Assembly (NCBI GenBank): GCA_963724925.1
Contig: CAVRXF010000020.1
Span: forward strand, 68,816 to 132,815
Length of the DNA stretch: 64,000 nucleotides
Source: an uncultured Actinomycetota bacterium
GTDB taxonomy: Bacteria; Actinomycetota; Actinomycetes; Actinomycetales; Dermatophilaceae
Direction of reading: 5' to 3'
In this document: positions 1 through 64,000 of the stretch, piece after piece
Numbering within the stretch: the stretch's first letter is position 1
Layout of the letters: each line of letters begins with the position of its first letter
The notes under the pieces: model-generated
Told to the model about the DNA's origin: nothing
The model's database searches: none
The model's input: the letters and a program-made list of their open reading frames with translations, nothing else
Program-made: the position numbers and the translations under genes

Positions 1-522
1 TGCGACCTCACCAGCGCTGGAGAGGCGTTCGGCGCCTGGTGCGACGCGACGATGCGCCCTTGGGTGCAAGACCACGTCCATATGGACGAAGCGAAACGCC
101 GACGGTGGGCGGGTGAGGACATTGACCTCACCGAACGCGTTCCCTCTGACCTCATCCTGGCGGCCATACCAGCGGATCCGCGTATCGGTGTGGCGGTCGC
201 GCCGTACCTGAGCATGAGCGCACTGCCGAGTTGCTTGAACCCGGTTGAGCCGCTTGCTCGTGCCGTGTACGAGTCCGGCTGGCGTCCAACCCTGCCCAAC
301 TACCCCACCCGGGATGACCTGGCCGGGATTGTCGCCGAGCATGAGCCGACGGGCGAGGCGAGCGCCGGTCAGGACCGGCCTGGTGCCGGCGGCGTACAGC
401 AACTGGGGGCGATCCGGAGCCCGCCGGCGCCCGAGTCGGTCACCTCATCTACGGATGGCAGCCCTCACACAGCACATGACAGCGACACCCGGATACCGGC
501 CGACCATCGTGGTCCTAGGTGA
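1..522 (+). CDS. hypothetical protein, C-terminal part (5' end lies outside the window)
   Basis: Open frame runs in from position 1 to TGA at 520-522 and is GC3-rich like its neighbours. I cannot name a family motif with confidence. Confidence 0.4.
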   Translation, partial: CDLTSAGEAFGAWCDATMRPWVQDHVHMDEAKRRRWAGEDIDLTERVPSDLILAAIPADPRIGVAVAPYLSMSALPSCLNPVEPLARAVYESGWRPTLPNYPTRDDLAGIVAEHEPTGEASAGQDRPGAGGVQQLGAIRSPPAPESVTSSTDGSPHTAHDSDTRIPADHRGPR

Positions 523-577
523 CCCGCAGCCCCGCTGCTTGGGCGCAACGCTGACGCCAGCCCGTCGACTCCGTGAC

Positions 578-1177
578 CTATCGGGTGACGGCCAGGACCC
601 GGAAGCCGCGGGCGCTCGCGATGCGCGCGCACGGCATACCGAGCTCACTGGTGATCCAGCGATGCAGCGAGTCCGCGCCGAGGTGCTTCTGCACGACGAG
701 GTATGCCGTGCCCTGGCGTTCCAGCCGCGCCAGCCAACCCCTCAGCTGCTCGTGGAGCGCCGCCTTGCCGACCCGGATCGGCGGGTTGGACCAGATCGTG
801 GCGAACCTCAGGTCGGGCGGGACCTGGTCTGGAAGGCAAGCGTGGACACTCGTCAAACCCAAGGCGACGGCGTTACGCCGCGTGAGGTCCAACGCCCGTT
901 CGTTGACGTCTACGGCATACACGGCGGCGCCCGGCGAGAGCAGGCCCATGGTCAGCGCGAGCGGTCCCCACCCGCAGCCCAGGTCGAGCAGGGCACCCGC
1001 CAGCGGAGGCGGCGGCACGGTGTCCAGCAAAACGGCGGTTCCGATGTCCAGCCGGTCTGGGGAGAACACACCTGGTGCGGTCTGCACGGTGACCGACCGC
1101 CCGACCAGGCGCACGTGCAACGGCCGCACGTCCCCCAGGCTGATCGGCCGGCTGGTGAAGTAGTGCTCGCCGCTCAT
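578..1177 (-). CDS. class I SAM-dependent methyltransferase (RsmC/RsmD-like rRNA N-methyltransferase fold)
   Basis: SAM motif I is LLDLGCGWGPL and the motif IV-like sequence is WSNPPIRVG. Start set to ATG 1177 (MSGEHYFTSRP); the ORF track extends to 1228. Confidence 0.75.
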   Translation of the reverse strand: MSGEHYFTSRPISLGDVRPLHVRLVGRSVTVQTAPGVFSPDRLDIGTAVLLDTVPPPPLAGALLDLGCGWGPLALTMGLLSPGAAVYAVDVNERALDLTRRNAVALGLTSVHACLPDQVPPDLRFATIWSNPPIRVGKAALHEQLRGWLARLERQGTAYLVVQKHLGADSLHRWITSELGMPCARIASARGFRVLAVTR

Positions 1178-1265
1178 TCGGACCACGCTAGCCGGGCCGG
1201 TGCGTCGCTCCGGGTGAGCGCGGGCCAATTCGGTGGCCCGCTCGGGATGTTGTGTTCGATGTCAC

Positions 1266-1299
1266 GCTGTTCTCAATGTCAGGCTGTTCTCAATGTCAG
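1266..1299. repeat. perfect 17-bp tandem duplication (GCTGTTCTCAATGTCAG x2) in the divergent intergenic region upstream of hflX
   Basis: Read directly at 1266-1282 and 1283-1299. A degenerate third copy (GTGTTCGATGTCAC) lies just upstream. The repeat ends 12 nt before the hflX ATG and abuts its AGGAGG. Confidence 0.9.
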
Positions 1300-1311
1300 G
1301 CTAGGAGGGTT

Positions 1312-2766
1312 ATGACGAGACGAACCGAAACAACGCCGCTCAGTGCTCGTGCGGCAGCCCTGACCGACGGTGCTGACGAGTTCGAGCGCTACGACGGCTT
1401 CCTCGACGCGGGCCAGCTCGACCGGGAAGAGCGCGCCGCGCTGCGCCGCGTCGAAGGGCTGTCCACCGAGCTCGAGGACGTCACCGAGGTCGAGTACCGC
1501 CAGCTGCGCCTCGAGCGAGTGGTCCTGGCGGGCGTCTGGACCGACGGCACCGTCGAGGACGCCGAAAACTCATTGCGCGAGCTTGCCGCGCTTGCCGAGA
1601 CCGCCGGCTCGCGCGTCCTCGACGGCGTGATCCAGCGTCGTCAGCGCCCGGACGCCGCGACCTACCTCGGCAAAGGTAAGGCGCATGAGCTGCGCGACAT
1701 CGTGCTCGCTGAAGGGGCAGATACGGTCATCTGCGACAGCGAGCTGGCCCCCAGCCAGCGCCGCGCTCTCGAGGACCTGGTCAAGGTCAAGGTCATCGAC
1801 CGGACCGCCCTGATCCTGGACATCTTTGCCCAGCACGCCAAGAGCCGTGAGGGCAAGGCTCAGGTCGAGCTGGCCCAGCTGCAGTACCTGCTGCCGCGCC
1901 TGCGCGGCTGGGGCGAGTCGATGTCGCGCCAAGCCGGCGGGCGAGTCGCCGGCGGCGAGGGCATCGGCTCCCGTGGCCCGGGCGAGACCAAGATCGAGCT
2001 GGACCGGCGGCGGATCAACACCCGCGTCGCCAAGCTCAAGCGTGACATTGCCGCCATGAAGACCGGTCGGGACACCAAACGCCAGTCCAGGCGCACGAAC
2101 CACCTGCCGAGCGTGGCCATCGTCGGTTACACCAATGCGGGCAAGTCATCGCTGCTCAACCGGCTCACCGGCGCCGGCGTGCTCGTCGAGAACCAGCTGT
2201 TCGCGACGCTCGACCCGACGGTGCGCCGTGCGCAGACCATGGACGGGCGCGACTACACCCTCGTCGACACCGTCGGCTTCGTCCGGTCCCTGCCGCACCA
2301 ACTCGTCGAGGCGTTCCGCTCGACACTCGAAGAGGTCGCCGACGCGGACCTGCTGCTGCACATCGTCGACGGCTCCCATCCGGACCCGGAGGGGCAGATC
2401 GCGGCGGTCCGCGAAGTGCTGTCGCAGGTCGGCGGCGAGGAGGTCAAGGAGATCATCGTCGTCAACAAGGCCGACATTGCCGACCTTGGGGTCCTCGACC
2501 GGCTCACCCGCACGCACCGGCACGCGGCCGTCGTCTCCGCCCGCACCGGCGCGGGCGTCGACACCCTGCGCGCCATGGTCGACGCCGAGCTGCCCAGACC
2601 TGATGTCGTTGTCGACGTGCTGTTGCCCTACGAGCGCGGAGACCTGCTCAGCCTCGTCCACGCCCGGGGCGAGGTGCTCTCCACCACGCACACCGAGGCG
2701 GGCACCCGCGTCCTGGCCAAGGTGCACCAGCGAGATCAAGCCGAGCTCACGGCATACCTGACCTGA
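1312..2766 (+). CDS. hflX: GTPase HflX
   Basis: G1 is GYTNAGKSSLLN, G3 is DTVGF, G4 is NKAD, and there is an HflX-type N-terminal domain. AGGAGG lies upstream of ATG 1312. Confidence 0.93.
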   Translation: MTRRTETTPLSARAAALTDGADEFERYDGFLDAGQLDREERAALRRVEGLSTELEDVTEVEYRQLRLERVVLAGVWTDGTVEDAENSLRELAALAETAGSRVLDGVIQRRQRPDAATYLGKGKAHELRDIVLAEGADTVICDSELAPSQRRALEDLVKVKVIDRTALILDIFAQHAKSREGKAQVELAQLQYLLPRLRGWGESMSRQAGGRVAGGEGIGSRGPGETKIELDRRRINTRVAKLKRDIAAMKTGRDTKRQSRRTNHLPSVAIVGYTNAGKSSLLNRLTGAGVLVENQLFATLDPTVRRAQTMDGRDYTLVDTVGFVRSLPHQLVEAFRSTLEEVADADLLLHIVDGSHPDPEGQIAAVREVLSQVGGEEVKEIIVVNKADIADLGVLDRLTRTHRHAAVVSARTGAGVDTLRAMVDAELPRPDVVVDVLLPYERGDLLSLVHARGEVLSTTHTEAGTRVLAKVHQRDQAELTAYLT

Positions 2767-2939
2767 CCACGAGGTCCCGTGACCTTCGGCCTGTAAATCG
2801 CGAGGTTGAGATCACGCCGGACGGGTATTCCCTCGTCCCGCCCGCCGTGGCAAGTTTGGGATGGTGGCCCGTGGCCGATACTTCTGAGCGGCGTGGGTCT
2901 TGGCCAAACTTGGCACAGCCGTGATGGAAGGATGACCCC

Positions 2940-4739
2940 ATGCAGCACCTCTCTGGCTTCGACGGAATGTGGTACGCGTACGACCACTCGAAGACCGCAA
3001 AGGCCATCATGGGGTCGTTGTTCATCTTCGAGCCGACCGAGACCAACGACGCGGCCGACATCAGCTCGGTGGTCGCCCGGCTGCAGGACCGGCTCAAGGT
3101 CCTTCCACCGCTGCGTCGCCGGATTGACAGCGCCCCGGTTGGGGTCAACAACCAGTACTGGCGCGAGTGCACGGTCAACGTGCGCGAGCATGTCCGCGAG
3201 CAGATGCTTCCGGCGCCGGGCACCGACAAGGAGCTGGCACGAGCGGCGTCGGACATCATGGAGACCGGGCTGGACCGCTCCAAGCCCATGTGGGACTACA
3301 CAATTTTCCACGGGCTGTCCGGCGGCCGGCAGGCCCACCTGATGCGCATCCACCACGCCGCATGCGACGGCGGCACCATGCAGCGCGTCCTGGGCCTGCT
3401 GTCTGACTACTCAGACGAGTTCGCTCCCAACGAGAAGGACTACCCCGAGCCGCTGCAGTCCGACCGGCAGGCCAAGACCGAGATGGTGCGCAAGGGCGTC
3501 ACCCGGACCCTGCTCATGCCGAAGGACATGCTCGAAACCCAGAAAGACAGCCTCAAGTGGGTCGGCAAGCGGATCCGCGAGGACGGCGCGATGGCGGCGC
3601 CGGCCCTCGTCGCGCGGATACTCCCAGGGGCCCTCGGCCGTCCGCTTGCCAAGGTGGTCAACGGTCAGCTCGGTGAGGACGCGACGAAGGTGCAGCCGAT
3701 CCAGCCGCGGGTCATGGTGCCGGTCAGCAAGTTCAACGCGAAGATCACCGCCGAGCGCAGCTACGCATGGGTCACCCTGCCGATGCAGGACCTGCTGCGG
3801 ATCAGCAAGTACTTCGGGGTGACCTTCCACTCCCTGGTGACCTCCCTGTCGGCGTCGGCCGCTCGGCAGTTCCTGATCGCCAACGGGGAGCCGGTCGACA
3901 AGGCACTCGTCCTCATGTCGCCCTACTCGCTGCGTCGCGGCGGCGAGGAGAACTACTGGGCCAACTACGCCTCCATGTTCCTGACCGAGTTCCCGGTTCA
4001 CCTGTCCGACCCGGTCGAGCGGCTCAAGGTCTGCGGTCGAAACGTCGCCGAGTCCCGCGCCAACTTCGACACGATGCCGACCGACATGATGATCGACATG
4101 AGCCGGATGATGCCGCAGCTCATGTGGGATGCCATGTACAAGACCGTCGACTACGCACCGGAGGCGCTGATCAAGCGCTCGTCGATGGGCGGCAACTTCA
4201 CCATCTCCAACATCCGCGGGCCGTCCAAGCGGTTCCACATGTACGGCGCGGATATCACCGAGTTCCTCCCGGTGTCGTTCCTGGGCCAAGGCCTCGCGCA
4301 CAACGTCACCTGCAGCTCGTATGCCGCTGAGCTGCAGATCGGCTTCGTCGGGTGCCCCACGGTGTTCCCGGACAGTGAGCTGTGGGACTGGCCAGGCTAC
4401 TACCGCAACGCGGTCGAGGAGCTACTCGACGTCATGGACGTCGAACAGGTCCTTACGCCGTCTGCGCCCTCCGCGGTGGCGCTCTCGGTCAGTGCTCCGG
4501 CACGGACCAGGAAGGCGGCCGCGCCGCGCAAGGTCGCCAAGAAGGCCACGCCTGCTCGCCGCAAAGCCGCCGCAACTGCGCAGCCCGCCCCGGCGAAGCG
4601 CACGCCCCGCAAGAAGGCCGCCCCTGCCGCACCAGCAGCGCCGGCCGCAGAGGTAGCGACCGTGGAGAGCACCGACAACGTGGAGACCACAGACAACGTG
4701 GAGACCACAGACAACGTGGAGACCACAGACAACGGCTGA
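2940..4739 (+). CDS. wax ester synthase/diacylglycerol acyltransferase (WS/DGAT) with Lys/Ala/Pro-rich C-terminal tail
   Basis: The HHxxxDG active-site motif appears as IHHAACDGG. The catalytic part has typical WS/DGAT length, followed by a roughly 95-aa low-complexity tail. Confidence 0.88.
   Translation: MQHLSGFDGMWYAYDHSKTAKAIMGSLFIFEPTETNDAADISSVVARLQDRLKVLPPLRRRIDSAPVGVNNQYWRECTVNVREHVREQMLPAPGTDKELARAASDIMETGLDRSKPMWDYTIFHGLSGGRQAHLMRIHHAACDGGTMQRVLGLLSDYSDEFAPNEKDYPEPLQSDRQAKTEMVRKGVTRTLLMPKDMLETQKDSLKWVGKRIREDGAMAAPALVARILPGALGRPLAKVVNGQLGEDATKVQPIQPRVMVPVSKFNAKITAERSYAWVTLPMQDLLRISKYFGVTFHSLVTSLSASAARQFLIANGEPVDKALVLMSPYSLRRGGEENYWANYASMFLTEFPVHLSDPVERLKVCGRNVAESRANFDTMPTDMMIDMSRMMPQLMWDAMYKTVDYAPEALIKRSSMGGNFTISNIRGPSKRFHMYGADITEFLPVSFLGQGLAHNVTCSSYAAELQIGFVGCPTVFPDSELWDWPGYYRNAVEELLDVMDVEQVLTPSAPSAVALSVSAPARTRKAAAPRKVAKKATPARRKAAATAQPAPAKRTPRKKAAPAAPAAPAAEVATVESTDNVETTDNVETTDNVETTDNG
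4662..4733 (+). repeat. 4 x 18-bp in-frame tandem repeat encoding (V-E-S/T-T-D-N)x4 at the 3' end of the WS/DGAT gene
   Basis: GTGGAGA(G/C)CAC(C/A)GACAAC is repeated four times head to tail; the last three copies are identical. Confidence 0.95.
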
Positions 4740-4807
4740 CCCTCGGGCGCTGGCACGTCGTTGTGTACAGCGCCCGGGCGCCGAACCAGCCGGCATACCC
4801 TGGCCCC

Positions 4808-7027
4808 GTGCCCTCCCTCGACCAGCTGCTGCATGCCGCGGTCGCAGCCCTTGATGGATCAGAACGCCCGGGCCAAGTGCAGATGATGCACGCCGTCCAG
4901 CACGCCATCGACTCAGGGGAGCACCTGCTGGTGCAGGCCGGGACGGGCACGGGCAAGTCCCTCGCCTACCTTGTGCCGGCCGTGGTGCACGCGATCGACA
5001 CTGGGCGGCCGGTCGTCGTCGCAACCGCCACCTTGGCGCTGCAGGCCCAGGTCGTCGACCGCGACTTGCCCCGGCTGGCCGACGCGCTGGCGCCGCTGCT
5101 CGGGCGGCGCCCCACCTTCGCCATGGTCAAGGGGCGGCGCAACTACCTGTGCGTCCACAAGCTCGCCGGCGGCTTCCCGCAGTGGGACGACGACGGTCTG
5201 CTCACCGTGGAGCAGGTGGACCAGGCCGCGTCCCGCCTTGGTCGCGAGGTGACCCGGCTGCGCGAATGGGCGCAGGCCACGGCTTCGGGGGACCGGGACG
5301 AGCTCGTCCCCGGAGTGTCCGAGCGGGCCTGGCGGCAGGTGTCGGTGTCCGCGTACGAATGCCTGGGCAGCAAATGCCCCCTTGTCGAGGAGTGCTTCGT
5401 CGAGCAGGCGCGCGACGCAGCCCAGGACGTCGACATCATCGCGACGAACCACTCGTTCATGGCCATCGACGCGTTCGAGGGTCTGCAGATGCTGCCCCAG
5501 CACGATGTGCTCGTCGTCGACGAGGCCCACGAGCTGACCGACCGGATCACCTCGACGGTCACCGACGAGCTCACGGCCGCAGCGGTGTTGGCGGCGGCGA
5601 AGCGCAGCGCTCGGCTCAGCGAACGCAGCGAAGCGGCCGAAGCGGCCGGAGAGCTGTTCGGCAGCGTCCTGGACGGTATGCCGGAGGGTCGCGTCCTGGC
5701 CCTGCCGGACTCGCTGGTGCTCGCCGTTACAAGGGTCCACGACACCGCCCGCGAGCTGCAGAGCGACCTCAAACCAGTACCCGGCGCTCCCGCCGACGGG
5801 GCTCGTCAGGTGGCCCGCGCTGGCGTCGACGAGGTGTTCGAGACGGCCCAGCGAATCCTCGCGGGCCGGCCGTTGGACGTCGTGTGGGTGGCCCACGACC
5901 CGCGCCGCGGGGCCGTCCTTCGGGTGGCGCCGATGAGCGTTGCCGGGCTCGCTCGGGAAACGATCTTCCCGGGCCGCACTGTCGTGCTCACCTCAGCCAC
6001 CCTGGAACTGGGCGGCACGTTCGACGCGGTCGCCGGAGCACTCGGGCTTCGCGGTGACGAGGCGCCCGCCTGGTCCAGCCAGGACGTCGGCAGCCCGTTC
6101 GACTACCGCCGCCAGGCGATCGCCTACGTTGCCGCCCAGCTGCCAGCGCCCGGCCGCGACGGCACCGCCACCGCAGTGGTGGACGAGATCGAGGCGCTGG
6201 TGCGGGCAGCCGGCGGGCGCACCCTCGGGCTGTTCTCGTCGATGCGCGCCGCCCTGGCCGCGACCGAGACGCTGCGCCAGCGGTTTGCCGATGATGGCAC
6301 GGCCATCGACGTGCTCTGCCAAGGCGAGGACCAGCTGGCGACGCTGGTCCGAGCGTTCGGCCGCGACGCACGAACCTGCCTCTTCGGCACGCTAAGCCTC
6401 TGGCAGGGTGTCGACGTGCCCGGCTCCGCGTGCCAGCTCGTGCTTATCGACCGCATCCCGTTCCCGCGGCCCGACGACCCGCTGGCCTCCGCACGCACCC
6501 AGGCGATCTCGCGCATGGGCGGCAACGGCTTCATGGCGGTTTCGGCCACGCATGCGGCTCTGCGGCTGGCGCAGGGTGCGGGACGGCTGATCCGCCGCCA
6601 CGACGACCGCGGTGTTGTCGCCTTCCTCGACTCGCGGATGATCTCGGCTACGTATGCCGGGTTCCTCCAGCGCTCCGTGCCGCCGCTGTGGCCGACGACC
6701 GACCGGGAGATGGTCCTCGCGGCGCTGCGCCGGCTCGACGAGCTGGCGCCGGAGCCGCTACCCGTGCTGGACCCCAGCCTGCGGGCGGCGCACGAAGCCG
6801 TGCCGCAGGCGGCGGGCGCTCCGCCGACCGTCCCGTCGCCACGCACGGCAGTGACCGGTGGGTATGCGTGGACCAGCGCCCAGGAAAGCGAGCTGCGCGA
6901 CGCTGCCGAGGCCGGGATCGCGCTCGAGGAGCTCGCCGAGCACTTCGAGCGTCCGGCAGCGGTCATCTCGGCACGGCTGGCGCAGCTGGGGTTGGCTCTG
7001 CCCGAGGCGCAGCTGTTCGGCGACTAG
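4808..7027 (+). CDS. dinG: ATP-dependent DNA helicase, DinG/XPD-like
   Basis: Walker A is AGTGTGKS and the DEAH box is VVDEAHEL. The 881-aa track ORF overlaps the WS/DGAT gene in another frame, so the start was set to the in-frame GTG at 4808 (VPSLDQLLHAAV); GTG 4763 is an alternative. Confidence 0.85.
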   Translation: MPSLDQLLHAAVAALDGSERPGQVQMMHAVQHAIDSGEHLLVQAGTGTGKSLAYLVPAVVHAIDTGRPVVVATATLALQAQVVDRDLPRLADALAPLLGRRPTFAMVKGRRNYLCVHKLAGGFPQWDDDGLLTVEQVDQAASRLGREVTRLREWAQATASGDRDELVPGVSERAWRQVSVSAYECLGSKCPLVEECFVEQARDAAQDVDIIATNHSFMAIDAFEGLQMLPQHDVLVVDEAHELTDRITSTVTDELTAAAVLAAAKRSARLSERSEAAEAAGELFGSVLDGMPEGRVLALPDSLVLAVTRVHDTARELQSDLKPVPGAPADGARQVARAGVDEVFETAQRILAGRPLDVVWVAHDPRRGAVLRVAPMSVAGLARETIFPGRTVVLTSATLELGGTFDAVAGALGLRGDEAPAWSSQDVGSPFDYRRQAIAYVAAQLPAPGRDGTATAVVDEIEALVRAAGGRTLGLFSSMRAALAATETLRQRFADDGTAIDVLCQGEDQLATLVRAFGRDARTCLFGTLSLWQGVDVPGSACQLVLIDRIPFPRPDDPLASARTQAISRMGGNGFMAVSATHAALRLAQGAGRLIRRHDDRGVVAFLDSRMISATYAGFLQRSVPPLWPTTDREMVLAALRRLDELAPEPLPVLDPSLRAAHEAVPQAAGAPPTVPSPRTAVTGGYAWTSAQESELRDAAEAGIALEELAEHFERPAAVISARLAQLGLALPEAQLFGD

Positions 7028-7038
7028 CAGATCCCCCT

Positions 7039-7149
7039 GAGGCGGCAGAATCCTCCCCGAGCGGGAGGCGGCAGATAGGTGCACACGGCGGCAGTTGTAG
7101 GTGCCGCCATATGGACCTGTCTGCCGCCTTACCCGGGAACTGCCGCCTT
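7039..7149. repeat. three nested inverted repeats built from GGCGGCAG / CTGCCGCC units between convergent genes (likely bidirectional terminator)
   Basis: GGCGGCAG occurs at 7041, 7067 and 7087. The complementary (C)TGCCGCC occurs at 7102, 7121 and 7140. The arms pair inner to inner, middle to middle (13/14) and outer to outer. Confidence 0.8.
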
Positions 7150-7193
7150 ACCTGGGGAGCTGGCCACGGGCCGATACAGCCCGGCCAGCTCGG

Positions 7194-7610
7194 CTACGAG
7201 CCGCCTCGGCGGGGCTCTCCTCGGTAGGTCCCGAACGACCATTGGTTGCCTTCGGGGTCACGCAGTCCGAAGTCGCGCGAGCCGTAGTCGGTGTCAGACG
7301 GCTCGCGGGTGATCTCGGCACCCGCTGCCTTCGCCCGTGCGCACAGCGCATCGGGCTCGTCCGTGACGACGTAGACGCTCATGGTTCCGGGAGCGCCCAC
7401 CTGGTCAGCTCCCTGCTCTCGCACCGACCCGAGCATGATGCCCCCGCCGAGCGGCCACGACAGCTCCGCGTGGTCGACGACGGCGCCCTCGCCGTGCACG
7501 ACGGTGGCCTCGAACCCGAGTGCGTCGGTGAGGAACCGGATCAGGGCCCGGGCGTCGCGGGCCCGGACGCTCGGCCAGACGGTGGGGGCAGGTGCAGTCT
7601 CATCGGTCAT
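7194..7610 (-). CDS. VOC (glyoxalase/bleomycin-resistance) family protein
   Basis: Small VOC-fold protein ending ...GLRDPEGNQWSFG. Start set to ATG 7610 (MTDETAP). Confidence 0.75.
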   Translation of the reverse strand: MTDETAPAPTVWPSVRARDARALIRFLTDALGFEATVVHGEGAVVDHAELSWPLGGGIMLGSVREQGADQVGAPGTMSVYVVTDEPDALCARAKAAGAEITREPSDTDYGSRDFGLRDPEGNQWSFGTYRGEPRRGGS

Positions 7611-7614
7611 GGCC

Positions 7615-8425
7615 TCAGTCTGGCGGTGCCGAGTCCACGGTGGCTTGTACGTTTGCGAACTCGGTTGCCAGCCACTCACTCGGCGAGCAGCCGGCCAGCC
7701 CGCGGAACTCCCGCGCCAGGTGGGCCTGGTCGTAGTACCCACCCTCAGCCGCAGCAGACGCCAGAGCCGACCATGGGCGCATCCGCCGGCGAGTCCGGTC
7801 GAACCGAGTGACCCGCATCGCCGCCTTGGGGGTCAAACCAGTCTCCGCGCGGAACTGGTTTTGCAGGTGGCGAGGGCTCCAGCCGACGTCGCGAGCCAGC
7901 TCAGCGATGCTGAGCCGCCCGCCGGACGCGACTACCAGCTGCCAAGCCCGGCATACCTCGGGCGCCGGCCGGTCCGCCCGCCGGTTTAGGGCACGGACGA
8001 GAACCCCGTCGAGCGCCGCCGCCCGCTGCCGCCAGCATGCCGCACCCTCGAGCCGGTCGCAGAATCTCGTCCGCCACCGAGCCGAGCACCTGGCTGCCGT
8101 GCAGGTCGGTGCCGGCGAGCTCACCGGCTGGCAGCCCGAGCAGCGCCCGGGCGCCAAGAGGGGACAGGCTGACCTGCACGCCAGCCTGCTCGCCGTCGTG
8201 GGTGATGATGGCTGGCGTGGTGTGCAGCCCGCCTACCAGCGAGCGGTAGCTGCCGCCGGCCTGCCGCGGGTCCGGATGAGCCGCGACGTGCAGTGGCACC
8301 GAGAATGTGAAGATCAGGGTGAGGTAGGGCGAGGGCAGACCGCGGTGGACCATCGGTGGCACGCCCCGCTGGCGGTATGCCGAGTAGCCCGCGACCCAGC
8401 CGCGCAGCGCCGGATGAGGGCGCAT
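7615..8425 (-). pseudogene. AraC-family transcriptional regulator, frameshifted as given
   Basis: The N-terminal part (MRPHPALRGWVAGYSAY...) lies in one frame. The HTH_AraC part (LSIAELARDVGWSPRHLQNQFRAETGLTPK...) lies in the +1 frame, with the junction near 8063-8064. ATG 8503 is an alternative start. Confidence 0.75.
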
Positions 8426-8542
8426 CCGGACCTGCTCGTCGACACGAACGGCCACCGGTTCGGGCTGTAGGTGAGCTACCACTGTGGCCCAACGGTAGGC
8501 CATCCCGCGCCGAGTGTCTCCTGCGCGTGACAGGCTGGGCGC

Positions 8543-9514
8543 GTGACCTCGACCGTGCCGGCGTTGGTGCTCGTCAGTGGCCCAGAAGCCGTCTTGGCCG
8601 AGCGCGCGGTCACTGGCCTGCTCACCCGGCTTCGTAAGAGCGATCCGGATCTCGAGGTGATCCGGGTCGCGGCCACCGCGTACCAGCCGGGGGCGCTGGC
8701 GCTGCATACCAGCCCGTCGTTGTTCGGTAACGCCAGGGCCATCGTCCTGGACGGCCTCGAGGAGGCGTCCGACGAACTGCTCACCGACACGCTCGACGTG
8801 CTCGGGTTGCCGGCCGAGGAGGTCACCCTCGTCGTGGTCCACCGCTCGGGGCAACGGGGCAAGAAGGTGCTCGACGAGCTACGTCGGCGCAGAGCCGAAG
8901 TGCTCGAGTGCCCGGCCATCCGCACCGACCGCGACAAGGCCGACTTCGTCGTGGGCGAGTTCCGGCGGCTCGGACGCAAGTCGACGCCGGATGCGGTCCG
9001 GGCCCTGGTCGAGGCCCTGGGCCGCGACGTGCGCGAGCTCGCGTCCGCGTGTCAGCAGCTCGCCGACGACACCGACGGTGTGATCGACGATCGGGTCGTC
9101 GATCTCTACTACGGCGGCAAAGTGGAGGCGACCGGCTTCCGGGTGGCCGATGCTGCGCTCGCCGGACAGACGGGGGAGGCCCTGCGGCTGCTGCGGCACG
9201 CGATCGCCACCGGCCTGGACCCTGTCCCGATCGTCGCCGTTCTCGCCGCGCAGCTCCGCACGGTGGTCAAGGTGGCAGCTGCCGGCCGCGGCAGCTCGGC
9301 CCAGGTGGCCAAGGCGCTCGGGCTGGCGCCCTGGCAGGTCGACAAGGCGCGACGCTCCAGCTCGCATTGGGACGGACCCGCGCTCGCCCGAGCCATCCAG
9401 TCGGTGGCGGCCGCGGACGTCGAGGTCAAGGGGGGTGGCCGCGACCCGGTGTATGCCGTGGAGCGCGCCCTTCTGGAGCTCGCCGGGGCGCGGGGCGCTG
9501 GACGTGGCAGGTAG
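8543..9514 (+). CDS. holA: DNA polymerase III subunit delta
   Basis: Length and sequence pattern fit HolA (LVSGPE..L, helical C-terminal domain). It sits next to rpsT and lepA, as in other actinobacteria. Confidence 0.7.
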
Positions 9515-9597
9515 CCTGCCGGTTGGGAGCACTCGGCCCCGCTGGTAAGTTTGCTCTTTGCGTCTGCGCCCGGAATCCCGACCGAGAAAGACCCAAC

Positions 9598-9858
9598 GTG
9601 GCCAACATCAAGTCCCAGCTCAAACGAATCAAGACCAACGCCAAGCGCACCGAGCGCAACAAGGCCGTGAAGAGCGAGCTGCGTACGTGGATCCGCAAGT
9701 TCCGTGAAGCGGCTGCGACCGGCGACCCGGAGGCCGCAAACGCCGCCCTCAGGACCGCGTCGGCGAAGCTGGACAAGGCCGTTTCAAAAGGTGTGATCCA
9801 CGAGAACCAAGCCGCCAACCGGAAGTCGGCGATGGCCAGGAAGGCTGCCTCCCTGTGA
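9598..9858 (+). CDS. rpsT: 30S ribosomal protein S20
   Basis: [30 protein letters not shown]... is a typical S20 sequence of 86 aa with a GTG start. Confidence 0.95.
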
Positions 9859-9982
9859 ACTACTGAGACAGCATGTGGCTCGGCCGCCCTGGCCTGTCCT
9901 GACCCCGGTCTGCGGGAGCGGCCGGGGCCGCGTGGGACACTAAGGCCGCACCCCGAGCCGCCGTCCTAGGGAACCACCGCCT

Positions 9983-11848
9983 GTGTCCCCCCGCGCCACG
10001 ACCGCGTTGCCGCCGCATGCGACGCCGCCGGATCGGATCCGCAACTTCTGCATCATCGCCCACATCGACCACGGCAAGTCGACGCTCGCCGACCGGATGC
10101 TGCAGCTCACCGGTGTCGTCGATGTTCGGGCCATGCGGGCGCAGTATCTGGACCGCATGGACATCGAGCGCGAACGCGGCATCACGATCAAGTCCCAGGC
10201 GGTCCGCATGCCGTGGGCCGTGAGCGCAGCGGAGCCCTCCGACCGAGACATTTACGCGCTCAACATGATCGACACACCTGGGCACGTGGACTTCTCCTAC
10301 GAGGTGTCCCGCTCGCTGGCGGCCTGCGAGGGTGCCGTCCTGCTCGTCGACGCGGCTCAAGGGATCGAGGCGCAGACGCTGGCCAACCTGTATCTGGCCA
10401 TGGAGAACGACCTGGCGATCATCCCGGTCCTCAACAAGATCGACCTGCCCGCGGCTCAGCCGGACAAGTATGCCGCTGAGCTCGCCGGGCTCATCGGCTG
10501 TGCCATCTCGGACTGCCTGCACGTCAGCGGGAAGACCGGCGAAGGAGTCGGGTGGCTGCTCGACGAGATCGTCCGCCAGGTGCCGCATCCGGTCGGCGAC
10601 CCCCGTGCGCCGGCCCGGGCGATGATCTTCGACTCGGTCTACGACACCTACCGTGGCGTGGTTACGTACGTCCGGGTGGTGGACGGCGACCTCAACCCGC
10701 GCGAGCGCATCCTGATGATGTCGACGCGAGCCACCCACGAGCTGCTCGAGATCGGCGTGTCCAGCCCTGAGCCGGAGCCGTCCAGGGGCCTGGGCGTGGG
10801 CGAGGTCGGCTACCTCATCACCGGCGTGAAGGACGTGCGCCAGTCCCGGGTCGGCGACACGGTGACCAACGCCTCCGCGCCCGCCGCTTCCTCCCTCGGC
10901 GGCTACCGCGACCCCAAGCCCATGGTCTTCTCCGGGTTGTACCCGATCGACGGCTCGGACTACCCCGACCTGCGTGAGGCGCTGGACAAGCTCAAGCTCA
11001 ACGACGCGGCCCTGGTGTACGAGCCGGAGACCTCAGCGGCGCTGGGGTTCGGGTTCCGGTGCGGATTCCTGGGCCTGCTGCACCTGGAGATCGTGCGCGA
11101 GCGGCTGGAGCGTGAGTCCGGCCTGGACCTCATCGCGACCCAGCCCAATGTCGTCTACGAGGTCGTCCTCGAAGACGACACGGTGGTCACCGTGACCAAC
11201 CCCAGCGAGTTCCCGGGCGGCAAAATCCGCGAGGTCCACGAGCCGGTGGTCCGCGCGACGATCCTCGCGCCCAGCGAGTTCATCGGCCCGATCATGGAGC
11301 TGTGCCAAGGCAAACGTGGCGCGCTGCGCGGCATGGACTACCTGTCGGCCGAGCGGGTCGAGATGCGCTACAGCCTCCCGCTCGCCGAGATCGTCTTCGA
11401 CTTCTTCGACCAGCTCAAGTCGCGCACGCGGGGGTACGCGTCCCTGGACTACGAGCCCGACGGTGACCAGGTGGCCGACCTGGTCCGGGTCGACATCCTG
11501 CTGCAGGGCGAGCAGGTCGACGCCTTCTCGGCGATCGTGCACAAGGACAAGGCCTACGCGTATGGCGTGCGGATGGCTGGGACGTTGCGCAGGCTCATCC
11601 CGCGCCAGCAGTTCGAGGTGCCCATCCAGGCGGCCGTCGGCTCTCGGATCATCGCCCGCGAGACGATCCGGGCGTTGCGCAAGGACGTGCTGGCCAAGTG
11701 CTACGGCGGCGACATCACCCGCAAGCGCAAGCTGCTCGAGCGCCAGAAGGAGGGCAAGAAACGGATGAAGATGGTCGGGCGGGTCGAGGTCCCGCAGGAG
11801 GCCTTCATCGCGGCCCTCTCCAGCGAGCCAGACCCCCCGAAGCGGTGA
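9983..11848 (+). CDS. lepA: translation elongation factor 4 (LepA)
   Basis: Contains [14 protein letters not shown] and NKID, plus a LepA C-terminal domain ending ...[22 protein letters not shown]. Confidence 0.96.
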
Positions 11849-11939
11849 CCCGCCCTCGTAGGGCGCTGGCCGGGTGGGCGCGACCCCCTGTTGCGCAAGT
11901 GTGGCCGGCCGCGCCTTCTCGGGTGGTTACGCTACGGCA

Positions 11940-14900
11940 GTGATCCGCCTGACCCGTGCGAGCTTGGCCAACCGAACCGTCGTCGTTCTGGTGACCGTGG
12001 TTCTTCTCGTCGTCGGGCTGGTCGCCGCGAAGGCCCTCAAGCAGGAGCTCATCCCCTCTCTGGACGCCCCCTCGGCGAGCATTGTCACGGTGTATGCCGG
12101 TGCCGCACCTGAGGTCGTCGAGCAGGAGGTCACGCGACCGGTCGAGGACGCGGTCAAGGCGGTCGACGGCGTCACCCGGGTCACCTCCAAGAGCGCGAGC
12201 AGCCTGTCGCAGGTGCGGATCGAGTGGGACTACGGGACGAACGCGGACAAGGTCGTGGCCGACGTGCGCTCGGCCGTCGATGCCACCAAGTCGCAGCTGC
12301 CCGCCGACCTCACCTCGACCGTGTTCGCCGGCAGCTTCGACGACGTGCCGATCGTGCTGCTGTCGGTGTCCTCGACGGACTCGCCCGAGGTGCTCTCGGC
12401 CAAGCTGAAGAAGACCGTCGTGCCCAGGCTGAAGTCGGTGGCCGGGGTGCGCGACGTCGCCATCGGCGGAGAGCAGCAGCGCCAGGTCGTGATCACGTTG
12501 CGCCCAGCCGACCAGGACCGTCTCGGGGTGGACACGGGGACGCTGCCACAGGTCTTCGCGGCGAGCGGGATCGCCATCCCGGCCGGGTCGCTGCCATCCG
12601 GCGGAAACACCCTCGACGTCGAGGTGGGCAAGACCCTGCACAGCGTGGCCGAGGTGGCGGCCATCCAGGTCCAGGGCACCGACGGTCCCGTGGCGCTGTC
12701 CGAGATCGCCGATGTACGTGCGCAGCCCGTCGACACGACGTCGGTTTCGCGGGTCAACGGCAAACCGTCGCTCACGCTGGCGGTGACCAAGACCCCCGCA
12801 GGCAACACCGTCACCGTGTCGCAGGGGGTGCGGGCGGCGCTGCCGGACCTGAAGGTGGCGCTCGGGAACGGGTCCACCTTCGTCACCGTCTTCGACCAGG
12901 CGCCCTACATCGAGGACTCGATCCACGACCTGAGCGTCGAGGGAATGCTCGGCCTGCTCTTTGCGGTGCTCGTGATTCTCGTGTTCCTGTTGTCGGTGCG
13001 GCTCACGCTCATCACGGCCATCTCGATCCCGCTCTCGCTCGTCATGGCGCTGATCGGGCTGCGAGCCGGCGGCTACACCCTCAACATCCTCACGCTGGGC
13101 GCCCTCACCGTGGCGATCGGGCGCGTGGTCGACGACTCCATCGTCGTCATCGAGAACATCAAGCGCCATCACGGGCTGGGGGAGTTCGGGCCCCCCTCGA
13201 TCCTTCGGGCGGTGCGTGAGGTTGCCGGCGCGGTGACCAGCTCAACGCTGACGACCGTTGCCGTCTTCCTGCCGATCGGGCTGGTCTCAGGTCAGGCCGG
13301 GGAGCTGTTCCGGCCGTTCGCGGTGACCGTGACGATCGCCCTGCTTGCCTCACTCCTCGTCGCCCTCACCGTGGTGCCAGTGTTCGCGTGGTGGTTCATG
13401 CGCCCACCGCCGGAGCCGGCCGAGACCGAAGCGACACCCGACGCAGCACCCGCCGAGCCGGTTGAGCCCGTTGAGCAAGAGGCTGAGCACGAATCTCTGG
13501 TGGGGGGCCACGAGTCGCCGCGCACCCGCCTGCAGCGGGCCTACCTGCCGGTGCTGCGAGTCGCGCTTGGCCACCGCGCCCTGACCGTGGGGCTGGCCCT
13601 GTTGGTCTTCGTGGGAACCCTTGCCCTGGCTCCGCGGCTGAAGACCGACTTCCTCGGTGAGGCCGGCGCCACGACGTTACGGGTGGTGCAGGAGCTGCCG
13701 GCCGGCACCAGCCTGGCCCAGACCGACGCAGCGGCCGGGCGGCTAGAGCAGGTCCTACTTTCCGAGCCCACCGTCGAGTCGTTCCAGACGACGGTGGGGG
13801 GCAACCCGTCGCAGCTGTTCTTCGGCTCGCTGTCTGGGCCCAACGAGGCGTCCATGTCGGTGACCCTCAAGGTCGGCTCCCAGGGCGGCCAGGTCGCTGA
13901 TCGGCTGCGAACCCAGATCGGCGAGCTCCCCGACGTGGGCACCGTCGAGGTGGTTTCCGGCAACCAGAGCAGCGCCCTCGCGGTCGTCGTGGAGGGCTCC
14001 GACCCCGCCGCCTTGCGCACGGCCAGCGACCAGGTCGTCGGGATGCTGCGCGGCATACCCGATCTGGCGGACGTGCGCACCGACCTCACCGACGCAAAGC
14101 AGATGCTCAAGGTCGACCTCGATGCCGCGGCCGCGGCCAACGTCGGGATGGCCCAGGCCCAGGTCGGCAATGCCGTCACCCAGGCGGTCAAGGGAGCGCG
14201 CGTCGGCAGCATCAGCATCGAGGACACCAGCGTGGACGTGCTGCTGCGATCGCGCGAGCCGTTGACCAGCGTCGAGGAGCTGCAGAACCTGGTCCTGCCG
14301 GTGACCGCGAAACAGACTGCGGACGCGCGCAAGGCGGCAGCCGACGCGGCCCAGGACCGCCAGAAGGCGCTGCAGGATCGCAGCCAAGCCGACCAGCAGG
14401 CCGCGCTGACCGACCAGATCGCCACCCTGCGCAAGAACCGCGACAAGGCCTCCGGCCAGGTCGACACGATCAACGGGCAGCTTTCCGACCTGCGCACCAA
14501 CCTCGCTGCGCTCGCCTCCCTGCCGCCCGGGCTGGCGCCGCAGGCGACTGCGGCCAACCCCGCCGCTGCCCTGCAGACCCAGATCGCAGCACTGGAGAAG
14601 TCGCTTACTGCGGCCGAGGAGCAGGAGAAGGCCGTCGACGACAGTATCGCCAAGGCCTTGCAGAGCCAGGCGAAAGGCCGGCAACAGCGGGCCGAGTCCG
14701 AGGAGGTGGCGCAGGCGCTCAAGGACGCCCAGACCGCCAAGGCGACCCCGGTGCATCTCGGCCAGGTCGCCGCCGTGCGCATGACGAGCTCGCCCGCGTC
14801 GGTCGCCCGGGTGGACGGAGCCCGAGCTGCCACGGTGACCGCGACCCCGTCCGGCTCCGACCTCGGAGCGACGACCGCGGCGGTGCGCACCGGGCTGGCC

Positions 14901-15512
14901 CGGGTGCAGCTTCCCGACGGCGTGACGGTGCGGCTCGGGGGCGTGTCCGAGCGCCAGCAGGAGTCGTTCGCCCAGCTCGGCCTGGCCATGCTCATGGCGA
15001 TTGCGATCGTCTACCTCATCATGGTGGCGACCTTCAAGTCCCTGCTGCAGCCGCTGATCCTCATGGTGTCCGTACCGTTCGCGGCCACCGGTGCGTTGGG
15101 GCTGCTGCTGCTGACCGACACGCCGCTTGGCATCCCGGCGATGATCGGGCTGCTCATGCTCATCGGGATCGTGGTGACCAATGCGATCGTGCTCATTGAC
15201 CTGATCAACCAGTACCGCAGCCGTGGTGAGAGCGTCCAGGACGCCATCATCGACGGTGCCCGGCTGCGGCTGCGTCCCATCATCATGACGGCGCTGGCGA
15301 CCATCTGTGCCCTCGCCCCGATGGCTTTGGGCGTCACCGGCGGAGGCATCTTCATCTCTAGACCGCTGGCGATCGTCGTCATCGGTGGTCTGGTGTCCTC
15401 GACGGTGCTGACCCTCGTGCTGGTACCGGTGCTCTTCGACATTGTCGAGCGGCTCCGGGCGCGTCGGGCGGCCCGCCGTGAGCCGGTCAGCGAGGTCGCT
15501 CCGGCAGGCTGA
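11940..15512 (+). CDS. RND-superfamily efflux transporter permease (AcrB/AcrD/AcrF-like) with coiled-coil insertion
   Basis: 12-TM RND architecture with two large extracytoplasmic loops. The N-terminus is typical (IRLTRASLANRTVVVL...; GTG at 11940). A roughly 146-aa Ala/Gln/Lys-rich insert lies in loop 2. Confidence 0.85.
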   Translation: MIRLTRASLANRTVVVLVTVVLLVVGLVAAKALKQELIPSLDAPSASIVTVYAGAAPEVVEQEVTRPVEDAVKAVDGVTRVTSKSASSLSQVRIEWDYGTNADKVVADVRSAVDATKSQLPADLTSTVFAGSFDDVPIVLLSVSSTDSPEVLSAKLKKTVVPRLKSVAGVRDVAIGGEQQRQVVITLRPADQDRLGVDTGTLPQVFAASGIAIPAGSLPSGGNTLDVEVGKTLHSVAEVAAIQVQGTDGPVALSEIADVRAQPVDTTSVSRVNGKPSLTLAVTKTPAGNTVTVSQGVRAALPDLKVALGNGSTFVTVFDQAPYIEDSIHDLSVEGMLGLLFAVLVILVFLLSVRLTLITAISIPLSLVMALIGLRAGGYTLNILTLGALTVAIGRVVDDSIVVIENIKRHHGLGEFGPPSILRAVREVAGAVTSSTLTTVAVFLPIGLVSGQAGELFRPFAVTVTIALLASLLVALTVVPVFAWWFMRPPPEPAETEATPDAAPAEPVEPVEQEAEHESLVGGHESPRTRLQRAYLPVLRVALGHRALTVGLALLVFVGTLALAPRLKTDFLGEAGATTLRVVQELPAGTSLAQTDAAAGRLEQVLLSEPTVESFQTTVGGNPSQLFFGSLSGPNEASMSVTLKVGSQGGQVADRLRTQIGELPDVGTVEVVSGNQSSALAVVVEGSDPAALRTASDQVVGMLRGIPDLADVRTDLTDAKQMLKVDLDAAAAANVGMAQAQVGNAVTQAVKGARVGSISIEDTSVDVLLRSREPLTSVEELQNLVLPVTAKQTADARKAAADAAQDRQKALQDRSQADQQAALTDQIATLRKNRDKASGQVDTINGQLSDLRTNLAALASLPPGLAPQATAANPAAALQTQIAALEKSLTAAEEQEKAVDDSIAKALQSQAKGRQQRAESEEVAQALKDAQTAKATPVHLGQVAAVRMTSSPASVARVDGARAATVTATPSGSDLGATTAAVRTGLARVQLPDGVTVRLGGVSERQQESFAQLGLAMLMAIAIVYLIMVATFKSLLQPLILMVSVPFAATGALGLLLLTDTPLGIPAMIGLLMLIGIVVTNAIVLIDLINQYRSRGESVQDAIIDGARLRLRPIIMTALATICALAPMALGVTGGGIFISRPLAIVVIGGLVSSTVLTLVLVPVLFDIVERLRARRAARREPVSEVAPAG

Positions 15513-16502
15513 TCACTGACGCAGCTTGGCTCGCAGGCGCGCGGTGTCGGCGTCGGTCCAGCCTTGGGCGGCCAGCCAGCCCAGGACACCGCCGTGCCGA
15601 GTGTCCAGGGTGCCCAACAGGCGCGCCATCGTCTCCACGCGCGGCGACTGCTCGTCGACGGTCTTGCCGACGATGGTGTCGGCGTAGGCCGCCCGGCGCA
15701 TCAGCCGCTCGAGGATAAGCGGCACCCGCTCGGCGGATGCGGCGAAGTCGGCCATGATCGCCGCAGGCACCGCACCGACGGCCGTCAGGGCGAGCCCGAC
15801 GATGGTGCCGGTGCGGTCCTTGCCGGCCGCGCAGTGCACGATCACCGCGCCTTCGGCGTCCGCGATGGCGCGCAGCGCCGCGACGATGCTGTCCGGCCGC
15901 TCGTCGAGGTAGTTCAGGTAGTGCCCGGACCAGTGCGCGTCGTGGTCGAGATCCGCCGGGGTCGTCGTCGCTCCGTCGCGGCCCTTGGCCCAGGGCAGCT
16001 CCCGCTCGCCGGCAGGTATGCCGCCCTCGTGCGAGTCAGCGGCGTACAACGTGAAGTGGTGGAGGCGGACCTTCGGGCATGCGGCCAGCGGGCCGTCGCC
16101 CTCTCGCGCCAGCTCGACGAAGCTGCGCAGGTCGACCACGTCGGTCACCCCGATGTCGTCGACGAGCCGGGCCACGTCCGTCGCCGTGAGGTCCTGCAGG
16201 TTGTCGCTGCGGATCAGCCGGTTGGCGGCGATCCGGCCGCCGTCGAGCGTGGGGATGCCCCCGACGTCGCGCATGTTGACGCAACCGTCGAGGTCGATCC
16301 ACCGGATGTCGTGCACGCAATGAACGATAGGCCGGGTGCGGCGGTCTGGGAGAATCCCGGTGCTGCCCAGCTGGGTCCTGATCGCCTCCGCTAACGGCGC
16401 GACTGCGAGGCCCGCGCCCGAGCAGCAGCACCCCGCATCTCCCGCGAGCGCCGAATTCCAGATTGCACACCGGATCCGGTGGTTGATCCGGAATTTCGTC
16501 AT
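15513..16502 (-). CDS. protein-tyrosine phosphatase family protein
   Basis: The CX5R P-loop is HCAAGKDRTG. The conserved part begins near WIDLDGCVNMRDVGG, so an internal GTG at 16316 is a plausible true start. Confidence 0.8.
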   Translation of the reverse strand: MTKFRINHRIRCAIWNSALAGDAGCCCSGAGLAVAPLAEAIRTQLGSTGILPDRRTRPIVHCVHDIRWIDLDGCVNMRDVGGIPTLDGGRIAANRLIRSDNLQDLTATDVARLVDDIGVTDVVDLRSFVELAREGDGPLAACPKVRLHHFTLYAADSHEGGIPAGERELPWAKGRDGATTTPADLDHDAHWSGHYLNYLDERPDSIVAALRAIADAEGAVIVHCAAGKDRTGTIVGLALTAVGAVPAAIMADFAASAERVPLILERLMRRAAYADTIVGKTVDEQSPRVETMARLLGTLDTRHGGVLGWLAAQGWTDADTARLRAKLRQ

Positions 16503-16710
16503 GCCACTGTTACCGCTGTTGCTGGTGTGACTGATGTGCTGACTCAGGCCGCACCGGCGATGCCGACCCAGCGCTACCTCGGATCAGGCTGCCTGGCGGC
16601 GGATCAGTACCGAGCGTCAAGAGCCGCCGAGCGTGGCAGCATCTCGGTGCTCGGTGCGCTCTTGCTGATCGACGACGAGAGGGCCTGCGGCGGTCTGGGA
16701 GAATTACGAG

Positions 16711-17934
16711 ATGCTGTCCCGCCGGCCCGAGGGCGAGCCCGCGCCCGTCACAGGCGAACTTCCGCCGGACGCGCTAGGACGAATGCCGCCAGCACCCCTC
16801 GGCGTCTATATGCACGTGCCGTTCTGCCGGGTCCGGTGCGGGTACTGCGACTTCAACACCTACACCCCCGCTGAGCTCTCCGGTGCGCCCGGCTCGTCCC
16901 AGCCGGTCTATCTCGAGGCGGTGCAGCGCGAGTTAGACCTCGCCGTCTCGGTGCTCGGGCCGGACGTCCCGCGTGTCGAGACGGTGTTCTTCGGCGGCGG
17001 GACACCGACCGTGCTGCCAGGTGACGCTCTTGTGAGCCTGCTGCACGGCATACGCGAGCGGTGGGGCCTGGCCTCGGACGCAGAGGTGACCGTCGAGGCG
17101 AACCCCGACTCGGTGACCCCGCGCCTGCTTCGCGTGCTCGCGGCGGCGGGGTACACGCGGGTCAGCCTCGGGATGCAGTCCGCGGTGCCGCACGTGCTGG
17201 CGACGCTCGAGCGCACCCACCACCCTGACAATGTGGGCGCGGCGGTCAGCGCGGCGCGGGACGCCGGGCTCGCGGTCAGCGTCGACCTCATCTACGGGAC
17301 ACCGGGGGAGTCGATGCGGGACTGGCAGCGCAGCCTGACGGCCGCGCTGGCGCTGCAGCCCGACCATGTCTCGGCCTACGCGCTGGTCGTGGAGGAGGGC
17401 ACCCGGCTGGCTGCCCGGGTGCGCCGAGGGCAGCTGCCGGCTCCCGACGACGACGACCTGGCCGCAAAGTACGAGCTCGCGGACACCATGCTGTCCGCGG
17501 CGGGGCTCACGTGGTACGAGGTGAGCAACTGGGCGCGCCTACCGGAGCACCGATGTCGGCACAACATCGGGTATTGGCGGGGAGCCAACTGGTGGGGCTT
17601 CGGTCCCGGCGCGCACTCACACGTGGGTGGGGTGCGTTGGTGGAACGTGCGCCACCCCACGGCATACGGGGCTCGGCTCGCTGACGGCACCTCCCCGGCG
17701 GCCGGCCGTGAGGTGCTCACAGCCGACGAGCGCTACGACGAGCGGGTCATGCTCGGCATCCGGCTGGCCGAGGGGCTGCCAATCGAGGCACTGCGGCCCG
17801 AGGGGGCGCGTGCGGTGTCCGGCCTGGTCGCAGAGGGACTGCTCCACGGAACGGCAGCCGGAGACGACCGGCTGGTGCTGTCCGGACGCGGACGACTGCT
17901 CGCCGACACGGTGGTCCGCACCATGCTGGGCTGA
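16711..17934 (+). CDS. hemW: radical SAM heme chaperone HemW (HemN-like)
   Basis: The CxxxCxxC motif appears as [11 protein letters not shown], followed by a HemN_C-like C-terminal part. Confidence 0.9.
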
Positions 17935-17971
17935 GCTTGGCATCCGGAGGCAGGCGGCAAGACGGCGTAGA

Positions 17972-17998
17972 CTGGCACTCAGCCGGTGAGAGTGCCAA
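17972..17998 (+). promoter_or_regulatory. CIRCE operator (HrcA binding site)
   Basis: CTGGCACTC-N9-GAGTGCCAA compares well with the consensus TTAGCACTC-N9-GAGTGCTAA. It lies 62 nt upstream of the hrcA start. Confidence 0.8.
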
Positions 17999-18059
17999 TG
18001 CGGGACCTGGGCACGGGGAGCCGGCTAACCGGCATCCCAAGGCGTCGTGGGGAGGTGAG

Positions 18060-19091
18060 ATGAGCGAGGAACGCAGGCTGGCTGTGCTGCGGGCCATCGT
18101 GCAGGACTACGTCCGCACCTGCGAGCCGGTCGGCTCCAAGGCGCTGGTCGAGCGCTACCAGTTCGGCGTTTCCGCGGCGACCGTGCGCAACGACATGGCG
18201 CTGCTGGAGGAGGAGGGGCTTATCCACGCCCCGCACACGTCCGCCGGCCGGGTGCCGACTGACGCCGGGTACCGGATGTTCGTCGACCGGCTCAGCAGCA
18301 TGCGGCCGCTGTCGGGGGCCGAACGACGAGCGATCGAGACCTTCCTTGGCGGCGCAGTCGACCTCGACGACGTCGTGGACCGGACCGTGCGGCTGCTGTC
18401 GTCGCTGACCCACCATGTCGCGGTCGTGCAGTACCCGTCGCTCACCCGCTCGACCGTCCGCCACATCGAGCTTGTGCCCATGGGCCGCGGCCGGGTGATG
18501 GTCGTGCTCATCGGTGATACCGGTCGCGTCGAGCAGCGGGTCGTCGACCTCGGGCGAGCCATGGACGAGGAGGGCGGCGAGGTGCTGCTGGGCCGCCTGC
18601 GCGCCGAGATCGGTGCCGAGGCCAGCGGCCACCCGTTCCCGCAGGCGTCCGCCCGGCTGAGTTCGCTGCCCGACCGGTTCGACCCGGCCGACCGAGACGC
18701 GGTCCGCGCGGTGCTCGGCGCTCTCGACGACGCGCTGGTCGAGGAGCGGGAGGAGCGCGTGGTCCTGGCCGGCACCAGCCACCTGGCCCGCCTCGGCGGT
18801 GACTTCCCCAGCACGATCGGCCCGGTGCTCGAGGCCCTCGAGGAGCACGTCGTGCTGCTGAAGCTGTTCGGCACGTTGGGCCACGGGCGCGACGCCGTGG
18901 CGGTGCGGATCGGCCACGAGAACCCGCACGCGGGGCTGCGCTCGACCTCGGTCGTGTCGACCGGCTACGGCGTCGGCTCGGAGGTGCTCGCCGGGCTCGG
19001 GGTGCTCGGCCCGACGCGGATGGACTACCCGGCTGCCATGGCCAGCGTGCGCGCTGTGGCGGCGTACGTCTCTTACCTGCTGGAACCCTGA
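18060..19091 (+). CDS. hrcA: heat-inducible transcription repressor HrcA
   Basis: N-terminal winged helix reads [24 protein letters not shown]...[22 protein letters not shown] lies upstream of ATG 18060. Confidence 0.94.
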
Positions 19092-19117
19092 CCGCTGCTG
19101 CAGGACAAGGACATTCG

Positions 19118-20245
19118 TTGAGCGACTACTACCAGGACCTTGGGGTCACCCCCGACGCCAGCGTCGAGGACATCAAACGCGCCTACCGCCGGCTGGCCCG
19201 CAAGCTGCACCCCGATGTCAACCAGGGCACCGAGGCCGAGGAGGCGTTCAAGCAGGTCTCGCGGGCCTACGAGGTGCTGTCCGATCCAGACAAGCGCCGG
19301 TCCTACGACATGGGCGTCGACCCCTTCGCCCAGGCCGGGGCTGGCGGGTTCAACGGGCAGGGCTTCTCCTTCAGCGACGTCATGGACGCCTTCTTCGGCG
19401 GCGCGGCCACGACCGCACGCGGTCCGCGCTCTCGCGTGCACCGGGGCCAGGACGCGCTCGTGCGCATGCAGGTCGAGCTGCACGCAGCCGTCTTCGGCTC
19501 GCAGGAAGAGCTGACCATCGAGACCGCCGTGCGCTGCAGCAGCTGTCACGGTGACGGCGCTCAGCCCGGCACCGGCCTTCGCCAGTGCGCCATCTGCCAC
19601 GGTCGCGGTGAGGTCCAGACGGTGCAGCGCTCCTTCCTCGGCCAGGTCATGACCTCCCGGCCGTGCCAGGCGTGCCACGGGTACGGCAGCGTCATCACCC
19701 ATCCGTGCTTCGAGTGCTCCGGCCAAGGGCGGGTGCGCACCCGGCGCACCCTTACCCTCAAGGTGCCGGCGGGCGTCGACTCGGGAACCCGCATCCAGCT
19801 GGCCGGCGAAGGTGAGGTCGGCACCGGCGGTGGCCCGCCCGGGGACCTCTACGTCGAGGTCGCGGTCGCCCCCCACCCGACCTACACGCGACGGGGCGAC
19901 GACCTGCATTGCACCATCGAGATCCCCATGACCGCAGCGGCTCTCGGCACGATGATCGAGCTTGAGACGCTCGACGGCACGCACCCGTTGGACGTGCGGG
20001 CCGGAACGCAGGCGGGCGAGGTGTTCACCCTGAAGAGCCTTGGGGTCACCCACCTGCGCGGCACCGGCCGCGGCGACCTGATCGTGCACGCGAGCGTGCA
20101 GACCCCGATCCGGCTCACCGAGCAGCAGGAGGCGCTGTTGCGCCAGCTGGCGACCCTGCGTGGGGAGGAGCGGCCCGTCGGCCGGCTCGCCGAGGCCGAC
20201 AAGGGGCTGTTCGGCAAGCTGCGCGATGCGTGGAAAGGGCTCTGA
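19118..20245 (+). CDS. dnaJ: molecular chaperone DnaJ
   Basis: J domain carries HPD (KLHPDVN) and there are four CxxCxGxG zinc-finger repeats. The start codon is TTG. Confidence 0.95.
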
Positions 20246-20264
20246 CGCTTCGGGGTCGGCCGCG

Positions 20265-21008
20265 GTGACCGCCAGGCAGTTCCTCGTGCCCACGGCAGCG
20301 CTCGGGGCTGGCCAACCAGGAGACCTTGTCGTCGTCGACGGCTCCGAAGGGCGGCACGCGGCTTCCGTGGTCCGCCTGGCGCTTGGCGAGCGGGTGCTCC
20401 TCGGCGACGGCGCGGGCCGCCGGGCGCTGGCCGAGGTCGTCGCAAGCGACCGGCATACCGTCACCGCTCTGGTCCTCGACCTGCAGACCGAGCCGGCGCC
20501 GGCCGTCCGGCTCGTCCTCGTCCAGGCCCTGGCGAAGGCCGGCCGCGACGAGCAGGCAGTTGAGGCCGCGACGGAGCTGGGCGTGGACGTCGTCGTGCCG
20601 TGGCAGGCCGCCCGCGCCGTCGTGCAGTGGCGCGGCGAGCGGGCCGGCAAAGGCCGCGCGCGCTGGCAGGCCGTCGTGACCAGCGCCGTCAAAACGTCGC
20701 GTCGCTTCTACGTGCCCGAGGTTGGTGCCGTGGCAGGGCAGGCGGAGGTCGAGGCTCTGCTTGGCCATGCCGCCCTCGGCCTGGTGCTCGACCCGCAGGC
20801 CAGTAGGCCGATTGCGTCGGCCACCCTGCCGTCGGTCGGGACGATTGTGGTCGTCGTCGGCCCAGAGGGCGGCATCGAGGATGGCGAGCTCGCCGGGTTC
20901 GTGGCCGCAGGCGGTATGCCGGTGCGCCTGGGCCGCGAGGTGCTGCGCTCGTCGACCGCCGGTCCGGCGGCGCTGGCCGTCCTCAGCGCCCGGTTCCGCT
21001 GGACATAA
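20265..21008 (+). CDS. rsmE: 16S rRNA (uracil1498-N3)-methyltransferase RsmE
   Basis: SPOUT C-terminal domain contains VVVGPEGG and GxRVLRxxTA. The start is uncertain: GTG 20265 or ATG 20226. Confidence 0.85.
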   Translation: MTARQFLVPTAALGAGQPGDLVVVDGSEGRHAASVVRLALGERVLLGDGAGRRALAEVVASDRHTVTALVLDLQTEPAPAVRLVLVQALAKAGRDEQAVEAATELGVDVVVPWQAARAVVQWRGERAGKGRARWQAVVTSAVKTSRRFYVPEVGAVAGQAEVEALLGHAALGLVLDPQASRPIASATLPSVGTIVVVVGPEGGIEDGELAGFVAAGGMPVRLGREVLRSSTAGPAALAVLSARFRWT

Positions 21009-21033
21009 CGAGCCCGCCTTGGGGTCGACCCTT

Positions 21034-21094
21034 CGCGAGTGGAGCCAAATGGTTGCCAAACCGGGCCGGAAACAACCATTCGGCTCCACTCGCG
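21034..21094. terminator. long hairpin between convergent genes (bidirectional terminator candidate)
   Basis: CGCGAGTGGAGCCAAATGGTTG (21034-21055) pairs with CAACCATTCGGCTCCACTCGCG (21073-21094) at 21 of 22 positions, with a 17-nt loop. Confidence 0.6.
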
Positions 21095-21116
21095 GGCTTG
21101 GTGCTCAGCAGGGGCG

Positions 21117-22151
21117 TTAGTGAACCGCCAATTCCGACGTGGCGTCGGCGAGCCACCACTTGAGCTCAGCCGCGGCGACCCGGTAGCCGTACCCGGAACC
21201 GTCGGCCTGCCGGGAATACCCCGTGTGGTAGTAGACCGACGGATGGCCGGCGCCAACCGCCACTGTCTCCTCCATCATCCCGTACCCGAACCGGATGAAC
21301 CGGGTCTGGCCAGCCCCCCGCTGCCCCTCGGGGAGACGCTCGGCCAGGCTCGCGGCATACGCAAGCGAGGGCGCGTCGGGTGGCGGTAAGCCGAGCAGCC
21401 GCGCCAGCGTGGGTGCCTCGGCGATGCTGATCGACGCCCGGCGAAGGAACGGGTCGATCCGGCAGGCCGGCAGCCGCTCGTCGATCTTGTGGGGCACCAG
21501 GTCGAAACTGACCGGGATGCCGGCTGCGACGGCGATCTGGGTGGCTAGGTCGACGGCCGCGGCGGAGCGGTCGTTCAGCAGCGCGTACCCGTCGATGACG
21601 AGCGCGTCCGAGGTGGCAATGAACTCCTCCCGGCGCCGCACCAGGTCGACGTCGAGGTGGTCGTAGGGTGAGGGCTCCTGTGCGAGGAGCAGGCGGACTC
21701 CGCCTGGGTTCTCCGGGGTGGGTGCGTCTCGGACAATGAGGACCAGCCCGTTGGCGACGGCGCGCTTCTCCTCGAAGCAGGCGCGCACGCCGATCTGACT
21801 GGCTGCCGCCCAGATGGTGTCGCTCCACTCGTCGTCGCCGATTGCGGCGATCACTCGAACCTCGGCGAAGTGCGCAGCAGCCGCCCTGGCGAAGCTCATC
21901 GCGGTGCCACCGACGATGGTCGCGACAGCTGCGGGCTCGTGGTGGTCGTGGGTGAGCTGGGTGAAGCGGCGGCTACGCAGGGCCGACACGACATCCACGC
22001 GCACGTCGCCGATGACGGTGACGACGAAGCCGGGCTGCAACGCAGCCGGGTCGTCGATGAGCGCTTCGGGGGTGGCTAGCGAACTCTGGATGCGGGCAGC
22101 CGGACAGAGGCTCGCGCCGTCGGTGGCGCCATCGCCAGCCCTGCGTGCCAT
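21117..22151 (-). CDS. PfkB/ribokinase-like family protein, divergent (catalytic GAGD motif not conserved)
   Basis: Ribokinase-like layout: IVGGTAMSFARAAA near the N-terminus, LVIDGYALL, and a C-terminal DGSGYGYRVAAA where DTxGAGDxF is expected. Confidence 0.55.
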   Translation of the reverse strand: MARRAGDGATDGASLCPAARIQSSLATPEALIDDPAALQPGFVVTVIGDVRVDVVSALRSRRFTQLTHDHHEPAAVATIVGGTAMSFARAAAAHFAEVRVIAAIGDDEWSDTIWAAASQIGVRACFEEKRAVANGLVLIVRDAPTPENPGGVRLLLAQEPSPYDHLDVDLVRRREEFIATSDALVIDGYALLNDRSAAAVDLATQIAVAAGIPVSFDLVPHKIDERLPACRIDPFLRRASISIAEAPTLARLLGLPPPDAPSLAYAASLAERLPEGQRGAGQTRFIRFGYGMMEETVAVGAGHPSVYYHTGYSRQADGSGYGYRVAAAELKWWLADATSELAVH

Positions 22152-22268
22152 GCAGCCTCACCCTGGTCGGATTGCGGAGGCTTCGGTTCACGGTGCGTTT
22201 CGTACCAGGGTAGCTGTTGGGCGCACCCGAATGAGCGTTCCGCGACCGGCAATTCGAGCTACCCGCCG

Positions 22269-23384
22269 CTAGCCGCCAGCGACGGTGAAGGGGGAGCGCG
22301 TCTCGGCGAAAACGCTGCCGTCCTTGGCGCTGCGCTCGAACACCCGAATCGAGTAGTCGCCTGCGGGCAGGACCCCTAGGTCGATCGAGTAGGTCCCACG
22401 CTCCGGGCAACCGGAGCTGGCCGTCGCCGTCCCGGACCTGATCGCCAGGCCGCCGCGAGAGAGCTCCCAGGCGAACTGGGCTTCGAACACGCAGGCCTGG
22501 CCGCCCACCACGGCGGGGTGACCGGCGGGCACCGGGACGTAGCGGCTGGGGTCGGTGATCCACAGCGGAGCGAGGTCCTCGTACGCGGCCGCCGGCCGCC
22601 GGAACACCCCGCCGGACATCGTCTCGAAGATGGGCGCACCGGAGCTCGTCGTCACCCGGACGGGCCGGTTCGCGCTGGCCGCGCCCGTGACGGTCCACAC
22701 CAGTTGCTGCACTGCGATGCGCTGCTGGTCCTGGGTGAGCCCGGCCCGGCCCGGTCCACTGAGCACAACCTGGATCTCGTCCGCCCCGACCGTCGTGCTC
22801 GCCGTCGTGCCGGGCGCCCAAGGCTGTTGGTAGCCCTCGTATGCCGTGAGCGAGCGCCCGTTGTCGTCCTGCCCCGACAGCGCGATTCGGACCGCGGCGT
22901 CAGCCAACGTCGAGGGGTCGGTGCTCACCCGCTGCTCCGGCAGGAAGGTGCGGTACAGCAGCCAGGGCACTGCCGTCGTGCCCGGGCCGACGTAGTACAC
23001 CGGCAGAGCCTGCGAACCGGCCGACGCCAGGGGGGACGGCGGCTGTTGCGAGGTCGGCTGCGGCGCGGGCGCCGATGCCGTCGGGGTCGGTGTCGCCGTG
23101 GTTTCGGTGGTGCTGCTCGCCGTGTCGGTGACGACAGCGACCGGACCCGGTCCGCTGGGGCGCACGATCAGCAGCCACACCAGGCCGCCGACGAGCAGGA
23201 CGGCGACGCTGGCGGCGACCGGTGCGAGCCAAGGGGGGACCCGCCGTCGCTCGGTGGCCGCGATCTCGGATTGGATTTGGGCCAGGCGCTCGCTGGGGGC
23301 GATCGAGGTGGCCTGCTCGGCGAAGCCGCGGCGCAGGCCGTCCTCCAGGTCGGTGAAGCGACCTGGCGTGATGTCGTCCGTCAT
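22269..23384 (-). CDS. membrane-anchored anti-sigma-factor-like protein with GerMN-like and Ig-like extracytoplasmic domains
   Basis: It lies 20 nt downstream of the ECF sigma gene. It has a short cytoplasmic N-terminus, one TM segment (VAASVAVLLVGGLVWLLIV), a Thr/Pro-rich linker and a large external part. Confidence 0.6.
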   Translation of the reverse strand: MTDDITPGRFTDLEDGLRRGFAEQATSIAPSERLAQIQSEIAATERRRVPPWLAPVAASVAVLLVGGLVWLLIVRPSGPGPVAVVTDTASSTTETTATPTPTASAPAPQPTSQQPPSPLASAGSQALPVYYVGPGTTAVPWLLYRTFLPEQRVSTDPSTLADAAVRIALSGQDDNGRSLTAYEGYQQPWAPGTTASTTVGADEIQVVLSGPGRAGLTQDQQRIAVQQLVWTVTGAASANRPVRVTTSSGAPIFETMSGGVFRRPAAAYEDLAPLWITDPSRYVPVPAGHPAVVGGQACVFEAQFAWELSRGGLAIRSGTATASSGCPERGTYSIDLGVLPAGDYSIRVFERSAKDGSVFAETRSPFTVAGG

Positions 23385-23403
23385 CGCTGCACCGCCCTTC
23401 CGG

Positions 23404-23964
23404 TCATGAGCCCTCCTCCGCTCGGAGTCGCAGGCTAGCCAAGGCTCGGTGCGCGTGGGCCTTGACCGACCCGGCGCTGATTCCCAAGGTGTCGGCGATC
23501 TGCGCCTCGGTGAGGTCGGCGTAGTAGCGCAGCACGAGGACTTCGCGTTGGCGCTGGGGCAGCGCCCGCACCACGGCGAGCATCACCGCACTGTCCAGAT
23601 GTCGCAGGGCGCTCGCTTCGGCGCTCGGCGCGACGGCCCGGCCTGAGGCGTCGGCCCGGGTGGCCTCGGCCGTCGTCTCGCGACGTACCACCCGGTCGTG
23701 CCGCTGCCTCGAGCGGGCGCCGTTGACCACGCAGGTCCGCAGGTAGGCCAGCGCCTTCTGCCGGTCGCGAAGATGCGGCCACCGGCGGTGCGTGGCGACG
23801 AAGGCCTCCTGAACCACGTCCTCGGCGGCCTGCTGGTCATGCAGCAACAGCCAGGCCAGCCGCACGAGAGCCTGCCAGTGGACGGCATACAGACCGGTCA
23901 GTGCCTCGTCGGCCGAGAGCGCCTCGGTGCTCGAGGTCGGTTCGAGCGCACTGATCGGGGTCAC
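23404..23964 (-). CDS. ECF (group 4) RNA polymerase sigma factor
   Basis: Region 2 reads AEDVVQEAFVATHRRW and region 4 reads REVLVLRYYADLTEAQIADTLGISAGSVKAHAHRALASLR. The start is GTG at 23964 inside a longer track ORF. Confidence 0.88.
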   Translation of the reverse strand: MTPISALEPTSSTEALSADEALTGLYAVHWQALVRLAWLLLHDQQAAEDVVQEAFVATHRRWPHLRDRQKALAYLRTCVVNGARSRQRHDRVVRRETTAEATRADASGRAVAPSAEASALRHLDSAVMLAVVRALPQRQREVLVLRYYADLTEAQIADTLGISAGSVKAHAHRALASLRLRAEEGS

Positions 23965-24015
23965 GTCCTTCCGACGCCTCAGCGGACCAGACCGTTGACA
24001 GATAGTCTCGCCAGT

Positions 24016-24360
24016 GTGAGCGCGCCGACCTGTCTGTTCTGCAAGATCGTGTCCGGCGAGTTGCGTTCCGAGGTCGTCGCGGAGACCGAGCACAGCTTTG
24101 CGTTCCGCGACATCGAGCCGGTCGCGCCCGTGCACGTGCTCGTCGTTCCCCGCAGGCACGTGCAAGACCTGGGAGAGCTGGTCGAGTATGCCGATGAGCT
24201 CGTCGACGTGATCGACCTGGCCGCCACCGTGGCCGACGAGGAAGGGCTGGACCGCGGCTGGCGGCTGCTCAGCAACACCGGCAGCGAGGCCGGCCAGGCC
24301 GTCTACCACGCCCACGTGCACGTTATCGGAGGCCGCCAGCTCACCTGGCCGCCAGGCTGA
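24016..24360 (+). CDS. HIT (histidine triad) family protein
   Basis: HxHxHxx motif is HAHVHVIGG and the N-terminus reads CLFCKIV. The start is GTG at 24016. Confidence 0.9.
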   Translation: MSAPTCLFCKIVSGELRSEVVAETEHSFAFRDIEPVAPVHVLVVPRRHVQDLGELVEYADELVDVIDLAATVADEEGLDRGWRLLSNTGSEAGQAVYHAHVHVIGGRQLTWPPG

Positions 24361-24405
24361 CGCGGCAGCCCGCGACGGCGCCACGGACGTAGACTGGTCG
24401 CCGAG

Positions 24406-25464
24406 ATGGCAGACGTCGAGCATCGTCCGGAGCCGGTCCCCGAGGGGGGCCCGGCGCGACCGACCCACACCCTGACCATCCCGCCGTCCGTTCCGATGGT
24501 CGCCCTGCTGGGCCCCAGAGACCAGCTGCTCGCCACCATCGAGCGCAACTTCCCGCGCCTGGACGTGCACGTGCGCGGCAACGAGCTGTCGCTGCGGGGT
24601 CCCAGCACCGACGTTGCCCTTGTCGAGCGGCTCGTCGACGAGCTGCTTGTCGTGCTCGACGCGGGCCAGTCGCTCGGGCGGGACGCGGTCGAGCGCTCCA
24701 TCGGCATGCTGCGGGCGCAGACTGCCGAGCGCCCGGCGGACGTGCTGACCATGAACATCATCTCTAACCGGGGCCGCACGATCCGCCCGAAGACGCTCAA
24801 CCAGAAGCGGTATGTCGATGCCATCGACGCCCACACGGTCGTCTTCGCCATCGGCCCGGCCGGCACCGGCAAGACCTACCTCGCGATGGCGAAGGCGGTC
24901 GCCGCGCTGCAGGCCAAACGGGTCAACCGGATCATCCTCACCCGGCCGGCCGTGGAGGCAGGGGAGCGGCTGGGGTTTCTCCCGGGCACCCTGAACGACA
25001 AGATCGACCCCTACCTGCGCCCGCTCTACGACGCGCTGCACGACATGGCCGACCCCGATACCATTCCCCGGCTGATGGCCTCGGGCACGATCGAGGTGGC
25101 ACCGCTGGCGTACATGCGAGGGCGCACCCTCAACGACGCCTTCATCGTCCTCGACGAGGCCCAGAACACCTCAAGCGAGCAGATGAAGATGTTCCTGACC
25201 CGGCTCGGGTTCGGCTCGACGATGGTCGTCACCGGCGACATCACCCAAGTCGACCTGCCCGGCGGCACCGCCTCTGGCCTGCGACAGGTCCGCGGCATCC
25301 TCGGGGAGGTTGAGGACATCCACTTCGCCGAGCTCACCTCGGCCGATGTGGTGCGCCACCGGCTGGTCAGCGCCATCGTCGACGCGTACGAGCGCGACGA
25401 AGCGAGCCGCACCCAGTCGGCCCGCCCGGTCAGCGCCCCCTACCCAAGGTCTGGCCGGCGGTGA
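24406..25464 (+). CDS. phoH: PhoH-family ATPase
   Basis: Walker A is GPAGTGKTY and Walker B is FIVLDEAQN. It sits directly upstream of ybeY. Confidence 0.92.
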   Translation: MADVEHRPEPVPEGGPARPTHTLTIPPSVPMVALLGPRDQLLATIERNFPRLDVHVRGNELSLRGPSTDVALVERLVDELLVVLDAGQSLGRDAVERSIGMLRAQTAERPADVLTMNIISNRGRTIRPKTLNQKRYVDAIDAHTVVFAIGPAGTGKTYLAMAKAVAALQAKRVNRIILTRPAVEAGERLGFLPGTLNDKIDPYLRPLYDALHDMADPDTIPRLMASGTIEVAPLAYMRGRTLNDAFIVLDEAQNTSSEQMKMFLTRLGFGSTMVVTGDITQVDLPGGTASGLRQVRGILGEVEDIHFAELTSADVVRHRLVSAIVDAYERDEASRTQSARPVSAPYPRSGRR

Positions 25465-25916
25465 GCGTCGACGTCCTCAACGAGTGCGGGTATGCCGTCG
25501 AGGAGCTCGAGCTCGTGGCGTGCGCCCGGTACGTGCTGGACCAGATGCGCGTTCACCCGGATGCCGACCTGTGCCTCACACTCGTCGACGAAGCCGCGAT
25601 GGAGGTCCTGCACACCCAGTGGATGGACCTTCCCGGCCCCACAGATGTCATGAGCTTCCCCATGGACGAGCTGCGGCCAGGCCGCGAAGGGGAGGCTCCC
25701 GACGAGGGCGTCCTCGGCGATGTCGTGCTATGCCCCACGGTTGCGGAGCGACAGGCCGCCGAAGCGGGCCACGCGCCGATCGAGGAGCTGCTGCTGCTCA
25801 CGACGCACGGCATACTGCACCTGCTCGGCTACGACCACGGCGAGCTGGCCGAGGAACGCGAGATGTCTGAGCTGCAGCGCCAGCTGCTGCTGACCTTCCT
25901 CGCCGGACGAGGGGCG
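25461..25916 (+). CDS. ybeY: rRNA maturation RNase YbeY (no stop codon of its own in this sequence; reads through into the next gene)
   Basis: Zinc motif is HGILHLLGYDH. The GTGA overlap with the phoH stop gives a GTG start. The frame continues uninterrupted into the CNNM gene. Confidence 0.85.
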
Positions 25917-27218
25917 ATGACCGTCGGGCTGGTCGCCGCCGCGGTGGTGAGCACCATTGCGGCCTTTCTGCTTTCGGCGGCGGAGGCGGCCGTCTACCGG
26001 ATGTCCCGGGTGCGCGCGCAGGAGCTCTCCGACGAGGGCCGGCCCGGAGGCACCGCACTGCTCGCCGTCGTGGCCGAGCCCGCGCCGCACCTTGCCGTCC
26101 TGGCGTTCCTTCGGGTCGTGGCCGAGGCGGCCACTGCCGTGCTCATCACGATTACCGTCATCGGCATCGTCGACTCGATCGGCCAGGCACTCGCCATCTC
26201 GATCGCCGTCATGGCGGTGGTCTCGTTCGTCGTCGTCGGGGTGTCTCCCCGGACTCTGGGCCGACAGCACTACGACCGGGTGGCGCTGGCCGCGGCGCCC
26301 CTGACCCGCGGTCTGCGGCGCATTCTGGGACCACTGGCGCAGGCGCTCGTCGCGCTCGGCAACGCGGTAACGCCCGGGAAGGGTTACCGGGACGGACCGT
26401 TCCAGACCGAGTCCGAGCTGCGCGACCTGCTCGACCAGGCGTCCGAGACCGACGTGATCGAGGACGACGAGCGGGAGATGATCGACTCGGTCTTCGAGCT
26501 GGGCGACACCGTGGCTCGCGAGGTGATGGTGCCCAGAACCGACATGGTGACCATCCCGTCCGACAAGACGCTAGGCAACGCGATGTGGCTGTTCTTGCGC
26601 ACCGGCTTCTCGCGCATTCCGGTCGTCGGGGAGGACAATGACGACGTCCTGGGCCTGCTCTACCTCAAGGACCTCGTCCAGCGGGTGGCCGACGACCCGA
26701 AGGCGGCCGCCCTGCCGGTCGACGACCTGAAGCGGCCGATGCATTTCGTGCCCGAGTCCAAGCCGGTCGACGACCTGCTGCGCGACATGCAGCGCGAGCA
26801 GAACCACTTCGCGATCGTCGTCGACGAGTACGGCGGGACGGCCGGGCTGGTCACCATCGAGGACATCCTCGAGGAGATCGTGGGGGAGATTGCCGACGAG
26901 TACGACCGCGAGGAGCCCGGCGTCGAGCCCCTCCCGGACGGCTCGCTGCGGGTGCCGGCCTCGATGGACGTCGACGACTTCGGCGAGCTGTTCGGGCTGG
27001 ACATCGACGACGACGAGGTCGACACCGTGGGGGGTCTGCTCGCCAAGGCGATCGGCCGGGTCCCGATCGTCGGCTCGACCGCGCACGTCGAGGGCCTCTC
27101 GCTCACTGCCGAGCGGATGGCCGGGCGCCGCCACCGGATCGCGACGGTCATCGTTCGTGCGCTCGAGCCGACTGCCGAGGCGCCGGAGGGCGATAGGGAC
27201 CGAGCTCATGCCGACTGA
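25917..27218 (+). CDS. CNNM/TlyC-family protein (DUF21 membrane domain - CBS pair - CorC_HlyC)
   Basis: DUF21 TM region, CBS pair (AREVMVPRTDM...) and a CorC_HlyC C-terminus. ATG 25917 is preceded by GACGAGGGG. Confidence 0.88.
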   Translation: MTVGLVAAAVVSTIAAFLLSAAEAAVYRMSRVRAQELSDEGRPGGTALLAVVAEPAPHLAVLAFLRVVAEAATAVLITITVIGIVDSIGQALAISIAVMAVVSFVVVGVSPRTLGRQHYDRVALAAAPLTRGLRRILGPLAQALVALGNAVTPGKGYRDGPFQTESELRDLLDQASETDVIEDDEREMIDSVFELGDTVAREVMVPRTDMVTIPSDKTLGNAMWLFLRTGFSRIPVVGEDNDDVLGLLYLKDLVQRVADDPKAAALPVDDLKRPMHFVPESKPVDDLLRDMQREQNHFAIVVDEYGGTAGLVTIEDILEEIVGEIADEYDREEPGVEPLPDGSLRVPASMDVDDFGELFGLDIDDDEVDTVGGLLAKAIGRVPIVGSTAHVEGLSLTAERMAGRRHRIATVIVRALEPTAEAPEGDRDRAHAD

Positions 27219-28167
27219 GCCCATGCCGACTGAAGGCGGCCCGCCAGGGGCCTCCGCGGGTGAGTTCCGGGCCGGCTTCGCCTGCATCGTGGGGCGGCCC
27301 AACGCCGGCAAGTCGACCCTCACCAATGCGCTGGTCGGGCAGAAGGTCGCCATCACGTCGTCCAAGCCGCAGACGACCCGGCATACCATCCGCGGCATCT
27401 CGACGAGCGAGCACTCCCAGCTCGTCCTCGTGGACACGCCCGGGCTGCACCGTCCCCGGACGTTGCTCGGCCAGCGGCTCAACGACCTCGTCCACCAGAG
27501 CCTGCAGGACGTCGACGTCGTGGGGTTCTGTATGCCGGCCGATCAGCGAGTGGGACCCGGGGACCGGTTCATCGCGGCCGAGCTGGCGCAGCTGCGCGCA
27601 GCGAAAGGCCGGGCCGTGGTGGCCATCGCCACCAAGATGGACCTGGTCGACCGCGACCGGCTGGCCGAGCATCTCGTCGCCATCGACCAGGTCGGGGACT
27701 GGGACGAGATCGTGCCGTGCTCGGCGGCCAGCGGCGCGCAGGTCAGCGTGGTGCGCGACCTGCTCACCTCGTTCCTGCCAGTCTCCCCGCCGCTCTACCC
27801 GGAAGAGCTGGCCACCGACCAGCCCGACGAGGTGGTCGTCGCGGAGCTGGTGCGCGAAGCCGCCCTCGAGGGAGTGCGCGACGAGCTGCCGCACTCGCTC
27901 GCCGTCGTCGTCGAGGAGATCGTTCCCCGCGAGGGCCGGCCGGAGGGCCAGCCGATGCTCGACGTCCGCGTGAGTGTCTACGTCGAGCGGGCCAGCCAGA
28001 AGGCCATCGTCATCGGACGCGGCGGCTCGCGGCTGCGCGAGGTCGGCACGAACGCCCGCGCCGCGATCGAGGCGCTGCTCGGCTCGAAGGTCTACCTCGA
28101 CCTACACGTCAAGGTTGCCAAGGACTGGCAGCGCGACCCGAAGCAGCTGCAGCGGCTGGGGTACTGA
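27208..28167 (+). CDS. era: GTPase Era
   Basis: Contains GRPNAGKST, DTPG and TKMD, plus a KH domain (VSVYVERASQKAIVIGRGG). A second in-frame ATG lies at 27223. Confidence 0.94.
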   Translation: MPTEPMPTEGGPPGASAGEFRAGFACIVGRPNAGKSTLTNALVGQKVAITSSKPQTTRHTIRGISTSEHSQLVLVDTPGLHRPRTLLGQRLNDLVHQSLQDVDVVGFCMPADQRVGPGDRFIAAELAQLRAAKGRAVVAIATKMDLVDRDRLAEHLVAIDQVGDWDEIVPCSAASGAQVSVVRDLLTSFLPVSPPLYPEELATDQPDEVVVAELVREAALEGVRDELPHSLAVVVEEIVPREGRPEGQPMLDVRVSVYVERASQKAIVIGRGGSRLREVGTNARAAIEALLGSKVYLDLHVKVAKDWQRDPKQLQRLGY

Positions 28168-28324
28168 CTGAGGTTGGCGGAGCCTCAATGAGAGACCACG
28201 CACCCGGGGCTCTTGGACAAATCCCGAGCTCTTGGCACGAAACCGGTGCGCTTACCCCCGTAGCCAGGGCTAACAGCAGCCCGCACGTGCTAAGAGCAGC
28301 GCCGTCACTACCTTCCGACCAGGC

Positions 28325-29167
28325 ATGATGGGCGGCATGGCCACCCTCGTGTTCGTCCATGCCCATCCAGACGACGAGGCGACCTTGACGTCCGGGTCGA
28401 TGGCCCGGGCCGCCGCCGAGGGGCACCGGGTCGTCACCGCTATCGCGACGAACGGTGAGCACGGTGAGGCCCCGGACGATCTGGGGCCCGGAGAGACGAT
28501 TGCCGACCGGCGCCGGAGGGAGGCTGACGCGTCCGCGAGCGCCGTCGGCGTCGCCCGGCTGGCCTGGCTCGGGTACGCCGACTCGGGGATGACCGGCTGG
28601 GACCAGAACCGGCACGAGAGCGCGTTCAACACCGCCGACCTCGACGAGGCCGCCGGTCGACTGGCTGCCCTGCTGGACGAGGAGGCGGCCGACGTCGTCG
28701 TCGGCTACGACTGGCACGGCAACTACGGTCATCCCGACCACGTCAAGGTGCATCGGGTCGTTCGCCGGGCCGTCGAGCTCGTCCGCGGGCCTCGGCCGCG
28801 GCTGCTCGAGGCGACCATGAACCGGGACCGGCTGCGGGCGGAAGTCGCGGAATACCAGACCCAGCAACCGGAGGTCGAATGGGATGTCGATGCGCCCATG
28901 GACGACGGCAACCCGTTGGGCACGCCAGAGGCCGAAATCCACTGGGAGGTCGACGTCACGGCATACCTGCAACAGCGACGCGCCTCGCTCGCATCGCACG
29001 CCAGCCAGGTGACCGACACGGCCAGGTGGCTCGGGCTCGATGCGGACGGCTTCGCGCGAGCGTTCTCGACGGAGTTCTACATCGAACCTGGCCGAGCGCC
29101 CGGCATGCGCCGAGCGTGGTTCCTCGACGGGCTGCCCGGGAGTGGCACGCCTAGCGGAGCACCTTGA
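28325..29167 (+). CDS. PIG-L (LmbE-like) family deacetylase
   Basis: Contains VHAHPDDE, with a later HPDH. ATG 28337 is an alternative start. Confidence 0.82.
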   Translation: MMGGMATLVFVHAHPDDEATLTSGSMARAAAEGHRVVTAIATNGEHGEAPDDLGPGETIADRRRREADASASAVGVARLAWLGYADSGMTGWDQNRHESAFNTADLDEAAGRLAALLDEEAADVVVGYDWHGNYGHPDHVKVHRVVRRAVELVRGPRPRLLEATMNRDRLRAEVAEYQTQQPEVEWDVDAPMDDGNPLGTPEAEIHWEVDVTAYLQQRRASLASHASQVTDTARWLGLDADGFARAFSTEFYIEPGRAPGMRRAWFLDGLPGSGTPSGAP

Positions 29168-30281
29168 CGGTGACCCACGCGTCGTGCACCGCCTTGGCCT
29201 GCGTCGACTTCGCGCCGTAGCGCTTCCTGGCGGCAGCCATGGTCCGCTCGGCGAACTCGGCGAACTCGACGTCTTTAGGGATGCCCTTGCCGGTGATCGT
29301 GTCGTACCAGATCTGCCCGGGCGCCTCCCACGAGTAGCCCCCGATCGCCGTGGCCACCAGGGCGAAGGCCCGGTTGGGGATACCGGAGTTCAGGTGGACG
29401 CCGCCGTTGTCGTGTTCGGCGTCGTGGGGCAGGTCCTGGTAGCCGTCCATGTCCGCCGGCTGTGGGTCCTTGCCCAGGTTGGGGTCGTCGTACGCCGTGC
29501 CAGGCGCCTTCATCGAGCGCAGTGCGACGCCGTTGACCTTGTCGGTGAACAGCCCCGCGCCGATCAGCCAGTCGGCCTGATCGGCGGTCTCGCCGCCCCG
29601 CAGCTGCTTGACCAGCGAGCCGAACACGTCGGACACCGACTCGTTCAGGGCGCCGGACTGGGCCACGTAGGTCAGCCCGGCGGTGTACTGGGTGAGGCCG
29701 TGGGTGAGCTCGTGCCCGATGACGTCGAGGCAGGAGGTGAACCCGTCGAAGTACACCCCGTCGCCGTCGCCGAAGACCATCTGCGCGCCGTCCCAGAACG
29801 CGTTGTCGTAGTCGCGCTCGTAGTGCACGCTCGCCACCAGCGGCAGCCCCTTGCCGTCCAGGGAGTCGCGCTGGTACGCCGTCCACAGCATCTGCCAGGT
29901 CGCACCGAGCCCGTCGTAGGCCTCGTTGACGGCCACGTCGTCGACGGGCTTGGCGCTCTCGGCCCGCACCAGCGTGCCGGGCAGGGCCGTGCCGTGCTTG
30001 GCATCGTGGATCGAGCGCTCCGGCACGGCCGGCACGGTGGCCGTCACCTGCGGGCGCCGGCCCGAGTCCAGCCCGCGAGCTCGCCGGACCAGGTCAGGGG
30101 GCACCAGGCCCTTGGGGTCGCGCCCGGCGCGCTCGGAGACGATGGTGCGCCGCTCGCGCACCGTGGCATCGCTGCCGATGGTGCGCTGGGCGCACCGCGC
30201 CACGTGTGCGTTGTCGCTGTCCGCCAGCCGCCCGAGCAGGTACGGCGGGATGATCGTGCAGTGGGCCCTGGTCGTCTCCAT
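29151..30281 (-). CDS. M4 (thermolysin-like) metallopeptidase, protealysin-type without signal peptide
   Basis: HExxH appears as VIGHELTHG and the downstream Glu motif as GALNESVSDVFG. The N-terminus reads METTRAHCTIIPPYLL. Start set to ATG 30281. Confidence 0.85.
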   Translation of the reverse strand: METTRAHCTIIPPYLLGRLADSDNAHVARCAQRTIGSDATVRERRTIVSERAGRDPKGLVPPDLVRRARGLDSGRRPQVTATVPAVPERSIHDAKHGTALPGTLVRAESAKPVDDVAVNEAYDGLGATWQMLWTAYQRDSLDGKGLPLVASVHYERDYDNAFWDGAQMVFGDGDGVYFDGFTSCLDVIGHELTHGLTQYTAGLTYVAQSGALNESVSDVFGSLVKQLRGGETADQADWLIGAGLFTDKVNGVALRSMKAPGTAYDDPNLGKDPQPADMDGYQDLPHDAEHDNGGVHLNSGIPNRAFALVATAIGGYSWEAPGQIWYDTITGKGIPKDVEFAEFAERTMAAARKRYGAKSTQAKAVHDAWVTVKVLR

Positions 30282-30399
30282 GCACCCATCCTGCCTGCCG
30301 CCACTGACGGCCCAAAAGCGCGCAACGCTCGCGCCGTCCGGGCGACCCGCCAGGGCGGGGGATTGGACGATTCGTGCGCGCGCGGCATACCCTGTCCCC

Positions 30400-30441
30400 G
30401 TGGCGCTGGTGCTCCTGCTTCCCTGCCGCGGCGAGGCCTGA
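30400..30441 (+). promoter_or_regulatory. candidate Leu-rich leader peptide (V-A-L-V-L-L-L-P-C-R-G-E-A) upstream of leuA
   Basis: Small ORF from GTG 30400 to TGA 30441 with four Leu codons among its first seven. It is followed by CCTCGTC (30454-30460), which is complementary to GACGAGG at 30498 and 30507; the latter includes the leuA SD. Confidence 0.45.
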
Positions 30442-30508
30442 TCTGACGGCCCCCCTCGTCGCGGAGTCCGCCGTGCCCCGGCCGCGCACAGACCCCTGAC
30501 GAGGATGA

Positions 30509-32275
<1,767 letters not shown>

Positions 32276-32381
32276 CGGGTCAGGCAGGGGCGCGGTCGGG
32301 CTCACGCCGTTCGGTCATGCCGATCGCGGCGTATGTCACGCGTCTGGTATGACCGAAGGTGCAGCGGATCCTGCTCGGTGA

Positions 32382-33803
32382 TCAACGCCGCCGCTCAGGT
32401 GTAGCATCGGCCGACGAACCATCGACCAGCCCGGTGGGCTTGCCCCGCTGGTAGAGCCAGGTGTGGAAGAACTGCCCGAGGTGCTGTCCGCTGACTCGCT
32501 CCGCGAGGGCGATGAACTGGGTGGTCGTTGCGTTGCCGTAACGGTGCTGGGAGTACCAGGTGCGCAGGACGGCGAAGAAGTCGTCGTCACCGATCCGCTC
32601 GCGCAGCGCCTGCAACGTCATGGCTCCCCGAATGTAGATCGTGCCGTCGAAGAGCAAGGCGGGACTGCGCGGGTGGCCAGGCGGCGGGTTCCAGAACGAG
32701 GTCTGCAGGGCCGGAGTGCTGGCGTAGTCCTTGAACTGCTGGGCGGCCGACGGGCCGCCGTGTCGCTCGGTCCAGATCCACTCCGACCACGTGGCGAACC
32801 CCTCGTGCAGCCAGATGTCGGGCCAGGTGCGCAGCGTGACAGCGTCACCGAACCACATGTGCGAGAGCTCGTGCAGCAGGGTCGCCTCGTCAGGTGCCTG
32901 GTCGAAGACTGGCTTGGTCTGCGTCTCGAGCGAGTAGCCGAGCTCGGGCGCGTCGTCGACGATCGCGCCGACCGTCTCGAACGGATACGGTCCGCACAGG
33001 CGCTCAAGGAAGGAAACCATCGCGGGCAGCTTGCGCAGCACGGCCGCCGAGGATGCCTGTCGGGGGTCCACCGCGACGTAGGTCGGGATCCCGCTGGCGG
33101 TGCTTCCCGTCGTCACATCGAAGCGCCCCAGGGTGATCGTGGCTAGATGGGGAGCCATCGGGTATGCCTCCCGCCAGGTGAACGTGTGGGTCCCGTTGGC
33201 AGTCGTGCGGCTCTGCAAGGACCCGTTGCCCACCGCCGTGAGCCCCTCCGGCACCGTCATCCGGACTGTGTAGGTCGCCTTGTCCTTGGGCGTGTCGTTG
33301 GCCGGATACCACCCCGGGGAACCTTGCGGCTCGCCGACGACGACGGCGCCGTCGGCGGTTGGCACCCAGCCCTCGCTCGAGCCGTCCGGGTCGATGACGG
33401 TCTGCGGCTGACCGGCGTAGGGGACGACTACGCAGAAGACGCTTCCGTCGCGGATCGTCTTCCTCGGCGAGATGATCATCTCCTGGCCGTCTCGGGCCAC
33501 CGAGGCCTGGGTCCCGTCGATCGTGACCGGTCCGAGGTCGAACCCGCGAAGGTCGAGGTCGAACCGGCTGAGGTTTTGGGTGGCCCGGATTGTCAGGGTC
33601 GCTGTTCCACTGAGCCTGCGGCTCGCGGGATCGTAGGCAAGGTCGAGGCGGTAGTTGATGACATCGATCCCGCCATTGCCGGCGAGCGGGAAGAACGGGT
33701 CACCGACGCCAGGCGCGCCCACGGTGTCGGCTGCCATGGCAGGTGCCGGGGCGGCGCCCAGAGTCAGCACGGTAGCGAGAAGTATCCAGACAGGTGCCCC
33801 CAC
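32382..33803 (-). CDS. secreted M1-family metallopeptidase (aminopeptidase N-like)
   Basis: HExxH-X18-E appears as HELSHMWFGD...WLHEGFATW. The signal peptide is MGAPVWILLATVLTLGAAPAPAMA. Confidence 0.85.
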   Translation of the reverse strand: MGAPVWILLATVLTLGAAPAPAMAADTVGAPGVGDPFFPLAGNGGIDVINYRLDLAYDPASRRLSGTATLTIRATQNLSRFDLDLRGFDLGPVTIDGTQASVARDGQEMIISPRKTIRDGSVFCVVVPYAGQPQTVIDPDGSSEGWVPTADGAVVVGEPQGSPGWYPANDTPKDKATYTVRMTVPEGLTAVGNGSLQSRTTANGTHTFTWREAYPMAPHLATITLGRFDVTTGSTASGIPTYVAVDPRQASSAAVLRKLPAMVSFLERLCGPYPFETVGAIVDDAPELGYSLETQTKPVFDQAPDEATLLHELSHMWFGDAVTLRTWPDIWLHEGFATWSEWIWTERHGGPSAAQQFKDYASTPALQTSFWNPPPGHPRSPALLFDGTIYIRGAMTLQALRERIGDDDFFAVLRTWYSQHRYGNATTTQFIALAERVSGQHLGQFFHTWLYQRGKPTGLVDGSSADATPERRR

Positions 33804-33830
33804 GTCGGCCTCCGATCGACAGCACCGATG

Positions 33831-35093
33831 TTAGTCCCGTCCAGTTCGGTGCGGCCGCAACTCCGCGGCCGGGATAGGCCGCTGCGTCGGTGAGCTCGGC
33901 AGGAGCATCCCGGCGTCGTGTCCGTAGATCCACTCGACTGCCTCGTGGGACCAGTCCGTGGTGCCGGTGGCCATATCGGCGTCGCGCTCCCGCTGCTGCG
34001 GTCCGTCTGGCAGGTGGAATCGGGCCTTGTTCTGCGCCGACAAGGCCTGTAGGCGGGCCGTCCGCGCAATCCGCAGCCGCTCGTAGCGCACCAGCGCGTC
34101 GCCGAGGTCGGTATGCCGTTCGGCGAGGCAGGCGGTCAGCGTGGCCGCGTCTTCGACGGCCTGGGCGGCGTTCTGCGCCATGAAGGGCAGCATCGCGTGG
34201 CAGGCGTCGCCCAGCAGCGTCACCCGGCCAATCGACCAGCGAGGCATCGGGGCCCGGTCCAGCAGCGCCCAGATGTAGACGTCGTCGACCGCCTCAAGAA
34301 CGCGCCGGACCTGCGGGTGCCAGCCCTCGAAGGCAGCCACCGCGTCGGCCGGGTTCCCCCGGTCGCTCCAGGACTCGCGGGTCCACGTCTCGCGCTCCAT
34401 GACCGCGACCACGTTGAGCAGCCGACCCCCGCTGACGAAGTAGTGCACGAGGTGCTTGCCCGGACCCATCCAGACCTGCGAGGTGGTTTCCAGGGCCAGG
34501 TCGCGCACCCGGTCCGCCGGGATAAGCGCACGCACGGCGGCGCATCCGGTGAAGCGCGGGGCTTGCGGGCCGAACAGCTGGGTGCGCACCGTCGAGTGGA
34601 TGCCGTCGGCACCGATGAGCACGTCGACGTCAAGCAGGTGCCCATCAGCGAACCGCACCTCCACCCGGTCGCCGTGGTCGACGAACGCGGCGAACCGACG
34701 GCCAACGTGCAGCCGCTTCGCGGGTAGGGCGCGAAGCAGGACCGCGAGCAGGTCGGCGCGACGCAGCTGGTAGTGCGGGAAGCCGAACCTGGCCTCCAAC
34801 GCGCCACCGAGGGGAGTCAGAAGCAAGGTGCGACCGTCGTCCCACCGGCGGTGATGCCACGCCAAGGACCTCACACCCACGTCCGCCAGCGCGTCGGCAA
34901 GCCCCAGCCGGTGCAGGATCCGGGACGCGTTCGGGGTCACCTGCAGTGCGGCCCCCACCTCCGCCAACGCGGGCGCCTGCTCGTAGACGTGCACGTCGAA
35001 GCCGGCATCGAGCAGGATCAGCGCGGCGGTGATCCCCCCGACCCCGGCCCCAATGACCGCGACCGAAGCCTTGGTGGGTCTGAGAGCGACCAT
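33831..35093 (-). CDS. FAD-dependent monooxygenase (salicylate hydroxylase-like)
   Basis: GxGxxG appears as VIGAGVGG and the FAD-binding motif as GDACHAMLPFMAQNAAQAVEDA. Start set to ATG 35093 inside a longer track ORF. Confidence 0.85.
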   Translation of the reverse strand: MVALRPTKASVAVIGAGVGGITAALILLDAGFDVHVYEQAPALAEVGAALQVTPNASRILHRLGLADALADVGVRSLAWHHRRWDDGRTLLLTPLGGALEARFGFPHYQLRRADLLAVLLRALPAKRLHVGRRFAAFVDHGDRVEVRFADGHLLDVDVLIGADGIHSTVRTQLFGPQAPRFTGCAAVRALIPADRVRDLALETTSQVWMGPGKHLVHYFVSGGRLLNVVAVMERETWTRESWSDRGNPADAVAAFEGWHPQVRRVLEAVDDVYIWALLDRAPMPRWSIGRVTLLGDACHAMLPFMAQNAAQAVEDAATLTACLAERHTDLGDALVRYERLRIARTARLQALSAQNKARFHLPDGPQQRERDADMATGTTDWSHEAVEWIYGHDAGMLLPSSPTQRPIPAAELRPHRTGRD

Positions 35094-35127
35094 CGGGAGA
35101 TTATCGCTGGCGGACCTGGCGGGGTCG

Positions 35128-35760
35128 CTAGCGCACCCCTGTCGGGCGGAACTGGACCGAGATCCTCGGGCCAACGGACTTGGCCGTCTTGGGGATCGCG
35201 TGCTCCCAGGTGCGCTGGCACGAGCCGCCCATGACGACGAGGTCGCCGTGGCCGAGGGCCACGCGTAGCGCAGCCGAACCGCCGCCGCGCGGGCGCAAGG
35301 CCAGCACGCGGGCCGACCCGAGCGAGAGGATGGCGACCATGGTGTCGTGCGTCGAGCCCCGACCGATCCGGTCGCCGTGCCACGCAACGCTGTCGCGCCC
35401 GTCCCGGTACAGGCACAGTCCCGCGGTGGTGAAGTCCTCGCCGAGCTCCTCCCGGTAGTGGGCGTTGAGCCGCTTGCGGGCCTCGTCGAGCAGCGCGACC
35501 GGCAGGGCCTCATCGGCACCGTAGAACCTGGTGAGCCGCGGGACGTCAACGACGTTGTCGTACATCTGACGCCGCTCGGCCTGCCACGGCACCACGTCGC
35601 GCAGCGCATCGAAGAGCACGTCGGAGCCGCTCAGCCACCCGGGGCGCACGTCGAGCCAGGCTCGATGGCTGAGCTGGCTCCGGACCACCGCATCGCCCAA
35701 CCGCCCCAGCAACGGCTCCTCGCCAAGGTCGAGCAGCGAGCCTTGGACCACTAAGGACAT
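35128..35760 (-). CDS. alkB: AlkB-like Fe(II)/2-oxoglutarate-dependent dioxygenase
   Basis: Contains VAWHGD...H in the HxD...H arrangement and RISVQFR at the C-terminus. Start set to ATG 35760. Confidence 0.78.
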
Positions 35761-35843
35761 GCGTCCCACGCTACCACGCTGTCGAACAACCGTTCGGGCA
35801 TGAGCGGCAGCCAGGTGATCGACCACTGGGCCCGCCAGGCACA

Positions 35844-36643
35844 ATGGGCCTCGTGCCGCTCTACCGTGACGAGGCGGTCGTCCTGCGCACCCACAAGCTG
35901 GGGGAGGCCGACCGGATCATCACGGTGCTGACCCGCACCCGCGGCAAGGTGCGCGCCGTCGCCAAGGGGGTGCGCCGCACCGGATCGCGGTTCGGCGCTC
36001 GGCTCGAGCCGTTCATGGTGATCGACCTGCAGTGCTACGAGGGGCGCAACCTCGACACGGTGACCCAGGCCGAGACGCTGGCTCCGCACGGCGACGCGAT
36101 CTGCCGCGACTACTCCGCATACACCGCCGCGACAGCCGTCGTCGAGACCTGCGACCGGCTCACCGAGGAGCACGAGCCCTCGACCCAGCAGTACCTCCTG
36201 CTCGCCGGTGCCCTGGCCGCACTCGTCGCCCGCGAGCACGAGCCGGGGCTGGTCCTGGACGCCTACCTGCTGCGCTCGCTCGCCGTTGCCGGGCTGGGCG
36301 CCAAGCTTCCACGACTGCGCGAAGTGCGGCGCGCCCGGTCCGCACCCGTGCGTTCAACATCGCCGCAGGAGGGGTGGTCTGTCCGGTATGCCGTCCGCCC
36401 GGCTGCGCGGCTCCGGCGCCGGCCACTCTCGAGCTGCTCGCGGCGCTGCTATCCGGGGACTGGGCGGTTGCCGATGCCAGCGATCCGGTCGAGCGGCGCG
36501 AGGGCAGTGGGCTGGTCGCGGCATTCCTGCAGTGGCACCTCGAGCGCGGGGTGCGCTCCCTGCGCCATGTGGAACGGACCCGCGCTGGGGAACGGACCCG
36601 CGCCGTGGAACGGACCGGCCCGATCGAACGGAACCCCGCGTGA
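35844..36643 (+). pseudogene. recO: DNA repair protein RecO, two +1 frameshifts as given
   Basis: The N-terminal OB fold is in frame 0 up to ...[25 protein letters not shown] follows in frame +1. [19 protein letters not shown]...[13 protein letters not shown] follows in frame +2. The breaks fall in the GGG run at 36291-36293 and the CCC run at 36345-36347. Confidence 0.85.
36569..36640 (+). repeat. 4 x 18-bp tandem repeat at the 3' end of recO (hexapeptide V/G-E-R-T-R-A units)
   Basis: GTGGAACGGACCCGCGCT, GGGGAACGGACCCGCGCC, GTGGAACGGACCGGCCCG and ATCGAACGGAACCCCGCG lie head to tail. Confidence 0.85.
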
Positions 36644-37423
36644 CGGCATACCAGCGCCCCTTCCCGCACCCGTCCGGAGCGACGCCCCCGACGCTGCCGG
36701 CCGAGCTGGTCCCGGGCCACGTCGCCGTCGTCATGGACGGCAACGGCCGCTGGGCGAACGCCCGCGGACTGCCCAGAACGAAGGGCCATGAGGCCGGCGA
36801 GGCGGCGTTGCTCGACGTCGTCGCCGGTGCCATCGAGATCGGCGTCCAGCCACCTGTCGGCATACGCGTTCTCCACGGAGAACTGGCGCCGCTCGCCCGA
36901 CGAGGTGCGCTTCCTCATGGGCTTCAACCGCGACGTGATCCGCCGTCGCCGGGACCAGCTGCACTCGTGGGGCGTGCGGATGCGCTGGGTGGGCCGGCGG
37001 CCGCGACTGTGGCGTTCGGTAATCCACGAGCTGGAGGTCGCCCAGGAGCTGACCCGGCACAACACCGGGCTGACCCTGCATTTCTGCGTGAACTACGGTG
37101 GCCGCGCCGAGATCGCCGACGCGGTGCAGCGGATCGCCGAGCAGGTCGAAGCCGGGCGGCTCTCGCCGCGGGCCATCGACGAGCGCACCATCGCCCGGCA
37201 CCTGGACGACCCGACCATGCCCGACGTCGACCTGTTCGTCCGCTCATCGGGAGAGCAGCGCACATCGAACTTCCTGCTCTGGCAGTCGGCCTACGCCGAG
37301 CTGGTCTTCCTCGACACGCTGTGGCCGGACTTCGACCGACGCCACCTGTGGGCTGCGATCGAGACGTATGCCGCGCGCGACCGCCGCTACGGCGGGGCGG
37401 TCGACCGCGCTCGCCGGCCCTGA
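36640..37423 (+). pseudogene. uppS: isoprenyl transferase (undecaprenyl/decaprenyl diphosphate synthase), one +1 frameshift as given
   Basis: [13 protein letters not shown]...[21 protein letters not shown] is in one frame. [19 protein letters not shown]...NYGGRAEI...[14 protein letters not shown] is in the +1 frame. The break is at CC 36850-36851. The GTG start overlaps the recO stop (GTGA). Confidence 0.88.
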
Positions 37424-37471
37424 CGGGCTCGCTCCAACCCAGGGCGGTCTGCTCGGGCTTACGTCCAACGG

Positions 37472-37864
37472 CTAGCCGGCGCAGTCGCCGCAGGTGCCGA
37501 CGATCTCCACGGTGTGCGCGACGTCGCGGAACCCGTGGTGGCGGCTCACTCGGTCGGCCCAAGCCTCCACGGCCGGACCTTCGACCTCCACCGTGCGCCG
37601 GCAGGACCGGCATACCAGGTGGTGATGGTGCCCCGTGCTGCACCGCCGGTAGGCGGCCTCACCGTCTGGCCCCCGGAGCACGTCGACCTCGCCGTCCGAT
37701 GCCAAGGCCTGCAGGGTGCGGTAGACGGTGGCGAGGCCGATCGGGTTGCCGCTCAGGCGAAGCCGGGCATGCAGGTCCTGGGCAGAGGTGAAGTCCTCGG
37801 TGCGCTCGAGCAGGTCGGCGACGGCCGCCCGCTGGCGGGTAAGCCGGCGCTCGGGCTCGGGCAT
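37472..37864 (-). CDS. zur: Fur-family zinc uptake regulator
   Basis: Fur fold with HHHLVCRSC and CGDC metal sites. It is the last gene of the znuACB-zur transcription unit. Confidence 0.85.
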
Positions 37865-38850
37865 CAGTGCGCCTCTCCGGTGCCCGAGTGGGCGTGTTCG
37901 TCGTAGTGGCCCTCGTGTGGGGCGTGCCGGTGGCCGTCGTGCAGGTAGTCGACGTGGCCGTCATGCCAGACCGCCTCGTGCCCGCATTCGGGGCCGTGCT
38001 CGTGCGGGTGGCGTTCGGCCTCCCGGTGACCGGGTCGGCGGATCCGGTCGAGGAGGGCCTGCGACACCGCGACGACCAGGAAGATCACGATCGACAGGCA
38101 CACGATCGTGCCGCCTGACGGGGTGTCGGCGAAGTAGGACAGCACCACCCCGCCGACGGCGCTCACCAGCGCGATCGCGACCGCCCACCGCAGCGCAGTC
38201 CGGAAGCTGCTCGCGACCAGCTGCGCCGCGGCGTTCGGCACGATCATCAGCGCTGAGATGAGCAGCAGCCCCACGATTCGCATCGACACCACGACCGTCA
38301 CCGCCGTGAGCACCGCGAGGGTGATGTTGAGCGGCAGCACCGGCAGCCCGACCGCCCTGGCGTACTCCTCGTCGTTGGCCACGGCGAAGAGCCGCTCGCG
38401 CAACAGCAGCACGGTTCCCAGGACCACCGCGGCGAGCGCCCCGAAGACCCACAGGTCGCCCGGCTGCACCGTGGTGATGGCCCCGAACAGGTATGCTGTG
38501 AGGCTGGCGGAAGCGGTGCGGGGCGCCTTGGCCAAGATGACGACGCCCGCGGCGATGCCGCCGTAGAAGATGATGGCGAGCGCGACGTCCCCTGAGGTGC
38601 CGCCCTTGGCACGGACCAGCTCGATAAGCACCGCCGCGACCACCGCGACGACGAGCGCGGTGAGGACCGGGGCGGAGCCGGTGGCTACCCCGATCGCGAC
38701 CCCGGTGAGAGCGACGTGGCCCATGCCGTCGCCGATGAGCGCCAGGCGCCGCTGCAGCAGGAAGATGCCCACCATCGGGGCCGCCAGCCCGACGAGCACG
38801 GCGGCGATGAGGGCCCGCTGCATGAAGTCCAGGCCGAGCAGCTCGCTCAT
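37864..38850 (-). CDS. znuB: metal (Zn/Mn) ABC transporter permease with His-rich C-terminal tail
   Basis: ABC-3 family permease. Roughly 55 extra C-terminal residues carry many His (HREAERHPHEHGPECGHEAVWHDGHVDYLHDGHRHAPHEGHYDEHAH). Confidence 0.88.
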   Translation of the reverse strand: MSELLGLDFMQRALIAAVLVGLAAPMVGIFLLQRRLALIGDGMGHVALTGVAIGVATGSAPVLTALVVAVVAAVLIELVRAKGGTSGDVALAIIFYGGIAAGVVILAKAPRTASASLTAYLFGAITTVQPGDLWVFGALAAVVLGTVLLLRERLFAVANDEEYARAVGLPVLPLNITLAVLTAVTVVVSMRIVGLLLISALMIVPNAAAQLVASSFRTALRWAVAIALVSAVGGVVLSYFADTPSGGTIVCLSIVIFLVVAVSQALLDRIRRPGHREAERHPHEHGPECGHEAVWHDGHVDYLHDGHRHAPHEGHYDEHAHSGTGEAH

Positions 38851-39659
38851 GGAGCCCCCTCCCGATCGAGCGGACCGCTCGGCGCCAACGGCCGAGACCG
38901 GTCCGCAAGCTCGTCGTCATGGTGGTGGCTGTGGTGCTCGTGCAGAAGGCTGTCCGCGCCGGCGAGGAAGACCTCGCGGGGGCCGTCGAAGCTGACCCGC
39001 CCCTCGTCGACGACGACCACCCGGGTCACCAGCTCGGTGATCGGCCCCATCTCGTGCGTGACGACCAGCATGGTCACGCCCTCGCCGACCAGCCGGGCCA
39101 GGACTTCGGCGAGCCCGTGCTGGGCCCGCGCGTCGACCCCAGCCGTCGGCTCGTCCATCACCAGCACGTCCGGCTCGCCGGCCAGGGCACGGGCGATGAG
39201 CACCCGACGCTGCTGCCCACCGGAGAGCTTGGCAACGTCGGTGCTGGCCCGGTCGGCCATCCCCACGACCTCGAGCGCGCGCGAGACGGCGGCCCGGTCG
39301 GCCGCGCGGCTGGGGCGCCACAGGCCGCGCCGCGAGAGCCGTCCGCACGCGACGACCTCCTCGACGGTTGCGCGCACCGACCCGGAGAGGGTGTGCCGTT
39401 GCGGCACGTACCCGATCCGATGGTGCTCGTGGAAGTCGTCGGCCGGGACGCCGAACAGCTCGACCTGGCCGCTGCGTTCGCAGATCCCGAGCAGGCCCTT
39501 GACGAGGGTGGACTTGCCCGACCCGTTCGGCCCGAGCACGGCGAGCACCTCCGACGGGTGGACCTCGAGGTCGACGTCGAGCAGGACGGTGCGGTCGGCA
39601 TACCCGAACGACGCCTGCTGCACCGAGATGACCGGTCCGTTCGTCGGGCGCGCCGTCAC
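38847..39659 (-). CDS. znuC: metal ABC transporter ATP-binding protein with His-rich C-terminus
   Basis: Walker A is GPNGSGKST, the signature is LSGGQQRR and Walker B is VLVMDEPT. The C-terminus reads LLHEHHSHHHDDE. Confidence 0.9.
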   Translation of the reverse strand: MTARPTNGPVISVQQASFGYADRTVLLDVDLEVHPSEVLAVLGPNGSGKSTLVKGLLGICERSGQVELFGVPADDFHEHHRIGYVPQRHTLSGSVRATVEEVVACGRLSRRGLWRPSRAADRAAVSRALEVVGMADRASTDVAKLSGGQQRRVLIARALAGEPDVLVMDEPTAGVDARAQHGLAEVLARLVGEGVTMLVVTHEMGPITELVTRVVVVDEGRVSFDGPREVFLAGADSLLHEHHSHHHDDELADRSRPLAPSGPLDREGAP

Positions 39660-40597
39660 GAGCAGCCTTGTCCCGCACGCAGGGCCGCCAGGTTGGCACG
39701 CATGATCTCGGGGTAGCTCGAGCCGGCTGAGCTGGCCGTAACGCCCTCCACCGGGTCGAGCACGGCAAGCGTGGCCCCGGTGCTCGTCGCTATCGTCTGG
39801 GCGTACTTGGTATCGACGAGCGTCTCGGCGTAGATCGTCGTTGCCTTGGCGGCCCGGACCGTCGCGGTGACGTCGGCGAGCGCCTTTGCCGACGGCTCCT
39901 GGTCCGGGCTCAGCCCGGCGATCGGCACCTGGGTGAAGCCGTAGCGGCCCGCCAGGTAGCCGAAGGCTGCGTGGCTGGTCACCAGCTGGCGGTTCGCGCA
40001 GGAGGCGAGCCCGGTGCGGTATGCCGTGTCGAGGTCGCCGAGCTCGGTCGCGAGCGCCGCCGCGTTGGCCCGGAAGTCCGCAGCATGCGGCGGGTCGAGC
40101 TGGGCAAGACGCTCGCCGATCGCAGTTGCGACCGTGCTCAGACGCTGGGGGTCCAGCCAGAAGTGCAGGTCCCGGCCGGCGTCCTCGCCGGCCGGGGCAC
40201 CAGCGGCCCGGGTGAGGTCGAGGTTGGCCACCGTCGCCACGTCGAAGCCGGTGGCGCTGGCCTGCGCCGCGACTGCGGTGTCGACCGCCGGTTGCAGCCC
40301 GCCGAGATAGACGACCAGCGCTGCGCGACGCAGCCCTGCGACGTCCTGGGAGGTCAGCTCGAGGTCATGCGGCTCGACGCCTGGCTTGGTCAGCGTGTTG
40401 ACGGCCAGGTGGTCGCCGCCGACCTTGGTCAGCGCGTATTCGAGCGGGTAGAACGACGCGGTTGCGTTCAGGCGGCCGTCCGACCCGGCAGCCGTGCTGC
40501 CTGCCGGGGGCGGCCCGCCCGCACCCGAGCAAGCGGCCAGCACAAGCGCAGCCCAGCCGGCCAGGGCAAGGCGCAGCAGGGTGGCTCGACACGGCAT
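39656..40597 (-). CDS. znuA: metal ABC transporter substrate-binding lipoprotein
   Basis: Lipobox is LAACSG and the protein has the ZnuA/TroA cluster-9 fold pattern. It is the first gene of the operon. Confidence 0.88.
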   Translation of the reverse strand: MPCRATLLRLALAGWAALVLAACSGAGGPPPAGSTAAGSDGRLNATASFYPLEYALTKVGGDHLAVNTLTKPGVEPHDLELTSQDVAGLRRAALVVYLGGLQPAVDTAVAAQASATGFDVATVANLDLTRAAGAPAGEDAGRDLHFWLDPQRLSTVATAIGERLAQLDPPHAADFRANAAALATELGDLDTAYRTGLASCANRQLVTSHAAFGYLAGRYGFTQVPIAGLSPDQEPSAKALADVTATVRAAKATTIYAETLVDTKYAQTIATSTGATLAVLDPVEGVTASSAGSSYPEIMRANLAALRAGQGCS

Positions 40598-40616
40598 ACC
40601 GCGATGGTGAAGTAAA

Positions 40617-40631
40617 TGAGAATCATTGTCA
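40617..40631. promoter_or_regulatory. Zur box candidate upstream of znuA
   Basis: AT-rich palindrome TGAGAATCATTGTCA (12/15 self-complementary) lies 20 nt upstream of the znuA start codon. It resembles actinobacterial Zur operators of the TGAAAATCATTTTCA type. Confidence 0.7.
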
Positions 40632-40647
40632 ACTAGTGCACCGGTCC

Positions 40648-40932
40648 TCAGCGTGGGAAGGCCTGCACGACCGCCACTGCGACGAGGAGGAAGAGAACCG
40701 CGATGCGCATCATCCGCTCGGGCAGCGTGAGCCGAGGCCAGGTGAGGAACAGCAGCCAGAAGACGAACAACGCGACGACGAGGGTGAACATGAACCCGAT
40801 ACGCGGCACGAGCACGCCAGCGACCATGAGAGCCAGCACGGCGAGGAAGGCCGCGACGCGGGGCACCCGGCTCAGGCGGGCGACCAGCGGGACCGACGCG
40901 TGCTCGACCCGAGACCGGAACGACATGCTCAC
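40648..40932 (-). CDS. small integral membrane protein, unknown function
   Basis: 94 aa with three predicted hydrophobic helices; no motif recognised. Confidence 0.55.
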   Translation of the reverse strand: MSMSFRSRVEHASVPLVARLSRVPRVAAFLAVLALMVAGVLVPRIGFMFTLVVALFVFWLLFLTWPRLTLPERMMRIAVLFLLVAVAVVQAFPR

Positions 40933-40965
40933 AGCCAGCAGGCTACGGGACGTTAGCCTTGCCCC

Positions 40966-42360
<1,395 letters not shown>

Positions 42361-42415
42361 GACAATCAGAAGTGGCCCTGATGGCGCACTCGGGTCCTCG
42401 CGACTGAGACGGCCC

Positions 42416-42925
42416 ATGCCTCTGTGGAGTCGACTGGCGGACCTGCCGCGCGACCGCCTCGCCGAGCAGGTGAGCGCGGCGTCCTACGGCACCATCCTGG
42501 TGCTCGCCGCGCTGCCGTTGATCAGTGCGGTCGAGGTGGCCTCCGGATGGGGCTGGGAGCTGGTCACCGGCGTGGGACTGGCGACGTGGGTGGCCCACCT
42601 GTATGCCGAGGTGGTCGGAGACCGCATGCGCACGGACGCGGCCCCGGACCGCATGGAGCTGCGCCGGGCCATGCTAGACGGCCTGCCGATCCTGCTTGCT
42701 GCGTTGCCTCCGGCAGCCATCCTGCTGGTCGGGCGCCTCGGGGTGCTCGACCCTCGGCTGGCAGTGTGGTTGGCCGTCGCCGTCGCCATCCTGCAGCTCG
42801 TCGGCCTCGGCGCGTTCGTGGGATGGGCCGTTTCCCCGCGTGGTCCAGGAGCATGGTGGTATGCGGGGGTAACCGCCGCCATCGGCCTAGCCGTCGTTAC
42901 GCTCAAACTGCGCCTCGGCCACTGA
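42416..42925 (+). CDS. integral membrane protein, unknown function
   Basis: 169 aa with about five hydrophobic segments and GC3-rich codon usage. Confidence 0.55.
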   Translation: MPLWSRLADLPRDRLAEQVSAASYGTILVLAALPLISAVEVASGWGWELVTGVGLATWVAHLYAEVVGDRMRTDAAPDRMELRRAMLDGLPILLAALPPAAILLVGRLGVLDPRLAVWLAVAVAILQLVGLGAFVGWAVSPRGPGAWWYAGVTAAIGLAVVTLKLRLGH

Positions 42926-42946
42926 CCGACGCGGAATACTGGTCCC

Positions 42947-43828
42947 ATGCCCCGCCAGCCGTTGCCTCCCCTCACGCCCGGCTGGGTCATCGTCGACGGC
43001 TTGCCGGTCTTTCACCGGGTCCACACGGAGGCCGGCGACGACGGCACGCCGATCGTGCACGTGCACGGGTTCGGCATCTCCGGGACCTACCTCGAGCCGA
43101 CGGCCGCGCTGCTCGCGCCGCGCCACCGCACGTTCGTCCCAGACCTGCCCGGGATGGGACGAAGCGTGCGGCCCGAGCGCGGGCTCGACCTGCCTGGGCT
43201 GGCCCGGGCACTGGTGTCCTACCTCGACGCTGTCGAGATCGATCGAGCCACGTTTGTGGGCAACTCCCTTGGCTGTCCGATCATCGTGGAAGTGGCCACC
43301 ACGTTTCCCGATCGCATCGACCGTGCGGTGCTGGTCTCGCCAGCTGGGGGACCCAACAACATCCCGTTGCCGCGGGCGCTGCGGCAGATGGCCATGGACG
43401 GGCTTCGTGAGCCGCCGTCGATGGTGCCGATCGCCACGCGCGACTACCTTCGGTTCGGCGTGCTGCAGAGCCTGTCCCTGTTCCGCGCGATGACGCGCTA
43501 CCCGACGCTCGAGCGCCTGCACAACCTGGTGGCGCCGACGCTCGTGATCGCGGGAGACCGCGACCCGCTGGTGAACATCGGCCGGGTGTTCGTCCTCAAT
43601 GCGCTGCCCCACGTGCAGGCCGTCAAGGTGCACGGGGCGCACGCCCTGAACTACAGCGCACCCGACCTGATCGCCCACCTCGTGGAGGCGCACGTCAGCG
43701 GTCGGCCGCTTGTCACGGCGGGGCCGGAGGGCACTTTCGAGGTTGTTCCGATCCCGCCACACCTGGTGGCCGCGGGCCAGACGGTAGAGGCCGGAGTCGG
43801 TATGCCGTCCGCCGACCCGCCGCGGTGA
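42947..43828 (+). CDS. alpha/beta hydrolase
   Basis: Contains HGFGISG, with the nucleophile elbow GNSLG. Confidence 0.8.
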   Translation: MPRQPLPPLTPGWVIVDGLPVFHRVHTEAGDDGTPIVHVHGFGISGTYLEPTAALLAPRHRTFVPDLPGMGRSVRPERGLDLPGLARALVSYLDAVEIDRATFVGNSLGCPIIVEVATTFPDRIDRAVLVSPAGGPNNIPLPRALRQMAMDGLREPPSMVPIATRDYLRFGVLQSLSLFRAMTRYPTLERLHNLVAPTLVIAGDRDPLVNIGRVFVLNALPHVQAVKVHGAHALNYSAPDLIAHLVEAHVSGRPLVTAGPEGTFEVVPIPPHLVAAGQTVEAGVGMPSADPPR

Positions 43829-44673
43829 GGACCCGGCTGATCCTCGTGCACGGGACGCGGGTCAGCCACGTGCAGTGGTCGGCGCACCGGCGCTGGCTGG
43901 AACCGCGGTTCGAGGTGGTCCTGCCGGACCTGCCGGGCCACGGCGCGCGGGCGACTGAGCCCTTCACCATGGACGCGGCCGTCGCGGTCGTCGCCGAGGC
44001 GGTCGAGGACGCATCGCCCGGGCAGCCCGTCGTGCTCGTCGGGCACTCGCTGGGCGGCTACGTCGCCATGACCTACGCCGCCGCGCACCCGGACCGGCTC
44101 GCCGGTCTGATCCTCATCGGGGCGACCGCGGTGCCACGAGGAGCCGGCGCCGCGGCATTCCAGCTCCTGGGGTGGGCCACCGAGCGGGCGGGGGAGCAGC
44201 GGGTGACCCGGTTCAACAACTGGCTGCTCTCGAAGATGGCACCGGCGGAGGTGTTTGCTGCGATCGAGCAGGACGGCTACTGGTTCGAAGCGGTGCGCGC
44301 CGCGTGGGCGGCGGTGCTGGCCGGCGGGCGGCCGGAGCTGCTTCGCGATGTGCGCTGCCCGGTGCTCATCGTCAGGGGTCAGTTCGACCAGATCGGCATC
44401 CACGCCTATCGGTATGCGGCCCAGGCGCCGGACGCGCGGGTGGTCACCGTCCGGCGGGCCAGCCACCTACTGCCGCTGACCCGCCCGTGGCAGACCTCGG
44501 CGATCATCGCCGGGTTCGCCGGAAGGGTCAGAGTCGGCGTGCCCGCCCGGGACGGCCCTTCGACAATGCGCCGAGATGTCGACGAGCTCAGCTCGGGTGG
44601 TGCGCACGATGCGCAATTGCCGATGGTCGGACGTTGCATACCGAACCCGCGACGCGAGATCCGCCTTCGCTGA
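43825..44673 (+). CDS. alpha/beta hydrolase
   Basis: Contains LVHGT, with the nucleophile elbow GHSLGG. Its start overlaps the upstream stop. The last 40 or so residues are atypical, so the true stop may differ. Confidence 0.75.
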   Translation: MRTRLILVHGTRVSHVQWSAHRRWLEPRFEVVLPDLPGHGARATEPFTMDAAVAVVAEAVEDASPGQPVVLVGHSLGGYVAMTYAAAHPDRLAGLILIGATAVPRGAGAAAFQLLGWATERAGEQRVTRFNNWLLSKMAPAEVFAAIEQDGYWFEAVRAAWAAVLAGGRPELLRDVRCPVLIVRGQFDQIGIHAYRYAAQAPDARVVTVRRASHLLPLTRPWQTSAIIAGFAGRVRVGVPARDGPSTMRRDVDELSSGGAHDAQLPMVGRCIPNPRREIRLR

Positions 44674-44820
44674 GAAGGATCATGCGGTTCGGACATCGTG
44701 GTGGCCCATCTGGGCCGCAGTGCACCGGTGGGGCTGTTCCTGTTGCGACCAACGAAGTTGGGGCCGGCCACCGCCACGGCGGCGTGGGAACCGCTTGCCG
44801 TCGCACGGCCGGAAATGACC

Positions 44821-45219
44821 GGCGTTCGCCGGGACTCCTCGGGTTTCTGTGGGTCGCGCCGCACAGACAAACCCATCCAAACGTCCGGCATCGCCTGCCT
44901 TGCTCCTTCAGCCTGCACCGTGGGCGATGAGACGTCGGGAGACGAGTCTCGTTGTGGGGGTCGGGGATCGCGCGTCACGCGCGGCAGGCCCTGGCCTGCC
45001 GACGGTTGCTGCATCAGGGGGCCGCAGAGGCTCCAAGGTCAAGGGCGGCCGCAGGCCGTCGCGTGCGCGATGCGCAGCACCCTTGAGCTTGGAGGGGCGG
45101 TCCCGTAAGCAGCGCGATCCCCAACCCCCACAACGGGTCCCATCGCAAACCTCCAGTGAACTGCCCGTTATGTTCAGGTCTGGCGACCCACAGAAACCCG
45201 AGGAGAACCCGTTCGCCGC
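44821..45219. repeat. about 400-bp element made of two diverged inverted copies of a repeat unit (nested inverted repeats)
   Basis: Outer arms share the 23-nt core CTCCTCGGGTTTCTGTGGGTCGC (within about 44835-44858) and its exact complement within 45182-45206. Inner arms are GTTGTGGGGGTCGGGGATCGCG (44951-44972) and CGCGATCCCCAACCCCCACAAC (45113-45134), matching at 21/22. The centre contains the perfect hairpin CGGCAGGCC-CT-GGCCTGCCG. Confidence 0.85.
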
Positions 45220-45233
45220 CCTACACTGGGACC

Positions 45234-45546
45234 ATGGTGACAGGCTCGGGGACGGCGCATCGCCGCCTGCAGCGCCTGAAGGACCAACGCGAGGCCATCC
45301 AGGACCTGGTGCGCTCCCACAAGGGTCGCTCCGTGGCCGTGGTCGGGTCCGTCGCGCGCGGTGACGACACCGCCGACAGCGATATCGACCTACTCGTGGA
45401 ATTCGAACCCGCGAGTTCTCTGCTTGACCTCATTGCTCTCGAGGCGGCCCTGGAGGACCTGCTGGGGACGCAGGTCGACGTCATCTCCGCGGGCGCCCTA
45501 CTCGATCGCGACGTCGACATCCGCCGCGACGCTGTGGCCCTTGTGA
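45234..45546 (+). CDS. nucleotidyltransferase (MNT) antitoxin of a HEPN/MNT pair; stop codon apparently lost by a 1-nt insertion
   Basis: Contains GSVARGDDTADSDIDLLVEF (GSxxRG...DxD). In the given frame it reads through into the HEPN gene. Deleting one G at 45536-45537 gives ...DAVPL-TGA with the usual GTGA overlap. Confidence 0.8.
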
Positions 45547-45876
45547 GTCGCTCCGACACCCGCCGGCTGGCCGACATGCTCATGGCCGCCGACGAAATCA
45601 ACAACATCACCGCGCGAGGGCGCACCGCGTTCGACGCCGACGTTGCCCTGCGCCGCGCGGTGGAACGGTGCCTGGAGATCGTCGGTGAGGCAGGCAAAAG
45701 CAGTGTCCGACGAGGTACGAGCCCAGCATCCGGACGTTCCCTGGACGTCGATGGCGAGGATCCGCGATCGCCTCAGCCACCACTACCATCGCATCGACCC
45801 CGATCAGTTGTGGACTGTCGCAACGACCGACATTCCCGCACTTGTCGATCAACTGCGACGCATGCAGGCCAGCTGA
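45543..45876 (+). pseudogene. HEPN (DUF86) toxin, +1 frameshift in an A4 run
   Basis: ...AVERCLEIVGEAGK lies in one frame. AVSDEVRAQHPDVPWTSMARIRDRLSHHYHRID, which carries the Rx4H motif, lies in the +1 frame. The break is at AAAA 45696-45699. Confidence 0.8.
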
Positions 45877-46419
45877 GCCCGACCTACGCCGACAACCGGC
45901 TCGACCGGCGAAAGCTGCTTCCGATTCTGCCGATGAGCGCGCGTCCTTCCCGCCCAGTAGGACGCACAGCACAGCGTTGAGGCACTGAGATTAGGCCCCG
46001 GGCCGGGGAGCATGCCCGACTTGCGGCTGGAGGCAGTCCGCGTCCCCATGGCCCCAGGATCCTCGGCTTCTCCGAGCGTGGGCCAAGAGCACCACAATCG
46101 ACGGTGGCACTGGTCCAGGTCACTACCTGCAGCGACACTCTGGAGAACTCGGTCGTGTCAGGCCCTCGCTCCCATCCGCTGGCTGGCGGGCGAGCGTCAA
46201 CGTCTGTGGCAGCCCCCTGGCGTTAGACGGCGAACTTGGCTCCGCACACGAGCCGACCATCCTCACCGCTGATGAGCGAGCGCCGGTGCGGACGGCCAAC
46301 GTAGGCGGCGGCGCCCTGGCAGGCTCTCCTGCCGGCGGGGCTCATCGTTCGAAGTCGATGCTGTTGACTGTGCCTGTATGAGGTCGCACGCTGGTGCCCT
46401 CGTCTGGGCGGAGGGCTCC

Positions 46420-46986
46420 ATGGGCAAGTTGATCTACGCCGCCAACATCTCGCTCGACGGCTTCCTCGAGGACGAGACGGGTTCGTTCGACTGGTCCGTG
46501 CCGGACGAGGGCGTGCACGCGTTCTGGAACGAGCACGAGCGGCACATCGGCACGTCGCTCTACGGGCGACGCATGTACGAGACGATGCGCGTGTGGGAGA
46601 GCGACGACTGGTTGACGAACGAGCCCCCGGTGGTCCGCGAGTATGCCGGGATCTGGCGTGACGCTGACAAGGTCGTCTACTCCACCTCACTGGCCGATGT
46701 GTCCACCGCGCGCACGAGGATCGAGCGGCAGTTCGAGCCCGAGGCGGTGCGACGGCTCAAGGAGACCTCCGGATCGGACCTGAGCATCGGAGGCGCGGGC
46801 ATCGCGGCCGAGGCCTTCCGGCACGGCCTGGTCGACGAGTGCGTGCTGCTGCTGTGCCCGGCCCTCGTCGGCGGCGGCAAGCCGGCGCTGCCTCGAGGCG
46901 TACGACTTGACCTCCAGCTGCTGGACCACCGTCGATTCGACAACGGCGTGGTCTACGTCCGCCATGCGGTCCGACACCCCGCCTGA
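46420..46986 (+). CDS. dihydrofolate reductase family protein (RibD C-terminal domain type)
   Basis: N-terminus reads MGKLIYAANISLDGF and a later motif reads IGGAGIAAEAFRHGLVDE. GGAGGG lies upstream of ATG 46420. Confidence 0.8.
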   Translation: MGKLIYAANISLDGFLEDETGSFDWSVPDEGVHAFWNEHERHIGTSLYGRRMYETMRVWESDDWLTNEPPVVREYAGIWRDADKVVYSTSLADVSTARTRIERQFEPEAVRRLKETSGSDLSIGGAGIAAEAFRHGLVDECVLLLCPALVGGGKPALPRGVRLDLQLLDHRRFDNGVVYVRHAVRHPA

Positions 46987-47165
46987 CACCCGCGCCGACA
47001 GTGCCATGAGCCCGAACTCCGGAGGTGCCCCCTTCCGCCGCCTGTCGACCTGCTGGCCTGCGGCTGCGGGCTGTGGCTGCAGGGGTCGGCGTGTGCGGCG
47101 GTGCGCATTGGCGTGGCGGTGTACGAGCACAGCAGGCTGAAGGAGCACCCGGGTAGCATTCGGCG

Positions 47166-47711
47166 GTGCGGATCGTTGTCTGCGGTACTCATGCCAGTGG
47201 CAAGAGCACCCTGGTGTCCGATTTCGCGTTGGCGCATCCGCGGTTCGAGGTGCTGCCGGATCCGTTTGACCTGGTCGATGTGCTCGACCCTGGCTCGCCA
47301 GCCTCGTTCCGTGAGCAGCTCGTCGTGGCCGCGCAGCGGTTGATCGCGTTGCCGTCAGGAGTCGACGTGATCGCCGAGCGCGGTCCGCTGGACTTCCTTG
47401 CCTATCTGGAAGCCCTGGTGACGTTGGGACGGGTCACGGTGGCCAGGGGGGTCAGCCAGGACCTGCGGATGATGACGGCGGCAGCGATGGTGCACGTTGA
47501 TCTGTTGGTTGTGCTGCCGCTGGCGGGCGTACCGGATGTCTGGGTCCCGGATGTGGAGGATCCTCGGTTGCGTACCGCGATGGATCAGCACCTGCTCGAG
47601 CTATGCGACGACGACGAACTGCTGGGCGCGGTCGCCGGCGTCGTCGAGCTGGTCGGATCGCCCGAGGCGCGGCTGGCCTCCCTGACGGCGGCTGTCGACA
47701 CTCCGAACTGA
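47166..47711 (+). CDS. P-loop NTPase (AAA_28-like ATP-binding protein)
   Basis: Walker A is CGTHASGKST, at the extreme N-terminus. The start codon is GTG. Confidence 0.65.
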   Translation: MRIVVCGTHASGKSTLVSDFALAHPRFEVLPDPFDLVDVLDPGSPASFREQLVVAAQRLIALPSGVDVIAERGPLDFLAYLEALVTLGRVTVARGVSQDLRMMTAAAMVHVDLLVVLPLAGVPDVWVPDVEDPRLRTAMDQHLLELCDDDELLGAVAGVVELVGSPEARLASLTAAVDTPN

Positions 47712-48018
47712 CCAGTAGGCGGGGCCCCTAGACTAGCTCCTCGCCGGGATGTTCCGGATGGGTGACCCAGCAGTGCCTTCGTCGGCGGGGTGGAGCTGGC
47801 CGCGTAGTGGGGCCCGTGGACACCGGCCGGTCCTTCAGAGGTACTCCACCCAGCGGCGGCCCAGGTCCTGCAGCCATCAACCCAGTGTAGAACACGTGTC
47901 CTAATGATGCTTTCGACTTCTTGGGCCTAGGCGAATCCCTGTCGCGGCTGTCACAGAACCCGCCGTCGGAGCACCTTTTTCGGATGACGTGCACAACCGC
48001 GCACTTTGGGGAGTTCTC

Positions 48019-48550
48019 GTGAACGTGTTGACCGCGGCCTGGATCGGAGCCGCCCGCCCCCACCGGCCCGACGTCGGCGCCGCCGGGCGGTGCGCCCGGT
48101 GCGGATTTGTCGACCAGCTGGTGGCTACCAACGCGGTGGTGTTCCAAACTCTTCACCGCGTTCGACGGGTGGACCGCTCCTGCCGGCGCCGGGCGGTTGC
48201 CGGATCTGCTCGTGGGCGTTCAGCACCGCCGCGCCGCGCCTGCACTTGCCCCTGCCGTAGGCGCGTTCTTCCTCACCCTCGCGTACCCCTCGCGGTATCC
48301 CTGCTGGTACTGCTGCAGGTGCGCGCCCCCAGCTGGTAGCGCACCGGGACGAGGTCCTTCGACGACGTCCTCAGCGTCCGCCCCGATGCCGCCAACGCGG
48401 GATCACCTCTCTGGGGCTGCCATCTGCTCCTGCTTCAGCGCCGTGGTCCGCGTCCCCCATCGCGACCTGCTCACCTTGGACAACCCGGGTGATTACACGT
48501 TTGGCCCGGCGCGCGATCAGAGCCAGCTCAGCCGTTTGAACACCAAGTAG
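48019..48550 (+). pseudogene. decayed gene of unknown function with CxxC zinc-ribbon-like N-terminus (several +1 frame breaks)
   Basis: Plausible peptide segments continue across successive +1 frames: ...GRCARCGFVDQLVATNAVV, then SKLFTAFDGWTAPAGAGR, then CRICSWAFSTAAPRLHL. The 3' end overlaps the corA stop. Confidence 0.3.
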
Positions 48551-49563
48551 AGCGCAGCCGACGCGAGCAGCATCAGGACCAACGCGAAGGGGTAGCCGAA
48601 GTCCCAGTGCAGTTCGGGCATGTGGTCGAAGTTCATGCCGTATACGGTGCCAACGAGGGTGGGGGCGAAGAAGATCGCCGCCCACGCGGAGATCCTCTTG
48701 ATCTCTTCGTTCTGCGTGTAGCTGGCGCGGGTGAGTTGCCTGACCTCCTCATTCTGCGCCTGCCCCACCAGCATGGCGTGCAGGGTCAGGACGGTCTGGT
48801 AGAACTCGATCACCCCCTGCAGGTACTCCTTTTGACCGTCGGCCACGCTGCGTACTCGGTCGAACTGGTCGGCCAGGTCGGCCACCAGCCGCTGCCCGTC
48901 GGGTGAGATCCGGGCCAAGGTGGTCATCCGCCCGTAGATCGCCGCGCTCAGCGCGCCCATGGTGCGCACGGCGAGCAGCCCGTGGCGGGCTCGGAACAGT
49001 TCATTGATGAATTCTTCGGGATCGTCGATGTGTCCGCCAGTGACGCGTTGCTCGAGCTGCCACACGTCACTGGTCACTGTCTCCACATAGTCCTCCTGGT
49101 GGCGGGCCAGGGCCGACACGATCGCGTAGGACAGCTCGAACGGGGTGGTGGGTGTCAATCGCCCGGCCTGGATCCGTCGGAGCACCGCGCCAGTTTCACG
49201 CAGGGCCACCTCCGGGTCGACCGCCGGGTTGAGCGGTCCGTGCACTGTCACCAAGTAATGCTTCCCGACGAACTGGTCGAGCTCGATGTAGTGCACATGG
49301 CCACGCTTCCCCGGTTCGGGGGCGTGCAGGACGAAGAACACGTGATCTGGGTAGGCGTGCACCTTGGGCACCCGGTTGCGCTCGATGCAGTCCTGTACCG
49401 CCGTGGGGTGGAAGGCGAACACCTCCGACAGCACCCGGGTGGCCTCCTCATCACACTGGGGGATGTCCACCCAGACCAAACCATCCCCGCGGTCCAGCAA
49501 CGCCGCCAGCTCCTGCACCGGACGCTGCTCAACCCCCTCATTGGTGATCAGGCGAACGTCCAC
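48517..49563 (-). CDS. corA: magnesium/cobalt transporter CorA
   Basis: Contains YGMNF (GMN motif) followed by two C-terminal TM helices. Confidence 0.92.
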   Translation of the reverse strand: MDVRLITNEGVEQRPVQELAALLDRGDGLVWVDIPQCDEEATRVLSEVFAFHPTAVQDCIERNRVPKVHAYPDHVFFVLHAPEPGKRGHVHYIELDQFVGKHYLVTVHGPLNPAVDPEVALRETGAVLRRIQAGRLTPTTPFELSYAIVSALARHQEDYVETVTSDVWQLEQRVTGGHIDDPEEFINELFRARHGLLAVRTMGALSAAIYGRMTTLARISPDGQRLVADLADQFDRVRSVADGQKEYLQGVIEFYQTVLTLHAMLVGQAQNEEVRQLTRASYTQNEEIKRISAWAAIFFAPTLVGTVYGMNFDHMPELHWDFGYPFALVLMLLASAALYLVFKRLSWL

Positions 49564-49671
49564 AACGCCACTCCCTTCGGTAGTCCCGCCGGGGCCAACG
49601 ACCCGGCATGACCGCTCCCGGGGAAACGGGTCGGTCAGCAGCCGCCGAGCTGGCCAGCCACAGACATGGTG

Positions 49672-51615
49672 TCAAGACAGAGCCTCATCTAGATTCTCGA
49701 TTCGCGATCCCATGATGACAGTCCTCTCGCGTGGGAGGCCGAAGTACTCCGCCGCGTCCGCGGTGATTCGGGAGGTGGCGACGAAGAGCCGCTTGCGCCA
49801 GCGGATCATGCCGGGTGCGTCGCCCACGCGCAGGTCGATGGTGGAAAGGAAGTAGGACACCTGGTCGGGGTCTAGAGAAGCCTGCAAAGGCATGCGTGCG
49901 GAGGCCAGGCGGAGCACGCTAGGGACGTTGGGCTCTTGCATGTACCCGAACCGGGCGCTGATGTGGGTGATCCCGTCATCCTCGTAGCGCAGATCGTCGA
50001 TCCTGATGCGGTCGGCTGCTGCAAGATGAGGGACCGGCAGCGTCTCGATCGAGAGGATCACGACCTGTTCGTGAAGGATGTGGCTGTGCTCCACGATGGC
50101 GCGCATCGCCAGCGGGGTCGTGCTCTTGCCGCGGTTCAGGAACACCGCCGTGCCGGGGACGCGTGGCAGCGGGGGCCGCAGGTCGTGCAGTTCGTCGACG
50201 AAGCCCTGCAGAGGCCCCTCGTCGTGCTCGCGTTGCGTTGTGACCAGCTCGCGGCCGCGCTGCCATGTGGTGAGCACCGTGAACACGGTGACCCCGATCA
50301 GCAGCGGGAGCCAGGCGCCGTGGGTGAGCTTTGTCAAGTTCGCGGTCAGGAAGAGCAGATCGACGATGAGGAACGCGGCAGCGCCGATCAGCACCAGCCA
50401 CAGCGGTTTGCCCCACTGGTGACGCACCACGTGGAAGAACAGCAGCGTGGTGATCGTGATGGTGCCGGTGACCGCCATCCCGAAGGCGAACGCAAGCGCG
50501 ACCGAGGTCTGGAAGGTGAATACGAGGGTGAGCACCGAGACCATGAGCGCCCAGTTGATCCACGGGACGTAGACCTGGCCGATGGTCTGCTCGGAGGTGT
50601 GGTTGATGCGCAGCCGCGGCAGGTAGCCGATTTGGACGGCCTGGTGGGAGACCGAGAAGGCGCCGGTGATGACGGCCTGGGAGGCGATGATCGTGGCCGC
50701 GGTCGCCAGCAGCACCATCGGTAGGCGCCCCCAGGCGGGGACCAGCAGGAAGAACGGGCTGCTAATCGTCTCGTTAGGGTCCCCGAGCACGAGCGCGCCC
50801 TGGCCTAGGTAGCTGAGAATGCAGGCGGGGAACACCAGGAGCAGCCATGCGCGGGTGATCGCGGTGCGGCCGAAGTGGCCCATGTCGGCGTATAGGGCCT
50901 CGGCCCCGGTGACGGCCAACACGACCGCAGCAAGAGCAAAGAACGCGATCGAGAAGTGGCCGATGAGGAAGCCCAGTGCGTACGTCGGGGAGAGCGCCTT
51001 GAGGATCTGCGGGTGTCCGGCGATTCCGCCGAGGCCGCAGGCCCCGATCGCCGCGAACCACACGATCATGACCGGGCCAAACAGACGGCCCACCCGCGCC
51101 GTGCCAACCCGCTGCGCCGCGAACAGCACGATGATGATCACCGCGGTGATCGGCACGATGAGGTGCTCCAGCGACGGCTGCACGACCTTGAGACCCTCGA
51201 CCGCCGAGAGCACCGAGATCGCCGGGGTGATAATGCTGTCGCCGAAGAACAGGCTTGCGCCGAAGATCCCGAGCGCCGCCAACGTGGCCTTGGTCCGCCC
51301 CCCTCCGGGGCTTCCTTGGCGTCTGATCAGGGTGATGAGCGCGAGAATGCCGCCCTCCCCGTCGTTGTCGGCGCGCATCACCAGCAGCACGTACTTGACC
51401 GTGACGATGATCGTCACCGACCAGAAGATCAGCGAGATGATGCCATAGACACTCTCAGTCGAAGCGGCCACTGGGTGCGGGTCCTCGGGGTTGAAGACCG
51501 TTTGGATCGTGTAGATGGGGCTCGTGCCGATGTCACCGAAGACGACGCCCAATGCACCAACCGTTAGCGCTGCTCGCGCAGGTGTGCGCGTGCGGCCGGC
51601 GGTGTCGGCACTCAT
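49672..51615 (-). CDS. kup: KUP/HAK/KT potassium transporter
   Basis: N-terminal signature reads LGVVFGDIGTSPIYT, in a long polytopic protein. Start set to ATG 51615. Confidence 0.93.
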   Translation of the reverse strand: MSADTAGRTRTPARAALTVGALGVVFGDIGTSPIYTIQTVFNPEDPHPVAASTESVYGIISLIFWSVTIIVTVKYVLLVMRADNDGEGGILALITLIRRQGSPGGGRTKATLAALGIFGASLFFGDSIITPAISVLSAVEGLKVVQPSLEHLIVPITAVIIIVLFAAQRVGTARVGRLFGPVMIVWFAAIGACGLGGIAGHPQILKALSPTYALGFLIGHFSIAFFALAAVVLAVTGAEALYADMGHFGRTAITRAWLLLVFPACILSYLGQGALVLGDPNETISSPFFLLVPAWGRLPMVLLATAATIIASQAVITGAFSVSHQAVQIGYLPRLRINHTSEQTIGQVYVPWINWALMVSVLTLVFTFQTSVALAFAFGMAVTGTITITTLLFFHVVRHQWGKPLWLVLIGAAAFLIVDLLFLTANLTKLTHGAWLPLLIGVTVFTVLTTWQRGRELVTTQREHDEGPLQGFVDELHDLRPPLPRVPGTAVFLNRGKSTTPLAMRAIVEHSHILHEQVVILSIETLPVPHLAAADRIRIDDLRYEDDGITHISARFGYMQEPNVPSVLRLASARMPLQASLDPDQVSYFLSTIDLRVGDAPGMIRWRKRLFVATSRITADAAEYFGLPRERTVIMGSRIENLDEALS

Positions 51616-51875
51616 CTGCGCGAATCTCCTAGACCTGGGGGCGACTGCGGGCATCGTATTTCTTGAGAGCTGGGGGTCGCGATTTCACCTGCCAGCCGCG
51701 ACCACGAAGGTGCTGTCCCAACCCTGCGGTTTACCCGCCGGCGTCGACCTAGACGTGCACCGCAGCCCCAACCGCATCCTGGCGATCTGCGGCCTTCCCG
51801 AGGAGGCCTCGACAGTGCCCCCGGCCTCTACCTCACAGTCCCGCCTCATCAAACCAGCCGCCTTGGGTCCTGGGT

Positions 51876-51924
51876 GTTAAGGGGTTGTGAGGATTTGCGG
51901 GGTGGGAGTTAGGGCTTCGTTAGG
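51876..51924 (+). promoter_or_regulatory. phased GTTA(A/G)G hexamer direct repeats upstream of the kdp operon (candidate KdpE/OmpR-type binding sites)
   Basis: GTTAAG-N5-GTGAGG lies at 51876-51892 and GTTAGG-N5-GTTAGG at 51908-51924. Hexamer starts are 11 bp apart within each pair. Another GTTAAG lies at 51950. Confidence 0.4.
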
Positions 51925-51999
51925 ACCGCTGCCGTGGGCGGTTGCGTTGGTTAAGACTGCTCGGGTGGTCGAAAGCGCCACCTGATGATTGGAGTCTGC

Positions 52000-52083
52000 A
52001 TGGACGACTTGGTCTTCGTGGCCCTCACCGTCGCCTTCTTCGCGGTGGCGGCGCTGCTGGTGAGGGGGGTCGAGCGTCTGTGA
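52000..52083 (+). CDS. 27-aa hydrophobic peptide ORF translationally coupled to kdpF
   Basis: The ORF ATG...TGA encodes [27 protein letters not shown]. Its TGA overlaps the kdpF GTG start (GTGA). Confidence 0.4.
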   Translation: MDDLVFVALTVAFFAVAALLVRGVERL

Positions 52084-52169
52084 GCATCGCGAACGTCGCC
52101 GGGCTGGCCCTGTCTGTCCTGCTGATCGGCTACCTGCTGGTGGCCCTGCTGTTCCCGGAGCGATTCTGA
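52080..52169 (+). CDS. kdpF: K+-transporting ATPase subunit F
   Basis: 29-aa single-TM peptide [29 protein letters not shown] lying directly before kdpA. Confidence 0.85.
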
Positions 52170-52170
52170 G

Positions 52171-53829
52171 ATGTCAGACACGACCGCCGGCCTTTTGCAG
52201 GTCGGTCTGCTGATCGCCGCTCTTGCGGCGTGCTACAAGCCCCTGGGCGCGTACATGGCCCGGGTGTACACCAGCGAGCATGACACCCGCGCCGAACGGG
52301 TCATCTACCGGGTGATGGGCGTGGATCCCACGGCCGATCAGCGTTGGCCGGTCTATGCACGTTCCCTGCTGGTGTTCTCGGGGGTGTGCGTGCTGGGGTT
52401 GTACGCGCTGCTGCGCTTGCAACCGAACCTGCCGCTGAGTCTTGGATTCCCCGGTGTCGCCCCCGATCAGGCGTTCAACACCGCCGCCTCGTTCACGACC
52501 AACACGAACTGGCAGTCCTACTCCGGCGAGTCGACGATGGGGCATCTGGCCCAGATGGCCGGGCTGGCCGTGCAGAACTTCGTCTCGGCTGCGGTCGGGA
52601 TGGCCGTCGCGGTGGCCCTGGTGCGCGGGTTCGCACGTTCGCGCACCGATCGGGTCGGCAACTTCTGGGTGGACCTGATCCGGGGTAGCCTGCGCATCCT
52701 GCTGCCGATCGCCGTGGTCGCCACGGTGGCGCTGATCGCGCTGGGCGCGGTGCAGAACTTCTCCTCCGGCACCGAGGTCACCACCTTGGTTGGCCAGTCG
52801 CAGACCATCACCGGCGGGCCGGTCGCCTCGCAAGAGGCCATCAAGGAGCTGGGGACCAACGGCGGCGGGTTCTACAACGCGAACTCGGCGCACCCGTTCG
52901 AGAACCCCAACGCCGTCTCGAACCTGCTGGAGATCTTCCTGCTGCTGCTCATCCCGGTGTCGTTGACGTACACGTTCGGGCGGATGGTCAAGGACCAGCG
53001 GCAGGGATACGCGATCCTGGCGGCGATGGGCACCTTGTGGGCCCTGATCGTGACCGGCATCTCGATTCTGGAGGCCGCCCATCCAGGCACGGCGCTGCAG
53101 CTGGCCGGCGCCTCGATGGAAGGCAAGGAAACCCGCTTCGGGGAGGCCGCCTCCGCGTTGTTCGCGGCCTCCACCACCGGGACCTCCACCGGCGCGGTCA
53201 ACTCGTTCCACTCCTCGTTCACCGCGCTCGGTGGCGGGCTGGCCATCTTTCACATGGGTCTGGGTGAGGTTTCCCCCGGCGGGGTTGGCACTGGGCTGTA
53301 CGGGATGCTGGTGATGGCCATCGTGACGGTGTTCGTCGCCGGGCTGATGGTCGGGCGCACTCCGGAGTTTCTGCGTAAGAAGATCACCTCCCGCGAGATC
53401 AAGCTGGTCTCCCTGTACATCCTGACGATGCCGGTGATCGTGCTCGGCGCGACCGGTCTGGCGATGGCCCTGCCGGGCCCGAAGGACTCGATCCTCAACC
53501 CCGGCCCACACGGCCTGTCCGAAGTGCTGTACGCGTTCATGTCCGGGACCAACAACAACGGATCCGCCTTCGCCGGGCTGAACGCGAACACCGGCTTCTA
53601 CAACACCGCGATCGGGCTGGCCATGCTCGCCGGCCGGTTCGTGCCGATCGTGCTGGCCCTGGCGTTGGCCGGGTCACTGGCCAGCCAGCAGCCGGTGCCG
53701 GCGACCGCGGGCACCCTGCCGACGCACCGCCCACTGTTCGTGGGGATGCTGATCGGGGTGGTGCTCATCGTGGCCGGGCTGACGTTCTTTCCCGCGCTGG
53801 CGCTCGGACCGATGGCGGAGGGTCTATAG
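52171..53829 (+). CDS. kdpA: K+-transporting ATPase subunit A
   Basis: 552-aa polytopic protein with typical KdpA sequence ([17 protein letters not shown]). Confidence 0.95.
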
Positions 53830-55954
53830 ATGCCCACCCTGACCGACCCCACCCCCCAGTTCCCGCACTCCGACAAAGGACCCCTAGCCGTGAGCAGCGA
53901 ACCCCAGGCCCCGACGCGAGTGCAGGCGGGCCTGCTCGACCCGAAGATGCTGCTGTTTTCGGTGCCCGCGGCGGTGCGCAAGCTGGACCCGCGCATCATG
54001 GTCCGCAGCCCGGTCATGTTCGTGGTCGAAGTCGGCGCGGCGCTGTCCACGGTGCTGGCGATCACCGACCCGAGCCTGTTCGCCTGGTCGGTCGTCGGGT
54101 GGCTGTGGCTCACGGTCATCTTCGCCAACCTCGCCGAGGCCGTCGCCGAGGGCCGCGGCAAGGCCCAGGCCGCCACCCTGCGCCGGGCCAAGACCGAGAC
54201 CATGGCCCGGCGGCTGCGCGCCGATGGCACCGAGGAGAGCGTGCCCGGACCCGAGCTGCGCCTGGGCGACCGTGTGGTGGTGCAGGCCGGGGGGATCATC
54301 CCCGGTGACGGCGATGTCGTCGAGGGTGTGGCCAGCGTCGATGAGTCGGCGATCACCGGTGAGTCCGCACCCGGTGATCCGCGAGTCCGGCGGGGACCGC
54401 AGCTCGGTCACCGGCGGCACCAAGGTGCTGTCCGACCGGATCGTGGTGGCCATCACCGCCAAGCCGGGCGAAAGCTTCATCGACCGGATGATCGCGCTGG
54501 TGGAGGGCGCCTCCCGGCAGAAGACACCCAACGAGATCGCGCTGAACATCCTGCTGGCCAGCCTGACCATCGTCTTCCTGATGGCGACACTGACGTTGCA
54601 GCCGTTCGCCATGTACTCCGGCGCCGAGCAGTCCCTGATCGTGCTGGTGGCACTGTTGGTGTGCCTCATCCCCACCACCATCGGGGCGCTGCTGTCGGCC
54701 ATCGGCATCGCGGGCATGGACCGGCTCGTGCAGCACAACGTGCTGGCCATGTCCGGCCGGGCGGTCGAGGCCGCCGGTGACGTGAACACGTTGTTGTTGG
54801 ACAAGACCGGCACCATCACGTTGGGAAACCGGCAGGCGGCCCAGTTCCTGGCCGTGGACGGCGTTGATTTGGCCGTGCTGGCTGACGCCGCGCAGTTGGC
54901 AAGCCTGGCCGACGAGACCCCCGAAGGACGCTCCATCGTGGTACTGGCCAAGACCGCGCACGGACTTCGGGAACGTCACGCCGGTGAGCTCAGTGCCGCC
55001 CACTTCGTGGCCTTCACCGCGCAGACGCGAATGAGCGGGGTGGACCTGGACGGGGAACGGCAGATCCGCAAGGGCGCGGCGGCGGCGGTCATGAAGTGGG
55101 TGCGTGACCACGGCGGACACCCCACCGAGGAGGTCGGGGCGATTGTCGATGCCATCTCCACCAGCGGCGGCACCCCGCTGGTGGTCGCCGAGAAACGCCA
55201 GGGCCACGCCGCTCACACACTCGGGGTGGTCAACCTCAAAGACATCGTCAAGGCGGGGATGCGGGAGCGGTTCGCGGAGATGCGCCGGATGGGAATCCGC
55301 ACCGTGATGATCACCGGAGACAATCCACTCACCGCCAAAGCCATCGCCGAGGAGGCCGGCGTTGACGACTTCCTGGCCGAGGCCATCCCCGAAGACAAGA
55401 TGGCATTGATCAAGGCCGAGCAGCAAGGCGGGCGGCTGGTGGCCATGACCGGGGATGGCACCAATGACGCGCCGGCTCTGGCCCAGGCCGACGTCGGGGT
55501 CGCCATGAACACCGGAACGTCGGCCGCCAAGGAGGCCGGCAACATGGTCGACCTTGACTCCAACCCGACCAAGCTCATCGAGATCGTCGAGATCGGCAAG
55601 CAGCTGCTGATCACCCGCGGGTCGCTGACGACGTTCTCCATCGCCAACGACATCGCCAAGTACTTCGCCATCATCCCGGCCATGTTCGCTGGCGTGTTCG
55701 CCGGCCTGGGCACGCTGAACATCATGCGCCTGTCCTCGCCGCAGTCCGCGATCCTGTCGGCGGTCATCTTCAACGCGCTGATCATCATCGGGCTCATCCC
55801 GCTGGCGCTGCGCGGGGTGCAGTACGTGCCGGCCTCGGCCGGGGCGATGCTGCGACGCAACCTGCTCATCTACGGTCTCGGCGGCATCATCGCCCCCTTC
55901 ATCGGGATCAAGCTCATCGACCTGCTGGTATCGCAGATCCCCGGCATCGGCTAA
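53830..55954 (+). pseudogene. kdpB: K+-transporting ATPase subunit B (P-type ATPase), one +1 frameshift as given
   Basis: The N-terminal part, up to [11 protein letters not shown], is in one frame. [16 protein letters not shown]...DKTGTIT...[11 protein letters not shown] is in the +1 frame. The break is at GG 54373-54374. Confidence 0.9.
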
Positions 55955-55978
55955 ACCAAAGACAAGGAAGACCATTCG

Positions 55979-56635
55979 GTGGCAACCCAGACCTCCTCGA
56001 CCCTGCGAGTGTTCGCGGCCGCGGTGCGCTCGCTGCTCGTGCTCACCCTCATCGTCGGTGTGGCCTACCCGTTGGCCATGACCGCGGTTGCGCAGCTGCT
56101 GTTCAACTCCAACGCCAACGGCTCGCTGGTGTCGCGAGACGACACAACCGTGGGCTCTGTGCTCATCGGGCAAGGGTTCACCCGTGCGGTCCTGGAAAAC
56201 GGGCAACCAAAGACCGACGCGGACGGCAACCCGGTGCTGGAAGCGGACCCGGCCTACTTCCAGAGCCGGCCATCGGCGGCCGGTGCCGGCTATGACCCGC
56301 TGTCCACGTCCGCCTCCAACCTCGGCCCGGAGAACCCCGAGCTGATCGCCGCCATCCAGCAGCGTGCGGACACCGCGGCTGCCCTCGACGGTGTGCCGCC
56401 CCAGATGGTGGCCCCGGACGCGCTGCAGGCCAGCGGCTCAGGGCTCGATCCGCACATCAGCCCCGGGTATGCCACCGAGCAGGTTGCGCGGGTGGCCCGC
56501 GAGCGCGGGCTTGACCCGGGCACGGTCAGCGCGTTGGTGGCCGAGCACACCCAGCCGCGTCTTTTGGGGTTCCTGGGCGAGCCTCGGGTCAACGTCCTTG
56601 AGCTGAACATGGCCTTGGATGGCATCCCCCGATGA
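55979..56635 (+). CDS. kdpC: K+-transporting ATPase subunit C
   Basis: N-terminal TM segment followed by KdpC sequence (GSGLDPHISP). The start codon is GTG. Confidence 0.92.
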   Translation: MATQTSSTLRVFAAAVRSLLVLTLIVGVAYPLAMTAVAQLLFNSNANGSLVSRDDTTVGSVLIGQGFTRAVLENGQPKTDADGNPVLEADPAYFQSRPSAAGAGYDPLSTSASNLGPENPELIAAIQQRADTAAALDGVPPQMVAPDALQASGSGLDPHISPGYATEQVARVARERGLDPGTVSALVAEHTQPRLLGFLGEPRVNVLELNMALDGIPR

Positions 56636-56682
56636 GCGCGTGGCCCGCACCGCGACGACCTCAGTGAGGAGGGACCTGGCAC

Positions 56683-59313
56683 ATGGGACGCGGTAGTTTG
56701 CGGATCTACCTGGGTGCTGCCCCTGGGGTCGGCAAGACCTACGCCATGCTCGATGAGGGTCGCCGGCGCGCCCGACGCGGCACCGACGTGGTCGTGGGCT
56801 TCGTTGAGACCTATGCACGCCAGCACACGGCGGCCCTGCTTGAGGGGCTGGAGATTGTTCCCCGCAAGCAGGTCTCCTACCGCGGTGCCAGCTTCACCGA
56901 GATGGACCTCGACGCGGTGCTGGCGCGCCACCCCGCGGTTGCCCTGGTCGACGAGCTGGCCCACACCAACGTCCCGGGGTCTGGAAACGAGAAGCGGTGG
57001 CAGGACATCCAGATGCTGCTGGCCGCTGGGATCGACGTGATCTCCACCGTGAACATCCAGCATCTGGAGTCGTTCAACGACGTGGTCGAGAAGATCACCG
57101 GTGTGCCGCAGCGTGAGCGGGTGCCCGATGCGTTCGTGCGGGCCGCCGATCAGGTCGAGCTGGTCGACATGGCCCCCGAAGCGCTGCGTCGTCGGATGGC
57201 GCACGGCAACATCTACCCCGCCGAGAAGGTCAACGCCGCACTGGGCAACTACTTCCGGGTCGGCAACCTCACCGCCCTGCGTGAGCTGGCCCTGCTGTGG
57301 ACCGCCGACAAGGTCGAGGAAGCCCTGCAGCTCTACCGGGAAGAGAACGACATCGGGCAGACCTGGGAGACGCGCGAACGCGTCGTGGTCGCCCTCAGCG
57401 GTGGACCCGAAGGCGAGACCCTGATCCGCCGGGCGGCCCGGGTGGCGGCCCGCTCGGCCGGCGGCGACCTGCTCGCCGTGCACGTCACCCGCTCCGACGG
57501 GCTCATCGGCGCCAGCCCAGCCGACCTGGCCACGCAGAGACGGCTCGTGGAGACCTTGGGCGGCAGCTACCACCAGATCATCGGCGACGACGTGCCCGTT
57601 GCGTTGCTCGAGTTCGCCCGCGCCGAAAACGCCACCCAGCTGGTGCTGGGCGTCAGCCGCCGCTCCTGGCTGGCTGGGCTGCTCAGCCGCACGGGCATCG
57701 GCGCCGAGATCATCCGCGGTTCCGGCGACATCGACGTGCACCTGGTGACCCACTCGCAGGTGGGAAAGGGCCGCGGCCTGCCGCGATCGCACGGCAGCCT
57801 GCCACGCCGGCGACGACTGCAGGGATTCGCGCTGGCGCTGCTGCTGCCCCCGCTGCTGACCCTGGCGTTGATTCCCGCGCGGGAGCAGCTCAATCTCGTC
57901 AGCGACGTGCTGCTGTTGCAGCTGGCCGTCGTCGTGGTGGCCCTGGTGGGGGGCTTCCTGCCGGCGATGACCGCCGCGCTGTTCGGCTCCCTGCTGTTGA
58001 ACTACTACTTCGTGCCGCCCCTGCACACCCTGACCATTCAGGACAGCGAACAACGCGCTAGCCATCGGTGTGTTCATCGTTGTCGCGGCCCTGGTGAGCT
58101 CGGTGGTGGATCTTGCCGCTCGACGCACCCGGCAGGCGGCCCGTGCCGCCGCCGAGGCAGAGACGTTGGGCACCCTGGCCGGAAGCGTGCTCCGCGGAGA
58201 GACCGCGCTGCCCGCGTTGCTGGAACGGGTCCGCGAGGCCTTCGGCCTCACCTCGGTCACCCTGCTGGAGAAGATCCACAGCGCCGACCGCCCACCCACG
58301 ACCGCCATACGCAGTTCCATGGATCCGTGGGTCGTTAGGGCCGCCGCCGGTGAGGGCCGCTGCGAGCGGCCCGAGGACGCGGACACTCAGGTTCCTGCCG
58401 GCGAATCGCTCATGCTCGGCCTGTGTGGCCGGCCGCTGCACGCCGAGGACCAGCGAGTCCTGGCTGCCTTCGCCGCCCACGCGGCCGTCATCCTGGACCG
58501 CTCGCGCCTGAGCGAGGCCGCAGCGGCCGCCGGCCCGTTGGCCGCGGCCGACAGGATGCGCACAGCGCTGCTGGCGGCCGTCGGACACGACCTGCGCAGC
58601 CCGCTGGCCTCGGCGAAGGCGGCCGTCACCAGCCTGCGTAGCGATGACGTGGCATGGACGCCGGGCGAAAAGCGCGAGCTGTTGATGACCGCGGACGAGT
58701 CGTTGGACCGCCTGGCCCGGTTGGTGGACAACCTGCTGGACATGAGCCGACTGCGCGCCGACGCGCTGGCCATCCTCAGTCGCCCGGTTGCCCTCGAGGA
58801 TGTGGTTGCCCTGGCACTTGACCACCTCGGCTCGGACAGCGGCAGCGTCGTGGTCGACGTTCCTGACGACCTGCCCATGGTGCAGGCCGATGCCGGCCTG
58901 CTCGAGCGGGTCATCGCCAACCTGGTGGGAAACGCCATTCGATACAGCCCCCCCAACCGGCCCCCCATCATCACCGGCAGCGGCCTGGGCAACCGGGTGG
59001 AGCTGCGGGTGATCGACCATGGCGCCGGCATCCCATCCACCGACCTGGACCGGGTCTTCACCCCCTTCCAGCGCCTCGGCGACACCGACAACACCACCGG
59101 AATCGGGCTTGGGCTGGCCCTATCCCGGGGGCTGACCGAGGCCATGGGCGGCTCTTTGCAGCCGGAGGAAACCCCGGGGGGTGGCCTGACCATGGTCGTC
59201 TCGTTGCCCGCCGCAGCCCCGGATCCCACCGCGTCAGGAACGGGCGCCGAGCCAGGCTATCGGGAGCAAGCCACCCAGGACCCGTCCCTGTCCAGCGACC
59301 GGCCCGGCACGTG

Positions 59314-59314
<1 letters not shown>
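56683..59314 (+). pseudogene. kdpD: sensor histidine kinase KdpD, one +1 frameshift as given
   Basis: The KdpD N-terminal P-loop domain (GAAPGVGKTY), the Usp domain and the first DUF4118 TM helices are in one frame. ALAIGVFIVVAALV...HDLRSPL...GIGLGLA (HisKA/HATPase) is in the +1 frame. The break is near 58050-58051. Confidence 0.9.
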
Positions 59315-60101
<787 letters not shown>

Positions 60102-60109
60102 ACGGGGCT

Positions 60110-60126
60110 GTCAGGATGTTGTTAGA
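60110..60126 (+). promoter_or_regulatory. GTCAGG-N5-GTTAGA direct repeat upstream of the DUF4118 gene (same box type as the kdp promoter)
   Basis: GTCAGGatgttGTTAGAACCCTT closely resembles GTTAAGaagtcGTTAGGACCCTT at 63627. Confidence 0.3.
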
Positions 60127-60226
60127 ACCCTTCGTGTTCGCCTCGCCCGGCTGTTTGGATGAATCCTGTGAACGTTGACCCCTACTACTATCGGGTCCGC
60201 CCCCTGTTCATCATCGCCGCGGCATC

Positions 60227-60970
60227 GTGCCGATACTGCTGTGCTGGGCGCTGGGGGCCTTCAAGGACAGCGTCACCAACGCCACCGCGGTGCTGGTTCT
60301 CGTGCTCTTTGTCGTGGCCGTGGCTGCCATGGGGGACCGGCTCGCAGGACTAATGGCGGCGCTGTCCAGCGCCGCCGCGTTCGACTTCTATCTCACCGAG
60401 CCCTACCAGCGATTCGACATCTACGACCCCAACGACGTCGAAGCCGCTGTGCTGCTCGTACTTGTCGGAGTGGGCGTCACCGAACTGGCCCTGTGGGGCC
60501 GGCGCCAACAGGGCCGGGCCAGTCGCCGAGCCGGGTACCTTGAGGGCGTCCACCAAACCGCCGAAATCATCGGCGATCGCCAATCCACACCGGAACAGAT
60601 CATCCATCGGGTCGCCGAGCAGATCCGGCAGGTGCTTGACCTTGACCGATGCCACTTCGTCCCGGATACCCAACCCAGCCCACAGGCACCCCGAATCGAC
60701 CACGACGGCTCCCTCAGTCGAGGCGGCCAAACCCTCAACATCGAACAAGACGGGCTGCCAACCCACGAGGAGATAGGCCTCATCGTCAGCGCCGCAGGAG
60801 TCACCCGCGGCCACTACCTGCTCACCGCAGCGACCCGCACCCGTCGACCAACACTGGAACAGCGGAAAGTCGCCGTGCTTCTCGCTGATCAGGTCGGTGC
60901 CTTCCTGGCCGATCACGGGTCGCCCACCGACGCCCCACCTCGGGAGGACACCCGATCGCCAAGTCCCTGA
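60227..60970 (+). CDS. DUF4118 domain protein (KdpD-type membrane domain without a kinase core)
   Basis: NATAVLVLVLFVVAVAAMGDRLAGLMAALSSAAAFDFYLTEPYQRFDI... matches the KdpD TM-domain pattern and is followed by a small soluble domain. The N-terminus is uncertain; possible additional coding lies in another frame from 60159. Confidence 0.7.
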   Translation: MPILLCWALGAFKDSVTNATAVLVLVLFVVAVAAMGDRLAGLMAALSSAAAFDFYLTEPYQRFDIYDPNDVEAAVLLVLVGVGVTELALWGRRQQGRASRRAGYLEGVHQTAEIIGDRQSTPEQIIHRVAEQIRQVLDLDRCHFVPDTQPSPQAPRIDHDGSLSRGGQTLNIEQDGLPTHEEIGLIVSAAGVTRGHYLLTAATRTRRPTLEQRKVAVLLADQVGAFLADHGSPTDAPPREDTRSPSP

Positions 60971-61384
60971 ACAAGCCTGGCCCCCGTCGCCGACAGCAGC
61001 TCCCCGACGCCGATTCCTCAACCCGCCACACCCGGCCCACCGCCGGACTACACAACGGAGAGTCAACCCCGGGGCTCGAGACCGCCCCCGTATCAGCCCC
61101 GACTCGTCCTGCGTCTTCGAGCCACTCGTGGTCGTCCTCGGTTGCGAAGTTCTGGGTCCCCGTAGAGGTCGGTTCCCATGACACCCAAGGTGAACAGAAC
61201 AGAGATCATCCCGAACCAGCAGCGGCTGCACCGTGCGATCAACAGCCTGCTCAACAGGCCGTTCCAGAACATTCCAACCCACGCGACGCCGTCGCGAGTA
61301 CGACCGACCGAAGACGCAAAGTTGAAAGCGCCCGCAAGCAGTCAGTCAACGGACGAGCCCCGGCGCACCACCGTGCTGCTCGAG

Positions 61385-61920
61385 GAGCATCGCCCCGTTC
61401 GCTGTCGAGCTTTCCCTACGCGGGCGGGGATGTGGACCTGGATGATCTGGTCTCGTTCCTGACCGACCCGGTGGGTCATTACTTGCGGCTCGGCTGGGTC
61501 TGCGGCTGCCCGATGAGCCCGAGGGTCGTAGCGACGGAATCCCGCTGGAGCTGACCGCCTGAACGAGTGGGCGGTCGACGACCGGGTTCTGCGCGCGGCC
61601 CTGGCCGGCCAAGACATCCGGCAGTGTGAGGCCGCTGAACGTCGGCGAGGCGAGCTGCCCCCCGCCGGCCTCGGCGAGGTGGCGTTGCAAGCCATCACTG
61701 CGACCATCAGGTTCCTCACGACCGTGGCGCCTGGCAGACCCATGGGTTCCGTTTGCCGGGGGCTCCCGCAGTCACACGCGGCCTTGAGGTGGACGCGGCA
61801 CCGCCCAACGGAAGCCACTAGTTGGGGGCGATTGGGCCGCTGACCTGGGCAAACGTCGGCGCGTCTGCCCGGCGGTGGGGTCGAATGACGAGATCCTGGT
61901 CCAGGACCCTTATGTCACAA
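61385..61920 (+). pseudogene. recC: relic of the 3' part of recC (RecBCD gamma subunit), multiple frame breaks and an in-frame stop
   Basis: Segments in successive frames read VDLDDLVSFLTDPVGHYLR, then ARLGLRLPDEPEGRSDGIPLELTA, then LNEWAVDDRVLRAALAGQDIRQCEAAERRRGELPPAGLGEVAL. They follow the RecC C-terminal pattern as I remember it. The N-terminal roughly 900 codons are absent. Confidence 0.45.
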
Positions 61921-61935
61921 GGGAAGTGAGGCCTG

Positions 61936-63273
61936 ATGCTGGTTACCACCAATGGGCAGCAGACGTTGTGGGAGACGATCCTGCCGCCGGGCTACGAGAA
62001 TCTTCCGGCGGAGCTGGCGGCCGTCGACGCGGTGCTTGAGGACCCAGTGTTCTTCGAGCCGTACCGGGCGCACTTCTCTGCGGTGATGGGCCGCCCGTCG
62101 ATACCGATCGAGACCTACCTGCGGATGATGTTCCTCAAGCACCGCTATGGGCTGGGTTACGAGAGCCTGTGCCGGGAGGTGGCCGACTCGATCTGCTGGT
62201 CGCGGTTTTGCCGGATCCCGCTGGGGACACGGGTGCCGCACCCGTCGACGCTGGGCAAGCTGACCGCCCGCTGCGGCGCGAGCGTGATCGAGCAGCTGAA
62301 CGCGGCGCTGTTGGCCAAGGCGGCAGCGGCCAAGGTGGTCAAGACCGACAAGGTCCGCGCGGACACCACCGTGGTCCCGGCGAACGTGGCCTACCCGACT
62401 GACTCCGGGCTGCTGGTCCGCGCGATCGCGGTCGGGCGGCGGGCGCGGTCGATCTTTGCGCACCTGAAGCTGCGCAAATGAGCAGGCCAAGGCCAGCGTG
62501 CTGGGGATCACCGGCGAGCTGGCCGATCTGGCCGAGGCCAGCGTCATCGAGGCCACCGGGGTGCTGGTCAATGCCCGCCGCCATGTGGCCCGCCGCGGTG
62601 CGGGCACCTCGGGGCGGCTGGCCTGGGCGATCGATGAGCTGCAGGTGATGTTGGGCCGGGCCACTCAGGTGGTGGCCCAGACCCGCACCTGGCTGGCCGG
62701 GGCGATCCCGGCCTCGGCGACCCGGCTGGTGTCCCTTCACGACGGGATGCCCGCCCGATCGTCGTGCACCGGGGCAACCCGGCGGATGCTCCGCTGCTCG
62801 CCCCGGCCATCGGGCGGATCAAGACGCTGCTCGGTCGAGCACCACACGTGGTCACCGCCGACCACGGCTACGGCGAGGCTAAGGTGGACCAGGAACTGAC
62901 CGACCTGGGCGTGACCACCGTGGTCATTCCCCGCAAGGGCAAGCCCTCCACGGCCCGCCGCGAGCACGAGCACCGCCGCGGTTTCCGCCGCCTGGTCAAG
63001 TGGCGCACCGGCAGCGAGGGACGCATCTGCTACCCCAAGTGTCGCTACGGCTTCGACCGCACCCGCCTCGATGACCTTACCGGCACCCAGACCTGGTGCG
63101 GCCCGGGCGTGCTGGCGCACAACAGCGTCAAGATCGCCCACCTGATCCAGCAGAGGCGCCCGGCAACCCAAACTCGGCCCAGCCGTCGTCGATCAGCCCA
63201 ACCACCAGCCCCCAGCGCCGCCGCGACCGGACCACCGCCGGACCCACTGCCCTCCTCCAGGACCTCTGCATAA
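61936..63273 (+). mobile_element. IS5-family transposase gene (DUF772 N-terminal + DDE domain), broken into three frames
   Basis: The N-terminal part reads ...GRPSIPIETYLRMMFLKHRYGLGYESLCREVADSICWSRFCRIP. The middle part reads VLGITGELADLAEASV. The DDE part reads VVHRGNPADAPLLAPAIGRIK...VTADHGYGEAKVDQEL...FRRLVKWRTGSEGRI. The stop at 62479-62481 and a further shift near 62745 interrupt it. The element ends are not resolved. Confidence 0.8.
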
Positions 63274-63626
63274 CCTCCTCCCGCGCTCCCGGCCGACCCG
63301 GCACACCTGCCCGGCCCTCCCAAGACGGGAGGGGACCGGGACAGGGGCCGGAAACGCCTGCTGGGCAGATCGCGGAAGGGTCGTACTCGATCCTGCCGAC
63401 CTGTGTCCCACCCCTACCCAGAGCCATTCTTCGGGGCGAAGTAGCTAAAGCTCAGCAAGCAGTTCGATGGCGTCTTTGCGGCTTCGAGAAGAGCGTGCGC
63501 GACCTCACCTGGAGCCATTCGGCGTTCCTGTCGGCCGTCCGGGCACGCAAACCGCCGAGGGCGTGATGAGCCGACGCCGGCCGCGCCGGGACCGATGCCT
63601 TTCTTGGTGGCTCGCCTCACGTTCGC

Positions 63627-63643
63627 GTTAAGAAGTCGTTAGG
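63627..63643 (+). promoter_or_regulatory. GTTAAG-N5-GTTAGG direct repeat upstream of the APC permease gene
   Basis: GTTAAGaagtcGTTAGGACCC has the same hexamers and the same 11-bp phasing as the box at 51908-51924. Confidence 0.35.
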
Positions 63644-63692
63644 ACCCTTGGTCAGTGCGTCCGGTGGGGCCTTCGATGGTCTGGTGTCCTCG

Positions 63693-64000
63693 ATGCCCCC
63701 AATCGTCACCGACCAGGCCCCGAGCTTCCTCGCGCGGCCCGACGCGATCCCCGCGGGCATCGAAGCCCCAGAGAGCCTGGCCTACCGCCTCAAATGCGCC
63801 CTGCTCGGGCCGCCCCTGACGACGACCCGGCTGCAGCATGAGCGGCTGAGCAAGAAGCTCGCCTTGGGTGTGCTCTCGAGCGACTGCATCTCCTCATCGG
63901 CATACGGTTCCGAGGAGATCCTGCTCATCCTGGTGCCGCTGTTCGGTCTGGCGGCATACGGGCTGCTGCTGCCGCTGACCGGTGTCGTGCTGATGGTCCT
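63693..64000 (+). CDS. APC-superfamily permease, N-terminal part (3' end outside the window)
   Basis: The open frame to the window edge reads ...YRLKCALLGPPLTTTRLQHERLSKKLALGVLSSDCISSSAYGSEEILLILVP, an N-terminus typical of APC permeases. The start is uncertain: ATG 63693, GTG 63684 or TTG 63648. Confidence 0.6.
   Translation, partial: MPPIVTDQAPSFLARPDAIPAGIEAPESLAYRLKCALLGPPLTTTRLQHERLSKKLALGVLSSDCISSSAYGSEEILLILVPLFGLAAYGLLLPLTGVVLMV

Follow-up and report, generated by a model that had tools for sequence, protein, structure and literature searches.

The 8-base word CGGCATAC occurs 46 times in the window, by which we mean the entire 64,000-nucleotide stretch of DNA analyzed here, and is a natural feature confined to one clade, the Dermatophilaceae/Intrasporangiaceae group. 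It is abundant and sharply bounded, is symmetric between strands, is conserved with turnover among relatives, affects protein sequence and is absent from imported DNA. The best model, to which we assign a probability of roughly 40%, would be a molecular drive via biased DNA exchange, like that of USS/DUS elements; the bias would be seated in DNA uptake or exchange, where a candidate protein may read the word.

Abundance, boundaries and orientation

An exact search located 23 copies on each strand, agreeing with the hand count and coordinates of the sequence-only reading, which gave minus-strand positions one lower where, as stated there, the leading G of GGTATGCCG was marked. Its list of copies was complete, but the range that it gave, 632-46648, omitted two of its own listed copies, at 63898 and 63952. 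A dinucleotide-preserving shuffle predicted 1.24 copies (maximum 5), an order-3 Markov model 2.15 (0.65 with the motif masked before training), and a synonymous-codon shuffle of each called gene 4.07 +/- 1.95 (maximum 10), as compared to 41 genic copies observed. The claimed excess thus holds under dinucleotide, Markov and codon-aware nulls, the enrichment being 20- to 70-fold over the composition nulls and 10-fold over the codon-aware null. Within the native part of the window, the density is 0.94 per kb.

The 9-mer CGGCATACC accounts for 25 of the 46 copies and A is found at -1 in 20, both much as previously tallied (25, and about half). Beyond -1/+1, the flanks of the 46 copies have no structure, and the word is therefore, as had been proposed, an isolated 8-mer rather than a piece of a larger repeat. 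Its edges are sharp: C precedes 46 of the 48 occurrences of GGCATAC, and C follows all 46 of CGGCATA. One-mismatch variants number 54 in the window where 35 are expected. This excess of only about 1.5-fold we counted against the uptake/exchange-drive model.

Orientations are balanced over 11 loci (89:99), and the genic copies in the window comprise 20 sense and 21 antisense. The absence of strand or transcription bias rules out a signal at the RNA level or one polarized by replication, and agrees with a process that takes DNA in either orientation. It also bears on whether the word could be a self tag comparable to Chi, recognized on a single strand by a defense system or by a helicase-nuclease that translocates along DNA (RecBCD or AdnAB), such that resident DNA would be spared or repaired and motif-poor incoming DNA degraded, with density on both strands replacing a replication-oriented skew. 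Known signals that translocases read, namely Chi, KOPS, SRS and TRS, have 5-8 bases and are asymmetric; CGGCATAC is likewise asymmetric, is over-represented in native DNA, has no copy in the imported island, and recurs in each orientation about every 2 kb, so that an enzyme starting from any end would soon meet a correctly oriented copy. However, skew defines Chi and other architecture-imparting sequences, and here it is zero (23:23 in the window, with the 11 loci balanced as above); selection per site would be too weak to impose rare codons and replacements; no Chi is known for actinobacterial AdnAB; and no link to a nuclease was seen in this analysis. We consider such a tag improbable.

Coding context and codon cost

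All six frame classes are represented, bearing out the proposed independence of frame. Fifteen copies, all antisense, correspond to Y-A: 913-920 (+; V-Y-A-V) in the MTS-methyltransferase gene 578-1186(-), 4319-4326 (-; S-Y-A-A, TAT) in a WS/DGAT gene, 6652-6659 (-; T-Y-A-G; conserved in L001, L005 and L006) in a DinG-like helicase gene, 9451-9458 (-; V-Y-A-V; TAT in the window, TAC in motif-free genomes) in holA, 10468-10475 (-; K-Y-A-A; TAT in the window, L001, L003 and L004, TAC in most other aligned loci shown) in lepA, 12092-12099 (-; V-Y-A-G) in an RND/MMPL transporter gene, 21353-21360 (+; A-Y-A-A; also in L207) in a PfkB kinase gene (-), 24186-24193 (-; E-Y-A-D; also in L207) in a HIT gene, 25490-25497 (-; G-Y-A-V) in ybeY, 31210-31217 (-; V-Y-A-D) in leuA, 36386-36393 (-; R-Y-A-V) in recO, 37366-37373 (-; T-Y-A-A; also in L207) in uppS, 39596-39603 (+; G-Y-A-D) in an ABC ATPase gene (-), 42601-42608 (-; L-Y-A-E) in gene 42416-42925(+), and 46641-46648 (-; E-Y-A-G) in a RibD_C gene, the last before a long gap.

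The ten A-Y copies are sense: 701-708 (-; T-A-Y) in gene 578-1186(-), 2750-2757 (+; T-A-Y) in an hflX-like GTPase gene, 4791-4798 (+; P-A-Y) in the DinG-like helicase gene, 17660-17667 (+; T-A-Y) in a hemW-like radical SAM gene, 22839-22846 (-; T-A-Y; also in L207) in a Gmad2/Germane gene (-), 28959-28966 (+; T-A-Y) in a PIG-L deacetylase gene, 36858-36865 (+; S-A-Y) in uppS, 40019-40026 (-; T-A-Y) in a znuA-like gene (-), and 63898-63905 (+; S-A-Y) and 63952-63959 (+; A-A-Y) in gene 63648-63998(+), the former marking where the motif resumes just after an IS. Also sense are the seven G-I copies, which use the rare codon ATA: 14051-14058 (+; R-G-I-P) in the RND transporter gene, 16016-16023 (-; G-G-I-P) in a tyrosine-phosphatase gene (-), 17046-17053 (+; H-G-I-R; common to L005, L006, L009 and L037) in the hemW-like gene, 23883-23890 (+; D-G-I-Q) in the HIT gene, 25808-25815 (+; H-G-I-L; ATC in I. 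calvum) in ybeY, 31630-31637 (+; N-G-I-P; also in L207) in leuA, and 36644-36651 (+; D-G-I-P) in recO.

Five antisense copies correspond to M-P, namely 632-639 (+; G-M-P) in gene 578-1186(-), 5676-5683 (-; G-M-P) in the helicase gene, 20914-20921 (-; G-M-P) in an rsmE-like gene, 27530-27537 (-; C-M-P) in era, and 43800-43807 (-; G-M-P) in an alpha/beta hydrolase gene. Three sense copies encode R-H-T, at 20451-20458 (+; CAT) in the rsmE-like gene, 27379-27386 (+; also in L207; CGC CAC ACG in I. calvum) in era, and 34111-34118 (-) in an FAD monooxygenase gene (-), while a single antisense copy corresponds to V-C-R (GTA), at 37608-37615 (+) in gene 37472-37864(-). Outside called genes there are five of the 46 copies (about 7 expected): 7949-7956 (+) and 8375-8382 (-) fall in stretches without a coding call, 30383-30390 (+) is flanked by the called M4 peptidase gene and leuA and may belong to a 5' extension of the peptidase ORF, 30546-30553 (-) is at the 5' end of leuA, and 40592-40599 (+) lies across the start of the znuA-like gene.

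In the motif-bearing part, the word contains 7 of the 11 ATA codons and 15 of the 33 TAT codons, upholding the suggestion of the sequence-only reading that rare codons are forced; two of its GTA Val assignments need small corrections, the recO copy at 36386 reading R-Y-A-V (TAT) and position 7949 lying in a stretch without a coding call. In a set of seven orthologous genes compared across genomes, the word occupies 47% of the amino-acid-compatible positions in motif genomes, as compared to 2.6% in 55 other actinobacterial genomes. Compatible peptides themselves are more frequent in motif genomes (4.0 vs 2.9 per 1000 codons in others) and, within the window, inside the native part (5.3 vs 1.6 per 1000 codons outside it); the same proteome effect has been reported for USS/DUS by Findlay and Redfield (PMC2817400). 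Because of the codon-aware null, this difference in occupancy, and gains through rare codons and amino-acid replacements, it is strongly supported that a DNA-level force, rather than protein coding or base composition, shapes the word. The selection or drive at the DNA level previously claimed is thus sustained, the gains being lineage-specific.

Relatives, site turnover and the imported island

In Intrasporangium calvum, Terrabacter, Monashia, Ornithinimicrobium and several Dermatophilaceae MAGs, the word shows 28- to 70-fold enrichment. Densities per kb are 1.45 in L001, 1.24 in L207, 1.19 in L004, 0.72 in Monashia, 0.59 in Ornithinimicrobium, 0.55 in Terrabacter and 0.33 in I. calvum. Janibacter and Luteipulveratus loci contain zero copies, about 70 other actinobacterial loci at most 2 each, which is about chance level, and no comparable 8-mer was found in any other locus examined. 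This patchy spread (Ornithinimicrobium positive, Janibacter negative) would suit any kind of reader that is dispensable or mobile, and we counted it against the uptake/exchange-drive model. The lineages differ in the base preceding the word (-1): the window (20/46, P = 6e-6) and L207 (15/26) favor A, while I. calvum has G (7/7) and L004 has C. Clade distribution, the lineage-specific -1 base and the motif-free imported island were not part of the sequence-only reading.

The 8-mer is part of the Illumina P7 adapter (within CAAGCAGAAGACGGCATACGAGAT), and single-base indels separate the window from L201 in kdpD/E, which suggests error-prone assemblies; both might point to adapter remnants, to a modified site that long-read base calling systematically gets wrong, or to an implanted pattern. 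However, the adapter match ends after 8 bases, the next base being C in 25 of 46 copies where the adapter has G; copies lie in frame within conserved genes; and independent assemblies are enriched for this very word, at positions that are partly orthologous. An artefact has a negligible probability, and is refuted for practical purposes by the enrichment in I. calvum, a finished genome sequenced by 454+Illumina.

Sites are in part conserved and in part gained per lineage via synonymous rare-codon changes and amino-acid replacements. Two Terrabacter species retain 7 of 9 sites, as compared to 0.35 expected neutrally, and the window and L207 have 6 sites in common and 4 private to each. Such conservation is equally compatible with selection for a chromosomal function. 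The outgroup reveals gains in the window lineage through TAC>TAT, GCG>GCA and CTG>ATG: since both L207 and I. calvum have TCT/TCC GCG TAC in uppS and TAC in leuA, the copies at 36858 and 31210 are synonymous gains, and since both have C-L-P (CTG) in era, the copy at 27530 is a replacement gain.

These steps also bear on a by-product of mutation or repair, devoid of function or transmission advantage, which would arise from a methylated C acting as a deamination hot spot (GTACGCCG to GTATGCCG) or from VSP-like short-patch repair always restoring the word. The commonest single creating step, CGGCGTAC>CGGCATAC, is indeed C>T at CpG on the other strand (TAC>TAT, GCG>GCA). However, a hot spot only shifts the equilibrium mass of a precursor to its product, and CGGCGTAC shows no depletion (7 copies, as compared to 3.1 expected), precursor and product together reaching 53 where about 3.8 are expected; a hot-spot model thus fails on mass balance. 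Other routes are in use (ATC>ATA, a C>A change; CTG>ATG; multi-base changes with amino-acid replacement), and sites are conserved above neutral expectation. The VSP-like bias proposed earlier is disfavored too, because most changes that create the word turn G/C into A at the A/T core, a core that repair of T:G into C:G cannot make. We regard a by-product as very unlikely.

A more serious, though still doubtful, alternative is that the word is a HIP1-like chromosomal site under selection, which a resident protein would bind or modify (a nucleoid organizer, for instance, or a DNA methyltransferase of the orphan or asymmetric kind). Selection on chromosome structure or epigenetic marking would then maintain its many copies, spread evenly over both strands. 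For HIP1, over-representation of 15- to 300-fold has been reported, a range that includes the value found here, and CGGCATAC sites are conserved between genomes more than neutrality predicts, which was the reasoning for selection on HIP1. Spacing in the native part is more even than random (CV 0.72 vs 0.98, P ~0.01), the orientation balance is tighter than binomial (P = 0.015, post hoc), hinting that both orientations are needed, and patchy phylogenetic spread suits a dispensable reader gene. Against this, selection per site would be very weak among several thousand sites, yet gains override codon preference and alter amino acids; evenness is only a weak trend over eight loci combined (z = -1.7); the window has no methyltransferase or DNA-binding candidate, its only methyltransferases being the rRNA types MTS and RsmE; a look for methylome data found none; and an asymmetric word fully specified over 8 bp is an unusual methyltransferase target.

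A gap of 17.2 kb without a copy (46649-63897) coincides with an IS-flanked K+ transport island encoding AAA_28, CorA, Kup, KdpABC, KdpD/E and an IS5-like transposase (DUF772 + DDE_Tnp_1, two ORFs; 61936-63273, +) at its right edge. At local density, zero copies has P = 7e-8; G+C is lower than in the rest, and none of 6 amino-acid-compatible positions is occupied. The kdpFABC-kdpDE block (51790-61024, +) is 97.35% identical to that of L201, where flanks differ from those of the window and IS110/IS3 elements occur; KdpA has a foreign match at 98%, as compared to at most 86% for core Era. The block is recently transferred DNA. Uptake sequences likewise build up only after gene transfer (PMC2817400).

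A putative exchange drive and known uptake tags

Under the uptake/exchange drive that we favor, CGGCATAC would be a lineage-specific genome tag, driven to about 1 copy per kb in long-resident chromosome by a process acting on double-stranded DNA and indifferent to strand, reading frame and transcription. When cells of the lineage exchange DNA by homology, some step would favor word-bearing DNA, the simplest candidate being a sequence-specific receptor in natural transformation, or alternatively a bias toward the word once DNA has entered, in heteroduplex repair or gene conversion. Alleles gaining the word would be over-transmitted and displace those without it, so that copies would pile up wherever the protein tolerates them, at the price of rare codons and some amino-acid changes, while newly imported DNA would begin without the word.

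Natural transformation occurs in the same order, in Micrococcus luteus (PMC4322843), and a ComEC protein is encoded by the motif-bearing I. calvum genome (PMC6299819, supplement). The conserved actinobacterial arrangement leuS-comEA-comEC-holA-rpsT-lepA, which 49 of 80 loci have, is lacking from the window, from motif-free Janibacter (L013) and from the motif-rich loci with a full 10 kb upstream of lepA (L003-L006, L037); the L001 flank upstream of lepA contains no ComEC-like match. This missing arrangement we counted against the uptake/exchange-drive model.

A tag of this kind appears to be undescribed in the phylum Actinobacteria; as the sequence-only reading had supposed, none was found in the searchable literature, where P7 adapter hits swamp sequence queries. 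Its analogy with USS/DUS and HIP1 is apt. In density and in its absence from an imported block, the word is similar to the uptake tags known from Neisseria and Haemophilus, and its lineage-specific -1 base is reminiscent of DUS dialects. Two differences we counted against the uptake/exchange-drive model: whereas DUS copies gather in intergenic inverted pairs or terminators, CGGCATAC is not so concentrated, and, unlike USS, it lacks AT-rich flanks.

Abundance, unit and genic context of the word

An exact search of the 64-kb window found 46 copies of the 8-base word CGGCATAC, 23 on each strand, matching the count and positions that the sequence-only reading had obtained by hand; in the native part of the window, that is, its motif-bearing DNA, the density is 0.94 copies per kb. 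That reading had allowed that a proper null model might account for such a number. Dinucleotide-preserving shuffles of the window gave an expectation of 1.24 copies (maximum 5), and an order-3 Markov model gave 2.15, or 0.65 once the motif had been masked before training. For a synonymous-codon null, a gene map was derived from codon statistics and codons were shuffled within each gene (500 shuffles), which preserves every protein and the codon usage of each gene, including the rare codons contributed by the motif itself; under this null, 4.07 +/- 1.95 copies were expected (maximum 10) vs the 41 seen in called genes. All these expectations lie far below 46, so that base composition and codon usage are ruled out as the cause of an over-representation that amounts to 20- to 70-fold over composition.

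The unit is exactly eight bases. In the window, GGCATAC is preceded by C in 46 of 48 instances and CGGCATA is followed by C in 46 of 46, while the 24 one-mismatch variants of the word show a modest excess (54 seen vs 35 expected in sum). The edges carry a weak preference for A at position -1 (20 of 46) and for C at +1 (25 of 46), and no structure was seen further out in the flanks of the 46 window copies. As the flanks past +/-1 are random, CGGCATAC is an isolated word and does not form the centre of any longer dispersed repeat, and the larger repeat family that had been considered as a possible source is rejected.

Technical origins were rejected as well. The Illumina P7 adapter (CAAGCAGAAGACGGCATACGAGAT) contains CGGCATAC, but adapter remnants would not explain a word that is enriched in independent assemblies, and long-read base-calling error is countered by the enrichment in a finished genome of Intrasporangium calvum built from 454 and Illumina reads (PMC3035309). 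The overlap with P7, a coincidence here, is a source of noise for literature and read-level searches, and adapter trimmers might clip reads of genomes rich in the word.

Called genes hold 41 of the copies (20 sense, 21 antisense), and the other 5 of the 46 lie outside them. The hosts are unrelated housekeeping genes, including hflX, lepA, holA, hemW, era, ybeY, leuA, recO, uppS and an RND transporter gene. All six frame classes are in use among the 41: Tyr-Ala (xxG TAT GCC Gxx) accounts for 15 copies, Ala-Tyr (xCG GCA TAC) for 10, Gly-Ile with its rare ATA codon (GGC ATA C) for 7, Met-Pro (xGT ATG CCG) for 5, Arg-His-Thr (CGG CAT ACx) for 3 and Val-Cys-Arg (GTA TGC CGx) for 1. Within the motif-bearing part of the window, 7 of 11 ATA codons and 15 of 33 TAT codons fall inside the word, which is present at 41 of the 83 window positions that synonymous choice alone can reach. 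Two copies (7949 and 8375) lie in a stretch of about 0.9 kb upstream of holA (7610-8543) with no convincing coding signal and with ORFs for which no Pfam match was found. ARAGORN reported no tRNA gene anywhere in the window (1-64000).

The symmetry of the word relative to transcription rules out an RNA-level signal. Replication-polar signals share some formal features with the word: Chi, KOPS and SRS are likewise asymmetric words of 5-8 bases that are over-represented in the core genome, but they show strong leading-strand skew and are about five times rarer, whereas CGGCATAC is unskewed and much denser. Its orientations stand at 23:23 in the window and 89:99 summed over 11 loci, and this complete lack of skew excludes Chi and KOPS in their usual form; a non-polar self tag, Chi-like or related to defence, seems to us improbable. 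The balance is exact in five loci (23:23 in the window, 12:12, 13:13 and 6:6 in the lepA-centred loci L001, L004 and L005, and 13:13 in L207, the era locus of a relative), and over the 11 loci it is tighter than the binomial predicts (P = 0.015, post hoc), a possible hint of a local need for both orientations. Copies in the window are also spaced more evenly than random (P about 0.01), with a combined z of only -1.7 over eight loci, and the nearest same-strand pair in the window is 54 bp apart. Even spacing and balanced orientations lean weakly toward a positional requirement.

Distribution in the clade and evolution of sites

The window is core chromosome and belongs to the order Micrococcales; its closest relatives are MAGs of Dermatophilaceae recovered from activated sludge, with LepA at 90% identity. 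We took a census of the word in 80 loci centred on lepA, drawn from different species of actinobacteria, and in era-centred loci that added four genomes. At lepA, the highest densities were found in L001 (1.45 per kb) and L004 (1.19), followed by Ornithinimicrobium cerasi (0.59), L009 (0.58), two Terrabacter species (0.55) and L003 (0.46), with weaker values (0.13-0.25) in Pedococcus, Ornithinibacter and one further MAG. At era, L207, the closest relative found, has 26 copies in 20.9 kb, a Monashia sp. has 15 in 21 kb, and I. calvum DSM 43043 has 7 in 21 kb, which is 28-fold over expectation. No copy was found in the era locus of Luteipulveratus or the lepA locus of Janibacter, and about 70 other lepA loci (Arthrobacter, Cellulomonas, Microbacterium, Streptomyces and others) hold no more than two copies each, approximately the chance level; none of these motif-poor loci has a comparably over-represented 8-mer of a different sequence. 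The comparison with related genomes that the sequence-only reading had suggested thus places the enrichment in one clade, and the observation is real, strong and clade-specific. Most motif genomes group together in a LepA tree, along a gradient of density; Ornithinimicrobium lies outside this group and Janibacter is without the motif, which makes the distribution somewhat patchy.

The base at -1 differs among lineages. It is A in the window (P = 6e-6) and L207 (15 of 26), G in all 7-8 copies of two I. calvum strains, L205 and L206 (7 of 7 in one), mostly G in L001 and L003, and C in L004. Such variation could mean that the recognised sequence has dialects, or it could follow from which frames are used. 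The L207 locus also contains, at 19748-19902, nine tandem 18-bp units (GGCAACAAGGGTGACCAG) that encode a Gly/Asn/Lys/Asp/Gln-rich peptide repeat; the gene with these units lies just upstream of a sortase-like one, and the units bear no relation to CGGCATAC.

In seven conserved orthologous genes, the word occupies 27 of 58 amino-acid-compatible positions (47%) in motif genomes, as opposed to 9 of 351 (2.6%) in 55 other actinobacteria, and the compatible peptides themselves are somewhat commoner in motif genomes (4.0 vs 2.9 per 1000 codons). This difference in occupancy, together with the codon-aware null (4.07 vs 41), supports the earlier proposal of selection or mutational drive at the DNA level.

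Some sites are shared widely. The hemW site GGC ATA C is common to the window, both Terrabacter species, L009 and Ornithinimicrobium, and the lepA site AAG TAT GCC to the window, L001, L003 and L004, with TAC in most other aligned loci. The two Terrabacter species have 87.7% nucleotide identity, and of the 9 sites that can be aligned between them 7 remain intact, vs 0.35 expected for a neutral 8-mer. Other sites are private: coding sites compared between the window and L207 comprise 6 that are shared, 4 found only in the window and 4 only in L207, and the private hemW sites of L004 replace Pro-Glu-Ser by Pro-Ala-Tyr and Arg-Tyr-Asp-Glu by Arg-Tyr-Ala-Glu. With I. calvum as outgroup, gains in the window lineage include TAC>TAT in leuA, GCG>GCA in uppS and CTG>ATG (Leu>Met) in era. 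Relative to the outgroup consensus, G>A and C>A substitutions in the A/T core (motif positions 5 and 7) make up most of the word-creating changes, and the amino acid differs from that consensus at 16 of 19 mapped sites. Judging from these shared and private sites, gains and replacements, the process that makes the word is ongoing or recent in several lineages; it also keeps sites above neutral decay and has reshaped proteins.

Purely mutational or repair-based origins fit these data poorly. The commonest word-creating step is C>T at the CpG in GTACGCCG, as a deamination hot spot at that CpG would predict. Such a hot spot can only shift the equilibrium mass of the precursor into the product, but the precursor is not depleted (7 vs 3.1 expected), precursor and product together number 53 vs about 3.8, and further routes to CGGCATAC are also used; the model is therefore rejected. 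VSP-type repair, a bias that the sequence-only reading had offered among its explanations, converts T:G to C:G, a change unable to produce the ATA core, and it too is rejected, the creating changes being mainly G>A and C>A and the precursor not being depleted.

A copy-free island with a kdp block

Between 46648 and 63898 there is no copy of CGGCATAC, a gap with P = 7e-8 if the first 46 kb set the expected density. This IS-flanked 17.2-kb island (46649..63897) offers six compatible positions, none of them occupied, or 1.6 per 1000 codons vs 5.3 in the native part. It encodes CorA, Kup, KdpABC and KdpD/E, and it has an IS5-like transposase at its right edge, directly after which the word reappears. 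Within the island, the kdpFABC-DE block (51790-61024) matches positions 7308-16540 of L201 at 97.35% identity. In that assembly the block has different neighbours: beside it lies a second, diverged kdp operon that an IS110 element interrupts, and an IS3 element comes after it; the 19.3 kb of L201 contain no copy of CGGCATAC. KdpA has a foreign match of 98% identity, as well as matches of 83-85% in Angustibacter and Nocardioides, vs a best non-self match of no more than 86% for the core protein Era. From the identity of the block and the contrast between KdpA and Era, we infer that at least the kdp block is recently transferred DNA, and CGGCATAC marks long-resident DNA. The block has the look of a K+-uptake cassette that is mobile among actinobacteria; a plasmid search with the island returned generic kdp similarity only.

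In L201, KdpD and KdpE form one fused sensor-regulator of 1112 residues. The corresponding window segment (56698-60100) differs from it by single-base indels at 58045, 59227, 59830, 59839, 60014 and 60077-60078, which split the window gene into several ORFs and represent either pseudogenisation or assembly error. The IS5-like transposase (61936-63273) consists of two ORFs, a DUF772 part and a DDE part, about 280 bp apart, and may thus be frameshifted or decayed.

Candidate mechanisms and comparison with known systems

Taken together, these results call for a force that acts on double-stranded DNA, promotes the exact word whichever way round it lies, is strong enough to override codon preference and some protein constraint, and is restricted to one clade, with newly arrived DNA not yet affected. 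We rank first, with a probability of roughly 0.4, a molecular drive like that of USS and DUS, in which biased DNA uptake and recombination would spread CGGCATAC; the biased step could be either uptake specificity or word-biased gene conversion after DNA entry. Biased uptake with recombination is the known mechanism that yields the whole set of features seen here (PMC2817400). The alternative of a HIP1-like site selected for a chromosomal function we consider rather unlikely: selection per site for such a function would be very weak, and a transmission bias need not be, which is why the drive is placed ahead of it.

Two sets of observations count against a USS/DUS-like drive. Neither DUS-like terminator pairs nor USS-like flanks accompany the word, and the usual comEA-comEC arrangement is missing from the window and from motif-rich loci. 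A tblastn search of the 80 lepA loci with an Arthrobacter ComEC query found ComEC adjoining holA in 49 and none in motif-clade loci. The order leuS-comEA-comEC-holA-rpsT-lepA is present in 49 of the 80 and in L202-L204, motif-free contigs reached through ComEC homologues, and the homologues of the ComEC of the lepA locus L007 were found only on contigs that lack the motif, have 76-79% G+C and keep the canonical order of genes. The window has a DinG-like helicase, a glyoxalase and an uncalled 0.9-kb stretch in place of comEA-comEC (4763-9514); the order is likewise broken in motif-free Janibacter. Biological support for the drive is indirect: Micrococcus luteus, a member of the same taxonomic order, undergoes natural transformation through Flp pili and ComEA/ComEC (PMC4322843). 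For I. calvum, a published survey reports a ComEC protein (PMC6299819 supplement), and the genome concerned is the one with CGGCATAC enrichment.

A transfer-biased drive could conceivably also operate through conjugation. Conjugative plasmids of actinomycetes carry, in their clt loci, the 8-bp TraB recognition sequences (TRS), which are asymmetric words read by an actinobacterial DNA-transfer protein. However, TRS form tight clusters in the plasmid clt locus and are sparse in chromosomes, whereas the copies of CGGCATAC are single and dispersed. When viral contigs were scanned for copies in pairs, the only matches were due to chance or to tandem repeats of low G+C.

Full-text literature searches for CGGCATAC as a stand-alone string and for its 9-mers returned no relevant paper, and nothing relevant was found on abundant oligomers in the family, uptake sequences in Actinobacteria or methylomes of these genera, in line with the earlier statement that no described motif of this kind was known in Actinobacteria. 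The mechanism behind such words is understood in few groups: USS and DUS are explained in two proteobacterial families, and HIP1 in cyanobacteria is, to our knowledge, unexplained after decades; CGGCATAC is a third, independent and equally strong case of a hyper-abundant genome word. It occurs in cultured, sequenced type strains (Intrasporangium calvum, Terrabacter, Ornithinimicrobium, Monashia) and is lacking in their close relatives Janibacter and Luteipulveratus, a clean comparative system for the origin of such words. We tentatively suggest, at somewhat lower confidence than the drive itself, that it may be a sequence-specific tag for DNA uptake or exchange, the first outside the Proteobacteria, in the form of a self-recognition word of 8 bp with a putative receptor. 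If true, this would mean frequent kin-biased natural transformation, or other word-biased gene conversion, in high-G+C Gram-positive bacteria, in a phylum in which natural transformation has barely been studied; the word would then point to a new DNA-recognition protein and might make these organisms genetically tractable. The Dermatophilaceae/Intrasporangiaceae include the Tetrasphaera-related phosphate-accumulating bacteria of wastewater, and in metagenome bins of these phosphate accumulators such a tag would also be a marker by which imported DNA could be told apart from native DNA. A selected chromosomal site would instead be an asymmetric counterpart of HIP1 and could help to solve the HIP1 problem.

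When compared with the USS of Pasteurellaceae (AAGTGCGGT core) and the DUS of Neisseriaceae (GCCGTCTGAA and dialects), CGGCATAC is similarly a short, exact, asymmetric word that occurs about once per kb, equally often in both orientations and without replication or transcription polarity. Per genome, USS and DUS run to hundreds or thousands of copies. All are common to related genera and absent outside them, with an edge that varies by lineage; all use every reading frame while preferring the less costly ones, and all combine turnover of sites with above-neutral conservation. Enrichment of the encoded peptides, location at poorly conserved residues and absence from recently acquired genes, which are documented for USS and DUS (PMC2817400), are further points of likeness. 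Unlike USS and DUS, CGGCATAC belongs to high-G+C Actinobacteria and is known here from sequence alone; nearly all its copies are intragenic, the excess of one-mismatch variants is only modest, the window contains neither the inverted terminator pairs of DUS nor the helically phased, AT-rich flanks of USS, and the canonical comEA-comEC beside holA is absent.

HIP1 (GCGATCGC) of cyanobacteria is also a hyper-abundant 8-mer, present at up to about one copy per gene in all frames, conserved between genomes and limited to a clade. It differs in being a palindrome that contains the methyltransferase targets GATC and CGATCG, whereas CGGCATAC is not its own reverse complement, and we know of no enzyme that modifies it and recognise no known methyltransferase target in it; no DNA methyltransferase gene was found in the window. 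The 10-90 kb periodicity of HIP1 is on a scale not comparable within a 64-kb window. HIP1 is over-represented 15- to 300-fold, its function being unresolved (PMC5861425), and the 20- to 70-fold excess of CGGCATAC falls within this range. As a type of phenomenon, CGGCATAC can be grouped with USS, DUS and HIP1; what is new in detail is an asymmetric, unskewed and sharply defined 8-mer in high-G+C Gram-positive bacteria.

Follow-up and report, generated by a model that had tools for sequence, protein, structure and literature searches.

Classical compositionally atypical genomic islands are described by Karlin's dinucleotide δ* and by Lawrence and Ochman's concept of amelioration, and mobile kdp operons are exemplified by the extra copy in staphylococcal SCCmec type II and by those of haloarchaeal megaplasmids. 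In the Neisseriaceae, uptake-sequence-poor genomic islands and ICEs have been found through the atypical distribution of the DUS (Hughes-Games et al. 2020, PMC7371117).

The locus considered here is a potassium/magnesium transporter block spanning 14–17 kb in a soil actinobacterium that is Lapillicoccus-like, and it lies in a window (the whole stretch of DNA analysed) of 64,000 nucleotides. As in the Neisseriaceae, a lineage-specific, strand-symmetric short oligomer saturates the native chromosome, and blocks without it are acquired (PMC7371117); on the other hand, the DUS serves DNA uptake by competent cells whereas the oligomer of the window (CGGCATAC/GTATGCCG) has no known function, the Neisseria islands are ICEs with integrases and att sites whereas the block carries neither integration nor conjugation genes, and the present host is an actinobacterium. 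Like the classical islands, the block is atypical in its di- and tetranucleotide signature, carries accessory genes, occupies a variable interval flanked by conserved genes and has IS debris at an edge; it differs from them in that the window yielded neither an integrase nor a tRNA target nor direct repeats flanking the block, and in its nearly host-like GC content and codon usage, which would probably hide it from island finders based on GC. Finally, as in the mobile kdp systems, a complete kdpFABC–kdpDE set moves as a block, here 97% identical in two contexts; unlike those systems, this version is actinobacterial and is accompanied by a stand-alone DUF4118 gene and a divergently oriented kup. 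The features of the window are:

38,162–44,519 (no strand): last block of synteny with L166, the closest relative found, holding znuA-like genes, glyS, o42296 and two alpha/beta hydrolases
44,835–45,205 (no strand): nested inverted repeat with 23-nt perfect and 52-nt imperfect arms, preceding the toxin–antitoxin module
45,087–45,980 (+): MNT/HepT-type toxin–antitoxin ORF (nucleotidyltransferase and a weak HepT match), host-like in composition
46,289–47,001 (+): RibD_C (DHFR-family) gene, the left border (Pfam E = 2.9e-18)
46,649–63,897 (no strand): motif-free tract, with 0 CGGCATAC/GTATGCCG observed versus 16.3 at the host rate
47,002–61,024 (no strand): compositionally foreign core, from the Markov log-likelihood ratio (LLR) and the tetranucleotide signature
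47,166–47,711 (+): P-loop NTPase gene, first of the core (weak AAA_28 match, E = 1e-4, below the Pfam cut-off)
48,517–49,563 (−): corA, Mg2+/Co2+ channel gene, intact (Pfam CorA E = 2e-45)
49,672–51,654 (−): kup, K+ transporter gene, intact, 660 aa (K_trans E = 6e-176)
51,790–61,024 (+): kdpF-to-DUF4118 module, recurring as a block in metagenome contig L081
52,080–52,169 (+): kdpF, located by tblastn with the KdpF of L082
52,171–53,829 (+): kdpA, intact, 552 aa (Pfam KdpA E = 7e-231)
53,893–55,954 (+): kdpB, frame-broken (+1) near 54,372 by an extra C that L081 also has
55,979–56,635 (+): kdpC, intact (Pfam KdpC E = 3e-64)
56,683–59,314 (+): kdpD, sensor kinase gene, interrupted at 58,045 by a single-base insertion that neither L081 nor L082 has
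59,311–60,014 (+): kdpE, response regulator gene, with two single-base insertions (59,830 and 59,839) relative to L081
60,179–60,970 (+): stand-alone DUF4118 gene, frame intact (Pfam E = 1.4e-19)
61,412–61,745 (+): RecC C-terminal fragment, ~100 aa over three frames (reconstructed peptide, RecC_C E = 5.9e-25)
61,886–63,273 (+): degraded transposase gene, DUF772 part at 61,930–62,481 and DDE_Tnp_1 part at 62,638–63,273
63,690–64,000 (+): start of a membrane-protein ORF where host-type DNA resumes, with the motif at 63,898 and 63,952

The window contains 46 exact copies of CGGCATAC/GTATGCCG, counting both strands, while dinucleotide shuffles give 1.24 ± 1.17. All but the two copies at the right end lie within 632–46,648 (44 copies, 0.94/kb), and these counts confirm the original observation of about one copy per kb up to 46.6 kb, none between 46,649 and 63,897 and two more within 110 bp of the right end. 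The Poisson probability of finding none in 17.25 kb is 8.6e-8, and the scan-corrected probability of such a gap among 46 uniformly placed points is 2.5e-5. On the left, the first 46.6 kb have no gap longer than 2,841 bp, and the maximum in ~55 kb from the motif-bearing relatives L006, L008 and L166 is ~3.7 kb. The 14.5-kb core holds 0 copies versus 13.7 expected, a count that for the tract equals chance level (0.15–0.34 copies expected). One-mismatch variants, too, occur in the tract at chance (11 versus 9.3 expected), indicating that no decayed or eroded copies are present; the two variants earlier cited as nearest, TGGCATAC at 56,467 (−) and CGCCATAC at 58,303 (+), do exist, though they are merely two among these eleven.

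A highly improbable reading of this gap is that the region is native and long resident, the motif being excluded by rare-codon selection in transporter genes or by a local lack of the process that installs it. Indeed, CGGCATAC imposes the rare codons TAT, GCA and ATA, and the tract deviates little from the host in GC3 and codon usage. Against this, the motif is present in an AcrB-like membrane gene in the host part of the window, in the kup of L101 and in the kdp operon of L168, both from motif-bearing genomes; long-resident genes of the kup/kdp type thus do contain it. Of the sites where CGGCATAC is synonymously possible, 25 of 53 are occupied in host genes and 0 of 7 in tract genes. Furthermore, native residence leaves unexplained a non-host tetra- and dinucleotide signature that spans non-kdp genes and intergenic DNA as well, and it is contradicted by the absence of the tract from L166 at the same locus and by a 97% copy in the foreign context of L081.

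Tetranucleotide correlation with the host, taken in 5-kb windows, is 0.78 ± 0.02 for the tract versus 0.91 ± 0.02, and the dinucleotide δ* is 94 versus 39 (Mann-Whitney p = 0.009), which bears out the non-host character proposed for the tract. The sign of the LLR flips at ~47.0 kb, a position within sequence that trained neither model, and flips back at 61.0–61.5 kb. The segments 47.0–51.8 and 51.8–61.0 kb both correlate with the host at 0.79, with each other at 0.88 and with the flanks of L081 at 0.87–0.88, above their value to host. Since kdp operons of other genomes are host-like in this respect (0.90–0.91), gene content is not the cause of the foreign signature. The foreign core is depleted in TCGA, CGAC and CGAG and has a GC content of 0.674 versus 0.699; its near-host codon usage (synonymous usage differing marginally, p = 0.058) and host-like GC3 point to another high-GC actinobacterium as donor. 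The earlier statement that the DNA has not yet taken on the host signature therefore holds for oligomer signature and motif but not for GC.

Both borders originally placed at the ends of the motif gap require revision. The RibD_C gene is host-like (LLR +25) and holds the last motif copy, at 46,641, so that the foreign core begins at ~47.0 kb and not at 46,649. On the right the core ends at ~61.0 kb rather than 63,897, and the compositionally ambiguous 61.0–63.6 kb is a scar zone with the RecC fragment and the transposase remnant, which probably belongs with the foreign block. The reconstructed RecC peptide also matches positions 810–908 of TIGR01450, and the transposase gene is, with an internal gap, 70–73% identical in nucleotides to ISNCY/ISRjo3-like transposase genes of actinobacterial plasmids; the recC relic and broken transposase are both confirmed, the nearest annotated homologues of the latter being called ISNCY/ISRjo3-like. 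The last ORF, previously labelled an APC permease, has no match in Pfam or NCBIfam. The toxin–antitoxin module and inverted repeat described left of the tract are both present.

The Intrasporangiaceae-type loci compared (L001–L008) share a conserved gene order upstream of glyS. L166 (GCA_044867305.1; GlyRS 94% identical in amino acids, 85.4% nucleotide identity, motif at 1.12/kb) shares 4 of 10 motif sites in the syntenic block, and its homology to the window ends at 44,519; beyond this point it continues with motif-bearing DUF2252...p450...dus-OmdA-dgt and has no corA, kup or kdp in the corresponding interval. The whole of 44.5–64 kb, including the host-like 44.5–47.0 kb, is non-syntenic with L166, and an empty site (RibD_C adjoining recC or the permease gene) was found in no relative. 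The module at 51,790–61,024 is 97.35% identical over 9,245 bp to L081 (ENA ERZ25039554 contig_16051, a metagenome), whose flanks are unrelated to the window, IS-rich (IS110/IS3) and without the motif in 19.3 kb. The best named GlyRS matches are Lapillicoccus, Terrabacter, Pedococcus, Intrasporangium and similar genera, and those of KdpA are Angustibacter and Nocardioides, with no Dermatophilaceae in the best 120; since KdpA is 85–90% identical across many lineages, motif-bearing L168 included, protein similarity names no donor.

The same metagenome series invites the suspicion, on balance quite improbable, that assembly joined ~14–17 kb of another, co-occurring actinobacterium into a Lapillicoccus-like chromosome contig. 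The window itself probably derives from a metagenome assembly, a protein identical to its KdpA being recorded on a 187-kb NCBI/ENA contig; close kdp relatives occur on sister contigs (ENA analyses ERZ250394xx–ERZ250395xx), the 97% module copy lies on another contig of that series and indel noise is evident in the window. However, the right end returns to host-type DNA, where 110 bp hold two motif copies versus ~0.02/kb by chance, so that a chimera would have to switch twice; no repeat lies at the left switch (~47,001), which ends a gene-sized segment also bounded in L084 (46,289–47,001, 92.5% nucleotide identity over exactly that span, flanks unrelated); and the debris at the right edge is typical of real insertion sites.

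Motif, signature, absence from L166 and the L081 copy are four independent lines that agree on the foreign status of the tract, and to this extent the proposed horizontal island stands. Its unity does not. That a single mobile element (ICE, integrative island or composite transposon) brought in all 17 kb in one event, now decaying, would agree with the one non-host signature of both halves, with the transposase remnant at the right edge and with the IS110- and IS3-type genes flanking the L081 module, but it is unlikely: the window has no integrase, relaxase, conjugation gene, tRNA or terminal repeat and one IS remnant, on one side only, while L081 shares as a block only 51,790–61,024. The corA–kup adjacency was not seen among the closest Kup relatives, the best of which in metagenomes (82% amino acid identity) lies on a contig without the motif, and the kup beside kdp in L082 and L083 is of another Kup lineage (L082: 53% in amino acids, KdpA 90%). 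Without integrase, tRNA or flanking repeats, the locus is a mosaic island in the hypervariable glyS–dus interval and not a discrete element.

The decay invoked for such an element is, moreover, confounded with assembly error. All seven frame breaks that can be polarized against relatives are single-base insertions, and insertions of this kind also break core recO (twice) and uppS, making assembly error likely. The recO-adjacent uppS copy is essential in mycobacteria. The tract has most frame breaks by raw count but not per testable kb (3 in ~14 kb of core genes versus 4 in ~11 kb of kdp genes), and contigs L081 and L167 of the same project are fragmented in the same way. Long-read assembly error is therefore at least as likely as decay for the breaks in the tract, most of which would be insertion errors, and the suggestion that the island is now partly decaying is doubtful.

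As to cargo, the predicted P-loop NTPase (weakly), corA, kup, kdpFABCDE and DUF4118 genes were all recovered by Pfam/NCBIfam or tblastn. CorA also matches TIGR00383 (E = 6.9e-41, below the curated cut-off); the DUF4118 protein, 63% identical in amino acids to its L082 homologue, a single frame, resembles the membrane domain of KdpD (weak match to positions 423–556 of the NCBIfam KdpD profile). Kup is a constitutive low-affinity K+ system and KdpFABC a high-affinity, ATP-driven one under KdpDE control. The tract would thus provide accessory K+/Mg2+ uptake capacity.

The explanation that most probably applies is that 47.0–61.0 kb is DNA of a different high-GC actinobacterial background that entered the hypervariable interval downstream of glyS. 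In the host lineage (Intrasporangiaceae/Dermatophilaceae, Lapillicoccus-like), CGGCATAC would be installed slowly through point substitutions, whatever the strand or reading frame, until its density reaches about one copy per kb; the foreign DNA would have entered in one or more steps after the split from the closest sampled relative, and may have been resident too briefly to gain any copy, a short residence that would account for both the motif desert and the retained non-host signature. Transfer was presumably into the genome of the window, the vehicle more plausibly IS-associated or illegitimate recombination than an integrase-borne element, and "recent" has to be read on the scale of divergence between species or genera, the closest relative being just 85% identical in nucleotides. 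The block is a well-supported yet ordinary genomic island of a kind already known, and the oligomer CGGCATAC itself is the more intriguing object.

The octamer CGGCATAC and its complement GTATGCCG are present in the window in 46 copies, as compared to the 1.24 ± 1.17 expected from dinucleotide-preserving shuffles, which corresponds to a ~37-fold over-representation in DNA having a GC content of ~0.70. Forty-four of these copies lie within 632-46,648, at a density of 0.94 per kb, and the other two at 63,898 and 63,952 (span 63,898-63,959); between 46,649 and 63,897 there is none. At the left-hand rate this empty 17.25 kb should contain 16.3 copies (Poisson P = 8.6e-8) and the probability of finding a gap of such length anywhere among 46 uniformly placed points is 2.5e-5, so that the motif-free tract announced by the original prediction is real. 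The longest interval without the octamer is 2.84 kb in the left region (1-46,648, the host DNA) and ~3.7 kb in about 55 kb of three motif-bearing relatives; in the foreign core (~47.0-61.0 kb) and in the tract as a whole the count is zero, against 13.7-16.3 copies expected at the host rate. Markov models for the tract predict 0.15-0.34 copies, indicating that here the octamer is simply at chance level. Variants carrying one mismatch are also at chance in both the left region (43 vs 38 expected) and the tract (11 vs 9.3 expected), indicating that there are no eroded copies in the tract and no degenerate halo on the left.

The tract departs from the host also in its overall oligonucleotide signature. 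In 5-kb windows, tetranucleotide usage correlates with that of the remaining left region at 0.91 ± 0.02 (minimum 0.865) on the left itself and at 0.78 ± 0.02 in the tract, the corresponding dinucleotide δ* values being 39 ± 11 and 94 ± 16. A 3rd-order Markov likelihood ratio, trained on 1-42 kb vs 52-60 kb and judged on sequence belonging to neither model, is host-like at 42-47 kb, changes sign at ~47.0 kb, remains non-host at 47-52 kb and moves back towards the host range at 61.0-61.5 kb. The tetranucleotide TCGA reaches 3.5 times expectation in the host, which is also rich in CGAC, CGAG and GACG, and 1.9 times in the tract. The two halves of the tract have a correlation of 0.88 to each other and of 0.87-0.88 to the flanks of L081, a metagenome contig carrying a closely related kdp module, but only of 0.79 to the host. 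Gene function as the source of the odd composition was considered and rejected: the kdp operons of two comparison loci (L082 and L083) correlate with the host signature at 0.90-0.91, better than does the kdp operon of the window, so that the kdp coding content is not the cause of the anomaly. On the other hand, GC content (0.699 on the left, 0.674 in the tract) changes little, the GC3 of the tract genes (0.83-0.90) is like that of host genes, and the difference in synonymous codon usage is marginal (p = 0.058; GTC to GTG, CTC to CTG). The tract is thus foreign in its oligonucleotide signature and hardly so in GC or codon bias; of the compositional distance sought to support an acquisition, the oligonucleotide part was found, while codon usage proved nearly host-like. 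This pattern fits a donor that was another high-GC actinobacterium.

The gene content foreseen for the tract was confirmed by Pfam, NCBIfam and tblastn and is as follows.

Genes and gene remnants of the tract
47,166-47,711, P-loop NTPase, weak match
48,517-49,563, minus strand, corA, intact
49,672-51,654, minus strand, kup, intact
52,080-60,014, kdpF, A, B, C, D and E, with frame breaks in B, D and E
60,179-60,970, stand-alone DUF4118 gene, open frame intact
61,412-61,745, RecC_C fragment (E = 5.9e-25, reconstructed peptide)
61,886-63,273, split transposase gene (DUF772 + DDE_Tnp_1), nearest annotated relatives ISNCY/ISRjo3-like

The kdp set is complete and in operon order, from kdpF, kdpA, kdpB and kdpC to the kdpD sensor kinase and the kdpE response regulator, as judged from Pfam and from tblastn with the intact L082 genes. 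The last open frame of the window, originally taken for an APC permease, gave no family match in Pfam or NCBIfam. The DUF4118 protein is similar to the KdpD membrane domain but lacks the kinase, and its gene accompanies kdp operons in several actinobacteria, either up- or downstream (L081 15,636-16,157; L082 17,896-18,705; L167 8,957-9,688; L168 8,517-9,284); such recurrence suggests for the stand-alone protein a conserved accessory role in Kdp regulation. The RecC fragment comprises ~100 aa of the C-terminal domain (profile positions 3-100 of 202) spread over three frames and fills the space that separates the kdp module from the transposase remnant, as though insertions had destroyed a recC.

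The 46 kb to the left of the tract represent a conserved actinobacterial core (hflX, holA, lepA, hemW, hrcA, dnaJ, phoH, ybeY, leuA, recO, uppS, glyS). The best matches of the GlyRS encoded there are Intrasporangiaceae/Dermatophilaceae (Phycicoccus 84%, then Ornithinibacter, Knoellia, Lapillicoccus and Pedococcus), and the closest one belongs to L166 (NCBI assembly contig, GCA_044867305.1), with 94% aa identity and 85% nt identity over window 38,162-44,519. The GlyRS having the top bit score (P0241, "Lapillicoccus sp.") was discarded as a close relative, being only ~80% identical and an internally duplicated 582-aa call; its gene lies at 998-2,746 of locus L165, and the duplication of ~120 residues, which inflated the score, is probably an assembly artefact.

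Upstream of glyS the gene order is conserved over the Intrasporangiaceae-type loci compared (L001-L008), whereas downstream it is not. In L166 the order of the window is kept for glyS, the small ORF and the two genes for alpha/beta hydrolases that follow, and synteny ends at window 44,519; past this point come DUF2252, Arr-ms, a P450 gene, dus, OmdA and dgt, all of them bearing copies of the octamer, with no corA, kup or kdp through dus-dgt. The loci of more distant genera that were compared also lack the corA/kup/kdp block at this place. The expected loss of synteny with close relatives was therefore found, in a relative that is only 85% identical at the nt level. Since dus-OmdA-dgt follows glyS at a distance of a few kb in L165 as well as in L166, the interval from glyS to dus is hypervariable, an Intrasporangiaceae hot spot for accessory genes in which each genome has its own cargo. 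The region downstream of glyS was followed in L001, L005, L006, L008, L165, L166 and window 42.4-64 kb; the cargo differs among most of these genomes, L001 and L008 being the only ones with a short stretch in common.

In the window this cargo is of two kinds. That of 44.5-47.0 kb (an inverted repeat, an MNT/HepT module and a RibD_C gene) is host-like and has an octamer copy at 46,641, while that of 47.0-61.0 kb is non-host. The inverted repeat (44,835-45,205) begins ~300 bp past the end of synteny with the closest relative, is nested, with perfect outer arms of 23 nt and imperfect inner arms of 52 nt, and lies directly upstream of the MNT/HepT toxin-antitoxin frame, the start of which it overlaps. 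The RibD_C (DHFR-family) gene alone, at 46,289-47,001, is 92.5% nt identical to 10,035-10,751 of L084, a locus of another motif-bearing genome with unrelated flanks, and this restriction of the match to the RibD_C segment places a junction at ~47,001. Relatives of the protein at 85-97% identity are scattered over many actinobacterial genera, so that the gene behaves like a single-gene mobile unit. A search for an empty site using RibD_C as the border gene found none, the gene being widely scattered and its best match, L084, lying in an unrelated context.

The strongest single result is the occurrence of the kdp module elsewhere. Window 51,790-61,024, which takes in the kup-kdpF spacer, the kdp genes and the DUF4118 gene, aligns with L081 (ENA ERZ25039554 contig_16051) over 9,245 bp at 97.35% identity, this occurrence in an unrelated context concerning 51,790-61,024, with 47.0-51.8 kb lying outside the match. 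The left neighbour of the module in L081 is a second kdp operon (L081 1-7,300), which is more divergent (64-79% nt identity), has the opposite orientation and is disrupted by a transposase gene of the IS110 family lying within its kdpB; the right neighbour is a transposase gene of the IS3 type. No copy of the octamer occurs anywhere in the 19.3 kb of the L081 locus, and the probability that its non-shared 10 kb would be motif-free at the host rate is ~7e-5 (arithmetic from counts). The module is therefore present almost unchanged in a non-host background.

With these data in hand, the hypothesis that the octamer is selectively or mechanistically kept out of a native region can be considered highly improbable: it leaves unexplained why the oligonucleotide signature is foreign, why the tract is missing from L166 and why L081 has a copy. 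A chimeric assembly, which would join foreign to host DNA artificially, is only slightly less improbable; it would require two switches, given that host-type DNA is back at the right end with two octamer copies in 110 bp, and the left switch is not at a repeat. The same DNA that is off the host in composition, missing at the L166 locus and, for 51,790-61,024, found in an unrelated context in L081 is thus best regarded as an acquired island.

As to its organization, the more distant kdp operons of L082 and L083 have kup followed by kdpFABCDE in the opposite orientation, with KdpA at 85-90% identity, and L082 has the DUF4118 gene as well; the Kup that accompanies kdp in L082 shares only 53% identity with that of the window, and the closest Kup relatives (82% and 72-74%) do not adjoin corA. 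The limits of the L081 match, the divergence of the L082 Kup and the lack of corA-kup adjacency elsewhere indicate that the tract is a mosaic of at least three pieces and not one recognizable element. L167, with an apparent cluster of RibD_C, a 181-aa ORF, DUF4118, kdp and CorA, was rejected as a second copy of the island, its likeness being limited to kdp, to DUF4118 (48% aa) and to a corA match that is short and weak, and its other proteins being unrelated. The plasmid database contains no close relative of the tract, offering only generic kdp similarity of ~75-80%. Among the few matches that carry names, the top ones for KdpA are Angustibacter and Nocardioides and those for GlyRS are Intrasporangiaceae; the identity of KdpA is 85-90% over many lineages, the motif-bearing L168 among them.

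That the island entered as a single discrete mobile element is quite unlikely, because all the defining genes and ends are missing. In fact, the ORFs scanned at 42.9-64 kb have no integrase or recombinase Pfam domain, genes for tRNA or tmRNA are absent from the window, the borders at 47.0 and 61-63.6 kb are not enclosed by direct repeats, and no IS terminal inverted repeats are recognizable at the degraded transposase. Nor is a composite transposon seen, there being one degraded transposase gene, at the right edge only, and the IS genes flanking the module in L081 being of different families, IS110 and IS3. The well-supported reading is that of a K+/Mg2+ transport island of mosaic make-up that lacks an integrase. 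Islands of atypical composition in variable intervals are textbook matter, and the cargo and its organization hold nothing unexpected.

The island had also been described as decaying, a claim that the frame breaks leave unproven. Relative to the intact L082 genes, kdpB, kdpD and kdpE shift frame, and alignments locate in kdpB one extra C, common to L081, in kdpD an extra A at 58,045, and in kdpE two extra bases. All polarizable breaks are insertions, and like single-base insertions, scored against five relatives, break the core genes recO (~36,286 and ~36,347) and uppS (~36,846) within 1.6 kb. Because recO and uppS are hit by the same type of insertion, assembly error is not separable from real pseudogenization in kdp. 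Furthermore, 19 small indels separate the window from L081 over 9.2 kb, and fragmented kdp genes occur in further contigs of the same ENA series (L081, L167). The uniform direction of the breaks, their presence in core genes and the fragmentation of sister contigs point to most of them being long-read assembly errors rather than gene decay. Under either reading, real debris is present in the form of a truncated recC and of a transposase gene with an internal deletion.

The time of entry is bounded by the turnover of the octamer. In the comparison between the window and L166 (15% nt divergence), four of ten sites are shared, one is window-only and five are L166-only, from which it follows that octamer gain and loss proceed on the timescale of species-to-genus divergence. 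Accordingly, 14 kb without the octamer mean that the DNA has been resident for less time than, or about as long as, has passed since the split from L166-like relatives. Very recent entry is not necessarily implied by the missing octamer, although the 97% L081 copy argues for recency.

The octamer is a lineage signature confined to a subset of Intrasporangiaceae genera plus one locus of Bifidobacterium thermophilum. Its density per kb is 1.12 in L166, 0.85 in Lapillicoccus (L006), 0.84 in Pedococcus (L008), 0.56 in Knoellia (L005) and 0.23 in Phycicoccus (L001), with B. thermophilum (L075) as an odd exception at 0.33 (7 copies in 21 kb); L084, L101 and L168 also bear it, and it is near zero in Ornithinibacter and most other actinobacterial loci fetched. 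In the window it is found in all six frame/orientation combinations, most commonly TAT-GCC (Tyr-Ala), GCA-TAC (Ala-Tyr) and GGC-ATA (Gly-Ile), and forces codons that are rare at the host GC (TAT, GCA, ATA). Its spacing (CV 0.72) is evener than random, and its equal strand distribution (23 vs 23) rules out a polar signal of the Chi/KOPS type. Sites are partly common to different genera, and the orthologous positions in motif-less genomes are only one or two substitutions away (e.g., CGGCGTAC, CGGCACAC), indicating that point substitution installs the octamer. Where it could be accommodated synonymously, 25 of 53 sites are occupied in host genes and none of seven in tract genes. Comparable genes do carry it in motif-bearing genomes (kup in L101, the kdp operon in L168), as does an AcrB-like gene of the window.

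Over-representation, strand equality, location inside genes in all frames and restriction to a lineage are traits shared with DNA uptake sequences (DUS/USS). The window has no competence genes, and literature searches for the octamer returned only Illumina-adapter matches and no relevant pairing with Intrasporangiaceae. We know of no uptake-sequence-like or comparable maintained signal in this phylum. It is conceivable, though unlikely, that CGGCATAC is an actively maintained self-marker of an Intrasporangiaceae clade and, independently, of B. thermophilum, either uptake-sequence-like or driven by repair or recombination, the kdp/kup block then being the first marker-free island, which would have entered by a route blind to the marker. 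With uptake-sequence-like statistics and no explanation found, the octamer is a more unusual object than the island itself.

The use of a lineage-specific over-represented oligomer to spot acquired DNA is established for the DNA uptake sequences of Neisseriaceae (PMC7371117). The present tract shows that a lineage-specific signature oligomer can likewise flag acquired DNA in a high-GC actinobacterium in which GC and codon usage barely differ from the host, with practical use in island finding and in contamination or chimera checks of soil MAGs; if the self-marker reading were true, octamer density could become a clock of how long acquired DNA has been resident in these genomes. The tract also documents the movement of a set of K+/Mg2+ uptake genes among soil actinobacteria, the kdp module being 97% identical in the two contexts.
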